The translations under genes and the position numbers were made by a program. A DNA stretch of 64,000 bases from positions 41,540,001-41,604,000 of the forward strand of contig NC_086373.1 in assembly GCF_036588685.1 (NCBI RefSeq), in the 5' to 3' direction. The stretch's first letter is position 1. Each line of letters begins with the position of its first letter. The notes under the pieces were generated by a model. It did not search any database and was not told where the DNA came from. It saw only the letters and a program-made list of their open reading frames with translations. Of the stretch, positions 1 through 64,000 are shown one piece after another. Origin of the DNA: Mytilus trossulus. Lineage: Eukaryota.

Positions 1-379
1 TATACATTGTAATACTGAAATTTTTTCATTTTTTTTTTTAAATTTTCATTTTTTTATAATCCTGAAATTTTAAGACAACCAAAATTATAATGTATAATAC
101 TATTTTCATATTCAAATTTCAAAACAGAAACTACTGTAGATTGAGTTAAATGTCTTTTCTGTTGGTTATTTCCCCCCTTTTTTTTTTTTTATTTACAACA
201 GAATATGATTATAATTTACAAACAACAAGACTATGCTTTCCAAAACAAATTCTGACCAACTTTATTATTTCAATTCTGAAGAAATTTTTTTAAATACACC
301 TTTCAAATTAATGTTTGAAATTTTTTAATTGTCATTCAAATTTGCTGGCATTCAATTATTTTAATCTGAAACTTCTAAC

Positions 380-3300
380 CTGAGTCTGATTGCTCTGATG
401 TTCATTTTTATTAGCTTGCATGGACCTAGTTATTCTTTTGGTAGGCAACTGGTCTTCTTTTTGGTTAGAATTTTCTTTCAGGCCTTTTTCTTCATCTTTG
501 TCTTCTCCCTGCTTAACTACTTGATTGTCTGTCTGTTTCTCATTTGTTTTCTCTGTATCCTATAAATGTATACAAACTCACTTGATGAACATTTCTATAA
601 AGGGAAAAAGCAAATGATATGTTGACTCAATGATAATTTTCTTGTCTTTCCTGTGTGTGATTTTGACAGTTAATTTGAAGTTTAGAAATTGAAAGAATTC
701 TAAATTCTTTAAAATGAAAACTACCATACAGTGACCCATAGTTGTTGACTTCTATCTCCTTGTCATTCTTGGTCTCTGAAGGAGAGTTGTCTCATTAACA
801 ATCATACCACATATCTTATTAGTTTTATATTAGCATAGACAAAAGCTGTGATTGACTGAAGGTGTCAAGCCATAATAAAGTAAATAAGTCAATGCTCATA
901 TAAATGCATACCAAATATTATTGACTTGTCATAAGTGGTTCATCTGAACTGACCTTGTTACAAACTTAAACATGTTCACAATGCAAAAAAATCAGTCAAT
1001 AGATCATGACTGAAGTGGTTGGGACACTTATTAGGTGTACTAATAATGATACAACATCATACCAAATATCATTATATTATCACAAAACCTAAAATCAAAC
1101 TTTGAAATATTGATGGGTCACCTGCCAATAGCACAGTAACTGGGTCCTGGCAGGGCAACACTACTGAGCATTAATTTTATTTCTTCATAGTTTATAGAAA
1201 TAAGTTTCTTTTACAATGCATCTTTTGTTTTGACACATTTCTTCTTAAAACAAATTGAAGCTTAGGAATTATGACTAATGACTACATTTAACAAAATGAG
1301 CACACCAAAATTTGGTAAGTACTTGGAAATTACATTTGAAGAAACTTGTTTATTTTCCTCTTTTGTGTTTTTCTTCTGTTCTGCTGTGCTTGCCCCTAAC
1401 TGTCCTGTATTTCCATCAGTACTTCCTTGCTCTCCTGTTTCTTGTATTCCATGTTTCTCAATAGACTGTGGGTTCTCCTGTAATTAGTTTAAAACATAGA
1501 CATATATAATACCAGTGATTGACAATTTACAGCTTTTAAATAAAATTGCAGCTGTTAAATAAAAACAAAACAGAGACTTGTTGCCAGTTACAGTGTTTGT
1601 AGACAAACAAATATACAATTATTAATGTAAAATATAAAAAAAAAGTATTTGCTTATAAATACATGTATCAAATTCTACATGAAATAGTTTTTTCTTCTTC
1701 GAAATTTACTTTTCTACTAGCAACATAAACAAGTAAACATACATGCTGAATTCCTTTATCACATTCATTATCTTCTCCTTTGATTTTTTTCATCTGTACC
1801 TCCTCCTCTACAAGTTTTCTCTTTGTTGGTTTCACATTTGTATTGACCAACTCTTCATTTGTACCCTGTCCATCGTCTACAGATTCAGTGTCAGATATGA
1901 GAATTACTTGAAGCTCAGTATCAGTTGTATCATCATTAGTTTCAGGTTTATGAACATCTCTATTAGATGGATTCTCTATAATATCTGCAGAGTTGAAAAA
2001 AAAATCTTTGAAGTAAAGTTTCCTATTAATCAATCCAAGAAAAAACTGACGTTATGATGCAATATATGAACTTAAATTTGACAATTACAGTACCAAAACT
2101 TTGGAAGGAGGAATCAGAGTAGCAAAAAATATATTAACAGAGCTTTTTTTTTTTATCAATCCCAACGATAATATAAAGTTTAATGGAAATCTATTGAGGC
2201 CCACTGAAGTTAGTGTGTGAAATGTGAGAAAAATACCTTCATTCATGAGTCAAAGTCCAATTAGTCTGGAATGACAAAGTCAAATAATTTCATACTCATA
2301 GGGGAGCATTCTTCTATCAATTCAAATGTTGTGTAAAAATTGCATGAAAGTTTGTTTAAACCAATTGGAATTATCCTATGAAGTGTTTATTGATGAATGG
2401 TAAGATGGGTTGATGGAAGGTTTCACATTGATATATTATAATAATAAATAATATGTCCAGTCTTCAACTGGCATATACAAATTAATGGTTTGTGTGTTTA
2501 TTTTCAAGATTGAACAGGATATTTGACAGGAAATAGTTCTCATTAACCTTTCATACATTAAACATTGGCACCTTTTTTCTCTGAAATTTACTTAAAAAAT
2601 AACAAGGGTTTTATAGCATTTTCAAATATGACTTTTTAAACAATATGTAATAAAATCAGAGGATTTCAAATATCTGCCAAAAATTTAACAACAAGAGGAG
2701 CTAACATCCTTAAATAAGCCTGTATGCTGATTTTTGAACATACTTTCTGTGGATTCATCTATTTTTGTGGGTACCAATTTTAGTGGATTAAGAAAAATTT
2801 CATGGATATTTGATTGTGTGGCTTTACAAAAGTTTGCATAAAGTCCTGTTGTAAATGTGTACTTTGTTGAACATTACATAGTGGCTCATTATTTGTGCCA
2901 TCTATTATAAATATATATATCACAGGCCTAAGAAATATTGGAAAGGCGTAAAAAAAAACTTTTTTTAAATCATATATATTGTAATATATGTACATATACA
3001 TACATGACATATATACAACCTTTTAAGTGAAAATGATGTTATCTGTTTAAAAACATGCCAGGAAATAAAGTTTTAAAATCACTTTAAACCTTTTCTTCGT
3101 TTACTTGCTACAAGACCAAGGTCTGTTCCAGAACTTCTTTTAATTCCGCTTCTGTGTAAATTTGATAAACTCCGCATGTCACCTGGTTGTCTTTCCTTTA
3201 TCTGTGTAAATTCTGCAGGGAAGGGATGAATAAAATGCATATTTTTTACTTTTTGTTGAACAAAATTAAACATCCTACATTACTGTTAATACACAACCAG

Positions 3301-6300
3301 ACCAATCTACAAATCTAACGCATGATGTGGCAAAGACTAGCGACACTTTTCACAAGAAATATAACAATAAAAATATATTCTTAGTTATAGTGAAAAGTAC
3401 AATTTTTTTTGTGAAATTGGTAGCAGAAGATGTAGAAAAGAAAAATTAGCCTCATTAACTGCTGAAAACTTATTACCCAGCCAAAATTTATCAATTGCCT
3501 TACAGGGGGTTATTTTCCCTTGGTGTAAATTTTTGTTTTTTTTCAAAATAAGTTCTGCCAATTTAAAGTGCAGATGCAATGGTATTGATAAAAGTTTGAA
3601 TTTGCCAAAATTATATTGGCCATGTTGACCCCCAAAATATTTTGTATATCTTATTCAATGACAATCTCAAATATTTAAATCCCTGAAAATAACCTGCTAT
3701 ATATACTGGATATATATACAATGGGAAGACTTTGCAACATCAGCAGGTCATCTCAAAAGTTTTATCTTACACATAAAGTGTCAAAATTCAAACATATAAA
3801 GGGTCTAAAGCTCATCATGGAAATGGGTCTGGAACTTGTATACCAAATCTCTATTTGGCATTGACTAGTATATCATTAACTTTTTCTGCCTACCCAATGC
3901 ACAATCTAGAGAGGGCAAGTTATATCTGTTTCATGTTTCATCTATACTGCAATTTTGACACTTAAGTTCAAATATATTTCTGAAGACTTTATTCTGCAAC
4001 AGTAGAAATTTTTTATCTATCTTAAATTCTTATTCCACAATTATTTGAAAATTTTCTTTAAACAAAAAATAACATACACATGGCAATTTCCTATTTCAGC
4101 AGAGATTGACCCTGAGTCTGAGTTACATGTATATTATTACAACATATCAATAAAAATATAAAACTCTACATAATGAAAGCTTTGAAGATGATCGTGAAAG
4201 CTCTAACCTATGAACCATTAAGCTATACTGCTGTGAATTATGAAGTACAAATAAAACGAGGTTGAAAATATATCTGCCTTTAACTGTTTGGAAATTTTGG
4301 CCTTGAATGCTCTTCAACTTTTTATATTCTTGGGTTTTTCAACATCTTAGATTGGACCATCAATTATGAGTCTTTCATAGAGGAAACAAGTGTCTGGCTT
4401 ATAAGTTTTAATCTTGGTACCAATGGTGAGTCTTTCTACACGCTGTACATATAAAATCTAACATTTTTAAAATTGAAAAAATATTACTATATTAACATTC
4501 TACTACATGTATTGCTAACTCGATTTATCACTGTATATTGTGCATATTTGATGGAGACTCTATTTGAGCTGCTATTTACATTTGTTTTAGTATTGACATA
4601 TATAAATAAGTTCAAAAATTAATTTCTAGCAAATAAGTAGACTGTAAGTGAAAATAAATTGTCTCAAACATGTCAAACAAAAACCTTCTATTGAATTATT
4701 TCAATAAAAAGAATGTGTCCCCGGTACAAGGATACTCCACTCCCATTATCATTTTCTATGTTCAGTGGACCGTGAAATTAGGGTCAGAACTCTAATTTGG
4801 AATTAAAGTTAGAAAGATTATATCATAAGGAACATGTATACTAAGTTTCAGGTTGATTAGATTGCATCAACAACTACGGACTTGACCAAAAACTTTTACC
4901 TGAAGCAGGACAGACAAACGAACAGACGGACGAAGGGACAGAGGCACAGACTAGAAAGCATAATGCTCCTCTACTGTTGTAGGTGGGGCATATAAAAACC
5001 TAAACCTTCTCTGGAATTATGAAGATAAAAATTTCAAATAATAAATGACAGCTTAAATTGCCTTGTACATGTTGTAGGACTAAATGTGAAAAAAAATTAA
5101 GCGATGTGATATGGTATAATATGATTCAAACAAATAAATAAGCAATTAAGCACTCTAGCACAACCAAAAAAGTTCCTGCATTGCACATTTTGTTCTAGAC
5201 AAATTTTACTGATACCTTTCTCTTTTAGTTCTTGTTTATTCCTATTACTCTCATTGTGTTTACTCTCATCACCTTGTAATTTTGTATTTTGATCATCCGT
5301 TTCTGCAAAATTGTTTGGTTTTTCTGAGTTCTGGTTACCATTGCTATCATGACTATTATTAGGGTTTGACAGGGGACCAGCAATTTGTGTCTCCATGTTT
5401 GTTATATCTGATTCTGAAATGTTTTAAATACAAATTACTGTAAATGGTCAAAGGTTTTACTGACATGACTGAGAACATTCCTTCTAAAGATAAATGATAA
5501 AATCCAGATAAAAGATTCAAATGAAACAGACAGTATATATGTGAACTTGAAAGCATAATAGTGCTAAATACTCGCTGATTAAAAATGTGAAAATAGCACA
5601 AAAATTAAAGAAAGACCATTCTCAGTCAAGCAGTTTGAGACGGAAGAAAGATCAATGAAAATTCAAGATAGTTGATAAAAAAATTTTTTTATATATAATA
5701 AGATGTGGTATAATTGCAAATGAACCAATTACTCACAATCATCAACCATGTGACAAACAAATATATCTTTGGAAAAAAATAATAATTGTATATTAACATC
5801 AGCTACTATAGATCACTTTGCAGACATGATTTTTGTATTGAATCAAATATTTAAGAAGATCATGAAGATTGTAATCAGTCCCTTCTTTAAAAGGAAGATT
5901 TAAGATACACTTGATTTAAAGTGGAACACAGGTGTAACAACTTTATAAAAAAAAAAACAACACCCACACTTATTGTTACATGATCCATTTTTTTTAAATC
6001 TTCTACTGACATTTCAACATTTATAAATAAATTTACATGGACTGTATTAACTACTTTGAGCTATTTATATCTTTCAAAATATAATTCTAGTGGTTATGTA
6101 ATTTACTTACTAACATAAGAAAACAATTGTGTATAAGACCCTATTATAACTTCCAGAGGCTGCTTAAGTCAGTCTTGTTAAGAAGGAAAAGGAATTGGGA
6201 AAAATTTATACTAATATCTATTCATCATTCAGAATACTATCCCTTGTCATTTGGACATACAGTTCCATACCTTGTAATTCACTGCTCTTCTTATCTGTTA

Positions 6301-9300
6301 GCCCTTGATCCCCATTGTCATTGGGACCAGAAAGTCCATTGTCTTCTGGTTCAACAGTTTTTTTATCTTCTAGATTTGGGCTCTCCTTGTCTACTGTTCT
6401 AGTATCTTCATGGCCTTGCGATCCATCACTCTCATGACCTCCCATCCCTGTACCAACCTTGTCATCTGGACCAATTGGTTCATTACTATGTGGTTTGTCA
6501 ATCACTTGATCTGGCAGCACTGGACTATCATTGTCTACTGGGCTAGAAAATGTACTGCTCTGCAGCTCACCAGTCTGTTGATCTGTAAGCCTAGGACTTT
6601 CCTCTTTCACAAGAGAAGTGTGACAATTGTTCTGCGGCTCACCAGTCTGTTGATCTAGTAACCCTGGACTAGCCTGTCCACCTCCTTGTGGTACACCACT
6701 CTGTTGATTGGTCAGTTTCAAACCCTCATTGTCTATTTTTGGAGCACAGTCTTTTCCAGTTTCTAAAGTCTTCATATCTTGTACATCAGTAGCATTCATT
6801 GGAACATTCAGTTCAATCTGAGCAGGATTCATTTGGCTACCAATCTGCTGTACACTTTCTATAAAAATGAAACATAATTTCAATTTACATGTTGATTGTG
6901 CAAATTCTTGCAAAAATAGGTATACAGTAATGTAATCAGTTGCTCTTTCTACCTGAAAATGTTTTTTTGAATTCTTTTCATTTTTCCTTCTTAGGTTGCA
7001 TATTGGCCATGTTGGCATTTATTGGATTTTTTTTTATTATGCCTTTGATCCTACTCCCTAACATTCTTTAGATCATGGACAGGATTTGGAATTTAGATTA
7101 AATATAAGGTAATAATGCAAAGAAACAATAACGCAATACCACAATTTCATATCAGTCCTTGTCTATTATCAATGAATGCATCTTCATTCATACAATCAAG
7201 CAACTATATCAGTATATATGCAACACTCAGAAACGTGTCCTTCCCCCCAAAAGTGTCCAATTCACCCAAATGTGTCCACATTCAGTGATATTGTCTTTCT
7301 TAAATTAGTGGAGAATACAGGCTTTTTCACCTGGAGAAGAATCTTAATTTGAAAAAAAAATGGCTTAAAATTATTCCTCAACAGACAACTTTTTTCCCAA
7401 ACAGTGCAGTCTCAGTAGTAATTGTGCATGAATACAAACTGAAAAACACTCATTTCAACATTTTTCTTGCCTAAAATGACTATATCTGCACATTTGAGGG
7501 TCTATTTATGTATAATCACTGACAAAATGGGGTCTTATTTTAAAGCTGGGTTTGGCTCTTGAAAATTGGTCTGTAAATAGAAGTTTTAGTCAAATTCATG
7601 GTTTATTTTAAATTTCCCAATAAAAAAGGGTAGAGGTAGTTTTGAAAAAAAGCCAACAATATCACTGACATTGACGTCACTGAACTGCAAAACATGTCTA
7701 GTTAAAAACATCGCCAAAGTGTGTGATTTGTAGAAATGCCCAAACGTGTACATTTCTCAACTAACCCCCAAACGTGTCCAAATCAAGCAGTTATTGCTAT
7801 TTCATTAACATATACTAATTCTACCATTTTGACCTATTATGTCTGCTTACATATATAAGAAATGATATAATTGCAATGTTTTATACACATGAAATAGTTA
7901 TACTACTGTAAATTCAGAAATTATTGCGAGGTTTTTATTATTGCGAATATTGCGACAGAATTGTAAACGCAATAATTAAAACTCGCATTTTGTAATATTT
8001 TAACTGAATAAAGCATGACTTTTCACAAAATCGTAAAAATTAAAATCGCATTTAAGTTAAAATTGACAAAATCGCAATAATAAATGCACGCAATAATTTC
8101 TGAATTTACAGTAATCATTTCATTTTATTTCATATCATTAACAAAACAAATAAACATTCTGATAAAAGGAATATAATTTTACTGTAAAACTAACCAACTT
8201 TTGCAAGCTATTCATTTCCTTGACTTGAAAAATTACGTAAACAGATTGCGGCAAATATGTAAAACTTGGATCCTTTTTATTCAACTACATCAAGAAAATT
8301 TGAAAATCCAACCAAATCACTCCAAAGTAGGCTAGAAAGGGACAAATACAATATTTGTGAAACTAAGATGGTATACAGTGATCTGACTATTTTAAAATTA
8401 ACCTTTTACAGGTTCAGTTTTATTAGCATTAGATGCCAGAGGGATGGTTGGAGCTTCCCATAAATCAGGACTGCAAGATCCTGAACTGCCATGTTCTTCC
8501 TTTATGGGAGGTGTAGTATTATCTTGGTTGTCTCCCTTCTGCTGAGTAGTTTGTAAATCTAATTTTAATGGTGCATCTCCTGGTAAAACAACTGTATCTA
8601 AAATAAAAGATTAAGAATAAAAATAAAAAGAAATTAATCAAAAACAATAAGTTTCCCATCTTTGTGAGGGACACTAAAATCAAATTGAACAAAAATGCAT
8701 GTCTTTACTTAAAATTCACAGAACTGGTAAATAGGAAGTAGGTGTTTTATAAATTAGAGATCTAAAAAGAGCACAAACAATGCAACCTTCACTATGACTA
8801 TAAATTTTGAAATCTGTTCTATTGGTTTAAGTTAATGAGAAAAGTTGTGAAAGTGTGATAACAAATTTTAAGTCAAATATAGTTCAACATATATTGGAAA
8901 TTTAAAATATTTGCAGATACGAAACAGTCAAAACATATAATAACTTTGTTCATCGGCTGGCATGAAATATAATATATCTTCCAACAATACTGTAATGTAC
9001 TCAAAATGTTTAATGGGTGTTGTTTTTAATAAGGATTGTCTGTTCAATTTTGTGAAAACAAAGTAAATAACAAGCGTCTTCTTGACTGAATGTGCATACA
9101 AATTCTTAACTTACTGCTTGTATCATGTGTATTAGAAGTGTCTTGAAGGGTTCCACAAGATGTGCAGAACTTAGTACCAGAAGTCAGCACTGTGTTACAC
9201 TTCTGCCCATTGTCTTTAGTACCATGGCAAATTTTGTCAATAAATAGAGCAGGGTCAATTTTTCCTCCACAGCTCTGACAGAATTTGCATCCTATGACTA

Positions 9301-9430
9301 CAATGTCATTACAAGATGGACAAAGTGTTGTCTTAACAGGAACTGGAGACTGTACTTCAGTACCACAACCGGTGCAGAATCTGGCTCCTGCAGGAATCTT
9401 GGCTCCACAGGATTCATGTGTGCATTTCAT
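380..9430 (-). CDS. 5' part of a multi-exon gene: N-terminal tandem zinc ribbons plus acidic low-complexity region; probable RNF213-like (mysterin-like) E3 ligase, continuing beyond the left edge of the window
   Basis: Coding exons (minus strand) 9430-9115, 8597-8403, 6858-6271, 5413-5216, 3212-3090, 1984-1743, 1477-1334, 559-380. All have AG/GT borders and compatible phases (1,1,1,1,1,0,0,0), and together give 662 stop-free codons. The N-terminus MKCTHESCGAKIPAGARFCTGCG...CPSC...FCQSCG...FCTSCG resembles the MxCPxC...KFCSQCG start of RNF213. No AAA+ or RING domain lies inside the window, so the family call is inference. Confidence 0.6.
4705..4998. mobile_element. Pearl/HINE-like (Helentron-type non-autonomous) repeat with GACA/GACG microsatellite
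   Basis: Core repeat followed by ggacagacaaacgaacagacggacg, a short terminal hairpin and an A-rich end, the architecture typical of bivalve pearl-like elements. Confidence 0.45.
6271..6858 (-). CDS. Internal 588-nt exon of the RNF213-like gene, with degenerate repeats (SPxLxDQQTGExQ)
   Basis: tttttatAG acceptor at 6859, GTATGG donor at 6270, phase 1-1; lies within ORF 6218..7018. Confidence 0.8.
7283..7667. mobile_element. Non-autonomous DNA transposon, 12-bp TIR CAGTGATATTGT, 5-bp TSD ACATT
   Basis: TIRs at 7283-7294 and 7656-7667; ACATT at 7278-7282 and 7668-7672. Confidence 0.75.
7906..8111. mobile_element. TA-flanked MITE (TIR CTGTAAATTCAGAAATTATTGCG)
   Basis: Perfect ~23-bp TIRs flanked by TA on both sides; related copy at 46354-46547. 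Confidence 0.85.
9115..9430 (-). CDS. First coding exon, three zinc-ribbon-like (CxxC...FCxxCG) units
   Basis: Acceptor ttttatttcAG ending at 9459, ATG at 9430, donor GTAAGT at 9114; three FCxxCG motifs. Confidence 0.85.
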
Positions 9431-9996
9431 TTTAGTTGATATATGACCTAGCTTCCACCTGAAATAAAAATAACCCAGATTAATAATATTATCACTATAT
9501 ATTTATTAGTGTTGTCAAATCGTATAGTTTTGACTAACTGGTAAAGTTCTCAGATAATCGATTGACCAGTTAACAGGTAGTTCAAGTTAACGACTGAAGG
9601 TGGATACAGAAATTTGCAAAAGGGAGGGGTGCAAGAGACTTCCTAGGAGGGTGTCTGCTCCAGTCATGCTTCAGTGATTCCCTAAATTATCAAACAAATT
9701 TTCCCCCAAAAAAGGGGGGATGGTCCACTTAATTAATTTAAAAATAGAAATTATCAGTGAAAATTAGTTCGGCCCGATTTTATTTCCTATATTTATTTCA
9801 GGAGACCTTTTTTCACAGATAGTCATATTTTGAATTTCTAGCAAGATTAATAGTTCATGACATTACGTCAGTCTTTAGAACTTGAAAGTACATAAAAATG
9901 TATATAATTCTTTGATGAGTTTACTATTATTTTATAAAAAGTAAAGGCTGGAATTAGAAAGAGACAAAACAATCAGCAATATTAGATACAATTATG

Positions 9997-11533
9997 CAAG
10001 GCCGTAACTACCCTTGAGGCAAGTGAGGCAATTGCCTCACTAAAATTTCGACACTGATTATTTTTTTCATACATATATATAAATATAATAGTAATTTGTT
10101 GTTCTGTCTCAACATTAATTTCTATAACTTGTCATCATTCCTTTTAAACTATTCTTCCTGAATGTAACCCAGCATCTCAACGGTGATGTTTCTGGATTAC
10201 ATAAACCTAGTAACGATAATCATCATGGATCTCTGGTTAAAACAGGCTCTTTCAGAAAAAGGGAAAGCGACACTGAAGGTAAAGAAAGAATAATTCTAGT
10301 AAACTAGTTTTTTGTGAACAGAGTTTGAGTATTGCATATAATTTCATTAGAACAATCCAAAAACGATAAGTAGACTGACAAATCAAGTACTGGGCATCGC
10401 AAGAGGCAGTTCTGTCTGCGTATTCATTTCACGAACTGAAATTTTTCTCTTTACAGATAAATAAAATATCAATAAAAATATATATGAAACATGCATGGAT
10501 TAGTTTTTATCCATGTTTCTTTAACCTTGAAAATTGAAAGAATATCCCATATTCCAATTTGATATTATTGAGGAATGGTAGAAACTTTAACACAGGATTT
10601 TGTCTTTTGATTAATTATTCGGGACTATGGAATTTCGTTTCATTATATTCGGGGTTTCAGACTCAGACACCCAACACCTTATATACTCCTAAATTTATAG
10701 TTTCTGGAACTAAAATACCACCAACTATAATAATTTGAAATTACGGACCTACATGTAAACGTCAACAATTCCATTCCAATTCCCCTGTACCCATATCATG
10801 TATGCCTACTCTATAGATAGAATCATATACATGTATCTTATCTCTCTATCCCAAGTGTGTCTTCTCTTTGTCAGCATAATAGTAGCGAGTTTAATATTTT
10901 GTAAATGCAACTTTATGATGGTGCTTAAAGGAAAGCTTAATTCCCTTTTGTAAACAAAACTGTTAATTTATAATGATATGCTACTATCGAATTGCTGATG
11001 GAGAAGGAATTGGAAGAAGACATTGATCATTGTGTTGATGATAATGTACTACCTTTAGAAACACAGACGGCACTGAAGCGACTGAAAACTTAGAAAATAG
11101 CATGCATGAGAAGCAAGAGATTGTGCGGTCTTGTCATGTTCCATGTTCATCTCGATAAGGATACTAGTATCAGTAGAACAAATTATGATTCTGAAACGAT
11201 TTGACTAAACCATTCATAGAAAAATTTGGCAAACTCTACTGAATCGAAGTTTGTTCTATGTTCTGGCAGCAGTCTCAAATCAGTGATGTTTAGATGATTA
11301 TCTTCCATATGAATTTTAATAAGTTGTTAAAAATTTTGTGTTAGTAAGTCTTAAAATATGATTTTTTTTTATAAAAAGTGTCCAAATTCAAAACATTATC
11401 AAACTCTCTAAAAATGCCTAGAATGCAGGATTTTGCACCATTCATTTCATACCCTCCAAAAAGAAATTTCGCCTCGCTTCGCTCGGCTCAATTATTTTGC
11501 CTCACTAAAATAAGATGCCTAGTTACGGCCTTG
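9997..11533. mobile_element. Non-autonomous DNA transposon (hAT-like), 14-bp TIR CAAGGCCGTAACTA, 5-bp TSD TTATG
   Basis: TIRs at 9997-10010 and 11520-11533; TTATG at 9992-9996 and 11534-11538; subterminal TGAGGCAA/TTGCCTCA repeats. Confidence 0.8.
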
Positions 11534-11702
11534 TTATGTGTTTACGTAAATAACTTTAATGCAATGTTTAATTGTTATATTTATTTACAAATATTCAATA
11601 TCAGAATATCATAATCTATATATATAAACATGCAATGGGTACTACAATAAAGCTGTTAATTCTCTGTTGGATTAAATGATTGTGAGGATTTTCAAAAAAT
11701 AT

Positions 11703-12173
11703 AAAAGTGAAAGTGAAACTAGATTTTGTGGAATAGATAGTAATTTTAAAGTTCTGCAAATTATACAAACTGCATGTTTAAAATATATTGAAATCGCCAT
11801 TGTTGTGACAATTTTATGAATGTTATCAAACTAATTATAATCAGTTTTTCCTCTCCACAAGAATGAAGATATCGAACGAAACCAGTTCCACTATTTATAA
11901 ATCAGTCATCTGTCCATCAAGATCCATCAAGGCATCATCATGACGACAAACTTACCAACAGATTAGAAGCAAATTTTTACATCTTCAACGTTTTTACAAA
12001 GATAGATCAATACAAAAGCATTGTCTTATAATTTGTGTTTCCAATCAGCTGTGTGCAATGTTCTTGTAGCTTGGAACTTTTCAATCCAGAAACGAAACAA
12101 CCTTTTCCATTGGTAGTTATGGGATAATAGAGTCATGTGTTTGATTTCCCGGGGAAAATCTGAAAGTGAAAGT
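11703..12173. promoter_or_regulatory. Putative promoter / non-coding exon 1 region of the RNF213-like gene with IRF-binding (ISRE-like) motifs
   Basis: AAAAGTGAAAGTGAAACT at 11703-11720, GAAACGAAAC at 12089-12098, GAAAGTGAAAGT at 12162-12173, and a kB-like near-palindrome GATTTCCCGGGGAAAATC at 12143-12160. A minus-strand donor G|GTAAGT at 11956/11955 is consistent with a non-coding first exon. Confidence 0.5.
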
Positions 12174-12715
12174 AGAATTATATAATAATACAATTTAGAT
12201 AAAAGACTTACATTAGATGCTGAAAATCTAAAATATTTTTTATTAATTTTAGAGATAAAACTAACCACTATGGTCATCCAACCATTATATCTTTTATTCA
12301 CAACAGATGCACGTGACGCACGAACACAAACTTACAAGTTTTAGCTTTCTAAAAACCTTTGAGGTGCTTTGCTCTGATTCAAAAAGTGGGAAGGGGGGGG
12401 GGGGGGGAGGGGGGGGCGGTTGAATAAAAATACTGAACTCTGTAATCAAATGAACAACAACTGGCATAAAGATTTGCCTGACTTGATCTCGTAGACTTTA
12501 TATAAAGGGAAAATAGTGGATTAATAAACCACGGGGGGGATCTTCCTAATGATTATAGGAAAATTCCATATAGATTCCTTCAGAAATTGCACTGTTTCAG
12601 AGTTCCCTCCCCTTAAAACGCCAATCTGAAACGTTAAATATCTAGCAAAAATAATGTACACGTGTAAGCATATCAGTATTTTGTAAGTTAAAATCTTATA
12701 AATTTGTTCCTTTAA

Positions 12716-13294
12716 GGTAGCACAATACAACGATTTTTTCACTCCCAATCAGACAACTTAAAACTGATGTATTTCATTTCATCCTTATATACATTTTATA
12801 AATGAGAAACTAAATTAAAGAAGAAAGATTAATCGTTCAAATTGTGTTGAACAACACAGCTTGACCTCCAAAACAGATTCTCAAAACATCAAAAGAACAA
12901 ATTTTATACTCAATTGAATTTAGTGGTGTCTTATGAATTGATGTTGCAAACTTCATTGCAGATTTATGAGAGAATGCAATACAATAGGAAAAATCTGAGA
13001 CATAGTTTTGGACGTCAAACTGTGTTGTGCAAGAATCTATAAAATATTTTGGGACGCTATGCCATGATAACAAAGAAGCTAGATTCATTCAAGTATAGAC
13101 ATCACAATATGGCAACTAATTACATAAAAATTAATTATGTAATAATTATGTCATAATGAAATTATCACAATTTGAAAGATTGATCCTTCTTCTTTCTTCT
13201 GGTACCTCATTTCTAAAATTCAAAAAAGATGAGTGGAATTACATCAGTTTAAAGATGTCTGATTGGAGATGAAAAATCTTTGTATTGTGCTACC
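12716..13294. mobile_element. Kolobok-type non-autonomous DNA transposon (TTAA target)
   Basis: TIR GGTAGCACAATACAA...TTGTATTGTGCTACC with further imperfect pairing; TTAA at 12712-12715 and 13295-13298. Confidence 0.8.
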
Positions 13295-13420
13295 TTAAAT
13301 GAACATTCAAATTGGTTACCTACAATTGCTATCTATATTATCATTATGCAATCAAATTCTGCAGCTGTTATCTAATAGTTCGTTTCTATGTGTGTTGGCA
13401 TTTCTTTTTGTTGCACTCTT

Positions 13421-14626
13421 GTTTAGTTTAAACAATATTTATTAATAAACAATTTCAAGACAAATATTACAATGTTACATATAGTACAAATATGGGATTT
13501 GGAAACAAGTTTGGAAAAACTTTTATAAATCCGTCTCCCTAAAAAAACCAAAAAACATCTATTTAACATACAATATTACGTGCCAACAGTATATTCATTT
13601 TATGGTAGCATATGATACATTGAATAAATAAACACACACACACACACACAAAATAAAAAAATACAACAAATAAAATAAAGGAAAAAAATAAAAAGTGAGG
13701 AAAAAAAAACAAAAAACAAGAAACAGTCAACTCTTATTTACTTTTCTAGACAGTCACTGGAACCAACACACACGTCCGACCTTAATCAACTACACCGGGC
13801 AATCCACTCGATTTTACATCATATTTAAAAAAAAAGAAAAAAAAAGTCTAAATATATAATATATATACATATGCTAGATTAACTTTCAAAACGTTTTGTT
13901 TTATTAATGTATTCAGAAACTTTATGAAATATTTGCATATTGTCCTCGTCCGCTTTTAGACTATCCCCATATAAAATAATCTTAAGATTAGAACAAGAAA
14001 TCGTCCCGATAGTATCCCTTCGAATTTCATTATATTTTGGACATATAAAGAAATAATGAGAGGTAGTTTCTTCTCGACCACAGGAACACAGTGAGTTCTC
14101 GATTAGATTTTTTTTAAATAGATGGTCCCTTAGAACACTACTCTGGAGCCTTAGTCTTGCTAAGCATATCTGTTCTCTTCTACAGCCGAAGTGAAAATAC
14201 AATGGTATTTTATTAATATTTTGAGAAAGATAAGTTTTAAAACCCGATTTTGATTTTGATTGGTTTAGACGAATGTCGTCAGGAATATTGTTCCAAAGGT
14301 TTACTACGACTGGTAGGAATGACTTTTGATAATAGCTTGTTCTGCATAATACAGTTTGTAAATTTGAAGACCCCCTAGTCCTGTGGTCGTGTAGATCTAG
14401 TCTCTGATTTGGAACTAACACAGAAAGATAATCAGGACAATCTCCGTGAAACATTTGATGAAATTTTAATAACTTATGTTTATCACGCCGAGACTGGAGA
14501 GTTTCCCAACCGGTTTCATCGTACATCAACTGTCTTGATGTTACCTTAGTACCACCTGTAACGATTCTTGCTGCTTCTAGTTGTAAGTTTTCCAGAGATG
14601 TTTTTAAATAATTAGGTATGTTATCT
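13421..14626 (-). mobile_element. 5'-truncated CR1-like LINE (C-terminal part of ORF2 plus 3' UTR)
   Basis: ORF 13879..14529 extends upstream in frame (DNIPNYLKTSLENLQLEAARIVTG..GWETLQSRR). It ends in a CCHC-type motif CSCGREETTSHYFFIC; the 3' end aataaatattgtttaaactaaac is near 13421. Confidence 0.8.
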
Positions 14627-15582
14627 GGTTTCCTGTTGTTCCTTCGTTTCCCTCTGATAGTTGATGTGTTTCCCGTGCTCCTGGTTTGTTACCCAGATTT
14701 GTATTTTTTTTCAATCGAATTGTGATTTTTGAATACCAGTATACTTTTATTTTACGTCAGTACTAGTGGATCTAGAGTTTTTAGTGGGAAATGAAGGCAA
14801 TAGTAGTATACCGCTGTTTAAAGTGACTCCATAAACCATTCGTTTGATATTTCTTGTATGGTCTCATGCAGTGACAATTACCACACATCCTATCAATTCC
14901 ATCACATTGTTCTTGTCCTTTATAAAAGAATATCATTTAGAAAGAAGTTCAAATTAATGCTTTTCCGGAAAAAAATACATTGATAATTAGGATTAAATTT
15001 CAACAGTTAAGCCAAGGGGGAAACGCCCCTAAAAAAGTGACGTCTTTCGTGCATAATTTAATTTTCATTTTGTAGAGACGTGTTCAGTGCGGTCGATATG
15101 ATTTCATATTCTCGAAAGGACAAAGGAAAATTATTCATGTAAAGACATCGTCAAGATGTCACACTTGAAATTCTTGATCTACTTCGAAAAAAGTACGTAA
15201 TTTTGGTACAGGAGAAGGCATTTTTTGTAAATTTGGGAATGTTGTCCAATGGCAATTCAGATACATTTAGTAGGATTGGCCATTATGACAAAAGTGTGTC
15301 AGATATCATATCTGATATTCTTCTTCAGTCATAATAACCTTCCATCATTACCGAATTGAACAAAGAAATAACACGACGGGTGCCGTATACCGTGCAGGAA
15401 ATGCTTACCCTTCCGGAGCACCTGATTTCACTCCCGGTTTTTACTGGAGTTCGTGTTGTTTCTTGATTAATATTTATAACTGTTGATGTAAATGTTCTTT
15501 GGTTTTGTGAGTCTTTGTTTACCCCTTAGTTTTGATTGTTATTGTCTTAGTACCGAGCCTAATGAGTAGTCAATGTCGTTAA

Positions 15583-16998
15583 AGGGGCATTAGCTACGAG
15601 ATATGTAAAAAATCAGAAGTTTGATTTTTTTCTGTTCAATCAATAATGAAAATGAAATAGTGAAATAACAATTCGTTTTTTGCAGCCAAAAAGGTTCAAT
15701 CTTGTCAAATTACGCTAATAAACATTGAACAGATAATTATTGAGAGGCTGTGCCAATAAGCATAGAGCTTCAGGTGGAAAGTGAAAAAAAATAAAAAGTC
15801 ATCAAACCTTGCTTAAAATAAACATTTGAGTCTTAAAAGATCATTCGACAAACAATAACGATCAGTTGTGAGGGAAAACACTTTTTTGACAGTTTAAAAT
15901 GGTTACCATAGAAACGAGTGAATCTGAGACAATATTTTAGGTACAACACAGGATATTCCGACATGAAATATGATACCAGAACAAAGAAAAGTGATTATTG
16001 CAAGTAAATATTTTAATTTTGTAACCTTAAAATTATCAGCTAAAAAAATCTTTTCTTAAAAAAATGTTTATTTATGGTTGCTATGGTAACAGGAAAATCA
16101 AAGGGTTCAAGTTTATAAATTTTACACAAAAATACGCAATTTTTGGATCAAAATTGTAAAAAAATCCTGATGTATATAATATAAAATATGGTACTGACAA
16201 AAATGAATGACTATCATATAATTCAAAGAAAAAATAAATTTGGGTAGACTATTGAATTTTTATTGGTGGCAGCTACCCAACATTATGCTGTTTCTGAAGC
16301 AATTTTGTACGAAAACTACAAATTTTGTCACCTAATAGGGGTCACTATCATAGAAAAATGCACATATGATTAATTTGTACTGACATGATAAGTGTCGCAT
16401 AAAAGTGTATTCAATTGAGTAGAAAACTATGCATAAAATTTCCATAGCAACCATCTATTTTGCATAGCAACCTACTGAGGCTGTGAAGGAGTCGACCTCT
16501 TTAAATCCATATTCATGTGAACTTAAATTTAACCCTTAGCTAGAGATTGACATCGCATGCATTGTACGTGTACTGGTTATATAAAGGAAAAGAATGTCAA
16601 CAATGAAAGTGAACTACGGTAAATCATTTGATTACTAATTCGATGCACATAAAATCATTCTTATACGGTTAAAAACAATGAGAAACATATGTTTTTAATC
16701 TATAAAATCAAATCAAACAGACCTATAAAAATCCAATTGCACGTGTTGGTTTAATCTATTTATATCTTTATTTAAGTTTACATTGCTTATATGGTCATGT
16801 GAGGTCAAATCGATAGTTAATTAGACGGCGTCTGGACTTAAATACACACGAAACGAACTTATATATTATCTACCCCATACTCTGTAAACTGTTTATTTAA
16901 TACTTTTGATAGTTTGAATAAATGTTTTACATTGTTATAAATCAAATATGAGAATTTGAGCCAAATCGGTGACCATGAATTTGACAGCTAGTGCCCCT
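15583..16998. mobile_element. Kolobok-type non-autonomous DNA transposon, with a probable nested insertion at ~15753-16476
   Basis: TIR AGGGGCA(T/C)TAGCT; TTAA at 15579-15582 and 16999-17002; internal segment flanked by direct repeats GAGGCTGTG (15744-15752, 16477-16485). Confidence 0.75.
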
Positions 16999-18288
16999 TT
17001 AAAATATCCCATATAGTAGTTGATTCCTATATTTTATAATAATCATTGAAATACGTTTTTAATCATGAAATTCGCAATTACTCATGTAAGTAAATAGGTA
17101 TTAGTATAACACGTGTTTGCTATTATAAAAAAATGTATAATCTGAACAGCTCCGCGAAAACCTGGAAAAACTAAGACATCAAACCATCAGCCCTCTTTAT
17201 TGTCGTTCTACATGCCCAACTGACAAACAGAAGATACTCATGACTGACATGAAACAGACATCGAAATGGAATTTGAAACCAAAGTAGGATGACAATACAG
17301 GTAGATATGACATATGCATATAGACACTATTGCTGATTTTTTTTTTCAAACTGGCTAGTATAATTTTTGCATGTTTGAAATACAGAATGGCGAAAATCTT
17401 GTATTAAAAAGATTCTATGCCACACCTGAAGTATTGGAATAGCGGATAAACCCTTTTCTGTTCCAAATTTCTAATGTCCCCTCTTTGTTTCCTCCCAGCC
17501 ACATTTTCGGTTACAAATGACATGTTCTGGTTGATTGGACTATGCTGTTACCTTTCACGCCATCTTATTTATGTGTAAACCATCGCTAACTAAGGGTCGG
17601 GTTACAATGAGGTTCACGTGAATACGGATTCAAACAAGTTTAATAATTAACTTGCAAGTCTGTAATACATCAGCGGTGTTTGAGGGTTATTTTGAAAAAA
17701 ATGGACCGAACTAACTGCTTATAACGAAATGGCATTTTTTTTTTTTGGTTTCATGGATATAGGAAGATGTGGTGTGAGTGCCAATGAGACAACTCTCCAT
17801 CAAAGTAACAATTTAAAAAGTAAACCATTATAGGTTTAAGTACGGCCTTCAACACGGAGTATATGAACATGAATATATAATAATTAGCATGTTAATCTAT
17901 TGTAATAAAAATTCATAATATCCAATACAATCTGTAGATTTAGCTAACAAAGTCCTTATATTTCTATAAAGTAACATTCGTTTATAGTGGAAAATTGTTT
18001 TAACGTTATATAACCTTCAATTCAAAATTGCTTGGTAGTTCAGCTCTATGATTAACATTTATCTCCCAAACAATCTATCATGAAGGGGAGATAAATAATT
18101 CGGCTTTCATTTATAGTCTATCTCAAAAATGATGAATGATTCTTTATATTGGTATTTATACTGCACTTGTTCTATTTGAGCAGTCAAAATACGTTGACCG
18201 TATATTTCTATGTCATATACAGTTACTGACCTGATATCACTTTTCCTCATGAATATTTAAATAGAAATTGTCGAAATTATATAGAGAA

Positions 18289-18978
18289 TAATACATGGCA
18301 AAATCCGTATCATATGTCGTATCATCCCGAGACATCAATATCAGCCCGAGGGCCCTTAGGCCCGAGGGATGATATTGGTCGAGGGTGATACGGCATGTGA
18401 TACGGATTTTGCCATGTATTATACGCTTTATCATATATTTCAACAGAAGAGTTTTATATTATATGAACTGTTTTCTGATCCATAGCACTGGGTTACCTTC
18501 AGTTCTGCTTTTGTCTTGTTTCAAAGCTTTAAAATAACTGCTCAATTATTTATACGAAGCACCTAGGTTACCTTACAATCTGTTGTTTTGAAAATATTTT
18601 GTTTATTATTGTATTATTGAGTGTTTTGTATTTTTTACAGTTGCATTTAGTGTGCCAAAAAAAATGTTGTAAAAACTTGATGTTCGTGACGTTACATACC
18701 AAACAATGACGTCATTAAAAAATTGACCTATTTTTTTTTATTTTTTTTTTAATATTTAAAAAAAAAAAAAAAAATTTAATAGAAAAAAAATTCTTAAGCA
18801 AAAAAAACCCCAAAAAAACTGACTTAAGTTTAAGAAAAAAAAAAAAAAAAAAGGTATGCAATACGGGTTTTACCATGCGATACGGGGTATGCGATACAGG
18901 GTAGGTGATACAGACTGGAAAAAAGAACCTTTATTAGATATACAAAATAGCTGTATTTTGTACTAAATATATGATAAA
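18289..18978. mobile_element. Crypton-like non-autonomous element with terminal long hairpin
   Basis: Imperfect palindrome at 18289-18421 centred on CCCGAGGGCCCTTAGGCCCGAGGG, plus a second inverted-repeat pair TTTATCATATATTT (18427-18440) / AAATATATGATAAA (18965-18978); no TSD seen. Confidence 0.55.
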
Positions 18979-20955
18979 TTTAATTATTCATACGACCTCT
19001 TCAACCTGTTCTTGTTTCCAATGTAAACAACGATGCGTTTAACGTCTCAAACTTGTTTCTTTTACAATTTTTGGGAAAACATATTTCACTTATTAATATT
19101 TTTTGTTTGCAACTTATAAATCATTATTTTTTATGTTAATTGTTGATATCTTAGTCTGTAAACAAACGAATTCGTTCACCATTGGTTGCGGTTTTCAACA
19201 GGTAATGATGCACATTTCATCGTGTTGTATATTTCTCCGTGGTTCATTCTCATTTATCCAACTTTTTAAAATTTTAGGTAGTAAAGGTAAAAAAAAAAGT
19301 TGGATAGATGAGATCAAAGGTAATCAAGAACAAAGGGTTTTTCAATTAGAGTTTGGGTTGAATGACAGGTGAAAAATAACACTGAAAATTAGGCTACCCG
19401 GATTAAGTTTTCTGTAGTATTATTTAGCATAGCATGTTAAAATGTGCAACTGACATTAAGTTGAATAGATGTAATTTTAATCATTTAAAGTATTTCAAAG
19501 TTTTTTAACCGTTAATTCAAATGTGAACTGAATAGAAAATTGTCAATGAGATGGAGCTGGTTTGTGTAATAGATACTCTTCATTCGGTTTTTTTTCTGTT
19601 CTTCTGACCAAATGATCCAAATTGGACAAAATATAAGTTGAATACGTTTAAGGTAGATCACAAGTATATATTTTTTTGAGACAGAATTTTTTTTATTATT
19701 TGCCAAAAAGAAGATTTTGCTATGCTCTTTTCAACAGTTTAATAAAAAGTATGGGTCACCGTGCTGTTTTTCAAGCAATGAGTCATTGAAAATTGCCAAA
19801 ATTTGGTTAGTTTGTTCATGAAAAAACACATAAGTGTACATAAAAAAAAAATTCTATGAGATAGAATTTTGAAATAAATTGTGACAAGAAAGATTTCATA
19901 ATTTGTTTTATGAAAATAAGAAGAAAACATGGTGTCACCGAACTTATTTTCTTGCTACAAGTAAAATTAAAAAAAATCCCTATTAGTCCAGTATAAATTT
20001 TTTACTCTTATGATTATTCCATTTGTGTTATTTTGGGAGAAAAACGAAAATAAAGGCCTCCGGATATAAAATAACAAGTTTAATCTTAAATTACAAACAG
20101 TTCCAAACCATTTTGCTAGCTTCCCTTGGCCAGAGGTCAATAAAATTTCTGCAGCAGTATCTAAAGTGTTGTTGTTATAAGACTTTCTACATTATAAGTT
20201 TATTTATTGTAATGAATGTTCATAATATACAGATAAACGCTTACATTTTTGAAATTAATAGAAACAAAATAAGATTTTTTTTGGAGGGAAAGCAGGAGCA
20301 GGGCTAGAAATTGATAAGTGAACTACATGTAAGAATTGATAGTAAAAAGCAAATACACTTTATTTTCGGAGTTTTAAACGATTTCACGGGTGTGTTCTAA
20401 TACATATATGTAAATATATAAACAAAATCAATAGCAATTAAAGCACATTTAAGTCATAAAATACTGGCACAGAAATATCAATAGCACACCGTGACTAAAT
20501 GAATGTTCGGTAGATTCATTTATTTAAATGTTGATATAAAAATATTACTGATTTGTGGGTTTCTTCTGTATAATTGATGAAACATTTATTCATTATTGAC
20601 ATTATTCAATATATACTGAATTTTATTTTAAAATAAAATGTAACAAGTTTACTATCGGCTATTTTTATATAATATTTTGTAGATAATATACAAACACACA
20701 GGAACAAATTTACTGTCAAATTTTAGAAAGACACCTTATTATTACCAAACAAACAACCCAATAATTAAAAAAAAATAAAAGTTGGCTAAATGAGAATACC
20801 TATTTAAAAAGTTGGATAAATGAGAAGACACCTTCTCCGCCTGTGTGATATGAGGCCTTTTTAAAGGGGGATTTTCCCCCAATATTTACATCAAATAAAT
20901 AACATTAACACACTAAACAACAATAGAAAATAGTTTTTTTTAGATTGCAGTATAA

Positions 20956-21104
20956 AGACAATAATAGTGCATTGGCTTGACATATCAACGATATAAGGAT
21001 TCGGCCCGAAACGGGGAAAATGCTCGGCACAGTCCCGCATTTCCCCGTTTCTAAGCCTCACCCTTATATCGTTGATATGTCAAGTCAATGCACTATTATT
21101 GTCT
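20956..21104. repeat. 149-bp imperfect palindrome (hairpin MITE / Crypton-like)
   Basis: AGACAATAATAGTGCATTGGCTTGACATATCAACGATATAAGG pairs almost perfectly with CCTTATATCGTTGATATGTCAAGTCAATGCACTATTATTGTCT; inner GAAACGGGGAAA / TTTCCCCGTTTC. Confidence 0.85.
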
Positions 21105-21619
21105 ATGTAATCATTTTAAACGTTTCAAATACTCGCCTTTTATAACCTTTTATCAAATCAGCACAAAATACAAAGGAATGTCACTCTTGCATACAAATGG
21201 CACATCAATATAATTAATTAACTGTGCATTCGTGCTCCACCTTCAATGAAAATTTTAAATTATAAATATAACCAAAAGTTGTTAATCTATAAGATAGTGA
21301 AGACTAATGAAAGCTAACCCACTGTAAAAAATGTTTCTTTCAATTGTTTTAACACTTACTCAGAATAATGCTCGAGCCACTTGACTTTCATAGCTCATAA
21401 TTAACGTTTTTACATGATATTTTAATAAAGTTGTTAAAGATAATTTGCTTCTCAAAGTGAAAGACGTAATACAAATCGTATGCTTGCATCATCTTAACCA
21501 AATACAGATTTGATGTAAGTCCTGAACATTTCGACAATTGTTTGTTTATTTATATAAAAACCGTTTTGTAAACAAATCACATGTTAAGATCCGACTAAAT
21601 ACCTATATTCCGTTAGCGT

Positions 21620-23212
21620 CAGGGATGGGCACAATTACTGACAAATGTAATCGATTAATAATCGATTACATGAAGGATTTGTGTGCAATCGATTAATAAT
21701 CGATTACTCAAATTTTAGTATGTAATCGATTACAATCGATTACTTTATCAAAAGTAATTACATTACTTTTTGATTATTGTCGATTACATGCTTAAACATT
21801 TCAACAAAAAAATAACATGAATAAACACAATTATATTGCTCAACATTTGTCATGTTTGTATAGAGGAAATTAAGAACTTTACCAAATGCATCATTTAAAG
21901 CATTGTTTCAAAATTATAAGTTAATAGCTGTTTTTTTAGATCAAATCTCTTAATGAAGATTAGAAATCTTGAATTTTTTACCTTCAACATAAATGAAAGA
22001 TGTCATGGCATTGCAACAATCACTTATTCATAACTAATTCATGTAATTGTTTTTCAAAAATTTGGCTTTCTTACTAACTTCAGTTAGCTTTTTTGTTTTT
22101 ACTCTTTAAAAAATAATATTTTAGCATAGTGAATTATAATGTTTAAGGAAATATAAAAAAAAAGGTAGAATAATTAATTAGTTCAGCTAATTTTTAAGAT
22201 CAAAATTTATTTTTATAATGACATGCATGATTTAAACCTTTTGTTTGGATAACCACCCTAATTCCAGTTTATTTAACTGCCACTGGAGTACAATTTATAA
22301 CCTGGGGCTAAATACTGTAAATTTCCCTCTTAATTAGACATAAGATAATTGAAATAAAAACAAGGAATGTATTGATTAGAAGACTTTGATCATCTCATTA
22401 GGAAAGGCAAGAATGTTGTTGAGATTTGTTGACCTCTCCAATCAAATTATATACAAAATATATTTATAGTGTCTAAGGGATACATTTATCTATTCCTAAA
22501 AAGAATTGCAATGCATTGCCATTGGTTCATTAATGTTAAAAGGATTTTTTTTTATTCTTTTTTAATTTAATTTATATACATGTACATGTATATCATAAAA
22601 TTTAAGAAATCAACTGATTATGTATTCTTAGCTTTAATTTCAACTCTGATTGAAAATGATGTTTTCAGGAAATATAATACAAATAAACTTACTACTTTTA
22701 AAAATGTAGTACAGAACTGAACGAAAGACAGACAGACACATTTCTTAGTTAAGATCTATTTTATTATTTCAAATCTATTTTATTATTCTAATATTAAAGC
22801 TCTTGAATTATTGACAAGCATATACATCAATTTGTTTTAAATAGCTAGATATAAAGTAAATTTAGTTAGGGGATCTGGTTACTCATAATGCAGCTTGAGA
22901 CAATAGATAGAAATAAGGCAGTTGCTTAACTCTCAAGTATTGTTGATGCATAATATTTTATCTGTAGAACAAAGTGATAACACACATATTTCCCTCTGAA
23001 ATAGGTTATTTTTCATCAAACTATTTTACTAAAGTAATCGAAATGTAATCGTAAAGTAATCGATGATTACATCCATTTTTTTGCTATAATCGATTAAATT
23101 ACGATTACATGTAATCGAAAATGTCTTCGATTACAGATTACTGTCGATTACTTGAAAAAATGTAATCAATTACAATCGATTACGATTACAGATTACGATT
23201 ACCCCATCCCTG
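21620..23212. mobile_element. Non-autonomous hAT transposon, 8-bp TSD GTTAGCGT
   Basis: TIR CAGGGATGGG/CCCATCCCTG; perfect TSD at 21612-21619 and 23213-23220; many subterminal palindromic GTAATCGATTAC motifs at both ends. Confidence 0.92.
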
Positions 23213-23489
23213 GTTAGCGTCAGGTAAATATGCTATATAATTGAAACACAATGAGTCGTATTTAATATAATTGTTCTAAATTGAGCTTATGCCCCATTAT
23301 AAGATTTGTTCTCTTACTTTCAAACATTTAAAAGACTTTATATATTGTAAATTGAAATTATGTTTTATTGACATTGCGGTGATATCGAGATGATATCAAA
23401 CACCTTTATTATAAAGCAAGATTTGTATAACATTTTATTTCATCAAAAAAAGAATCTTTTGTGTACAAATTTTGGATTTCATCTTGTGT

Positions 23490-25229
23490 CTATCCGAGAT
23501 ATCCTTTAGACGGCTTTCTACGGCAAATCCTATGGCAACCAACAGTGGCACAGAATTTGGTTGTTGGACAATCTCCATCACTAAAACAGTCGTTTTTGCA
23601 ATCAGTTTTTCCTCCTACAACTGACTGAGCAACGACTCCTGAACCTGAAGTACGAATTGAACCACCACGTCTGGAAGAACCAGTGTCTAGTCCACCTCGT
23701 CCAGCGCTGATTGAGTCGAGGATTTCAGAACCTGAATGACCAGACCCTCCACGTCTACTACCTATGGTTTCCAAATGAGAACTGCTAGAGAGATCAAAAT
23801 TTCTATCCAGACCAGATGTACCAATTCTGCTGCCAGATGACATATGATCATCATTGCTTGAAACTCTGGTCAAGCCAGATGATGAACTTCTAGAAGAAAT
23901 ATCGACACAGTAACTGCTACAACCATCATGTACACATTTATGTCCTGAACGACACAACTTGTCATCTCCACACCCATAATGACAATTACTGATACTGTCA
24001 TCGTCAGACAAAACACGAGACAAACCAGTTGAGGAGCCCCTTGATCCAGAGGTCCTGCTTCCAACAGAACCACCAGACAAGCCTAAACTGTCTGATGATC
24101 CGTGTGTTACAAATTCACTGCCTATTCCATGAGATGTTTCAACTCTACTTGATCCTGCTCGTCTATTTGCATCAATAACATCCAGCACAGAAAGGGATTC
24201 ACCATCACGACGCCCGTTTCTGTTTCTTCCAATTGTGTTTTCCAATCCATGTCTATCTAATGCATGTTTTTCCTTTGGTGCATATACTGTAAATTCAAAT
24301 ATATGACATTTTATATAGTTTTCTGGTTCAAGAGAGAGTTTTAGCGAGACTTTAAAACAGGAATAATCGACCATTTTCCAAATGCCTGTACCAAGTCAGG
24401 AATATGACAGTTTTCATCAATACCCTTGATGTGTTTGAGCTTTTGATTTTGCCATTTGATAAGGCACGTACCGTGTTTGATTTTCGTCGGAGTTCAATAT
24501 TTTTGTTATTTTACGTTTTTCACATAATAATATATGCACCTGTCCTAAGTCAGGAATCTGATGTACAGTAGTTGTCGTTTGTTTATGTAATATATACGTG
24601 TTTCTCGTTTAGTTTATATAGACTAGACCGTTGGTTTTTCCCGTTTGAATGGTTTTACACTAGTAATTTTGGGGCCCTTTATAGCTTGTTGTTCGGTGTG
24701 AGCCAAGGCTCTGTGTTGAAGGCCGTACTTTAACCTATAATGGTTTACTTTTTAAATTGTTTCTTGGATGGAGAGTTGTCTCATTGGCACTCACACCCCA
24801 TCTTCCTATATCTATATAGTATTTCAAAAACAATAGATATGAACTTTATATAGATATAAAGGTTGTTTTTTTGCCAAAAAGATAAATATCCACTATTTAT
24901 CAAAGTACCTTTAAACAGTACAAACACTCATCAAAACCCATATCGTACTTTAAGCTATAAAGGAACCATTATAACAAAAGGCAAAACTATTACAAAAGAT
25001 AACTATTTGTTTTAAGGTATTTTATTAAAGTTTTCATGAATTTGTGCTGAAATTGTATCTTTCTAAAGATTTTTCTGCGGTAAGATATAAATATATTTAA
25101 TCTCAATATCAACAAACTTTTGGTAAAGCAGCCTATATATCTCGTGCATGTAAATTGAATATTTTTCTTACCGGCTACTGTCATTGTGGTCAATGCCATC
25201 GAGAAGAGAAAGGTCTGAAATTTCATCAT
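23490..25229 (-). CDS. Cluster gene 1: secreted Ser/Gly/Arg-rich protein with two 6-Cys WAP-like modules (284 aa)
   Basis: Exon 2 coding part 25229-25172 (MMKFQTFLFSMALTTMTVA signal peptide, G|GTAAG); exon 3 24286-23490 (acAG|TATATGCA). Non-coding exon 1 ~26871-26830; TATAAAA at 26901-26895. Confidence 0.9.
24535..24815. mobile_element. Abundant SINE-like dispersed repeat (…GGAGAGTTGTCTCATTGGCACTCACACCACATCTT… family) in gene 1 intron 2
   Basis: The same motif recurs at ~735-830, 17757-17860, 32070-32365, 48536-48582 and 63400-63495. Confidence 0.7.
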
Positions 25230-25404
25230 CTCTAAGAAATCTGAAAAACACATGGTAAATATTATGTCTGAGAGAATCATAATCAGCACATCACTGACAT
25301 AAAACGGTGAATCTAAAAAATAATTGTTTTATTTTTGACATGCGAGACAGTTACATCCTCGGAAGGATTAATGATAATTTTTAGGTAAAACTTAAAAAAA
25401 ACAA

Positions 25405-25988
25405 AGGAGTAGGTCCATTAAGACCTCTTTTTGACCCCAAAATAAGGCAGTTTTACAAGATTCATAAACTGTAATCTTTTAGTTATCTATTGGACAGTAG
25501 ACTGGTTCTGCTACATAAATATGGGCTGTTTTTGACAATACAATGAACATGTATTGGGTACTAGCACCATTAAGTCATGCTAAATTACTGAAATCTTCAC
25601 AATTCTAGCATTTTAGTTAAAATTTAGATAGTTTTCGTGTAAAACGAAAGTGGTCGCATTCATGTTCATCCTTAATATTGAAAAGTAAGTTGTATTTTAT
25701 GATAATACATATAAACATATATAAAGGTTGAGTATGAACACGGATGCGGCCACTTTCAATTTTGACAAAAAACATCTGAAAAGTGACATTTTTGGGGCAT
25801 ATTTGGTAGATTTTTCATATTTGAGCTTGAATCGGATCGTTTTTAATGACTTACTCAGTTAAAATCTTTCACTTAAACTAATTGATTCAAATGAAATAGA
25901 CACTCAAGTGTTTCAAAAGTGTTTGAAATCTTTCGTCAGATGAACCTGAAATTTGAGGTCAAAATCGGTCCTTACCGAACATACTCCT
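25405..25988. mobile_element. Kolobok-like non-autonomous DNA transposon in gene 1 intron 1
   Basis: Imperfect TIRs AGGAGTAGGTCCATTAAGACC / GGTCCTTACCGAACATACTCCT. Confidence 0.6.
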
Positions 25989-27610
25989 TTCAACAAAATC
26001 TTGATTTTTTTTAGGTTTGATTGTTTTTGAGCTACAGGTTGTCAAAATTTATTATTCTGTAAGAATTCTTTCTCCAAAAGGCATTTTTATGAAATTAATA
26101 CTAAAAATTTGACTTTAAGTATCTAAATTCTTTCAACGGATATTACGCAAGACTAAAACCCAACCAAGCTAAATATTGATATTGCATATTAATAAATCGA
26201 GAACTTATAGTTCCAATTTATATTAAAATTATTACGTTTCAGAACAATTGGATAGAACTTACAAATTAAAAATTGATTCACGAATCGAAAAATAAAGAAA
26301 AGAGCTTAAAGAAAAATAGCAACACCTTTCACTGAATTCTTAGAGATGCACATCTTTTTTCTTTGTGAATGAATATTTTAAATCTTTTAGCAAAATGTAA
26401 AGAGTAACTTCAACGTCTCAAATAATTATTTAAGTTGGCTTTTAATTTCCGACAGATATTAAAACAAAGTAAAAATCTTCTTGTGTGCCAATTAAATGTA
26501 TACTTCGAATCAGTTGTTTTCTAGAATAAACATACAAATGTGTCTTTTACCTTTCAGTCATCTAAATCGATACATAAATGTTGAACACTGCACAATTTTC
26601 GATACACTTGTCTTTCTGAAATCATTACATATTTAAATTTCTTTCTAACAAGTGAGCAATATCATTTTTTTACATACAGCAAATGCATCAAGTTTAGACA
26701 AACCGTACCTTATGAACTTTAACAATTCTTTTTATAATTCTTTTTATTTTATCTAGCTCACTTTTGCATTCTTGTTGTTTACATTCGTTTATAATATATA
26801 TATATATCTATGCTAAAACATGGTCTTACCTTTGTTTAAAGCAATTGAAATATTAAGTGGAACTGAATAGTGTTTTGCTGCTTCCGAAATGTTCTTTTAT
26901 ACCATTTTCAATTAGTTTTTCCTTTAAATGACGTACACACAAGGAAACATGTAACTAAACCGCAAATGATGAATTTGTTAAATGTATTCGAACTCTTTTA
27001 ATGTCACAAATGTCATATTTCTATAAAATTGTGGATTATGCTTAATTTTTTAGGTGTACTAAGGGCGAAATTACACTTACTTTGTCTTTCAACAGCAAAC
27101 ATATTTGTCATTATGTCATTATACATGTAGTTATTACGAAATATCGCTTTGACTTATTATCAATTTGGTAAAATATGCACGTTATTATTTTCGTTCTAAT
27201 CAGAGACATGTACTGTTTTAATTAAACCTAACCAGAAGCCTTTATTTCATTATTATATGGACGTTATTACGTTTCAGTTAGAATTGTTTGAAAACCACTG
27301 TGTTTAGAAACACAGCTTTTATTTAGACATATAACATAACATCTGATTCGAACAGGTTTGGACGTACGTTAAAAAGCAGGACGAGCACGATTTTTAGCTA
27401 AAAACCAAACGAATGAACATTTAGAAAAATAGTGTTTCAGATAGAGACGAACTTTCTGCTCCACATATGGCATACGTCATGTTGCTTATGAAAAAACACA
27501 ATGTTGGCTTAGTTTAAATCATTGGGGGAAAAGTAGAGGTACCGACCATCGTATTACTTTTAGAAAAACACACATAATTAGAAAATTAGGACCTTGTAAT
27601 ACACACATAA

Positions 27611-30600
27611 ACTGACTGCTGGGAAAGACCGGCTGACAACCAAGAATAGAATGGTGACGTCTGGAGAGACAGATGGCATTCAGGGAAGACTGAAACAAGG
27701 GTGTGAAGGGTTGGCATCCCAACACACTGTTCCTGTGAAGGAACACCATACCAAGCTACAGAACAGAATAAAGAGCAATACCCCCAGGGTCTTCCGAGAG
27801 GGGGGGAGGATGAAAGACCCATTGAGCAGGACAAAACGGTAACAACTCGGCTAATCCAACGGACTTTGACTGGAACAACGGCAGAAACCAAGTGTCATTG
27901 TGGAAAAGTTTGCAAGAACTTAAAAGGTTTCAAGATACACCAGGCAAGAACTAAGTGTGGATCTGGGAAGCAGCAAAGGGAACGCACAGTTAACACTGAT
28001 GAGACGGCGGAGGACCACAGCAAGGAAGCACACCACAGTGCTGAGGACCTCTTACCTAATGAAGCTACTCAGATCAACATTGAGGAGGAGCAAGGGAATC
28101 GAAACCAGCAGAAACCAGCGAAAACACCATCGACAGACAGCAGGAAAGAAAAGATACAATGGCCAGCAACAGATGATAAGAGATGGGAGATCTTTGACGA
28201 AGACCTAGATAAGATCTTAGATAACACACTAACAGGAGATGTACAGAGAAAGATATCATCATTGTCAACACTTATATATGCAGTAGGACAAGAAAGATTT
28301 GGAGGCAGTAACATCAAAACAAGAGAAAGCACTCTGGGTAACAGCAAACATAACAGACGTCAACAAGAAATACAAACACTCAGAACTGAAATAAGCGATG
28401 TCACTAAACAGTATAAAAGAGCAAATGAGGAGGAGAAAGAAGGATTGAATGAGCTAAGATCAATTCTGAGGGAAAGAAGAAACAATCTACAAAGAGCAGA
28501 AAGAATTAGAAAAGCTAGGAAGGAAAGAGGGAAGAAGAGAGCAATGTTTGTGGCCAACCCATATAAGTTTACCAAAGCAACACTGGACGGAACAAAGGCG
28601 GGATCAGTAAAAAGCTCAAAAGAGGAAGTGGAAAAACATCTACCAGAGACGCACAGTGACGAAAGGCAGTGGGCACATCTAGGTAACTGTGAAAGGATAG
28701 AGAATGTGCCAGAACCAGAGATACCAATGAACATTAAGGAACCATCATGGAAAGAAGTATCAGATGTTGTAAAGAAAGCCAGGTCTGCATCATCACCAGG
28801 ACCAAATGGCATCCCGTACAAAAGATATAAGCAGTGTCCAAAGATTTTGAAACACCTGTGGAGGCTACTGAAAGTGGTGTGGAGGAAAGGGAAGATACCA
28901 TCATGTTGGCAGAAAGCAGAGGGGTGTTTTATTCCAAAAGAGGAAAAATCAGAAGACATCACACAATTTAGAACTATTTCCCTCCTGAATGTAGAAGGAA
29001 AGATCTTTTTCTCTATTATGGCTAGAAGGATGACATCATATATGACAGATAACAACTATGTAGACACTTCAGTACAGAAGGGCGGAATACCAGGATTCTC
29101 AGGATGCATTGAACATACAAGCATCATTTCACAACTGATTCAAGAGGCCAAAGTAAACAAGAAAGATCTTACAGTAGTATGGCTAGATTTGGCAAACGCA
29201 TATGGCACTATTCCTCACATGCTGATACAGGAGTCACTAGACCATTATCATATTCCCGACCACTTTAAGAAAGTAATAAGAAGCTATCTCAGTGGGATTG
29301 AGCTGCGATTTACAACGAGCACATTCACAACAACATGGCAGAAACTACAAAAAGGAATAGTTACTGGATGTACCATCTCAGTTATTTTGTTTGTCATGGG
29401 AATGAATATGATTATTAAATCTGGAGAGAGAGAAACTAGAGGCCAAAAAACATCAACTGACATTAGGCAACCACCAAATAGAGGGTTTATGGACGATTTA
29501 ACCATCACCACAGATACTCATGTCCAGGCTAGATGGGTGTTGAAGGCTTTGGAAGAGACAGTTACATGGGCAAGGATGGCTTTTAAACCAAGGAAGTCTA
29601 GAGCTTTAATAATAAGGAAAGGGAAGAGCACACACCAAGTCGAACTGAAGGTGCAAGGGGAAGTCATTCCATCAATAATAGACAATCCTATCAAGTGCTT
29701 AGGAAAGTGGTATGATGACTCTCTTAGTGACAAGAACAATATCAGGAAAATCGAACAACAGGTTTCAGAGGGAATGAGGAACATCGATAAGACAGGTCTA
29801 CCAGGGAAATTAAAGGCATGGATATACCAACATGGACTCCTGCCAAGGATATCATGGCCACTTATGTTGTACGAAATTACATTATCAACAGTTGAGAAGC
29901 TTGAAAGAACCATCAACAGACATCTAAGGAAATGGTTAGGTGTCCCTCCAAGTTTTACAACTGTAGGACTGTACAGCAGGACCGCAAAGTTGCAGCTCCC
30001 ATTAACATCTATAGTGGAAGAATTCAAAGTATGCAAAACTCGCCTTGTAATGACATTGAAAGAATCAAAAGACGACAAAGTAAGAACAGCAGGTGTCCAA
30101 GTAAGAACAGGACGAAAGTGGTCAGCATCAAAAGCAGTTTCAGAGGCAGAGAGTAGATTAAGGCACAAAGATATCATAGGAACGGTGGCAGTAGGAAGAC
30201 AGGGCCTTGGAACATCAAAATGTTGCTACTGGAAAAACGCTAACACTAAAGAAAGACGAAGTTTAGTTCAAAGAGAGGTAAAATCTAGAGAAGAAGAGAA
30301 CAGACAAGCAAAGACAGTAGAATTAGGGTGCCAAGGCGCATGGTCAAGATGGGATTTAGAACAACGATCCCTCACATGGTCAGAAATATGGCGATATCCT
30401 CAGTACCAATTACAGTTTCTTCTGAGATCAGTGTATGATGTGTTACCAACACCATCTAATCTGCACAGGTGGAAACTATCAGAAACACCAGATTGTCCCT
30501 TGTGCGGAAATAGAGGAACACTTCATCATGTACTTTCAGGATGCAATATCGCTCTCACACAGGGGAGATATACATGGCGACACAACCAAGTACTCAGGGA

Positions 30601-31290
30601 ACTTGCTGAAGTGATAGAGAAACAGAGGAGAGATGCAAAACAAACTAAGAACAAACCTATGAAAATCCAGTTTGTGAAGGAGGGGGAAATAGGCCAGAAA
30701 AGTAAACAGAACACATCAGGAATGTTACATCAGGCTAAAGACTGGCAGCTAGAAGTAGATCTAGGGAAAAAGCTGCAATTTCCGGACATTGTACAAACCA
30801 ACCTAAGACCAGACATGGTTCTATGGTCTTCCGGCAGTAAAAAGGTTATGATAATTGAGCTGACTGTTCCCTGGGAGGAGAGATGTGGCGAAGCCAATGA
30901 AAGAAAGAGGGCAAAGTATGACGAACTATTGGCAGAATGTAGAGATAAAGGATGGCAGACATGGAACTTTCCTGTTGAGGTTGGCTGCATAGGCTTCCCT
31001 GCACAGTCAGTGTGGCGGTTGCTTTCTGCAGTAGGAGTGACTGGCCGGCAAAGAAGAACAGCAATACAGAAACTAGGCCAAGCAGCAGAGAAAGCGTCTT
31101 GCTGGATATGGATGAAAAGAGACAGTAGTAGCTGGAAACCCACCACCAATGCGCAGTGATTGATCACCACTGTGGACCCCCCGTCCTGAGAGTGTACCGA
31201 GCTAGGGGTCGAAACACACGATGACGGATGGCCTCGGCTGAGGACATTGGCGGTGTTTGCAGTAATTCCATCAGTACTGTATGTAAGTAA
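27611..31290 (+). mobile_element. Full-length RLE-type non-LTR retrotransposon (R2 group; HERO-like clade)
   Basis: Single long ORF plus a GC-richer structured 5' leader and a pseudoknot-forming 3' UTR. Boundaries are approximate and no clear TSD was found. Confidence 0.85.
27866..31159 (+). CDS. Reverse transcriptase / restriction-like endonuclease polyprotein
   Basis: N-terminal zinc finger CHCGKVCKNLKGFKIHQARTKC; RT motifs SPGPNGI, FRTISLL, WLDLANAYG, GIVTGCTIS, FMDD; CCHC knuckle CPLCGNRGTLHHVLSGC; RLE motifs RHN...RPD...IELTVPWE...KRAKY. No internal stops; the frame is open from 27707. Confidence 0.95.
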   Translation: MTGTTAETKCHCGKVCKNLKGFKIHQARTKCGSGKQQRERTVNTDETAEDHSKEAHHSAEDLLPNEATQINIEEEQGNRNQQKPAKTPSTDSRKEKIQWPATDDKRWEIFDEDLDKILDNTLTGDVQRKISSLSTLIYAVGQERFGGSNIKTRESTLGNSKHNRRQQEIQTLRTEISDVTKQYKRANEEEKEGLNELRSILRERRNNLQRAERIRKARKERGKKRAMFVANPYKFTKATLDGTKAGSVKSSKEEVEKHLPETHSDERQWAHLGNCERIENVPEPEIPMNIKEPSWKEVSDVVKKARSASSPGPNGIPYKRYKQCPKILKHLWRLLKVVWRKGKIPSCWQKAEGCFIPKEEKSEDITQFRTISLLNVEGKIFFSIMARRMTSYMTDNNYVDTSVQKGGIPGFSGCIEHTSIISQLIQEAKVNKKDLTVVWLDLANAYGTIPHMLIQESLDHYHIPDHFKKVIRSYLSGIELRFTTSTFTTTWQKLQKGIVTGCTISVILFVMGMNMIIKSGERETRGQKTSTDIRQPPNRGFMDDLTITTDTHVQARWVLKALEETVTWARMAFKPRKSRALIIRKGKSTHQVELKVQGEVIPSIIDNPIKCLGKWYDDSLSDKNNIRKIEQQVSEGMRNIDKTGLPGKLKAWIYQHGLLPRISWPLMLYEITLSTVEKLERTINRHLRKWLGVPPSFTTVGLYSRTAKLQLPLTSIVEEFKVCKTRLVMTLKESKDDKVRTAGVQVRTGRKWSASKAVSEAESRLRHKDIIGTVAVGRQGLGTSKCCYWKNANTKERRSLVQREVKSREEENRQAKTVELGCQGAWSRWDLEQRSLTWSEIWRYPQYQLQFLLRSVYDVLPTPSNLHRWKLSETPDCPLCGNRGTLHHVLSGCNIALTQGRYTWRHNQVLRELAEVIEKQRRDAKQTKNKPMKIQFVKEGEIGQKSKQNTSGMLHQAKDWQLEVDLGKKLQFPDIVQTNLRPDMVLWSSGSKKVMIIELTVPWEERCGEANERKRAKYDELLAECRDKGWQTWNFPVEVGCIGFPAQSVWRLLSAVGVTGRQRRTAIQKLGQAAEKASCWIWMKRDSSSWKPTTNAQ

Positions 31291-31502
31291 AATAGGTGTC
31301 TTTCTGAAATTGTTTAAGATCTCACCTACTAATTTCTTGATTTTGTATTTACATTAAGTCACAGATCGAATTTATTCGTCCAATGAATGTTCACTTGTTT
31401 GTGTTGATATGTCTTTTGATTTGCGTTAATTTATATTTCAATTGATATTTTCCAGTGTGTCTTTCTATGTTGTGATGTTACACTTTTGTTTCAGATAAGG
31501 GT

Positions 31503-32050
31503 AAATAAAGGCAAAAGTAGTATACCGCTGTTCAAAACTCATAAAGCCATGGACAAAAAACAAAATCGGGGTAACAAACTAAAACCGAGGGAAACGCATT
31601 AAATATAAGAGGAGAACAACGACACAACACTGAAATGTAACACACACAGAAACGGACCAAGCATCAGAAAAAAATCTCACGAGAATAACAAATCTAACAT
31701 GAAAACCAAATACATGAATTTGGGATAGACAAGTACCGTGACACGTATTATCGCAATGTGAATTTACACTCAAAAATGAGAGAAAAAAACCCGACGCAAC
31801 GTTAAAATGTATTACACACATAAACGAACAATAATATAACAAAGGCCATCTTCCTGACTTGGTACAGGACATTTTTGAAGGGAAAAAATGGTGAGTTGAA
31901 CCTGGTTTTGTGGCATGCCAGACCTCGCACTTTAATGGCAATGTTAAATATAACATTGAAATGACAACATAATATTACAGGACTACAATACAAATAAATA
32001 GGAGAACATATTAGACAAAGAAACACATGATTAATACTCATTAAAAATCC
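31503..32050. repeat. Dispersed repeat family (AAATAAAGGCAAxAGTAGTATACCGCTGTTC…)
   Basis: Homologous pieces at ~14625-14822, 40760-40830 and 41305-41445. Confidence 0.6.
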
Positions 32051-33031
32051 GCTGCATTTAATTTGTTTGCACTTGTCTGAAGTCAGGAACCTGATGTTTA
32101 GTGGTTGTCGTTTGATGATGTGGTTCATAAGTGTTTTTCGTGTCACGTTTTTTTATATAGATCAGACCGTCGGCTTTCCCATTTGAAAGATTTTACACTA
32201 GTCATTGTAATGGCACTTTATAGCTTGCTGTTCGATGTGAGCCAAGGTTCCGTGTTGAAAACCGAAATTCGACCCTTTGTCGACCTTTAATGGTTTAATT
32301 TTACAATTGTTACTTGGAAGCAGCGAAGTCTCATTGGCATTCATACCACATCTTTTTATATCTATAAAATCATATAATCCTTATATAAACGCAGATTTTA
32401 AACAACAAATATCGATTACATTGTTCAGGTTCCTCTATGTAAATCAACATTAGCGAAAAGACTTAAGTTCATCGTAGGTAAAACAAGGAGTAAGATACTA
32501 AAGAAACATTCAAACTCATGGGTAGAAATAGAACATATAAAACTAAAGACTGAGAAACATGACACCCCCCCCCCCCAAAAAAAAAAAAAAGAAAAGATAA
32601 AAAGAAAAAAAAAAGAAAAAAAAAAAGGGATACCAGGTGCTCCGGAGATTTCAACAAATCATAATTCCAAGTGATGAAGACACCACGCAATAACGGATTG
32701 TCAACTGATCCTTATCCAAGACATCACAAAAATCTAGCACATCGGTTTTGTAAATTTTCGAATTCTGGAACTTGAGCGAATGTGAAATTTCTAAATTGAA
32801 ACACCTTTTTCATGACATAGGGTAGACGAGACGCATACCAATCTTTAACAAACTTTACTTAAATTGTCTGTTTATAAATTTTTGAAATTATTATGAAACT
32901 AAGATTTCAACTCCCTCAGGCAAAGTTGGCTTTAGACGAATTTGGCTATTAATTTTAGGTATTTTTGACATATAGCTCTTCAACGATTTTCGGTACTTAT
33001 ACATCTTCGGATTTCAAATGTTTGGCTTTGA

Positions 33032-33073
33032 GCGTTCCTGATGAAGGAAAATCCAGAAAAGCGCTTCGGACGC
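33032..33073 (+). ncRNA. Minimal type I hammerhead ribozyme (second family) in a Penelope-associated repeat
   Basis: Stem I GCGTTC/GGACGC, CTGATGA core at 33038-33044, stem II GGA-aaa-TCC, GAAA at 33056-33059, palindromic stem III AGCGCT, cleavage triplet UUC (cut after 33067). Confidence 0.75.
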
Positions 33074-33259
33074 AATAAATAATAAAACGTGTTGTTTTCC
33101 ATTTTTTATCAACATTAAGATTGAAAAACATAAAAGAACTAAATCAGAACATCGTGAACCCCTCAAATGATGGGAAATATCAGGCGCTCCGTAAGGGTAA
33201 GGAGACACTGCTTCTCATGTGTCACCCATCGTGTTGCTCATGCAAGTAAAAACCTGGTG

Positions 33260-34300
33260 ATAATTATACAAAAGGGGCGAAAGATACCAGAGAAACAGTC
33301 AACCTCATAAATCGAAAATACACCGACAACGCCATGGCTAAAAATGAAAAAGAAAAACAGACAAATAATAGTACCCAAGAAACAACACAGAAAACTAATG
33401 ACCGAGCAATACGAACCTCACCTAAAACTGGGGATGAGTTCAGGTGCTCCGGAAGGAGGAGAAGATCCTCATGCGGCACCCCTCGTGTTGCTCATGTTAT
33501 TACAAACCCGATAAATTGTCTAATTCGGCAGGTCACATTTATGAAAAGGGAAAGGGATTGTAGAATAAACATATCCGATATCATCTGTGAAACGCATATT
33601 TCATAACGGTAAACCAACTCGTGGAGGCGTCCGTAAAATCTACAAGGGAATGATTTCAACTTCATCATTTGGAACTCTTGGGTTTTATAGCTTTCTTGTG
33701 AGTAGCAACCCTCTGTCAAGGATATCATGATAGGAAATAGAAGTGCGGGAATATCGTATCAATTGGGAGATATATACTCCGTATACATGCGCTGGTGGAA
33801 TTTTACTTCATAGAAATGGAAAGTTCACAATTGGGAAGCTGAAATCATCTAGTTTTTCGAAAAGTTTTGTTTTCAACCAACCTTCACTGTAAATTTCTAG
33901 ATGTAAGTCAAGATATGATGTAGACCTAACTGTATCAGTTGTATCCTTTATCGCTAGTTCGATGGGATAGATGCGTTCCACATTAGTGAGAGAATCATCT
34001 ATGTAGCGGAAAATAAAGGATATTTCTAAATTCTTATTTTTTATCCTGTATGAAGTCATCCTCATAGTAATTAAGAAACAAGTCGACAAGAAGAAAAGCA
34101 CAATTGGTTCCCATTGGAATGCCGGCAGTCTGTTGAAAAACATGTCCTCCAAACGTATCAAGAAATCAAGCATCTTGATAATGTCAGTTTCAGAGAATTT
34201 TTTGTTTGAATCAGTGTGATCCTGTGCAAAGTAGGATTTATCCCTCTCTTAGAAAAGATACTTGTATCTTCGTTGGCCATACTTTTTTATGTCACATTAT
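33260..34300 (-). mobile_element. Degenerate Penelope-like element, RT fragment and 3' region
   Basis: Frameshifted RT motifs FQQTAGIPMGTNCAFLLVDLFL, FRYIDD, IYPIEL…YLDLHL…DDFSFPIVNFPFL, …FYGRLHELV; downstream CTTCCGGAGCACCTG motif. Confidence 0.8.
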
Positions 34301-34828
34301 AAGAAAGGATACAGGATTGCAGCCATGACAGTTGGTCCATTTTCGTCGAATTACAGACTCCTTAAAAGACTCATAAAAAGGGTTGATTTCAACTTCACTT
34401 GGAACTCTTGGCATAATACCTTTCTTGTGAGCACCAAGCAAATCATGATAGGAAATACGAGCCTTCAAATATCGTATTGACTCGGAGATATAACCTAGAA
34501 AAAGTTTTTTTTAATTCTTGAAAGCGTATTGGAAAGTTATAACCCCTTGGAGAGAGGGGTTTCCTCCTTTTTGCTGTTTTATATTATATATCTGGTTGAC
34601 GTTTAATTACTCTTTTTTTTGGCTTTTGTCATTTATATTTGAGCCCATTGTAGGACTGTTAATTGTAAATGTATATAACAAAAATGTTTATTTAGTTTTT
34701 GGTTTACTGAGAACAAAATCAATATTAATACCAATAAAAACAATATTCAATGATGTATTAACAGTGTTGAATTGGTAACCTTTTAAAATAAGTTTACATC
34801 ACGGATCGATAAATTTACAGGATCGTTT

Positions 34829-35335
34829 CTAGATTTTCGGGCAAGGGAAACAAAATCTCCGTAAAAATGCGGATGTTACTTCGTTTGAAATAACTCTTCT
34901 ACAGGAACAATCATACTTCAAAACGAAATCTTTATATCCATGGTAGAATTCAGTGAAGGTTTTAAGTAATTTGTGGTTACAAAATCTCTGGCTTAATAAT
35001 TTACCAGTAATACCTAGATTACGTTCATTAAAATTAAAAACGTTATAACTCACTTGGGCATAGCGAACGAGTTGTAAGATATAAACAGTGTAGGATTGTG
35101 CCATCGGAACATTATCATCTAACAATGGAAAATTAACAATAGGGAATGAAATATCGTCCCTTTTGTCTTGAATTTTAGTGTGAAGTTTATCGTGTAAAAC
35201 CGAAATATTTAGATCCAAAAAAAGACGGGTATTACCGTTTAAATTTGATTTATTTAAAGTAAGTTCTATATGTCAATTGCTGCAGTATATCTAGAAGGTT
35301 TTTATTTAACGAAAAAATATCATCAAGGTAAGGGT
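34829..35335 (-). mobile_element. Second degenerate Penelope-like RT fragment
   Basis: DLNISV…LHTKIQDKRDDISFPIVNFP…VYILQLVRYA…TGKLLSQRF, which matches the Penelope RT thumb region. Confidence 0.75.
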
Positions 35336-36094
35336 AAATGTGATTGAATTGTATTTTCGTCGTTGTGAATATGTCTTATAGGTTCTATCTTACATGCAGG
35401 CTAGAATAAGATGCATGGTCACATTTGATTGTTAACAAATTTGCATTTTAGTATTATGTATTGATATACATGCATTTTTTTCATTTAACTTTTTCTTGGT
35501 GAAAGAAATCTTGAAAGGCTTATGTTATATAATTTGACTATTTTGATGGTATGTTATGTATGTCGACGAAACAACTAATATTTTACAATAATATGTATAG
35601 AAATACCAAACATATATGAATTACAATTGTATCTGACTGGCATGTTAGCACTTTTCACTTCCCTGAAATACAAAAATATTTCCCTAAATTCCCACCAGCT
35701 CATATATTTCTGTTAATTTTTATCATAATCTAAAAATTCTGGAGTCAAACAGTTATCTACATTGGCTAGAGGTATAGGGGGAGGGTTGAGATCTCACGAA
35801 CATGTTTAACCCCGTCACATTGTTTCGCCTGTCCCAAGTCAGGAGCCTCCGGCCTTTGTCAGTCTTGTATATTATTTTAATTTTAGTTTCTTGTGTACAA
35901 TTTGCAAATTAGTATGGCATTCATTATCACTGAACTAGTATATATTTGTGAAGGGGCCAGCTGAAGGACGCCTCCGGTGCGGGAATTTCTCGCTACATTG
36001 AAGACCTGTTTGGTGGCCTTCTGCTGTTGTGTTTTTTCTATGGTCGGGTTGTTTTCTCTTTGACACATAACCCATTTCCATTCTCAATTTTAGC

Positions 36095-36385
36095 AAAGGT
36101 ACCAGGATTATAATTTAGTACGCCAGACGTGCGTTTCGTCTACATATGATGCATGAGTGACGCTCATATCAAAATATTTATATAGCCAAACCAATAGAAA
36201 GTGGAATAGCATTGAGGATCCAAAATACCAATAAGTTGTGCCAAAATCGGCTAAGGTAATCTATGCCTGGATAAGAAAATCCTTAGTTTTTCGAAAAATG
36301 CAGAGTTTTGTAAACAGGAAATTTGTGAAAATGACCACATTATTGATATTTATAACAACACCGAAGTGTTGACTACTGGGCTGAA
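36095..36385 (-). mobile_element. Degenerate retrozyme-family copy (hammerhead core mutated)
   Basis: Homologous to 47754-48165, but the CTGATGA core is altered. Confidence 0.7.
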
Positions 36386-37019
36386 CATGCTTTTCTATTT
36401 GTGATATGTAAGCATGATAAAAACATTTAGAAAAAAAACCCACTACAACAGAAAACGAAGAGCGTTTCGAAACGGATATGTAATTCACTGGGATGTTAGG
36501 CGAGACACTTTTTCAAGTTACTTGTTTCAATTAGAAAAAAATCCTTCAACGTCATATATTTTTTTTTATTGAAATGCTTTGATTTGGATACGAGCATGAA
36601 TAGGAATTTAGTTTACTTTGTGAAAAATCATACAGAGTCAAGGAAAAAGTATACCGACGAGGATATTACTACTTTGATTTGGATACGAGCATAGATAGTT
36701 ACATGGTCTAACATTGACCCAATGATTGTAAAAAATCATCTTCATGTCTGGTTTGCATATACTCATGTATACAGTATAAACACGATAAGGTGTTTGACGA
36801 CAATAATACCGGGACGGTAAATGCATCTTGCCCTAGGGCATACATATATCTAGACATGGTTTACATTTGTGATTAATATCAACATTTTGAGAATCAATTA
36901 ATTAATCTTTACATCTTTTCTTAAGATTTCGAAATACAATCAAAGCAATAGACATTCAATATACACGATATAGTATCTCGCTGAGTAACATCGATTTTTA
37001 TTATTTCGTACGTCGTTAA

Positions 37020-37583
37020 AGTCATAAGAAACCTCAAGTAAAAAAAAATTAATGCATATGTTTTTTATAACTCAATGGATAGTTTTCATTATAAAACTTA
37101 TGTACATATACTTTTTTCTGAAGAAAATTCTTTAATTTATTCATATTTAGAAGAAGTTTACTTTATTTGAATTGCTTCCTTCCAGCAAGCAATTCCCCCG
37201 ACATATTTTCCGTATGCAAGGTGACCTCAGTGTGACCCATCTCGTAAAAATCCGGTGACCACAATACGCATGGATGTCCTTAAAATAAACTATTATCTGT
37301 ATTTACATGTTAAACACGTGCTCAATTTCCATGCTTTTTGTTTATTTTTCGTCAATTCTTGACAAACAGGTGACAATCGTTAAACTTCAAAACACGAACT
37401 TTAATTACCTGCCATATTTTCACAACAACACTAACCGATTGAAAAAAAAATGACGATTATACGAAATTTACACGAAAAAAATGATAAATTCGAGTACAGA
37501 AGACTAAGTTTTTGATGTTTGTATGCGTTGGTTCAAGAATTGGAAGAACATTATTTTTCACCGGTCACTCGTTTCTTATGACT
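37020..37583. mobile_element. Kolobok-type non-autonomous DNA transposon
   Basis: TIR AGTCATAAGAAAC/GTTTCTTATGACT; TTAA at 37016-37019 and 37584-37587. Confidence 0.8.
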
Positions 37584-38310
37584 TTAAACATCGCTTAATT
37601 GCTTTACCTTTCTTTAGTGCCTGCAATATATACATATTGCTTCGAAACATTAACTGCGGTGTCCGAACAATTTCATAATTATTTAGAAACACTGATTTAA
37701 CCATGAAACAAAATATAACTATGTAAACACAAAATTAATGTCAAATATGGGAAATTATGAGTTTGAACTATTCTCTAATCACCAAGAAGTCAGAAGTATA
37801 CAACCAACGCAGTATCAGATGTTTGTGGTATGTTCAGTCTTACAATCTTCATTTTTATAATATAGTTTAAGAACATGTGTGTAGTGCGCATGAAAGAGGA
37901 GTGTTGTTTTGAAAATACTAACACTATACTATCAAAAACATGAGAAGATCTTTCAGAATATCAATTGGTGTTAAACTGGCCAAATGGGCGAGATGAGTAA
38001 GTGCATTGGTAAACAAGTTTTGCTATACATTTTTCCTCATATTTTTTCTTGTTTTAGGGGATACATTATAATGTCATACTACAAACATTTTTCTCATAAT
38101 ATTGTATCATTTTCATCATTTGTATTTATATTTGGATGCTATTTATTTTATGATTATGATTGCTTTGACGTTGACACCTACGTAAACTGTATTTTGTAGT
38201 GCGATATTGAACTATTATAGACCAAAGCAAATTGATTTCAACATTTTTTTTTATACAAAAGTACTAATAATAAGTTAGAATTCAAATTGTGCATTTCGGC
38301 GATATTCTCT

Positions 38311-39678
38311 TCATGGTGTGTATCCTTTGGAACGTCTTCTTCTACAAATCATGTGACAATTAACAGATGCACAGTATTTGCTAGTTGGACAATCTGAATC
38401 GAGATGGCAGTCTGTTTTGCAACCAGTCTTTCCTCCTAACACTGACTGAAACGCGACTCCTAAACCAGCAGCACTAACTGATCCGCTTCTTCTTAAAGAA
38501 ACTGTGTCCAACACATCTAGCCCATTTCGTCTAGAGGTAATTGCGCCAAGAATATCGGAACCTGTATGACTAGACCCTCCACGGCTACTACCAATAGTTT
38601 CCAAATGACCATTCCTAGATAGATCTAAATTTCTGGCCAAACCAGATGAACCAATTCGACTGCCGGAGGATAAATGACCATCATTACTTGAAACCCTGGT
38701 CAAGACAGATGATGACCCTGTGTTTCCCCTTCTGAAAGAGTCTGATAATCTAGATGAACCAATGATGCTTCCAGAAGAAATTTCGACGCAGTAGCTGCTA
38801 CAGCCATCATGTACACATTTATGTCCCATACGACATAACTTGTCATCTCCACACCCATAATGACAGTCACTGTCGTCGTCAGATAAAGACCGAGACAAAC
38901 CAGCTATAGAGCCTCTAGATGCAAATGTCCTGCTTCCAACAGAATCCCTGGGCAGTCCTCTACCGGCTGATGACCCGTGTGTTAGAAATTCATTTCCTAT
39001 TCCATGCGATGTTCCAGCTCTTGATCCTGCTCGTCTATTTGCATCAATGACATCCAGGACAGAAAGAGATCCACCACCACGACCACCGTTTATGTTTCTC
39101 CCAACTGTGTTTTCAACCAGCAAAACCTTTTCTACTCCATGTCTGTCTAATGCATGTTTGTCTGTGGGTGCGTAGACTATAAAATAAATATTTGACCTGT
39201 TATATTTCACAAATCTTGAAATACAGAACAATAAAAATTAACTCTTGTTTATATGTAAGTATAAGGTTTCTGGGATTTTTACCAATGATATCAACTAAGG
39301 ATTAAATGACTAGAATGTTATCAACTTAAGGGAAAGTACGGCTTCGGCACAGATGTATGCTTCTTTCGTGTAATAAGCTATAAAAGACTTCATATGAAAA
39401 ATGTGAACCAATTCAAAAAGAAAAAAAACTTTTGAGAAATGTTCTTTCATAATAGTCAAAAATATGTAGATGTAAGTAAATATCTTCTTAAGTATTGAAA
39501 TTATATCTTTTTAAAGATTTTTTTATTGTAAGTCATTTAGATTTTTGTATCTTCACACAAAACCACTTCTGTCAAAATAGTCTGGAAACTCGCAGGAAGC
39601 GATTCGAATATTTTACATACCGGCTAGTGTTACTGTTGTCAATGCAATCAAAAAGAAAATAGCCTGGAATCGCATCAT
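38311..39678 (-). CDS. Cluster gene 2 (subtype B): secreted Ser/Gly/Arg-rich protein with two 6-Cys WAP-like modules (307 aa)
   Basis: Exon 2 coding part 39678-39621 (MMRFQAIFFLIALTTVTLA); exon 3 39176-38311. Exon 1 ~40127-40089; TATAAAA at 40157-40151. Confidence 0.9.
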
Positions 39679-41002
39679 TTTCTGAGGTTCTGAAAAACAT
39701 CAGGATTAATATTATATGTTACTGGAATTATCATTTTTTTGTCTTTTAATTTTAATTTTTCCAAATATTTAAATAAAGAAAGAAACGTTGAGCAAAGTTA
39801 GCACACTATCTACCATTCTTAGTTAATTTATCTAACGATGTTTCTTTATTACATTTTCATCATTTGCTTTTTATCATTTTATCACTGAAATTCCATTTTG
39901 AAGCAAACAGAAAATGTAGTTAGAATTGAACCATGTGTACCTTATAGTATGTTTAACTCTATTTATGCCTTTTTCTATTTCTTCAATAAATTTTTTCTTG
40001 TTTATCTTTGTCAAAATAGCATACATGTTGTTTTGTATCTTTACCATTCTTATTTATAATAAATATATATGTATAAAATATTTCTTACCTTTGTTTATAA
40101 CAATTGAAATGATTTGTAATGAATATTGTTGTATTGCTTCAGAATCGTTCTTTTATACCGTTTCAAATATGTTTTTAATAGTTGACATACACACAAGGAA
40201 ATTTGTAAATAAACCGCAAATGATGAATTTGTTAATTATGGTTCAAACTTTAAATGTCACCTGCATTCTTCTATGCAGCTTTGGATTATGCTTATTTATA
40301 AAAACAACTGTACACAGGGTCATTTCGTTATTTTCCTACTACTAAACACATTTGTCATTATGTCATGAAGTTATTACGAAATATTATTCAATATGGTTGA
40401 ATTTATTAATTTCGTTGTAATCAGAGACTTGTACTGTTTAAAAACTAACAGAACTCCTTGTATTACCTCATGGTATGGATATTTTTAATCTTTAAATTGA
40501 AATTACTTGAAAACTTTATCATTTGCTTGACATTTTCTGCGAATGGTTTTTTGAAACGCACGCGCAGTAAATTAATCATTAGAACGTATCTGATTTAACG
40601 AAGCTTGAGCTCATACTTACAAAAGGGACAAGATCTAGCCTAATTTAAAATCAAAATATTCAACATTTTAGAAGTTCTAGTGACATGTATCTTGTAACTC
40701 TTTTCTTTATGCTCCGTCATTGAAAATTATGATTGTTAACTGTTTTGGGTTTTAAATTACAAAAGGACAACAGAAGTATACGACTGTTCGAAAGTAATTA
40801 ATCGATAGAGTGAGAACAAATCCGGGTTACAAATCAACTCCTCCATTTGTTTAATGTTGCAATATATTTTGGCTGTGAGATATTTTTTGGTGACATGATA
40901 GAATGGTCACTATTTTTTATGTTTTCATCCAAAGAGAGATAAAAAGCTAAAGAACATCGCCGCAAAAATTACAAAAACAAACACACAAAAAGGACAACCT
41001 TT

Positions 41003-41161
41003 TCAATTTCATGTGTTTTATCTTTGGATTTGCCATTTTATCAGGAACTTTCCGTTTTACATTTTCCTCTGAGTTCATATTTTTTATGAACTCAGAGGAA
41101 AATGTAAAACGGAAAGTTCCTGATAAAATGGCAAATCCAAAGCTAAAACACATGAAATTGA
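41003..41161. repeat. Near-perfect palindrome, 77-bp arms with a 5-nt T loop
   Basis: 41003-41079 is the reverse complement of 41085-41161 with one mismatch; a partial third copy lies at ~41213-41238. Confidence 0.92.
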
Positions 41162-42104
41162 TAGTCATAACTGTCATATTTCTGACTTGGAACAGGCATT
41201 TTCATATTAAAATATGAACTCAGAGGAAAATGTAAAACTTGTTTTCACTCAAAAAAAATTTCCCATATATTTAGGATGTTTATGTTTCATGTAGTTTTTT
41301 TAATAAATAAAGGCAACAGTAGAATACCGTTGTTCAATCGTAAATCCATGGACAAAAAACTAAATCGGGGTAACAAACTAAAACTGAATGAATACATTAA
41401 ATACAAGAGGAGAACAACGACAAAACATTTAAATGTAACACACTTAAAAACGTGCTTGTCTTTTTATATGTATTATTGTATGACGCTGTCAATTTCTCTA
41501 AATATATAAATTATTGATTTTCCAATGGTACTTTCGGACTCTTTCATTCCATTCAAGATTAGGGAGCTTGTTACATATTTATATTGTTGATTTAGATTGA
41601 AGGTGTAAAAGATAATAAAGGAGACAAACACAGTTCATCCATGGTTAAATTGCATCGAAATACAACTCAAGATAGCAATCAAAAAAGGAATTTATAGAGT
41701 CGCATCAACACTGAAAATTAAGATCTTTCACAAAATTGATCGTTAAACTACAACTGGATCAAGGTCACTGCTCTGAAGACATTTTGTCCCCCCCCTGATA
41801 AATTAAATTTAACAAAAAATGTTAACTCGCAACGACAGACGAAGGTTCTCTCAATACTTAGTTATGGTGAAAGCATTTATCATAAAATATACATTAAGCA
41901 TAAAATGTTGACACGCAACGAAACTGGAAGATTTATTTTATCCCAATACAAAAGAGAGACGAAATATACCATAGGGACAGTCAAACTCATAAATCTAAAA
42001 TAAACTGACAACGCCATGGCTAAAAATGAAAAAGACAAACAGACAAACAATATTACATATGACACAACATAGAAAACTAAAGAATAATTAGTTATCCAAG
42101 TTAC

Positions 42105-42360
42105 CAGCATTGAAATAATTTAGTACGCTAGACGCGCGTTTCGTATACACAAGACTCATCAGTGATTCTCATATCAAAATAGTTATAAAGCCAAACAAAT
42201 ACAAAGTTGAAGAGCATTGATGATCCAAAATTCCAAAAGTTGTGCCAAACACGTGTAAGGTAATCTATGCCTGGGATAAGAAAATCCTTAGTTTTTCGAA
42301 AAAGTTTTGTAAACAGTAAATTTATAAAAATGACCACATAATTAATATTCATGTCAACAA
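42105..42360 (-). mobile_element. Retrozyme-family copy with hammerhead core
   Basis: Minus strand reads …tcaCTGATGAgtcttgtgtatacGAAACgcgcGTCtagcg, homologous to 48089-48132. Confidence 0.7.
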
Positions 42361-42754
42361 CACAAAACTAACCATGCCCAGATTTGACCAAACTTTGTTT
42401 GAACTAATAGTTTCCATTTTCATAAAATTCGTAACTGTTATTTATTTGAACCCTGTTTAGATAATTCTAGTAAATCAAATGCAGACTAATCGCAATAAGT
42501 GCGTATTAGATTGAAATTCTAATAATTATCTTACTTAGAAGATAATCTCAACGTCAACTAAACAACATATAAGTAACAATAAAAGAAAATAAAAACCGCT
42601 AATATTGCGTATTAGATTTTGATAAAATCCTTATTATTACTTTCTAACGTCAACTATTTAAACTTTATGCAGCGGTTTTCCAAGCGATTCGAAGAAAAGA
42701 ATAATATCGTCTATAAGGAAATGAAAGACTTCAGTTTATATAATTTTTTTTCAA

Positions 42755-43137
42755 ACTGTACAAGTCTCTGGCTACTACCAAAATTAATATAAAATGTATT
42801 AATTTGAGAACATTAACAATAGTTTAAAACAATATTTCATTACACGTACATGTAATATGACGTAATGAAAACTGTCGATTGTAGGAGGAAACAAAATGTG
42901 TTATTGACCCTGAGAACTTTTCATCATATTTACATATATTGCAATTCCTTAGTATTACGACAGTGTGACATTTAAAAGTGTACCTATAATATGCAAATTC
43001 ATTACTTGCGGTTAACTTAGAAATTTCCTTGTGTACATGTGTATTATAAACAATATAATTGAAAACGGTATAAAAGAACGATTCGGAAGAAGTAAAACAG
43101 TATTCATTAGAAATAATTCCAATTGTTCAAAACAGAG
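42755..43137 (+). promoter_or_regulatory. Conserved proximal promoter and non-coding exon 1 of the cluster genes (gene 3 shown)
   Basis: Ordered blocks shared by all 7 paralogs: AGTCTCTG, ATGAC(G/A)TAA, GTGACATT, AATTCAT…TG(C/T)GGTT (43007-43013), TTTCCTTGTGT, GTATAAAAG (TATA 43069-43075). Inferred TSS ~43099; donor at 43138. Confidence 0.8.
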
Positions 43138-43752
43138 GTAAGAAATTATTAAAGTAGAATCATAACTACATTGTATTTGGTATAAATAAATAGGAAAGAT
43201 ATTACAACTTTAATAAGTATAATAGTAACAAAGATAGGAAATAAGTCATTAAAGATTCCGTAAATTGTATTTATAAAGTTTTAAGCGTGATACATAGATC
43301 AATATTTTGGTTTTGATCTCAGTAATTTAAATTTAGATTACGTAACACAATACTGCTTCAAAGTACAATTTATTTTCATCACTGATATTTACTGTATTTT
43401 AAAATCTATCGTAAGGTTAATTCGGAATAAAATAATTATTGGAGATAATCAACTTATTAATCATTCGAAGTGATATTTTTTTCTTATGTTTAAATACTGT
43501 AAAGGTAAATGTTTATCTTATACTTATACTTGTAAATCAAGTTATGCAAGTTCCTTTTTCTGCATTTGTAAATTTGTGAATATACATCCTATGTATCTTT
43601 CTTATTTGTAATGTGAACCTAATTTCTCTGTAAAATCATATTGCATTCATCAATTGAAACTTAATTTTCAAGATTTACATAATTCGTATTGAATTATTTG
43701 AACTGCTATTTTGTTAGTCATGATATTTTTCTGTAAATTTCAGACTTGAAGG

Positions 43753-44787
43753 ATGACATTCCAGACCATTTTCGTGTTGATGGCATTGGCCACAATAACA
43801 GCAGCCGGTAAGAAAAATGTTCAATTATTTTAAGTCGAAATTTATTATTGTATCAAATAAAAGTATTTTCATTTTGTAGATAACATTTAAAAAATAACAC
43901 AGAATTTTCTGATATTTCCGAACCGGAACAGTCTATGCAATTGCTTTCAACAACGTTCTTTTGCTCAAAGTGTGTAGTTGTTTTATTTGTGATGATACTT
44001 GATATTATTGTATTGTTATAAAAAGAAAAATCACCAGTATTTTGTTCCAATAAATCAATTCATGAAAATCAAATAAATTGTCAGATATTCAATTTTTACA
44101 GTATATGCACCCTCAGATAAGCATGCATTAGATAGACATGGAGTGGAAAAGGTTTTACTGGTCGAAAACACAGTTGGTAGAAACATAAACAGGCATCGTA
44201 GTGACGGATCTCTTTCTGCACTGGATGTTATTGATGCAAATAGACGAGCAGGATCAAGAAATGTTGGAACATCTAACGGAATAGGCAGTGAATTTATTAC
44301 ACACGGGTCATCTTCCGGTAGAGGATTGTCTGGGGCTTCTGTTGGTGGCAGGACCTCTGTAGCTGGAAGTATTAGAGGCTCTTCAATTGGTTTGCCCCGT
44401 GCTTTATCTGACGATGATGATCATTTCACCTCTGGCAGCCGAATTGGTTCATCTGGTCTGGCTAGAAATGTGGATCTGACTAGAAATTTTCATTTGGAAA
44501 CGATTGGTAGTGGCCATGGAGTGTCTGGTCATTCGGGTGCAGATATTCTTGACGCAATCAGTTCTGGACGAGGTGGGCGTGTTGTACTAGACACTGTTTC
44601 TAGCAGACGTAGTGGATCAGGTCGTACTTCTGGTTCAGGACTAAATTCTCAGTCAGTGGTAGGAGGAAAAACTGAGTGCAAAAACGACTGTTTTAGTGAT
44701 GGAGATTGTCCAACAAACAGGTACTGTGCCACTGTTAATTGTCACAGGATTTGTAGAAGAAGACTGTCTAATGGATACTCACCATGA
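43753..44787 (+). CDS. Cluster gene 3 (subtype A): secreted Ser/Gly/Arg-rich protein with one C-terminal 6-Cys WAP-like module (246 aa)
   Basis: Exon 2 coding part 43753-43807 (MTFQTIFVLMALATITAA); exon 3 44102-44787; phase-1 intron. Confidence 0.9.
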
Positions 44788-46353
44788 AAAGATAATCACC
44801 GTAATCAAGATTATGAACACTTTTTTCTATCTTTTATAAAATTAAATATTGTTTTCAGTTTTTGTTATTGTATAGATGTTTTGTTATTTCATCAATAATA
44901 CTGATAAGTCATTCGTCAAATCTAACTACTAGTAATTAGAAAAAAGTATAACAACATACAGACACCAATACAGATATGAAAAAAAATTAACAAAAACACA
45001 CAGCAATTGAAAAAAATGTACAGTGATTTGTGTAAATTACAGTATCTCGTAAAACACAAAAAATCATAAAATAAACAATAATTAAAAAACTTTTTCCGCC
45101 AAAGTAAATACAATTCCTTGTTAAGTTCAACATTGATTTGAATAGTTATTTTAATTTCGAAATTTAATTTTAATTTTGATTTGAATAGATATTTTAATTT
45201 CGAAAACTGTTTACCTCGGGAAATAATAGGCTTATTTGTTAATTGATATATGCATATACTGTTGCGCCGGTTCCAAGTCAGGAGGCTCTGGCCTATGTTA
45301 TTCTTGTATGATTTTTAATTTTAGTTTGTTGTGTATTTAGTATGACTATAAAAAAGAAGATATATATTATCACTGAAGATATTAGTTTAGGAGCCAGCTG
45401 AATAACTGCTCCGAAAGCGGGAGATTCTTCCTGCATTGAAGACCTATTGGTGGACTCCGGCTGTTGTCTGCTCGATGGTGTGGTAGTTGTCTCTTTGACA
45501 CATTCACCATCTCCATTCTCAATTTTATTCATATGGTCGTTCCTTAATATAAAACGATACATGAACTATTTTTTAGCTTTCTATGTATGGGTTTCAATCA
45601 TTGTTGAAGGTGATACTGTGACATGTCGTTGAAAATCTGAACATTGTTACGTGTGTGATGGATAATTGTTTTATTAGCAATCATTCCACATCTTATCTTT
45701 ATATTCAATAGTCATGTAAAAGGCTTACACAGCTACTTTTGCATACTAGGTACTATTTATGTACCAAAAATCTGTAGTACTGGTAATAGACTTCTGATGT
45801 TCAATACTATTTTGTTACTTAATAACTATTGTAGTATTTAGGTACCTGTATTTTACAGTACTTGATTTGTATTTGAAATTTAAGTACTGCAAAGTTGCCT
45901 TTCGATTTTTATAAATTTTCACATTTTACTTTTTCGAGTTTCAGGGTTTTATTCATAAAAAAGGAAGATTTTCCAGTTTTATGTCACAATAACTAAAAAA
46001 TGCTTTCAGAAGTAAGCGTGAAAACTCTGGTGACTTGTTTATAAATATTGATGTTATCAACTTTTTTTTTTAATAAATTTCAAATATGACATTGAGAAGA
46101 AATTGAACTTCATTTGTTCAAAGTCTGACAACAAATTTACAGTATTGCGCAATAGCACAGTGTATTACACAACAGAAACCGAAACCTGTTATATTTCAAA
46201 TATTCAATTACTATCCAAACTCAAACCTTTATCAAGCTTGAATATTATGTAAATTTTTGCTCCAACTGTTCAGGGTTAGATCTCTGCGGGCGTATCAAGC
46301 TACGCTCAGCGAAGATGTTTATTATATTAATTTTTCAAAATTTGTTTTAAGTA

Positions 46354-46547
46354 CTGTAATTTCAAAAATGATTGTGCATTTGTTATTGCAATTTTGTCAT
46401 TTTAGACTAAAATACAATTTTAATTTTTGCAATATTCAGAAAAATCTTGTTTGATTCATTTAAAATCTTTCAAAATGCGAGATTTTATTATTGAGATTAT
46501 AACCCTGTCACATTTTCGCGATAATAAAAAAAATTCTGAATTTACAG
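46354..46547. mobile_element. TA-flanked MITE related to 7906-8111
   Basis: ta-CTGTAATTTCA…CTGAATTTACAG-ta. Confidence 0.65.
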
Positions 46548-47753
46548 TATATAGTTCAAACTAACAAAAAAACTTTGATTTCATTGTGGCTAGTCTGTAA
46601 ATCAGACATCAATAAAATTGAGAATGGAAATGGGGAATGTGTTAAAGAGACAACAACTCGACCATAGAGAAGACAACAGCAGAAGGTCACCAACATGTCT
46701 TCAATGCAGCGAAAAATTCCCGCACCCGGTGGCGTCCTTCAGTTGGTCTCTAAACAAATATTTAAACAGAGTTTGAATAATCAGTCGCTTAAACATAATA
46801 ACTGATAATGTAATATATTTGTTTTAATCCTTTTGTACGTCAGTCCTGATCATATCTAAAATCACTTTTTATCAGTTTGAGGAGTTTTGGCATATGATAT
46901 TTAACATAATTCGTATATTTTTGTTTCTTAAAACAATAATAAGTCTTCATAGAAACAATTACGAAAATCTTGTACTTAGGATAACATAAAGATACTAACA
47001 ACTAAACAATTTTAAGTGGACACATTTAAAGAAATTAGCACCTCAAAGGAACATAATTAGAACTTTACAATACTACATGCTAGCAGGTCCTTGGATAGAT
47101 CTTGCATAGTATTATCACATCATACAGAAATGAACCTTATATGACAAGTGTGTGTCTGGTAATATTAAATAACTTGGTTAGAAAATTGATTAGAATGATA
47201 GCAAATTGCAGAGTTATCTCCCCTCATTAGTTAATTGCTAGTGCATTTCAACCAAACTGTATCTTCTATTACCAGAACAGAAAATGATTGTTATTTTAGT
47301 GCATAACTACATATTATGAACTGAAATCAATATCAAACTGGGTGGTTTTTTTTGGTCATGTTTTCACCACTGCCTGATTCTTAGGCAGTCTGGCACTTAA
47401 TAAAGATATAAGATATGGAATGAATACCGATAAGACAAATATCAATCATACACGTAACAATGTTGAAATTTACAACTATATGCATCAGAATTACCTTCAA
47501 CAATGATTGACATCTATATCACATAGTTAGATAAAAAAATAATTCATATGTCTTTTCATATTAATGACCGACCATATGAGTGTATACATATAACAATTTA
47601 CAAATAAACATATTATTTCCCAAGGTAAACATGATTAATAATTTTCGCAATTAACATTCCTCATACTTTTTATGTTATAGTTCATGTTTTATGTATACCT
47701 CTTTTTATAATCAAAGATTTCTATTCTAATATCATTGCTTTAATCTGTTTTTG

Positions 47754-48165
47754 AAACACGAAACGCGCGTCTGGCGTATAAAATTGTAATCCTGGTACTT
47801 TTGATAACTATTTACACCACTGGGTCGATGCCACTGCTGGTGGACGTTTCGTCCCTGAGGGTATCACCAGCCCAGTAGTCAGCACTTCGGTGTTGGCATG
47901 AATATCAATTATATGGTCATTTTTATAAATTTTCTGTTTACAAAACTGAGAATTTTTCGAAAAACTAAGGATTTTCTTACCCCAGGAGTAGATTACCTTT
48001 TCCGTATTTGGCACAACTTTTTGGAATTTTGGGTCCTCAATGCTCTTCAACTTTGTATTTATTTGCCATTTTAACAATTTTGATATGAGCGTCACTGATG
48101 AGTCTTATGTAGACGAAACGCGCGTCTGGCGTATAAAATTGTAATCCTGGTACTTTTGAAAACTA
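47754..48165 (+). mobile_element. Non-LTR retrozyme-like element: one 355-nt unit bounded by direct repeats
   Basis: GAAACGCGCGTCTGGCGTATAAAATTGTAATCCTGGTACTTTTGA occurs at 47760 and 48115. The element is absent at the paralogous sites (~56915 and ~63140). Confidence 0.85.
48089..48132 (+). ncRNA. Minimal type I hammerhead ribozyme
   Basis: Stem I GCGTCA/TGGCGT, CTGATGA at 48095-48101, stem II GTC-ttatgta-GAC, GAAAC at 48115-48119, palindromic GCGC, GUC cleavage triplet (cut after 48126). Confidence 0.85.
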
Positions 48166-48606
48166 TTTGTAACGAAATTCGTTAGTTTTCTGTGTTGTCT
48201 AGCTATCAGCACGTATCCAAAATAAAAATTCTAAGAATGTTTGTAGTTATTTCAGAATTCCAATGAATGTAGAACTTGACAAGGAATTGTCTTTTCTTTG
48301 GCGGAAAAAGTTTTTTATAATTGTTTTTGTAATGCTTTTTGTGTGTTACGAGTTACTGTAATTTACACAAATCACCGAACATTTTTTTTCAATTGCTGTA
48401 TGCTTTTGTTATGTTTATTTATATTAGTAATGATGATGAATGCTGTTTTATTTTTTCTGATTAGTTTTATTTTATTTTAACAAAAAAAGTAAATGCAATA
48501 TTTTGTTTTTAAAAAGATATAAAAAAGTGTTCATAGATATAGGAAGATGTGGTGTGAGTGCCAATGAGACAACTCTCCATCTGTCTGGATTTCTGTGATA
48601 GTCTCT

Positions 48607-49790
48607 TCATGATGAGTATCCATTTGATAATCTTCTTCTACAAATTCTGTGACAATTAACAGTGGCACAGTATCTGATTGTTGGACAATCTCCATCACTA
48701 AAACAGTCGTTTTTGCAATCAGTTTTTCCTCCTACCACTGACTGAGAAACGAATCCTGAACCTGAAGTACGTGCTGATCCACTACGTCTGGAAGAAACAG
48801 TGTCTAGTACAACACTCCCACCTCGTCTTGAACTGATTGCGTCAAGAATATCTGCACCTGAATGACCAGACACTCCATGGCCACTACCAAGAGTTTCCAA
48901 ATGAGAATTTCTGGACAGATCAACATTTCTAGCCAGACCAGATGAACCAATTCGGCTACCAGAGGTGAAATGATCATCATCGCCAGATAAAGCACGGGGC
49001 AAACCAATTGAAGAACCTCTTATGATTCCAGATACAGAGGTTCTGCCTCTAACAGTAGCCCCAGATAATCCCCTACCGGAAGATGACCCGTGTGTTATAA
49101 ATTCACTGCCTATTCCATGAGATGTTGCAACTCCTCCTGATCCTGCTCGTCTATTTGCATCAATAACATCCAGTACTGAAAGAAATCCTTCACCACGACG
49201 CCTGTTTATGTTTCTACCAACTGTGTTTTCCACCAATAACACCTTCTCCACTCCATGTATATCCAATGCATGTTTGTCTGTGGGTGCATATACTGTAAAA
49301 TGAATATTTGACGTGTTATAATTTTAACAAATCTAGTAATACAAAAAAAAACAACTTTTGTTGATACGTGGATATTAGGATAACTGATAGTTTTACTAAT
49401 TTGATTACCATACCCTTTAGATGAAATGACTAGAATGTTATCAAGTGCAGGGAACGTACGGTTTCAGGACAGATGTAGGCTCATACTGTATAGTAAGCTA
49501 TAAAAGACTCCACATGACAAATATGAATCAATTAAAAAAAAAAACAGAAAACGTTTTGTGAAATTTTCTTTTATGTATACAAATGTATGCAGATGTTAGA
49601 AATAAACCCTCTTATGTACAAAAAATATATCCTTTTGAAAATTGTATTATGATAAGGTATTGGGAATTTTGTATCTTAACACCCAAATTATTTTATAAAA
49701 ACATTCTTTAAACTCACATTAAATTTACTTACCGGCTACTGTTATTGTGGTCAATGCCATTAAAATGAAAATGGTTTGGAATCTCATCAT
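48607..49790 (-). CDS. Cluster gene 4 (subtype B 5' region): secreted Ser/Gly/Arg-rich protein, one WAP-like module (247 aa)
   Basis: Exon 2 coding part 49790-49733 (MMRFQTIFILMALTTITVA); exon 3 49292-48607. Exon 1 ~50351-50313; TATAAAA at 50381-50375. Confidence 0.9.
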
Positions 49791-51520
49791 CTTTATAGTT
49801 TCTGAAAATTAACAGAATTTATGTTTTACGTTACTGGAATTTAGATGTGCACGTTTCTTATGATTTTTAATTACCTAGAGAAAGAATGTTTCGTTGAGTA
49901 AAGCAGGCAATCATTTTGAAAAATCATACTTAATTAAAATGTTTTAGAATGCCCTTTTCTTTTTCTTTTTTTTCTTTTTAAAATTCCTTTATTTAACTTC
50001 TTTGAATAATACGTTCGTTTTGTAAATTCTCTAATGAATAGACAAAAAACATCAAGTCTTTTTATTTTCTGATCAGAATGCTCTTTTCTTACAACTTCTT
50101 CATTTGCCTTCTATATCTTAAACTGCAATTTTTAACAGGTAGAAAATTTGGTAAGAATTCATATATTTGAACCATTTAGTATGTATTTTTTTTATGCCTT
50201 TTCTAATTCCTCAATGAATTATTTCTTGTTTATCTGTGTTATATGTAATGTTCATAGTTATTGCTATGTAAATCTAGCATTTTTATTTATAATACATATG
50301 TATATTTCTCACCTTAGTATAAAACAATAGGAATAGTTTGTAATGAATATTGTTGTATTGCTTCAGAATTGTTCTTTTATACCGTATCCAATTTTTTTCT
50401 AATAGTTGACATACACACAAGGAAATTTGGATATCAACCACAAATGATGAATTTGTTAATTATGTTTCAAACTTTTAAATGTCACAATGTCATTTTACTT
50501 TGCAGTCTTGGATTATGCTTATGTATAAAAAATAACTGTACTCAGGGTTATTTTGTTTTCTTACTGCTACACACACATTTGGCGTGATGTCATAATACAC
50601 GTAGTCATTACGAAATATTATTTTGACTGATGAACAATATGGTTAAATATGCAAATTATTATTTTTGTTGTAATCAGAGACTTGCACAAACTATCCGAAA
50701 GCCTCCTATATCCTCATGGTTTAGACGTTCAAATGTTTTAAATGAAATTACTTGAAAACCACTGTTTGATATTTTGTTCGAATGAGGTTTTTTTAAACAC
50801 AGTAATTATTAAGACATAACTTACATAACAATGCTTGAGCTTATGCTTACAACAAGGACGAGAACCATCCTTATTTGTAAACAAATTATTAAACAATTTT
50901 GAAAAAAAATAGTTTTGATGTATCTTGCATATCTCCTCCTCATGTTCCGTCATTGTTATGCTTGTTCATTAGGAATGTTATCACCAATCTAAAACTTCAA
51001 AAGAATTCACATCACTGTGTTAGGTTCTAAGTTACAAAACATTAATACATTAATAATGTTGTTTATATATAATCTACATATAAATCAACTCTAAAATTTG
51101 TTTGATTTCGCAGTATCTTTTGGCTGTTGAAAACTTTTGGTTACATGATAGAATGGTTTACTTTTTCATTTTATAGAGAGAAAAATACTAAAGGAAACAG
51201 TATTCAAAACAAAACCTATTAAACTACATAAATTGTAGCACCAACCACTTCATACCCCGGGGCGATCTCAGGTGAAAACTACTTTAACTAATCTGAGTAG
51301 ATTTTACTCAATAATGACACAGCAACTGCCTGCACTGACTATTTGTACTATTGCATGTATTGAAAGATGATTGACTTTTTTTAATATAGAAACTACAAAC
51401 ACATATTGAATATAACGGAAACGAAACGGAAAATACTCAAAATATAAAAACTCCTATGTAAACTCCGATTTAAAATAAACAAATATCTATTTCATTTATC
51501 ACGTACATGTATCTTTATAA

Positions 51521-51965
51521 GGTGGCACGGTAGTATTTGCATTCCAGAATTTTGGTTGCTCTTTTGTGTACCCTTCCTTAGTGAATGTATCTGAACAGCG
51601 TGATTAGACAAAAAAACAACAGTATCAACTGAATACACTTTCCCAAACTGAGGAATGAATCAGGTGTAGAAAAATATTAAATAATTTTACAAACAGATGA
51701 AAATGAATTTTTAAGAATTTTTTTTTCAAATTGTGCATTCACTGCATGATAAAAAAAACCCGAAAGCACTAGAGGCCTTAGGTTTTTTTAAAATAGCAAA
51801 AAAAGTAAACGGTCATGATACTATTCAAATTCATTTCTGAATAGTAAAATGAAATTTCTTTAGTTAAGTGTGAATGTAGAATGTTTTGCAGTGTAAAAAA
51901 AGGAGTGAAAGTTGTAAAATGGCTATCATTATGGCTTACGGGCCAGGAAATACTACCGTGCCACC
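51521..51965. mobile_element. Non-autonomous DNA transposon (Kolobok-like termini)
   Basis: TIR GGTGGCACGGTAGTATTT / AAATACTACCGTGCCACC in A/T flanks. Confidence 0.75.
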
Positions 51966-54202
51966 TATAATATATATCAACAATATTGCAATTGCTTTAG
52001 ACCTGGTGTCATTTTCTTGGTTAGCACTACAAATAACTGTTTTGAACACCTTATACGTATTTAGTATGCAAACTGTTTGTTTTACACTGATTAGAAAAGA
52101 ACGCCAGGCTAACAATTATGGAATACACAACACTGATGCATAAAAGATTTATGGTGCTTTCCATTTTTTCAATGTTACTTCAACGGAAATTTTAAATCCA
52201 TATGCATAAAGGTAGATAACACGATGTAAAAATGTAAGCGTGTGATTTGAATTCTTGGAAGTGTTATTGTAAACCAAAGTACATATATAGGTTTAACATC
52301 TTGCTCACAGAAGATTATTTTTCATTTAGGCTTTTTTTATTTTATATAATTTTGGCTTTTTCAAAATAATTGCGATCTATCTCCCTTTTTTATATGTGTT
52401 TGTCAATCGAATGGAAGCCATTTTTCCTCTGACAGGGCTTTTTCGATATTCATATGGGGCAGACTTTAAACAATAGCTTCTCAAAAAATTGTAAAGATAC
52501 AAGAACTACGATTAACTTTAGATTTGAAAATGTAAATTTGTGTTTTGTTGTCTTTAATTTTTACTTATTTGCTTTGTCTAATTCACGTGTTGTGCTTATA
52601 TACTACATGTTTTCTTGTTTTTATATTGATTAACATTATAACACAACTTTTTTCTGACATTTTTACCTATGATATCTCATTGTTTTTTTCACACATCGTT
52701 ATCAATATAATGGAATTTGAAGCAACTGTCATACAAGTCAAAGGTTTAACCAGCTATTCAACAAGGTTTAATCCATCAGTTTCTGCAAAAGAAAAAGTGT
52801 GTACCAAGTCAGGAAAATATCAGTTGATATCCCTTTGTTTAATGCGTATGAGAATTTGATTTTTTAAGGTGATTAGGGACTTTAAGAGACGTTTTGTCCG
52901 CCTGAAATAATAAATTTAACACAAAATGTTAATACGGAACGAAAGAACAAGATATTTTTACATATCAAAACTTAAGTTAAAATAAAATTTTACATTTCAG
53001 GACAAAATGTCGAGAGGCAACAAAAAAGGATATTTTCTTTTTTTTAACCCAAGATAAAACTGACGGTGCCCAGATTAGACTCAACTTTGTTTCAATTTTT
53101 AGTTTTCCTTCAAAATTTGTTCCTTATATGTTATAGACTCCAGTTTATTTAATACTAGTAAACCGTTTGCAAACAAACCGCTAGTATTGTGTATATGTTT
53201 AATATCCTAAAAAAGAAGAGTCTCCCAACGTCAACCAGTTCACCTTTAAGAGTGGTTTTTCAAGCAATTTAAAGAAATACTAATATCGTTTAAAAGGAAA
53301 TAAAAGACTTCAGATTATTATTTTTTTGGTATTGTTCAAGTCTCTGGCTATTACCAAAACATCCATCAATTTATTTGCAAACATTAATAATAGGTCAATG
53401 CAATATGTCATAACACGTACATGTATTATGACGTAACGAAAACTATGTCGATTGTATGAGGAAACAAAATGTGTTTTTGACCCTGAGAATATTTCTGTGA
53501 ACATATATTGCAATTCCTTAGTACTACGACAGTGTGACATTTAAAAATAAACAACGAATTCATCATTTGCGGTTAACTTTAAACTTTCCTTGTGTACATG
53601 TATATTATAGACAATATAATTGAAAACGAACGATATAAAAGAGCGATTTGGAGGCAGTAAACATTATTCATTAGAAATAGTTCAAATTGATCCAAACAAA
53701 GGTAAGAAATTATTAAAGCAGAATCATAACTATTTGGTATTAATAAATAGGAAAGAAATAACTAAAATTAATGCCATAGTAACAAAGGTAGGAAATAAGT
53801 GATAAAATATTTAGAAAATTGTATTTATAAAGTTTTAAGCGTGATGCATAGTTCAATAGTTTGGTTTTGATCTCAATAATTTGAATTTAGATTCAGTAAC
53901 ACAAAACTGCTTCAAACTTTAATTTATTTTCATAACTTATATTTACTGTGACTATCAGACGTTTTATTCGGAATGAAATAATTATTGGAGATATTCAAGT
54001 TATAATCTTTTTTCTGCATTTGTAAATTGTGCGTAAACATCCTATGTACCTTCTAATTTGTAATGTGAACCTTATTTCTCTGTTAAATCATATTGCATTT
54101 CTAAATTGAAACTTTATTTCCACAATAAACATATCTCGTATTAAATTATTTGAACTGCTATTTTGTAAGTTACGATATTTTTCCTCTAAATTTCAGACTT
54201 GA

Positions 54203-55453
54203 ATGATGACATTCCAGACCATTTTCGTTTTGATGGCATTGGCCACAATAACAGCAGCCGGTAAGAAAAATATTCAATGTGTTTTAGTCGAAATTTATAA
54301 ACTGTATCAAATAAAAGTCTTTTCATTATAAAATTTAAAAAAAAACCACAGAATGTTAAGATATTTCCAAAACCGAACAGTCTCTGCAATGGCTTACAAC
54401 AACGTTATTTTGCTAAAACTGTGTGGTTGTTTAATTTGCGATAATAATTGATATTTTTGTATTGTTAAATAAAAAAAAATCACCAGTATTTTTTTCCCCA
54501 ATTACTGTGGATTCATTTATTTTCGTGGGAACCAATTTTCGTGGTTTGAGGTGAACTTACATATTCGTGGATATTTTTTTTCGTTGTTTTGGTAAAGTCA
54601 ACACTAATTACTTAGAAAATTTGTTATTCGTTGAACATTTGAATTCGTGGTTCTCCTGTACCCACGAAATCTACGAAAACTGGTATCCAACGAATATTAA
54701 TGAATCCACAGTAATCAACTCATGAAAATCACATAAATTGTCAGATATTCAATATTTACAGTATATGCACCCTCGGATAAGCATGCATTAGATAGACATG
54801 GAGTGGAGAAAGTTTTACTGGTCGAAAACACAGTTGGTACAAACATAAACAGGCGTCGTGGTGACGGATCTCTTTCTGTACTGGATATTATTGATGCAAA
54901 TAGACGAGCAGGATCAAGAAATGTTGGAACATCTCATGGAATAGGCAGTGAGTTTATTACACACGGGTCATCTTCCGGTAGAGGATTTTCTGGAGCTTCA
55001 GTTGGTGGCAGGACCTCTGTATCTGGAAGCATAAGAGGCTCTTCAATTGGTTTGTCCCGTGCTTTATCTGACGATGATGATCATTTCACGTCTGGTAGCC
55101 GAATTGCTTCATCTGGTCTAGCTAGAAATTTGGATCTGTCAAGAAACTCTCATTTGGAAACTATTGGTATTGGTAGTGGCCATGGAGTGTCTGGTCATTC
55201 AGGTGCAGATATTCTTGACGCAATCAGTTCTGGACGAAGTGGGCGTGTTGTACTGGACACTGTGTCTTCAAGACGTAGTTTATCAGCACGTACTTCAGGT
55301 TCAGGATTCGGTTCTCAGTCAGTGATAGGAGGAAAAACTGATTGCAAAAACGACTGTTTTAGTGATGGAGATTGTCCAACAAATAGATACTGTGCCACTG
55401 TTAATTGTCACAGAATTTGCAGAAGAAGACTGTCTAATGGATACTCATCATGA
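54203..55453 (+). CDS. Cluster gene 5 (subtype A): secreted Ser/Gly/Arg-rich protein, one WAP-like module (249 aa)
   Basis: Exon 2 coding part 54203-54260; exon 3 54762-55453. Exon 1 ~53664-53701; TATAAAA at 53634-53640. Confidence 0.9.
54505..54711. mobile_element. TA-target MITE in gene 5 intron 2
   Basis: TIR CTGTGGATTCATT / AATGAATCCACAG. The empty site CCAATTAATCAAC in gene 6 intron 2 (~58077-58091) shows TA duplication. Degenerate relative at ~2747-2940. Confidence 0.9.
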
Positions 55454-55744
55454 AAAGCCTATCACCGAAATCCAGACTATGAAACTTTTTTTATATCTTT
55501 TTTAAAATAAAATATTGCATTCAGCTTTTGTTATTGTATAGATTTTTCGTTATTTTATCAAAAATATTGACAGAGTCATTTGTCAAATAAAACGTATCAG
55601 AAAAAAGATAACAGCATACAGTCATAATTACAAATATGAATAAAGATAACAAAAGCATACAGCAATTAAAAAAAATGTTCGGTGATTTTTTTTTAAATTA
55701 CAGTAATTCGTAACACAAAAAAACAACATAACAAAAACAAATAA

Positions 55745-55972
55745 AATAGTTATCAAAAGTACCAGGATTATAATTTTATACACCAGACGCGCGTTTCGTC
55801 TACATAAGACTCATCAGTGACGCTCAGATCAAAATAGTTAAAAAGCCAAAACAAATACAAAGTTGACGAGCATTGAGGACCCAAAATTCAAAAAAGTTGT
55901 GCCAAATACGGCTAAGGTAATCTACTCCTGGGGTAAGAAAACCCTTAGTTTTTCGAAAAATTCAAAGTTTTC
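55745..55972 (-). mobile_element. Retrozyme-family fragment with intact hammerhead (55780-55823)
   Basis: Minus strand reads GCGTCA-CTGATGA-GTCTTATGTAGAC-GAAAC-GCGC-GTC-TGGTGT; absent from the matching 3' flanks of genes 6 and 7. Confidence 0.8.
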
Positions 55973-56030
55973 AAAACACTTTTTTCGCCAGAGCAAAGAC
56001 AATCCCTTGTCAAGTTCTACATTGATTGGA

Positions 56031-56631
56031 GCTGCTATTTTGTTGATAACGATATTTTTCCTATAAATTTTAGACTTAGAAATGATGAGATTTCCGACCA
56101 TTTTCGTTTTGATGGCATTGATCACAATTACAGAAGCCGGTAAGAAAAATGTTCAATGTCTTTAGCCATTTTCGTTATGATGACATTGACCACAATAACA
56201 GCAGCCGGTAAGAAAAGTGTTCAATGTGTTTTTCGCGAAATTTATAAACATTATCAAATAAAAGTGTGTTCTGTGTTTAAATAAAATTTGAATGTCCTAC
56301 TAGATAATGTTCTTTAAAACAGCTGATATTTGCAAAACCGAACAGTCTCTTCCATTCGCTTGATGTGTTTTATCATTTTATTTTGCCGTTTGAATAGTGA
56401 CTTTCGGTTTTGAATTTTCTTCAGAGTTCAGTACTTTTCTTTACAATTGCTTACAACAACTTCCCTTTACATAGAATGTGTAGTTGTTTTATTGGCGATA
56501 ATACTTGAAATCATTGTATTGTTCAATAACAATAAAATACAATTTCTTTTTTCTCTAAATGAATCATTAATTAATTCATGAATATAACATAAATTGTCAG
56601 ATCTTTAATTTTACAGTATATGCATTAGATA
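56031..56631 (+). pseudogene. Truncated eighth cluster paralog (signal-peptide exon, partial duplicate, intron 2 and a stub of exon 3)
   Basis: Exon 2 copy 56074-56139 (MMRFPTIFVLMALITITEA|GTAAG), partial repeat 56166-56207, intron 2 homolog, acceptor at 56615-56616, then only TATATGCATTAGATA. No promoter or exon 1. Confidence 0.8.
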
Positions 56632-57351
56632 AACTTACAAATATATGCACCAGAACTACCTTCAACAATGATTGAAATCAATATCACATAGTTAGATAAA
56701 AATTATTTCATATGTCTTTTTATATTAGGACTGACCATATGAATGAATACATATAACAATTTACAAATAAACATATTATTTCCCAAGGTAAACATGGTTG
56801 ATAATTTTCGCAATTAAAATATATCCTCAAACTTTTTATGTTATAATTCAGGTTCCATATATACCTCTTTTTATAATCAAAGATTTCAATTCTAATATCT
56901 GTCCCTTAATCTGTTTTTGTAACGAAAACCGTTAGTTTTCTGTGTTGTCCAACTATCAGCACGTATCCAACGTAAACATGTTAAGAATGTTTGTAGTTAT
57001 TTCAGAATTCCAATCAATGTAGAACTTGACAGGGAATTGTCTTTGCTTTGGCGAAAAAAGTATTTTTTTAATTGTTTTGTTATGATTTTTGTGTGTTACG
57101 AGTTACTGTAGTTTAAAGAAATAACCGAACATTTTTTCAATTGCTGTATGCTTTTTTGATCTTTATTCATATTTGTAATTAGGACTGTATGCTGTTATAT
57201 TTTTTCTGATACGTTTTTTTGACAAATGACTTTGTCAGTATTTTGGATAAAATAACGAAAAATCTATACAATAACAAAAGCTGAATGCAATATTTTATTT
57301 TAAAAAAGATATAAAAAAATGTTCATAGTCTGGATTTCAGTGATAGGCTTT

Positions 57352-58395
57352 TCATGATGAGTATCCATTTGAAAGTCTTCTTCTGCAAATTCTGTGACAA
57401 TTAACAGTGGCACAGTATCTGTTTGTTGGACAATCTCCATCACTAAAACAGTCGTTTTTACAATCAGTTTTTCCTCCTATTACTGACTGAGAAACGAATC
57501 CTGAACCTGAGGTATGTGCTGATCCACTACGTCTTGCAGAAACAGTGTCTAGTACAATACGCCCTCCTCGTCTAGAACTGATTGCGTCAAGATTATCTGC
57601 ACCTGGATGACCAGACACTCCATGGCCACTACCAATAGTTTTCAAATGAGATTTTCTTGACAGATCCAAATTTCTAGACAGACCAGATGAACCAATTCGG
57701 CTACCAGACGTGAAATGATCATCATCGTCAGATAAAGCACGGGACAAACCAATCGAGGAGCCTCTAATGCTTCCAGATACAGAGGTCCTTCCACCAACTG
57801 AAGCTCCAGACAATCCTCTACCGGAAGATGACCCGTGTGTAATAAACTCACTACCTATTCCATGAGATGTTCCAACATTTCTTGATTCCGCACGTCTATT
57901 TGCATCAATAACATCCAGTACTGAAAGAGATCCGTCACCACGACGCCTGTTTATGTTTCTACCAACTGTGTTTTCGACCAGTAAAAGTTTCTCCATTCCA
58001 TGTCTGTCAAGTGCATGCTTTTCCGAGGGTGCATATACTGAAAAATTGAATATCTGACAATTTATGTGATTTTCATGCGTTGATTAATTGGAAAAAAAAA
58101 TACTGGTGATTTTTTTTTTATTTAACAATACAATAATATCAATTATTATCGCCAATAAAACAACTACACACTTTTAGCAAAAGAACGTTGTTGTAAGGCA
58201 TTGCAGAGACTGTTCGATTTCGGAAATATCTTAACATTCTTTGTTATTTTTTTTTAAATGTTATCTACACAAGGAAAACACCTCTATTTGATACAGTTTA
58301 CATATTTCGACTAAAACACATTGAACATTTTTCTTACCGGCTGCTGTTATTGTGGCCAATGCAATCAAAACGAAAATGGTCTGGAATGTCATCAT
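57352..58395 (-). CDS. Cluster gene 6 (subtype A): secreted Ser/Gly/Arg-rich protein, one WAP-like module (247 aa)
   Basis: Exon 2 coding part 58395-58338; exon 3 58037-57352. Exon 1 ~59048-59011; TATAAAA at 59078-59072. Confidence 0.9.
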
Positions 58396-61300
58396 TCAAG
58401 TCTGAAATTTAGAGGAAAAATATCGTTACTTACAAAATAGCAGTTCAAATAATTTAATAACGAATTATGTAAATTGTGGAAATAAAGTTTCAATTTAGAA
58501 AATTAATACAATATGATTCAACAGAGAAATAAGTTCACATTACAAATTAGAAAGATACATAGGATTTATATTCACATTTTACAAATGCAGAAAAAGGAAC
58601 TTGCATAACTTGCATTGATTGTCAAGTATAAGTATAAGATAAACATATATCTTAACAGTATTCAAACATAAGAACCAAATATTACTTCGAACGATTAATA
58701 ACTTGAATATCTCCAATATTTATTTCATTCCGAATTAAACGTCTGATAGATTTTAAAACACAGTAAATATTAGTTATGAGAATAAATTATACTTTGAAGT
58801 AGTATTGTGTAACTGAATCTAAATTCAAATTGCTGAGATCAAAACCAAAATATTGAACTATGCATCACGCTTTAAACTGTATAAATACAATTTTCTAAAT
58901 CTTTTATAACTTATTTCATATCTTTTTTACTGTAGCATTAATTTTAATTGTTATGTCTTTTCTATTTATTTATACCAAACAGTTATGATTCTGCTTTTAT
59001 AATTTCTTACCTTTGTTTGGATCAATTTGAATTATTTCGAATGAATAATGTTTACTGCCTCAAACTCGCTCTTTTATACCGTTCGTTTTCAATTGTATTG
59101 TTTATAATACACATGAACACAAGGAAAGTTTAAAGTTAACCGAAAATGATGAATTCATTGTTTTTATGTGCATTTTTAAATGTCACACTGTCGTAGTACT
59201 AAGGAATTGCAATATATGTTCACAGAAATATTCTCAGGGTCAAAAACACATTTTGTTTCCTTGTACAATCGACATAGTTTTCGTTACGTCATAATACATG
59301 TACGTGTTATGAAATAGTGCTCTGACCTATTATTAATGTTTGCAAATAAATTGATGGTATGTTTAGTAATAACCAGAGACTTGAACAATACGAAACAAAT
59401 AAAAATAAACTGAAGTGTTTTATTTCCTTTTTAACAATACTAGTTTTTCTTTGAAATGCTTGGAAAACTACTCTTAAAGGTTAACTGGTTATCGTTGGAA
59501 AACTCTTCTATTTTTTTTCAGAATTTTAAACATATACACAATACTAGCGGTTTGTTTGCTAACGGTTTACTAGTATTAAATAAACTGGAGTCTATAACAT
59601 ATAAGTAACAAATTTTGAAGGAAAACTAAGAATTAAAACAAAGTTGTGTCAAATCTTGGCACCGTCAGTTTTATCTTGGGTTAAAAAAAAGAATATGTCT
59701 TTTTTTGTTGCCTCTTGACATTTTGTCCTGAAATGTAAAATTTCAGACAATTATCTTTTATTTTAACTTAAGTTTTGAGATATAAAAATGCCTTGTTCTT
59801 TTGTTCCGTATTAACATTTTGTGTTATATTTATTTTTTCAGGCGGACAAAACGTCTCTTAGGTCCCTAATCCCATTGAGAATCAAACGCTCATCACATCA
59901 AACAAAGGGATATCCACTAGTATATTCCTGACTTGATACAAGCATTTTCTTTTGCAGAAACTGATGGATTAAACCTTGTTGCATAGCTGGCTAAACCTTT
60001 CACTTGTATGACAGTTGCATTTAATTCCATTTTATTGACAACAATGTGTGAAAAAACCAATGAGATTTCATAGGTAAAAATATCAGAAAAAAGTTGTGTT
60101 CTAATGTTAATCAATATATAAACAAGAAAGGATGTAGTATGTAAACACACAATGTGATATAGACAAAGGACATGAGCAAAAATGAAAAACAAGAAAACAC
60201 AAATTTACATTTATTATCAAATCTAAAGTTAAAGGTAGTTCTTGTATCTTTACAATTTTCTTGAGAAGCTATTGTTTAAAGTCTGCCTCATATGAATAAA
60301 GGAAAAGCCCAGTCAGAGGAAAAATGGCTTCCATTCGATTGGCAAACACAAATAAAAAAGGGAGATAGATCGCAAGTATTTTGAAAAAGCCAAAATTATA
60401 TAAAATAGAAAAAAGCCTAAATGAAAAATAATCTTTTTTGAGCAAAATGTTAAACCTATATATGAACTTTGGTTTACAATAAACACTTCCGAGAATTCAA
60501 ATCACACGCTTACATCGTTTTATCTACCTTTATGCATATGTATTTAAAATTTCTATTGCGTTATTATACATATTTAATTATAGATACCTCTTAATAATTA
60601 GTGTGTTTAAAAAAGAAACATTCGAACAAATATCAAGCTTTGGTTTTCAAGTAATTTTATTTAAAAAAATTTTAACGTCTAAACCAAGAGAAAATAAAAG
60701 TCTTTCGGATTGTTTTGTTAAAAATATACAAAATTCTAATTAATAACTTGCAATTCTAACCATATTGTTGATCAGTCAAAATAATATTTCGTAGTAACTA
60801 CGTGTATTATGACATAATGTCAAATGTGTGTGTAGTAGGAAGAAAAGGAAATAACCCTGAGTACAGTTTTTTTTTTTTATAAATAAGCATAATCCAAGAC
60901 TGCAAAGTAAAATGACATGGTGACATTTAAAAGTTTGAACCATAATTTACAAATTCATCATTTGTGGTTGATATACAAATTTCCTTGTGTGTATGTCAAC
61001 TATTAGAAAAAAGTTGAATACGGTATAAAAGAACGATTCTGAAGCAATATAACAATATTCATTACAAACTATTCCTATTGTTTTATACTAAGGTAAGAAA
61101 TATACATATTTATTAAAAATAAAAATGCTAGATACACATAGCAATAACTATGAAAATACTAGATAGTAGATACACATAGCAATTACTATGAAAATTTAAC
61201 TCATATAACACAGATAAACAAGAACTAATTCATTGAGGAATTAAAATAAATTTATACATACTGTATGGTACAAATATTTTAATTGTAAGTAAATTCTCTG

Positions 61301-61521
61301 TATGTAAAAAAAATCATTTAAACTAAAAGAAAGCAAAGGAGGAAGTTGTAAGAAAAAAGCATTGTAAAACAATTTAATTAAGTATGGTTTTTTAGAGTGA
61401 TTGCCTGATTTACTCAACGATTCATTCTTTCTTTAAGCAATTGAAAATCAAGAGACACATGCACATCTAAATTCCAGTAACGTAAAACATTAATTCTGGT
61501 TTTTTTTCAGAAATTATAAAG

Positions 61522-62704
61522 ATGATGAGATTCCAAACCATTTTCATTTTAATGGCTTTGACCACAATAACAGTAGCTGGTAAGTAAATTTACTGTGGGT
61601 TTATAGTATGTTTTTATAAAAACAATTTGGGTGTTGAGATACAAAATTCCCAATACCTTACCATAATACAATTTTCAAAAAGATATAATTTCTGTACATA
61701 AGAGGGTTAATTACTAACATCTACGTATGTTTGTATACATAAAAGAAAAATTCACAAATTTCTGTTTTTTTTTTAAATTGATTCATATTTGTCATGTGGA
61801 GTCTTTAAAAGCTTACTATACAGTATGAGCCTACATCTGTCCTGAAATCGTACGTTCCCTGCAGTTGATTACATTCTAGTCATTTCATTTTAAGTTTAAG
61901 GTAATCAAATTGGTAAAAAAAACACATTTTCTAATATCTACGTATCAACAAATTTTTTTTTTGTTGTATATTAACTAGATTTGTGAAAATTATAACACGT
62001 CAAATATTCATTTTACAGTATATGCACCAACAGACAAACATGCATTAGACAGACATGGAGTAGCAAAAGTTTTTCTGGATGAACACACAGTTGGAAGAAA
62101 CATAAACAGGCGTCGTGGTGATGGATCTCTTTCTGTACTGGATGTTATTGATGCAAATAGACGAGCAGGATCAAGAGGAGTTGCAACATCTCATGGAATA
62201 GGCAGTGAGTTTATTACACATGGGTCATCTTCCGGTAGAGGATTATCTGGAGTTTCAGTTGGTGGCAGGACCGCTGTATCTGGAAGCATTAGAGGCTCTT
62301 CAATTGGTTTGTCCCGTGCTTTATCTGACGCTAATGATCAGTTCACGTCTGGTAGCCGAATTGGTTCATCTGGTCTGGCTAGAAATTTGGATCTGTCAAG
62401 AAATTCTCATTTGGAAACTATTGGTAGTGGCCATGGAGTGTCTGGTCATTCGGGTGCAGATATTCCTGACGCAATCAGTTCTGGACGAGGTGGGCGTGTT
62501 GTACTAGACACTGTTTCTGCCAGACGGAGTGGATCAGCACGTACTTCAGGTTCAGGAGTCGTTTCTCAGTCAGTGCTAGGAGGAAACACTGTTTGCAAAA
62601 ACGACTGTTTTAGTGATGGAGATTGTCCAACAAACAGATACTGTGCCACTGTAAATTGTCACAGAATTTGCAGAAGAAGACTGTCAAATGGATACTCATC
62701 ATGA
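61522..62704 (+). CDS. Cluster gene 7 (subtype B 5' region): secreted Ser/Gly/Arg-rich protein, one WAP-like module (247 aa)
   Basis: Exon 2 coding part 61522-61579 (MMRFQTIFILMALTTITVA); exon 3 62019-62704, open and in frame with ORF 62309..62704. Exon 1 ~61054-61092; TATAAAA at 61024-61030. Confidence 0.9.
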
Positions 62705-64000
62705 AAAGCCTATCACCGAAATCCAGACTATGAACCTTTTTTTATATCTTTTTTAAAATAAAATATTGCATTTAGCTTTTGTTATTGTATAGATTTTTTT
62801 GTTATTTTATCAAAAATATTGACAAAGTCATTTGTCAAATAAAACGTATCAGAAAAATAAAAACAGCATACAGTCATAAATACAAATATGAATAAAGATA
62901 ACAAAAGCATACAGCAGTTTTAAAAAATGTTCGGTAATTTGTTTAAATTACAGTTACTCGTAACACACAAAAAACATAACAAAAACAATCATAAAACATT
63001 TTCATCGCCAAAAGCAAAGACAATTCCTTGTCAATCTATACATTGATTGGAATTCTGAAATAACTACAAACATTCTTAGAAATTTTATGTTGGATACATG
63101 CTGATAGCTAGACAACACGGAAAACTAACGATTTTCTTTACAAAAACAGATAAATGGAGAATATTAGCATAGAAATATTTGATTATAAAAAGATGTATAC
63201 ATGGAACCTGAATTATAACATAAAAAGTATGAGGATATATTTGATTGCGAAAACTGTTAACCATGTTTACCTTGGGAAATAATATGTTTATTTGTAAATT
63301 GTTATATGTATACATTCATAAAGTTCGTGCTTGATGTAAAAAGACATATGAACTTATTTTTATCTAACTGTGGGATTGGATTTCAATCATTGTTGAAGGT
63401 AATTCTGGAGCATTTAGTTGTAAATTTCAACATTGTTACGTGTATGATGGATATTTGTCTTATCGGTAATCATTCCATATCTTATATCTTTATTAATTTG
63501 ACAGGTAAAAGTCTTCCAGCTGCACTCTTTAATATCAATTCTCTGTAATTATCAAACAATGTCAATACTGGCTGGCCACACTACCTTTTCAAATTTCTTT
63601 AAACTTATTGTGTGTAGTCACACTACATAACCATTAATGTTTTCAATAAAAAAAAATAACCAAAATGATGGGTTGCTATGGAAACGGTGTTACCTATTTT
63701 TCATACAATGGCCTCCTGAGAAAAAACACAAAAACTGCAATTCTGACCAATTTAATTGACATAATATAGTATAATATTTACAATACAGTAAAATATGCTT
63801 TATTTATCTTAAACTACTGTATTTCAAGTTTCTTATCATATAAAAAAATATTCATAAAAATAATTTTGCATAATTCAAAACGGCACTTTATATATACAAA
63901 TTTTGGCATTTTACCAAATCAAGAAAATTCCCTTTGGGAGCCTATTTTGAATAGATTTTGTTTACCTTTGCACACTGATTTGAAACTAAACTAATGATAA

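Follow-up and report, generated by a model that had tools for sequence, protein, structure and literature searches.

Predicted three-disulfide WAP modules lacking the C1–C6 pair in a clustered gene family of the mussel Mytilus trossulus

The window analyzed here is a stretch of 64,000 nucleotides of Mytilus trossulus contig NC_086373.1 (positions 41,540,001 to 41,604,000; coordinates below count from its first letter). A two-exon gene on its minus strand encodes a Gly/Ser/Arg-rich product of 284 aa. The coding part of exon 1 (25172..25229; 58 nt, 19 codons plus one base) was assigned from translation and spliced contigs, and is separated by a phase-1 intron of 885 nt with GT..AG ends (24287..25171) from the coding part of exon 2 (23490..24286; Ser 20%, Gly 16%, Arg 9.5%), which adds 264 aa after the split codon and contains two six-cysteine modules. 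Both modules lie within a 301-codon open frame on the minus strand at 23490-24395. The join between 24286 and 25172 is present in contigs of two of the four sequencing runs examined (X5 and X7), indicating that the window gene, or a very close relative, is transcribed and spliced; these runs carry neither an RNA record nor tissue labels, and contig depth cannot rank the genes. The N-terminus encoded by exon 1 is conserved between paralogs and recurs in the homolog P0001. Its hydrophobic 19 residues, judged by eye, resemble a signal peptide, and the protein is likely to be secreted. The closest homolog, from Mytilus edulis, has the same length (284 aa) and is 89% identical. In the full-length AlphaFold model, 194 of 264 residues have a pLDDT below 50 and only the two modules fold; the exon 2 chain outside them is predicted to be disordered. 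A hydrophobic-Leu-Asp/Glu-x-Ile motif, a candidate self-assembly sticker, is present in three to five copies in the disordered linkers of window exon 2 and of P0001, P0054, P0066 and P0095.

The spacing C-x3-C-x5-C-x5-C-x4-C-x3-C, claimed in a preliminary description of this DNA, is exact in both the internal module (23907-23984, minus strand) and the C-terminal module (23523-23600, minus strand). Their cysteines correspond to WAP C2, C3, C4, C5, C7 and C8. The same description had placed Ala or Val at the C6 position and found C1 missing; indeed, the C6 position holds Val in the internal and Ala in the C-terminal module, and the 25 residues preceding each module contain no Cys. The C-terminal module alone contains an S-D-x-D-C-P-like stretch and is followed by a short basic tail. 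Each module comprises 26 residues, compared with 40-50 for a WAP domain. The strict spacing pattern occurs nine times within the window, spread over seven paralogous genes, against a chance expectation of 6e-5 and no match in 200 shuffles (six-frame translation).

The exon-2 open frames of the other six paralogs are located at 38314..39237 (minus strand), with two modules (38788-38865 and 38344-38421), and at 44077..44784 (plus), 48610..49323 (minus), 54737..55450 (plus), 57355..58083 (minus) and 61979..62701 (plus), each with the C-terminal module only (44677-44754, 48640-48717, 55343-55420, 57385-57462 and 62594-62671, respectively). The internal module was lost by clean deletion in five of the seven paralogs. 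The seven genes (23490-62701) mostly alternate in strand (-, -, +, -, +, -, +), and their flanks are duplicated over 1-2.5 kb with 85-90% identity, an arrangement that suggests repeated inverted duplication. All seven paralogs are preceded, some 1.6 kb ahead of the start codon, by a block of 350-530 nt with ~70% conservation (26778-27300 for the window gene). This block, parts of which are covered by contigs of run X5, may be a promoter or a first exon without coding sequence. Two genes of the cluster are separated by an inserted non-LTR retrotransposon, an uninterrupted 1150-codon frame at 27707-31159 (plus strand) with matches to RVT_1 (E 4e-19) and zf-RVT. At 1671-9502 (minus strand), a number of open frames of acidic or low-complexity composition, plus one with repeated C-x2-C pairs (9047-9502), are probably exons of an unrelated neighboring gene.

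The paralogs belong to a cluster of about 41 related loci over 0.54 Mb, a number that is a lower bound because only parts of the region were retrieved. A genome search yielded 41 matches, 40 of them on the contig of the window at 41.31-41.85 Mb, corresponding to 37 loci; four further loci were added from the retrieved cluster stretches. Contig C5 gave a weak match (E 1.7) that contains no module. Exon 2 is complete in 24 of the 30 closest loci. The other six (L012, L020, L023, L024, L026 and L029) have no full exon-2 frame, owing to a stop, a frameshift or an altered start, and are likely pseudogenes; L024 in addition has substitutions at two of the module's Cys positions. The C-terminal module is almost invariant among close paralogs: dN/dS for 19 of them is 0.18 in this module and 0.40 in the linkers, while for all 24 intact paralogs the values (0.46 and 0.50) are barely apart, the pairs in both comparisons not being independent. 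Locus L031 (4424-6373 of its retrieved stretch) has a 650-codon frame with one eight-cysteine WAP domain followed by 11 six-cysteine modules, and its database relatives are labeled keratin-associated or prion-like. Loci at the left end of the cluster (41.31-41.40 Mb; L032-L037, L041, L043 and L044) harbor extra Cys motifs beside the six-cysteine module: a four-Cys C-x3-C-x7-C-x3-C motif, a C-terminal six-Cys motif whose spacing is shifted, and, in a frame of 956 codons, units of the 3-5-5-3-3 type.

The preliminary description had interpreted the module as a WAP four-disulfide core from which C1 and C6, the two partners of one bond, are missing together. This interpretation is supported by the best Pfam match, eight-cysteine relatives in the cluster, residues at WAP-type positions, the predicted hairpin and the fold matches. 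Exon 2 of L031, L039 and L042 opens with a full eight-cysteine WAP domain and continues with six-cysteine modules, and the window gene aligns to L039 with 42% over 165 aa (E 6e-28), linkers included. The retrieved cluster loci contain 76 modules, 67 with the exact 3-5-5-4-3 spacing. Three of the 76 have a Cys at C6, and all three also have an upstream C1 of the C-P type; the remaining 73 have no C1 of their own, the upstream Cys flagged in six rows belonging to the previous module or to an intron. The K-x-G-x-C-P arm that carries C1 is absent before both window modules and, within the cluster, precedes only the three eight-cysteine domains. In the homologs, 106 strict modules were found in 58 out of 63 proteins, none with a Cys at C6, and 60 of the 63 have no Cys outside the modules, so that no orphan Cys remains. 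Among 51 mussel modules, the fifth Cys is preceded by Gly (63%) or Asn (25%), together 88%, and the last Cys by a hydrophobic or aromatic residue in 92%. Gly stands just before C7 in 82% of 152 canonical WAP domains, whereas in chained DPY/EB-like arrays with the same spacing it lies one place earlier (65% of 34).

For a waprin, the putative WAP pairing is reported to be 1-6, 2-7, 3-5, 4-8 (PMC13030222); under this scheme, loss of C1 and C6 amounts to loss of a single bond, which leaves 1-5, 2-4, 3-6 as the pairing expected in local numbering. A WAP-type fold with this pairing is very likely, the fold being predicted and the pairing deduced from the WAP scheme. A similarity test gave no signal for descent of the six-cysteine modules from the cluster's own eight-cysteine domains: the mean BLOSUM score of the mussel modules is 0.12 to these domains and 0.11 to amniote ones, and the nearest set is the cluster's domains for 25 of the 51 modules and the amniote domains for 26. 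In the eight-cysteine domains of the cluster, the CC pair is followed by one additional residue.

The expectation that standard WAP profiles may miss the module holds for the Pfam cut-off, which 6 of 53 modules reach approximately, but not for database naming, since 21 of 63 homologs are named 'WAP domain-containing protein' in UniRef. Against the PF00095 cut-off of 20.8 bits, the whole exon scores 19.9 and the C-terminal module cut out alone scores 21.1, while the internal module matches Pfam WAP with E 0.017 and three full-length homologs score 16.3-19.1 bits. At E<=1, Pfam WAP matches 49 of the 53 modules and Dumpy DPY 14. No precomputed Pfam match is listed for any of the 63 homologs. A droppable C1–C6 arm would explain why ~40 clustered mussel genes lie just under the Pfam cut-off, with their proteins labeled 'uncharacterized', 'hornerin-like' or 'keratin-associated'.

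Structure prediction agrees with the proposed mini-WAP fold: the long WAP hairpin is predicted in both modules and WAP structures rank first in fold searches, with modest scores. The AlphaFold model of the C-terminal module is compact (pLDDT 86.5; strands 21-26 and 29-34), with Cys23 opposite Cys32 and Cys28 in the turn, that is, with the fourth Cys facing the sixth. The full-length model has the same hairpin register in both modules (internal strands 115-120 and 123-128, pLDDT about 60-74). In a Foldseek search with the C-terminal model, ranks 1-8 of 37 are chains of omwaprin, elafin and SLPI (best TM 0.69, rmsd 1.3), including structure 6atu, which we take to be elafin. In the VIA-align alignment with omwaprin (5-36 to 16-47, 32 aligned residues), the six Cys fall on C2, C3, C4, C5, C7 and C8 and the Ala falls on C6. 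VIA-align against 48,161 representatives returned 11 rows with Z>=2, of which ranks 1-4 are WAP domains (Z 4.3, 4.2, 4.1 and 3.0), followed by knottins and Dickkopf (Z 2.0-2.5). No Foldseek match had E<=0.001 and no VIA-align match had Z>=5. The best ESM Atlas matches are WAP clusters at 0.78 and 0.77, below the 0.9 lead threshold, and serve as leads only. A better match to an antistasin or EGF-like fold, named beforehand as contrary evidence, did not appear: the 22 Pfam families matched include neither, and the lone EGF-containing chain in Foldseek has E 8.6. Searched as a single sequence against solved structures, the C-terminal module gave nothing under E 0.9 (omwaprin, 4.4), whereas a profile of 53 modules matched Dumpy DPY 1OIG (E 5e-5), omwaprin (0.007) and two P-superfamily conotoxins (0.009-0.013), the latter as weak sequence matches that skip one conotoxin Cys.

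That 1OIG is the best structure match of the module profile, together with the conotoxin hits, the 14 modules matched by Pfam Dumpy_DPY and the chained Cys-rich arrays with the same six-Cys spacing, raises the main structural alternative, a DPY- or knottin-like unit, in which bonds 2-4 and 3-5 surround a short hairpin, the outer Cys either close as 1-6 or link neighbors, and the likeness to WAP is one of shared spacing. DPY-like pairing is 2-4, 3-5, and knottin pairing is 1-4, 2-5, 3-6. We consider this alternative very unlikely, as the turn Gly and the hydrophobic residue before the terminal Cys occupy WAP rather than DPY positions, the long hairpin register is predicted in both models, and full WAP domains occur within the same genes. 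WAP structures also stand above knottins in the fold searches; VIA-align omits chains under 30 residues, among them 1OIG, so that DPY was probably beyond the reach of that search, and the Foldseek rows shown do not include 1OIG either. Less probable still is that the Cys modules are cross-linking, metal-binding or redox segments of a secreted material that pair between chains and have no self-contained fold. Their isolation in disordered Gly/Ser-rich chains and the up to 11 module repeats in some members would suit such segments, but an even number of six Cys at fixed spacing without a spare Cys in 60 of 63 homologs, the compact and confident model (pLDDT 86.5) and the loss of exactly one bonded pair, which is best explained by intramolecular pairing, make this highly improbable.

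The main functional alternative retains the WAP-type fold: the cationic C-terminal module may be antimicrobial or an atypical protease inhibitor like omwaprin and crustins, perhaps after release from the low-complexity chain. Defence peptides diversify fast, whereas the C-terminal module is nearly invariant in close paralogs (dN/dS 0.18); moreover, no paired-basic site directly precedes this module, and the conserved linker makes up most of the coding length. A defence role therefore seems somewhat unlikely, despite the large and recent tandem expansion of the family, the pI of about 8.9 of the last 40 residues, the paired basic residues in the linker, and the closest structure being omwaprin, which is reported to be antibacterial (PMC13030222).

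Overall, the data are probably best explained by mini-WAP beads in a secreted, disordered chain that contributes to extracellular material and lacks elastase-type inhibition. The putative signal peptide would send the chain out of the cell, where each module may close into a three-disulfide WAP core (local 1-5, 2-4, 3-6), giving rigid beads, one to eleven per chain, in a disordered Gly/Ser/Arg-rich protein. The C1–C6 bond would tie down the arm carrying the canonical inhibitory loop, and that loop would be lost with the bond. Since the modules lack C1 and have a C2-C3 gap of three residues, they would not form the canonical loop, which makes elastase-type inhibition unlikely; on the basis of this spacing, the module is quite likely not a canonical inhibitor. 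Dozens of tandem genes that encode a long, conserved and disordered chain with rigid beads would suit a coating or a bulk material outside the cell, and we offer a matrix or coating role as a guess. Its more specific form, a matrix role in the foot and byssus or in the mantle, is a tentative proposal that we rate somewhat below even. For WAP domains in general, expansion with two foot-specific genes is reported from Perna viridis (PMC7971044), enrichment in foot and mantle rim from Mytilisepta (PMC5549309), and occurrence from shell or shell-repair studies (PMC3896809, PMC5854119, PMC3374290, PMC8194122 and PMC6641155). The cluster represents a large, conserved mussel family that is likely secreted and has no assigned job.

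The distribution of the variant was examined in two word-index searches (63 and 71 homologs), in which every homolog with a named organism is from Mytilus. The variant also exists outside mussels: amniote WFDC-like proteins carry the identical spacing. A profile of 53 modules, searched against 1.84 billion representatives, gave 264 matches at E<=0.001, and among the best 150, which are listed, the isolated six-cysteine module is found in amniote proteins, often beside eight-cysteine WAP domains. The carriers include muntjac, goat, horse, alpaca, toothed whales, kiwi, quail, peafowl, passerines and the worm-lizard Rhineura, and are annotated as WFDC3-like, WFDC2-like, whey acidic protein-like, WAP or uncharacterized. 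Two of the proteins, P0091 from alpaca and P0094 from goat, have six-cysteine modules only, with a hydrophobic N-terminus and no eight-cysteine domain. Cysteine counts were based on 21 amniote-type proteins picked by eye, 10 of which were named by look-up: a C1 motif is present for 42 of 43 domains having C6, and is missing in 33 of 40 domains without C6. Of the seven exceptions, three are the module's own first Cys and four are real or faulty gene models.

The amniote six-cysteine modules have a BLOSUM score of 1.16 to their own eight-cysteine neighbors and 0.40 to the mussel modules, which favors repeated loss. A tree of 120 module cores (25 columns), in which the amniote sequences were those retrieved by the mussel profile, gave no clear resolution, with stars on 6 of 117 inner branches, and does not reject a single origin of the six-cysteine modules (p-AU 0.95). 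Constraining the tree to a single origin improved the score by 52 log units over the free search, so that the tree establishes neither convergence nor common origin. A distinct, old three-disulfide WAP subtype common to mussels and amniotes and unnamed in the literature searched, combined with a so far unrecognized bead-on-string family of byssus, periostracum or shell encoded by the cluster, would be the most far-reaching interpretation, and we regard it as unlikely. The module would represent a minimal WAP core of 26 residues, showing that the C1–C6 bond and its arm are dispensable together in mussels and amniotes alike. It would also be a compact natural disulfide scaffold that lends itself to synthesis and testing. 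A literature search, largely without subscription journals, found no report of the mussel cluster or of a WAP domain lacking C1 and C6; the parts seen of PMC9778506 and PMC4184305 contain nothing on Cys patterns.

The mussel module shares with WAP/WFDC domains (PF00095; omwaprin 3NGG, elafin and SLPI domain 2) the spacing of C2-C5, C7 and C8, the Gly before C7 and the predicted long C-terminal hairpin in which C5 faces C8. However, WAP/WFDC domains have eight Cys, four disulfides and the K-x-G-x-C-P arm, whereas the mussel module has six Cys, neither arm nor C6, and a position among long Gly/Ser/Arg-rich linkers; as it falls outside the eight-cysteine definition, it is classed as a WAP variant. 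Antiprotease WAP domains are described with a C1-x6-C2-x8-C3 spacing and an inhibitory loop (PMC11408880). Unlike inhibitors of the elafin/SLPI type, the window modules have no C1 and a C2-C3 spacing of 3. Dumpy DPY (PF21164, 1OIG), the best sequence match among solved structures, shares the inner C-x5-C-x5-C-x4-C spacing. The DPY module has four Cys and a short hairpin with its turn between the third and fourth Cys, and lies between EGF modules; in the mussel module, by contrast, the turn is predicted at the fifth local Cys, the Gly is one place later than in chained arrays, and no EGF match was obtained. Perlwapin and other secreted WAP proteins associated with the shell or foot of molluscs are described as having ordinary WAP domains, and perlwapin is absent from the 63 and 71 homologs listed. 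To our knowledge, the pair missing from the six-cysteine WAPs of Trichuris and Trichinella is not C1/C6. According to Foth et al., WAP domains with exactly six Cys are a trichocephalid adaptation of unknown effect (PMC5012510), and Tm-WAP is described with 50-residue repeats that have six Cys (PMC6130879). The nematode and mussel proteins have in common exactly six Cys and expanded families of repeat proteins that are secreted, in the mussel probably so (PMC5012510, PMC6130879), but differ in length, with 50-residue repeats in Tm-WAP versus 26 residues in the mussel module (PMC6130879). The impact of the present description is accordingly moderate, six-cysteine WAPs having been published for whipworms (PMC5012510) and automatic annotation often giving WAP. 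The amniote WFDC-like modules have the same C-x3-C-x5-C-x5-C-x4-C-x3-C arrangement with no C6 and usually no C1, but are embedded in proteins with short linkers rather than in a Gly/Ser-rich chain.

Follow-up and report, generated by a model that had tools for sequence, protein, structure and literature searches.

The 64,000 nucleotides of the Mytilus trossulus genome analyzed here (the window) hold the left end of a single large gene cluster that encodes Ser/Gly/Arg-rich proteins, predicted to be secreted, with a C-terminal six-Cys module derived from a WAP domain. The cluster spans ~285 kb (C1:41.563-41.848 Mb) and contains about 30 tandem and inverted paralogs, of which the window holds the first seven. 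A search of the 1.30-Gb genome placed each of its 46 exon matches within this interval. The first-pass annotation of the window had described a seven-gene family, which is an approximately fourfold undercount, and its proposal of a strongly amplified family is borne out by this one locus. The origin of the module from a WAP domain is well supported. As to function, our top-ranked reading, to which we would give slightly less than an even chance, is that the proteins are secreted in bulk and become part of an extracellular material.

Seven intact paralogs (g1-g7) are present in the window where the first-pass annotation had placed them, and all seven have a short putative leader exon, a signal-peptide exon that ends at a phase-1 intron and a single large exon. 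This exon plan, previously described as one shared layout, is common to every copy, but g1 and g2 are long forms that contain a second, internal six-Cys module. The g1 gene (23490..26901, minus strand) has a TATA box at 26901-26894, a predicted leader exon ending at 26830, a signal-peptide exon at 25240-25172 and a large exon, including the stop codon, at 24286-23490, with the internal module located within 23883-24020 and the C-terminal module within 23499-23636. The corresponding elements of g2 (38311..40157, minus strand) are at 40157-40150, 40089 (leader exon end), 39689-39621 (donor GTATGT) and 39176-38311, and its two modules lie within 38764-38901 and 38320-38457. The remaining five genes are one-module short forms. 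These are g3 (43069..44787, plus strand; TATA box 43069-43076, leader exon end 43137, signal-peptide exon 43744-43807 with a single ATG at 43753, large exon 44102-44787), g4 (48607..50381, minus strand; TATA box 50381-50374, leader exon about 50352-50313, signal-peptide exon 49801-49733 with the ATG at 49790, large exon 49292-48607, module and tail 48616-48753), g5 (53634..55453, plus strand; TATA box 53634-53641, leader exon end 53701, signal-peptide exon 54197-54260, large exon 54762-55453), g6 (57352..59078, minus strand; TATA box 59078-59071, leader exon end 59011, signal-peptide exon 58401-58338, large exon 58037-57352) and g7 (61024..62704, plus strand; TATA box 61024-61031, leader exon end 61092, signal-peptide exon 61511-61579, large exon 62019-62704). 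Two relic signal-peptide exons that lack a large exon (56085..56215, plus strand; one at 56085-56145 and one at about 56159) separate g5 from g6, which face each other tail to tail, and this pair is also found in other repeat units of the cluster.

The signal-peptide exon ends with T-x-A followed by G^GTAAG in all seven genes (GTATG in g2; ^ marks the boundary) and the large exon begins AG^TA TAT GCA (TC TAC GCA in g2), which means that the Val codon of VYAP is split by a phase-1 intron. The reported coincidence of this intron with the signal cleavage site, T-x-A^VYAP, holds in every copy, the cleavage site (T-x-A^V) being a prediction by the -3/-1 rule alone. The same coding junction is used in four RefSeq models that match the window genes exactly, namely XP_063424197.1 (LOC134707948, 246 aa) for g3, XP_063438023.1 (LOC134719008, 249 aa) for g5, XP_063424210.1 (LOC134707954, 247 aa) for g6 and XP_063424223.1 (LOC134707963, 247 aa) for g7. 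The genes are real and are already annotated as 'uncharacterized' in every annotated Mytilus genome. Searches took the exons as such, and the database entries identical to g6 and g7 served wherever a complete protein was required. Upstream, alignment of the seven promoters revealed an invariant TATA-box element, GTATAAAAGA, with an AAG^GTAAG donor 68-72 nt downstream of it in each case, and this arrangement suggests a leader exon of ~40 nt in all seven genes. The possibility that g7 is a broken gene was considered and rejected, as the list of open reading frames gives it just 131 aa and yet the frame is open over 228 codons.

The encoded proteins comprise a 19-residue signal peptide, the predicted basis for their secretion, a cationic chain of ~190 residues, a six-Cys module of ~26 residues and a short tail. 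They contain 16-20% Ser, 14-16% Gly, 9-12% Arg and 8-12 His residues, with pI values of 8.6-10.1, and in all seven the C-terminal module has the pattern C-x3-C-x5-C-x5-C-x4-C-x3-C and the tail the pattern RR[RK]-x-S-x-GY, the module and tail together having a net charge of +3 to +4. The earlier description of a Ser/Gly/Arg-rich chain with His, a cationic six-Cys end and a basic tail applies to every copy. Tyr is scarce (about 1%), and the short forms have exactly three, one at each terminus (x-Y-A/S/T-P at the mature N-terminus and G-Y at the C-terminus) and one in the module, which are conserved in every intact gene of the cluster. Residues 21-208 have pLDDT values below 50 in the full-length AlphaFold model, and the region between the signal peptide and the module is predicted to be intrinsically disordered. 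The chain is conserved position by position, beyond mere composition.

One functional reading is a mucin-like gel or coating, in which a heavily O-glycosylated Ser-rich chain would hold water in a layer that lubricates or protects (mucus of the foot, gill or mantle, or an egg coat) and the knot would serve stability or multimerization. The Ser content of the predicted disordered chain, the high gene dosage and the names 'mucin-21-like' and 'hornerin-like' that NCBI automatically gives to longer relatives are in keeping with this, but Thr and Pro are low, tandem repeats of the PTS type are absent, and the chain is Arg-rich and conserved by position. Moreover, the Cys residues are even in number and all lie within the knot, so none is left free for multimerization, and we regard a mucin-like role as improbable. 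Another is a polyprotein precursor from which small signaling peptides would be freed at RR/RRR sites. The proteins have between four and six conserved dibasic sites, along with recurring [IV]LD-x-[IV]-x(2-4)-RR motifs, but Gly-basic amidation motifs are absent from the proteins, the predicted fragments vary widely in size, from 7 to about 106 residues, and both a Cys-knot end and 16-fold amplification are atypical of neuropeptide genes, making this the least probable of the readings and one to which we give very little weight.

The WAP ancestry of the module, as the first-pass annotation had claimed, is most directly seen in the last gene of the cluster (P0069), which encodes a full eight-Cys WAP domain followed by five six-Cys modules. 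The six Cys of the module are in register with C2, C3, C4, C5, C7 and C8 of this WAP domain, and what has been lost is C1 with its preceding segment, and C6, which is replaced by A, V, T or I. The Pfam WAP gathering cut-off (PF00095, 20.8 bits) is passed solely by the N-terminal domain of P0069 (30.2 bits, positions 1-41) and, by a narrow margin, one copy with three modules (22.6 bits), and the seven window proteins score below it (15.4-20.0 bits, profile positions 10-39 of 41). Pfam WAP is matched at E<=1 by 22 of 24 modules and is the best Pfam family in those 22. A canonical WAP has eight Cys and four disulfides (C1-C6, C2-C7, C3-C5, C4-C8) and the window modules have six Cys, such that the module is probably a WAP domain minus the C1-C6 disulfide, with three disulfides predicted from the Cys pattern.

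Comparison with solved structures is consistent with this ancestry. The module profile matched omwaprin (E 3.7e-5), elafin (0.014) and nawaprin (0.015), and in the full-length AlphaFold model the module has pLDDT values of 87-92 and contains a beta-hairpin. The best Foldseek matches were omwaprin (probability 1.00, TM 0.60) together with elafin and SLPI, which superimposed with an rmsd of 1.7-2.0 A over 29-30 residues, at E values of 0.07 or higher, and VIA-align superimposed omwaprin at 2.2 A over 35 residues with a Z of 2.1. Both sets of fold matches are statistically weak because the domain is so small. The neighbors of the module alone in the ESM Atlas language-model space were all WAP clusters (0.80), which is a lead only, and the full-length protein gave no usable match there. 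The waprins (omwaprin, nawaprin; PDB 3NGG, 1UDK) are the best match by both profile and fold. Their spacing, C2-x3-C3-x5-C4-x5-C5(C6)-x3-C7-x3-C8, is identical to that of the module (C2-x3-C3-x5-C4-x5-C5-x4-C7-x3-C8), including the unusually short C2-C3 loop, and both are cationic. However, waprins are stand-alone snake-venom domains of ~50 residues with all eight Cys, whereas the mussel module lacks C1 and C6 and ends a disordered chain of ~190 residues, and the two are unrelated in taxon and gene family. The C3-x5-C4(P)-x5-C5-x4-C7 portion of the module also matches the DPY motif (E 5.6e-4) of Dumpy, a Drosophila extracellular-matrix fiber protein (PDB 1OIG) whose modular design resembles that of the poly-module relatives on linkers. 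DPY modules have four Cys, however, and are matched at E<=1 by 5 of 24 modules compared to the 22 for WAP, with a best whole-protein score of 16.8 bits against a cut-off of 27 (PF21164). Descent from WAP rather than DPY is favored because a canonical WAP stands in register within the same cluster gene. Kinship to conotoxins or late nodulins was also rejected, these being single sub-threshold Pfam matches on Cys spacing. The module would represent a natural three-disulfide WAP variant that folds confidently in silico, a minimal cystine-knot-like scaffold that may inform which disulfides such a scaffold needs.

The binding loop of elafin and SLPI starts ahead of C2 and extends into the C2-C3 segment, and its scissile bond directly follows C2 (1FLE and 2Z7F complexes). 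A loop of this type is exposed around C2 and braced by C1-C6 and C2-C7. The mussel module either lacks this inhibitory segment, which in elafin and SLPI stretches from C1 to a point immediately past C2, or keeps three residues of it: C1 has been lost along with its segment, C2-C3 has just three residues, the alignment with elafin begins past the loop, and C1-C6, one of the two bracing disulfides, is lost. The protease-inhibitor reading of the first-pass annotation is weakened accordingly, and it is unlikely that these proteins are canonical WAP serine-protease inhibitors that guard a secreted matrix from proteolysis, even though they are of WAP ancestry and WAP and other inhibitors are abundant in the mytilid foot, mantle and shell (PMC5549309, PMC7971044, PMC6641155).

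The locus as a whole contains 25 open large exons, of which 16 are intact short forms with nucleotide identities of 88-99.9%. Its genes form a graded series that begins with a canonical WAP plus five modules, steps down to three and then two, and ends with a single module, and there are relatives with up to 11-12 modules on Ser-rich linkers (P0133/P0112). The locus may be read as a stepwise record of domain evolution in one place, ending in the ~16-fold amplified one-module form. The 16 short forms give an overall dN/dS of 0.37. The ratio is 0.12 for the module with its tail, which is nearly invariant across these paralogs, and 0.43 for the rest, with values of 0.17-0.24 in N-terminal windows of the chain. 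In both parts, therefore, selection is purifying rather than diversifying.

Such high dosage of near-identical copies, the absence of diversifying selection and the relatives with many modules strung along Ser-rich linkers all argue for the material-protein reading. An exocrine epithelium, at the mantle edge or in the foot glands, would make the proteins in bulk and they would enter an extracellular material, which might be the shell or periostracum matrix, the byssus or a coating. In such a material the disordered chain would be a hydrated spacer that can stretch, and anchoring or cross-linking could take place through the disulfide knot, the basic tail and the tyrosines conserved at the two termini, the three conserved Tyr of the short forms being consistent with this. 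There are precedents among mollusks. Lustrin A is reported (Shen et al. 1997) to combine a long domain rich in Gly and Ser with a basic domain and, at its C-terminus, a WAP-like one, and the mussel proteins follow this order too. Lustrin A and perlwapin, from gastropod nacre, are secreted molluscan matrix proteins with WAP domains, and a perlwapin-like protein is known from Mytilus shell, but they have canonical eight-Cys WAPs, lustrin A is a much larger protein that also has repeats rich in Cys and in Pro, and neither was returned by any homologue search with the mussel proteins. That WAP domains occur in shell proteins is established for both (PMC5854119; PMC6003135), and in other mytilids WAP-like genes are enriched in the foot and mantle rim and, in M. 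edulis, are up-regulated during shell repair (PMC5549309; PMC7971044; PMC8194122), all of which favors a material role. The shematrins, framework proteins of the Pinctada prismatic layer, are also secreted, Gly-rich, low-complexity and multi-gene, with a similar basic-then-Tyr C-terminal signature (RKKKY and similar; PMC3896809), but they are Gly/Tyr-rich and have no Cys domain, whereas the mussel proteins are Ser/Gly/Arg-rich with a predicted disulfide knot. On the other hand, none of the deposited relatives carries the name of a shell, byssal or foot protein, the Tyr content is unlike that of DOPA adhesives or shematrins, and the basic charge of the proteins sets them apart from the many mineral-binding matrix proteins that are acidic. 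In addition, conserved dibasic sites (RRR, RR) flank the module, ~45 residues before it and directly after its last Cys, and these would fit equally well with cleavage of the proteins to free a small, cationic peptide of WAP-like kind.

Omwaprin is an antibacterial waprin of snake venom, and the effector families of Mytilus immunity are typically amplified in tandem. Ranked second, as a possible but doubtful explanation, is that the proteins are waprin- or crustin-like antimicrobial precursors, in which the chain would be a pro-region or a cationic effector and a convertase would cut at the conserved RR/RRR sites to free a cationic mini-WAP of ~50 residues, with three disulfides, that damages the membranes of bacteria. 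The dibasic sites, the positive charge of the module and tail, the tandem amplification, and omwaprin as nearest solved structure with the same Cys spacing are consistent with this, and such processing would define a new mussel antimicrobial family. The type II crustins, which the first-pass annotation invoked, share the architecture of a signal peptide, a Gly-rich low-complexity region and a cationic C-terminal WAP-type domain (PMC10608444). The analogy goes no further, as these crustacean hemocyte products have a much shorter Gly-rich region and 12 Cys, eight of them in a full WAP and the other four in a 4-Cys stretch, whereas the mussel proteins have six Cys and are Ser/Gly/Arg-rich and molluscan, and no sequence relationship to crustins was detected beyond the WAP core. 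Against an antimicrobial role, mussel antimicrobial peptides usually diversify but this module is nearly invariant, the putative pro-region is very long and itself constrained, the relatives with 3-12 modules resemble matrix proteins more than peptide precursors, and no relative is annotated as an antimicrobial peptide.

If the material-protein reading is correct, a more specific and quite speculative version is that these are an undescribed class of mussel material proteins that function as telechelic elastomers, a hydrated, disordered Ser/Gly/Arg chain with cross-linkable ends. The ends would be the N-terminal Tyr/His motif and the C-terminal three-disulfide mini-WAP with its basic-Tyr tail. 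The one-module form might have arisen by deletion of internal modules and then, in the Mytilus edulis species complex, been amplified to at least 16 copies, which would make it a recent innovation, driven by dosage, in the chemistry of the byssus, periostracum or shell. Should the proteins be located in any of these, they would represent an abundant, non-DOPA, arginine-rich addition to mussel material chemistry.

The named relatives are from Mytilus only and just 20 matches at E<=1e-3 were obtained among 1.84 billion cluster representatives, in agreement with the proposal that the family is lineage-specific. It also has no family name, as previously noted, since databases list its members as 'uncharacterized' or, automatically, as 'WAP domain-containing protein', and no paper on the family was found in literature searches that combined WAP with byssus, shell, periostracum, foot and hemocytes or used accessions, protein names and peptide strings. 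A homologue search with the distant relative P0111 returned only P0111 itself. Contigs in Logan/ENA resemble transcripts of the distant relatives P0111, P0114 and P0106.

The first-pass annotation described seven intact paralogs of a single layout, and this is confirmed. Their large exons (214-306 codons; 23,490-62,704, both strands) were delimited by six-frame ORF listing and alignment and have an open frame in all seven cases; g7, the rightmost gene, appeared only partially in the ORF listing, yet it is not an incomplete gene, as its frame is intact across 228 codons. A pattern search located a signal-peptide exon upstream of every large exon. This exon ends with ...T-x-A then G|GTAAG (GTATG in g2) and the large exon starts after AG with TA-TAT-GCA (TC-TAC-GCA in g2), and hence the intron is in phase 1 and interrupts the codon for Val, the first residue of the mature V-Y-A-P N-terminus. 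All seven signal-peptide exons are preceded, at a distance of some 0.5-1.6 kb, by a conserved block with the invariant GTATAAAAGA and, 68-72 nt downstream of it, an AAG|GTAAG donor, which fits a putative non-coding leader exon of ~40 nt, judging from conservation. The searches used the separate, unjoined exons, and database proteins served where a full-length chain was required. The coding models proposed earlier proved to be those of NCBI, since exact matching identifies g3, g5, g6, and g7 as RefSeq XP_063424197.1, XP_063438023.1, XP_063424210.1, and XP_063424223.1, respectively, with residues 1-19 of each being the signal-peptide exon and the remainder the large exon. The window genes were therefore already known, though they are uncharacterized. 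In kind, the family is a variant among the secreted WAP-domain proteins. With the large exon of g4 as query there were 68 protein matches, every named one from Mytilus (M. trossulus, M. edulis, M. galloprovincialis, M. coruscus, and M. californianus), and these bear the name 'uncharacterized protein' or the automatic label 'WAP domain-containing protein'; our literature search found no paper naming the family.

Seven genes is not the size of the family. A six-frame search of the whole 1.30-Gb M. trossulus genome puts all matches in C1:41.563-41.848 Mb (the prefix C1: denotes the contig, on which the window is 41,540,001-41,604,000), a single locus with 25 open large exons plus fragments. Intact short forms with a single module number 16 (224-229 codons; 88-99.9 % identical at the nucleotide level); besides these there are the two-module forms g1, g2, and one further copy and, farther right, three-module forms. 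The copies alternate in orientation and the nearest relatives of the window copies are located outside the window; the copy at 41,614,033, for instance, shares 97.5 % identity with g5. The confinement of the genomic matches to one locus and of the named relatives to Mytilus supports the lineage-specific amplification suggested previously. HMMER against 1.84 billion cluster representatives gave only 20 matches at E<=1e-3, and beyond the Mytilus proteins a few unlabelled Logan/ENA sequences share this organization, combining a WAP or a Ser/Gly-rich chain with reduced modules and a G-Y-bearing basic tail. The one-module form of 244-249 aa was retrieved from the M. edulis species complex only, while the M. 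coruscus matches have 2-3 modules, as do most of those from M. californianus, where two proteins (265 and 277 aa) have a single module.

Two relic signal-peptide exons with intact GT donors and no large exon (56,085-56,145 and about 56,159-56,215, plus strand) sit in the tail-to-tail spacer of g5 and g6. The pair is seen again at C1:41,615,823/41,615,891 and 41,631,192/41,631,260 and therefore belongs to the duplicated unit. Directly right of the window is a broken short-form copy (C1:41,607,807-41,608,503, minus strand), in which the large exon is in two frames (query 1-54 and 46-227) and the first ATG is gone from the signal-peptide exon.

We accept that the Cys module derives from WAP by descent, as was first supposed, based on cysteine register, profile, Pfam, fold-model, and language-model evidence. 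The window proteins match Pfam WAP over profile positions 10-39 of 41 at 15.4-20 bits, below the 20.8 threshold. P0069 (LOC134724726, 526 aa; C1:41,846,876-41,848,507, minus strand), the terminal gene at the far end of the cluster, has a canonical eight-Cys WAP first (30.2 bits, full length) and then five six-Cys modules, a combination that is likely ancestral for the family. Across 24 aligned modules none of the six Cys varies, and they are in register with C2, C3, C4, C5, C7, and C8 of the P0069 WAP, while C1 is missing and the C6 position is A/V/T/I. C1 and C6 form a disulfide pair in WAP domains, so the reduction amounts to the loss of precisely one disulfide. The module lies outside the formal four-disulfide core definition. 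Among solved structures its profile matches omwaprin (E 3.7e-5), elafin (0.014), and nawaprin (0.015), and the short C2-x3-C3 spacing is common to omwaprin and the module. WAP is the best Pfam family for 22/24 modules (the Dumpy DPY module figure is 5), and all of the module's language-model neighbors are WAP clusters. AlphaFold models the module with pLDDT 71 alone and 87-92 within the full-length chain; Foldseek puts omwaprin, elafin, and SLPI on top, with weak E-values, and VIA-align superposes omwaprin at 2.2 A across 35 residues with a Z of only 2.1. In elafin and SLPI, the loop around C2 enters the protease; the module has no counterpart of it, which makes a canonical protease inhibitor very improbable. 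At least one neighboring gene of another type also carries the reduced module: P0133 (659 aa; C1:41,413,429-41,415,372, plus strand), 125 kb left of the window and annotated 'keratin-associated protein 10-4-like', has one canonical WAP and 11-12 such six-Cys modules, and 41,425,162-41,425,641 gave a weaker match.

In the full-length AlphaFold model residues 21-208 have pLDDT <50 and lack secondary structure, and the composition is 16-20 % S, 14-16 % G, 9-12 % R, and about 7 % D, with 8-12 His and a pI of 8.6-10.1 (9.3-10.1 in short forms). The short forms have exactly three Tyr, at mature residue 2, within the module, and in the G-Y close to the C-terminus, and both terminal Tyr motifs are kept in every intact cluster gene, with dibasic sites (RRR, RR) and [IV]LD-x-[IV]-x(2-4)-RR motifs also conserved. 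Among the 16 short forms (mean dS 0.16) dN/dS is 0.37 overall, 0.12 in the module and tail, and 0.43 in the disordered part, the lowest windows being the mature N-terminus (0.17-0.24) and the module end (0.08). Selection therefore keeps the copies functional, and dN/dS gave no sign of pervasive diversifying selection among them. A waprin- or crustin-like antimicrobial precursor would agree with the omwaprin-like spacing, the cationic module, and the dibasic sites that flank it, but not with near-invariance of that module, and we rank it second, as a rather unlikely alternative.

Our leading, if tentative, interpretation is that the family is a bulk-secreted extracellular material protein, because of the high dosage of conserved copies, the purifying selection, the long disordered spacer with conserved ends, and the poly-module relatives strung on linkers. 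Molluscan shell proteins offer parallels. Lustrin A, attributed to Shen et al. 1997, is said to join Gly/Ser and basic domains to a WAP-like end, as the family does. Lustrin A is cited in PMC6003135 and PMC5854119, and shematrins have a comparable basic-Tyr tail (PMC3896809). Enrichment of WAP-like genes in the foot and mantle rim of mytilids, and during shell repair in M. edulis (PMC5549309, PMC7971044, PMC8194122), likewise favors a material role.

An unrelated minus-strand gene in the window's left part includes an exon-like ORF (9047-9430, minus strand; Zn_Ribbon_1 E 1.3e-13, DZR E 1.2e-12) that encodes double zinc-ribbon domains; the ORFs next to this one, at 6221-7018 and 1671-2033, gave no Pfam match. 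Between the promoter of g1 and the 3' end of g2 a non-LTR retrotransposon has inserted a copy, seen as an intact ORF of 1,097 codons (27866-31159, plus strand) that encodes reverse-transcriptase (RVT_1, E 4e-19) and zf-RVT domains, and this copy accounts for the bump in GC and AT-skew at 28-32 kb.
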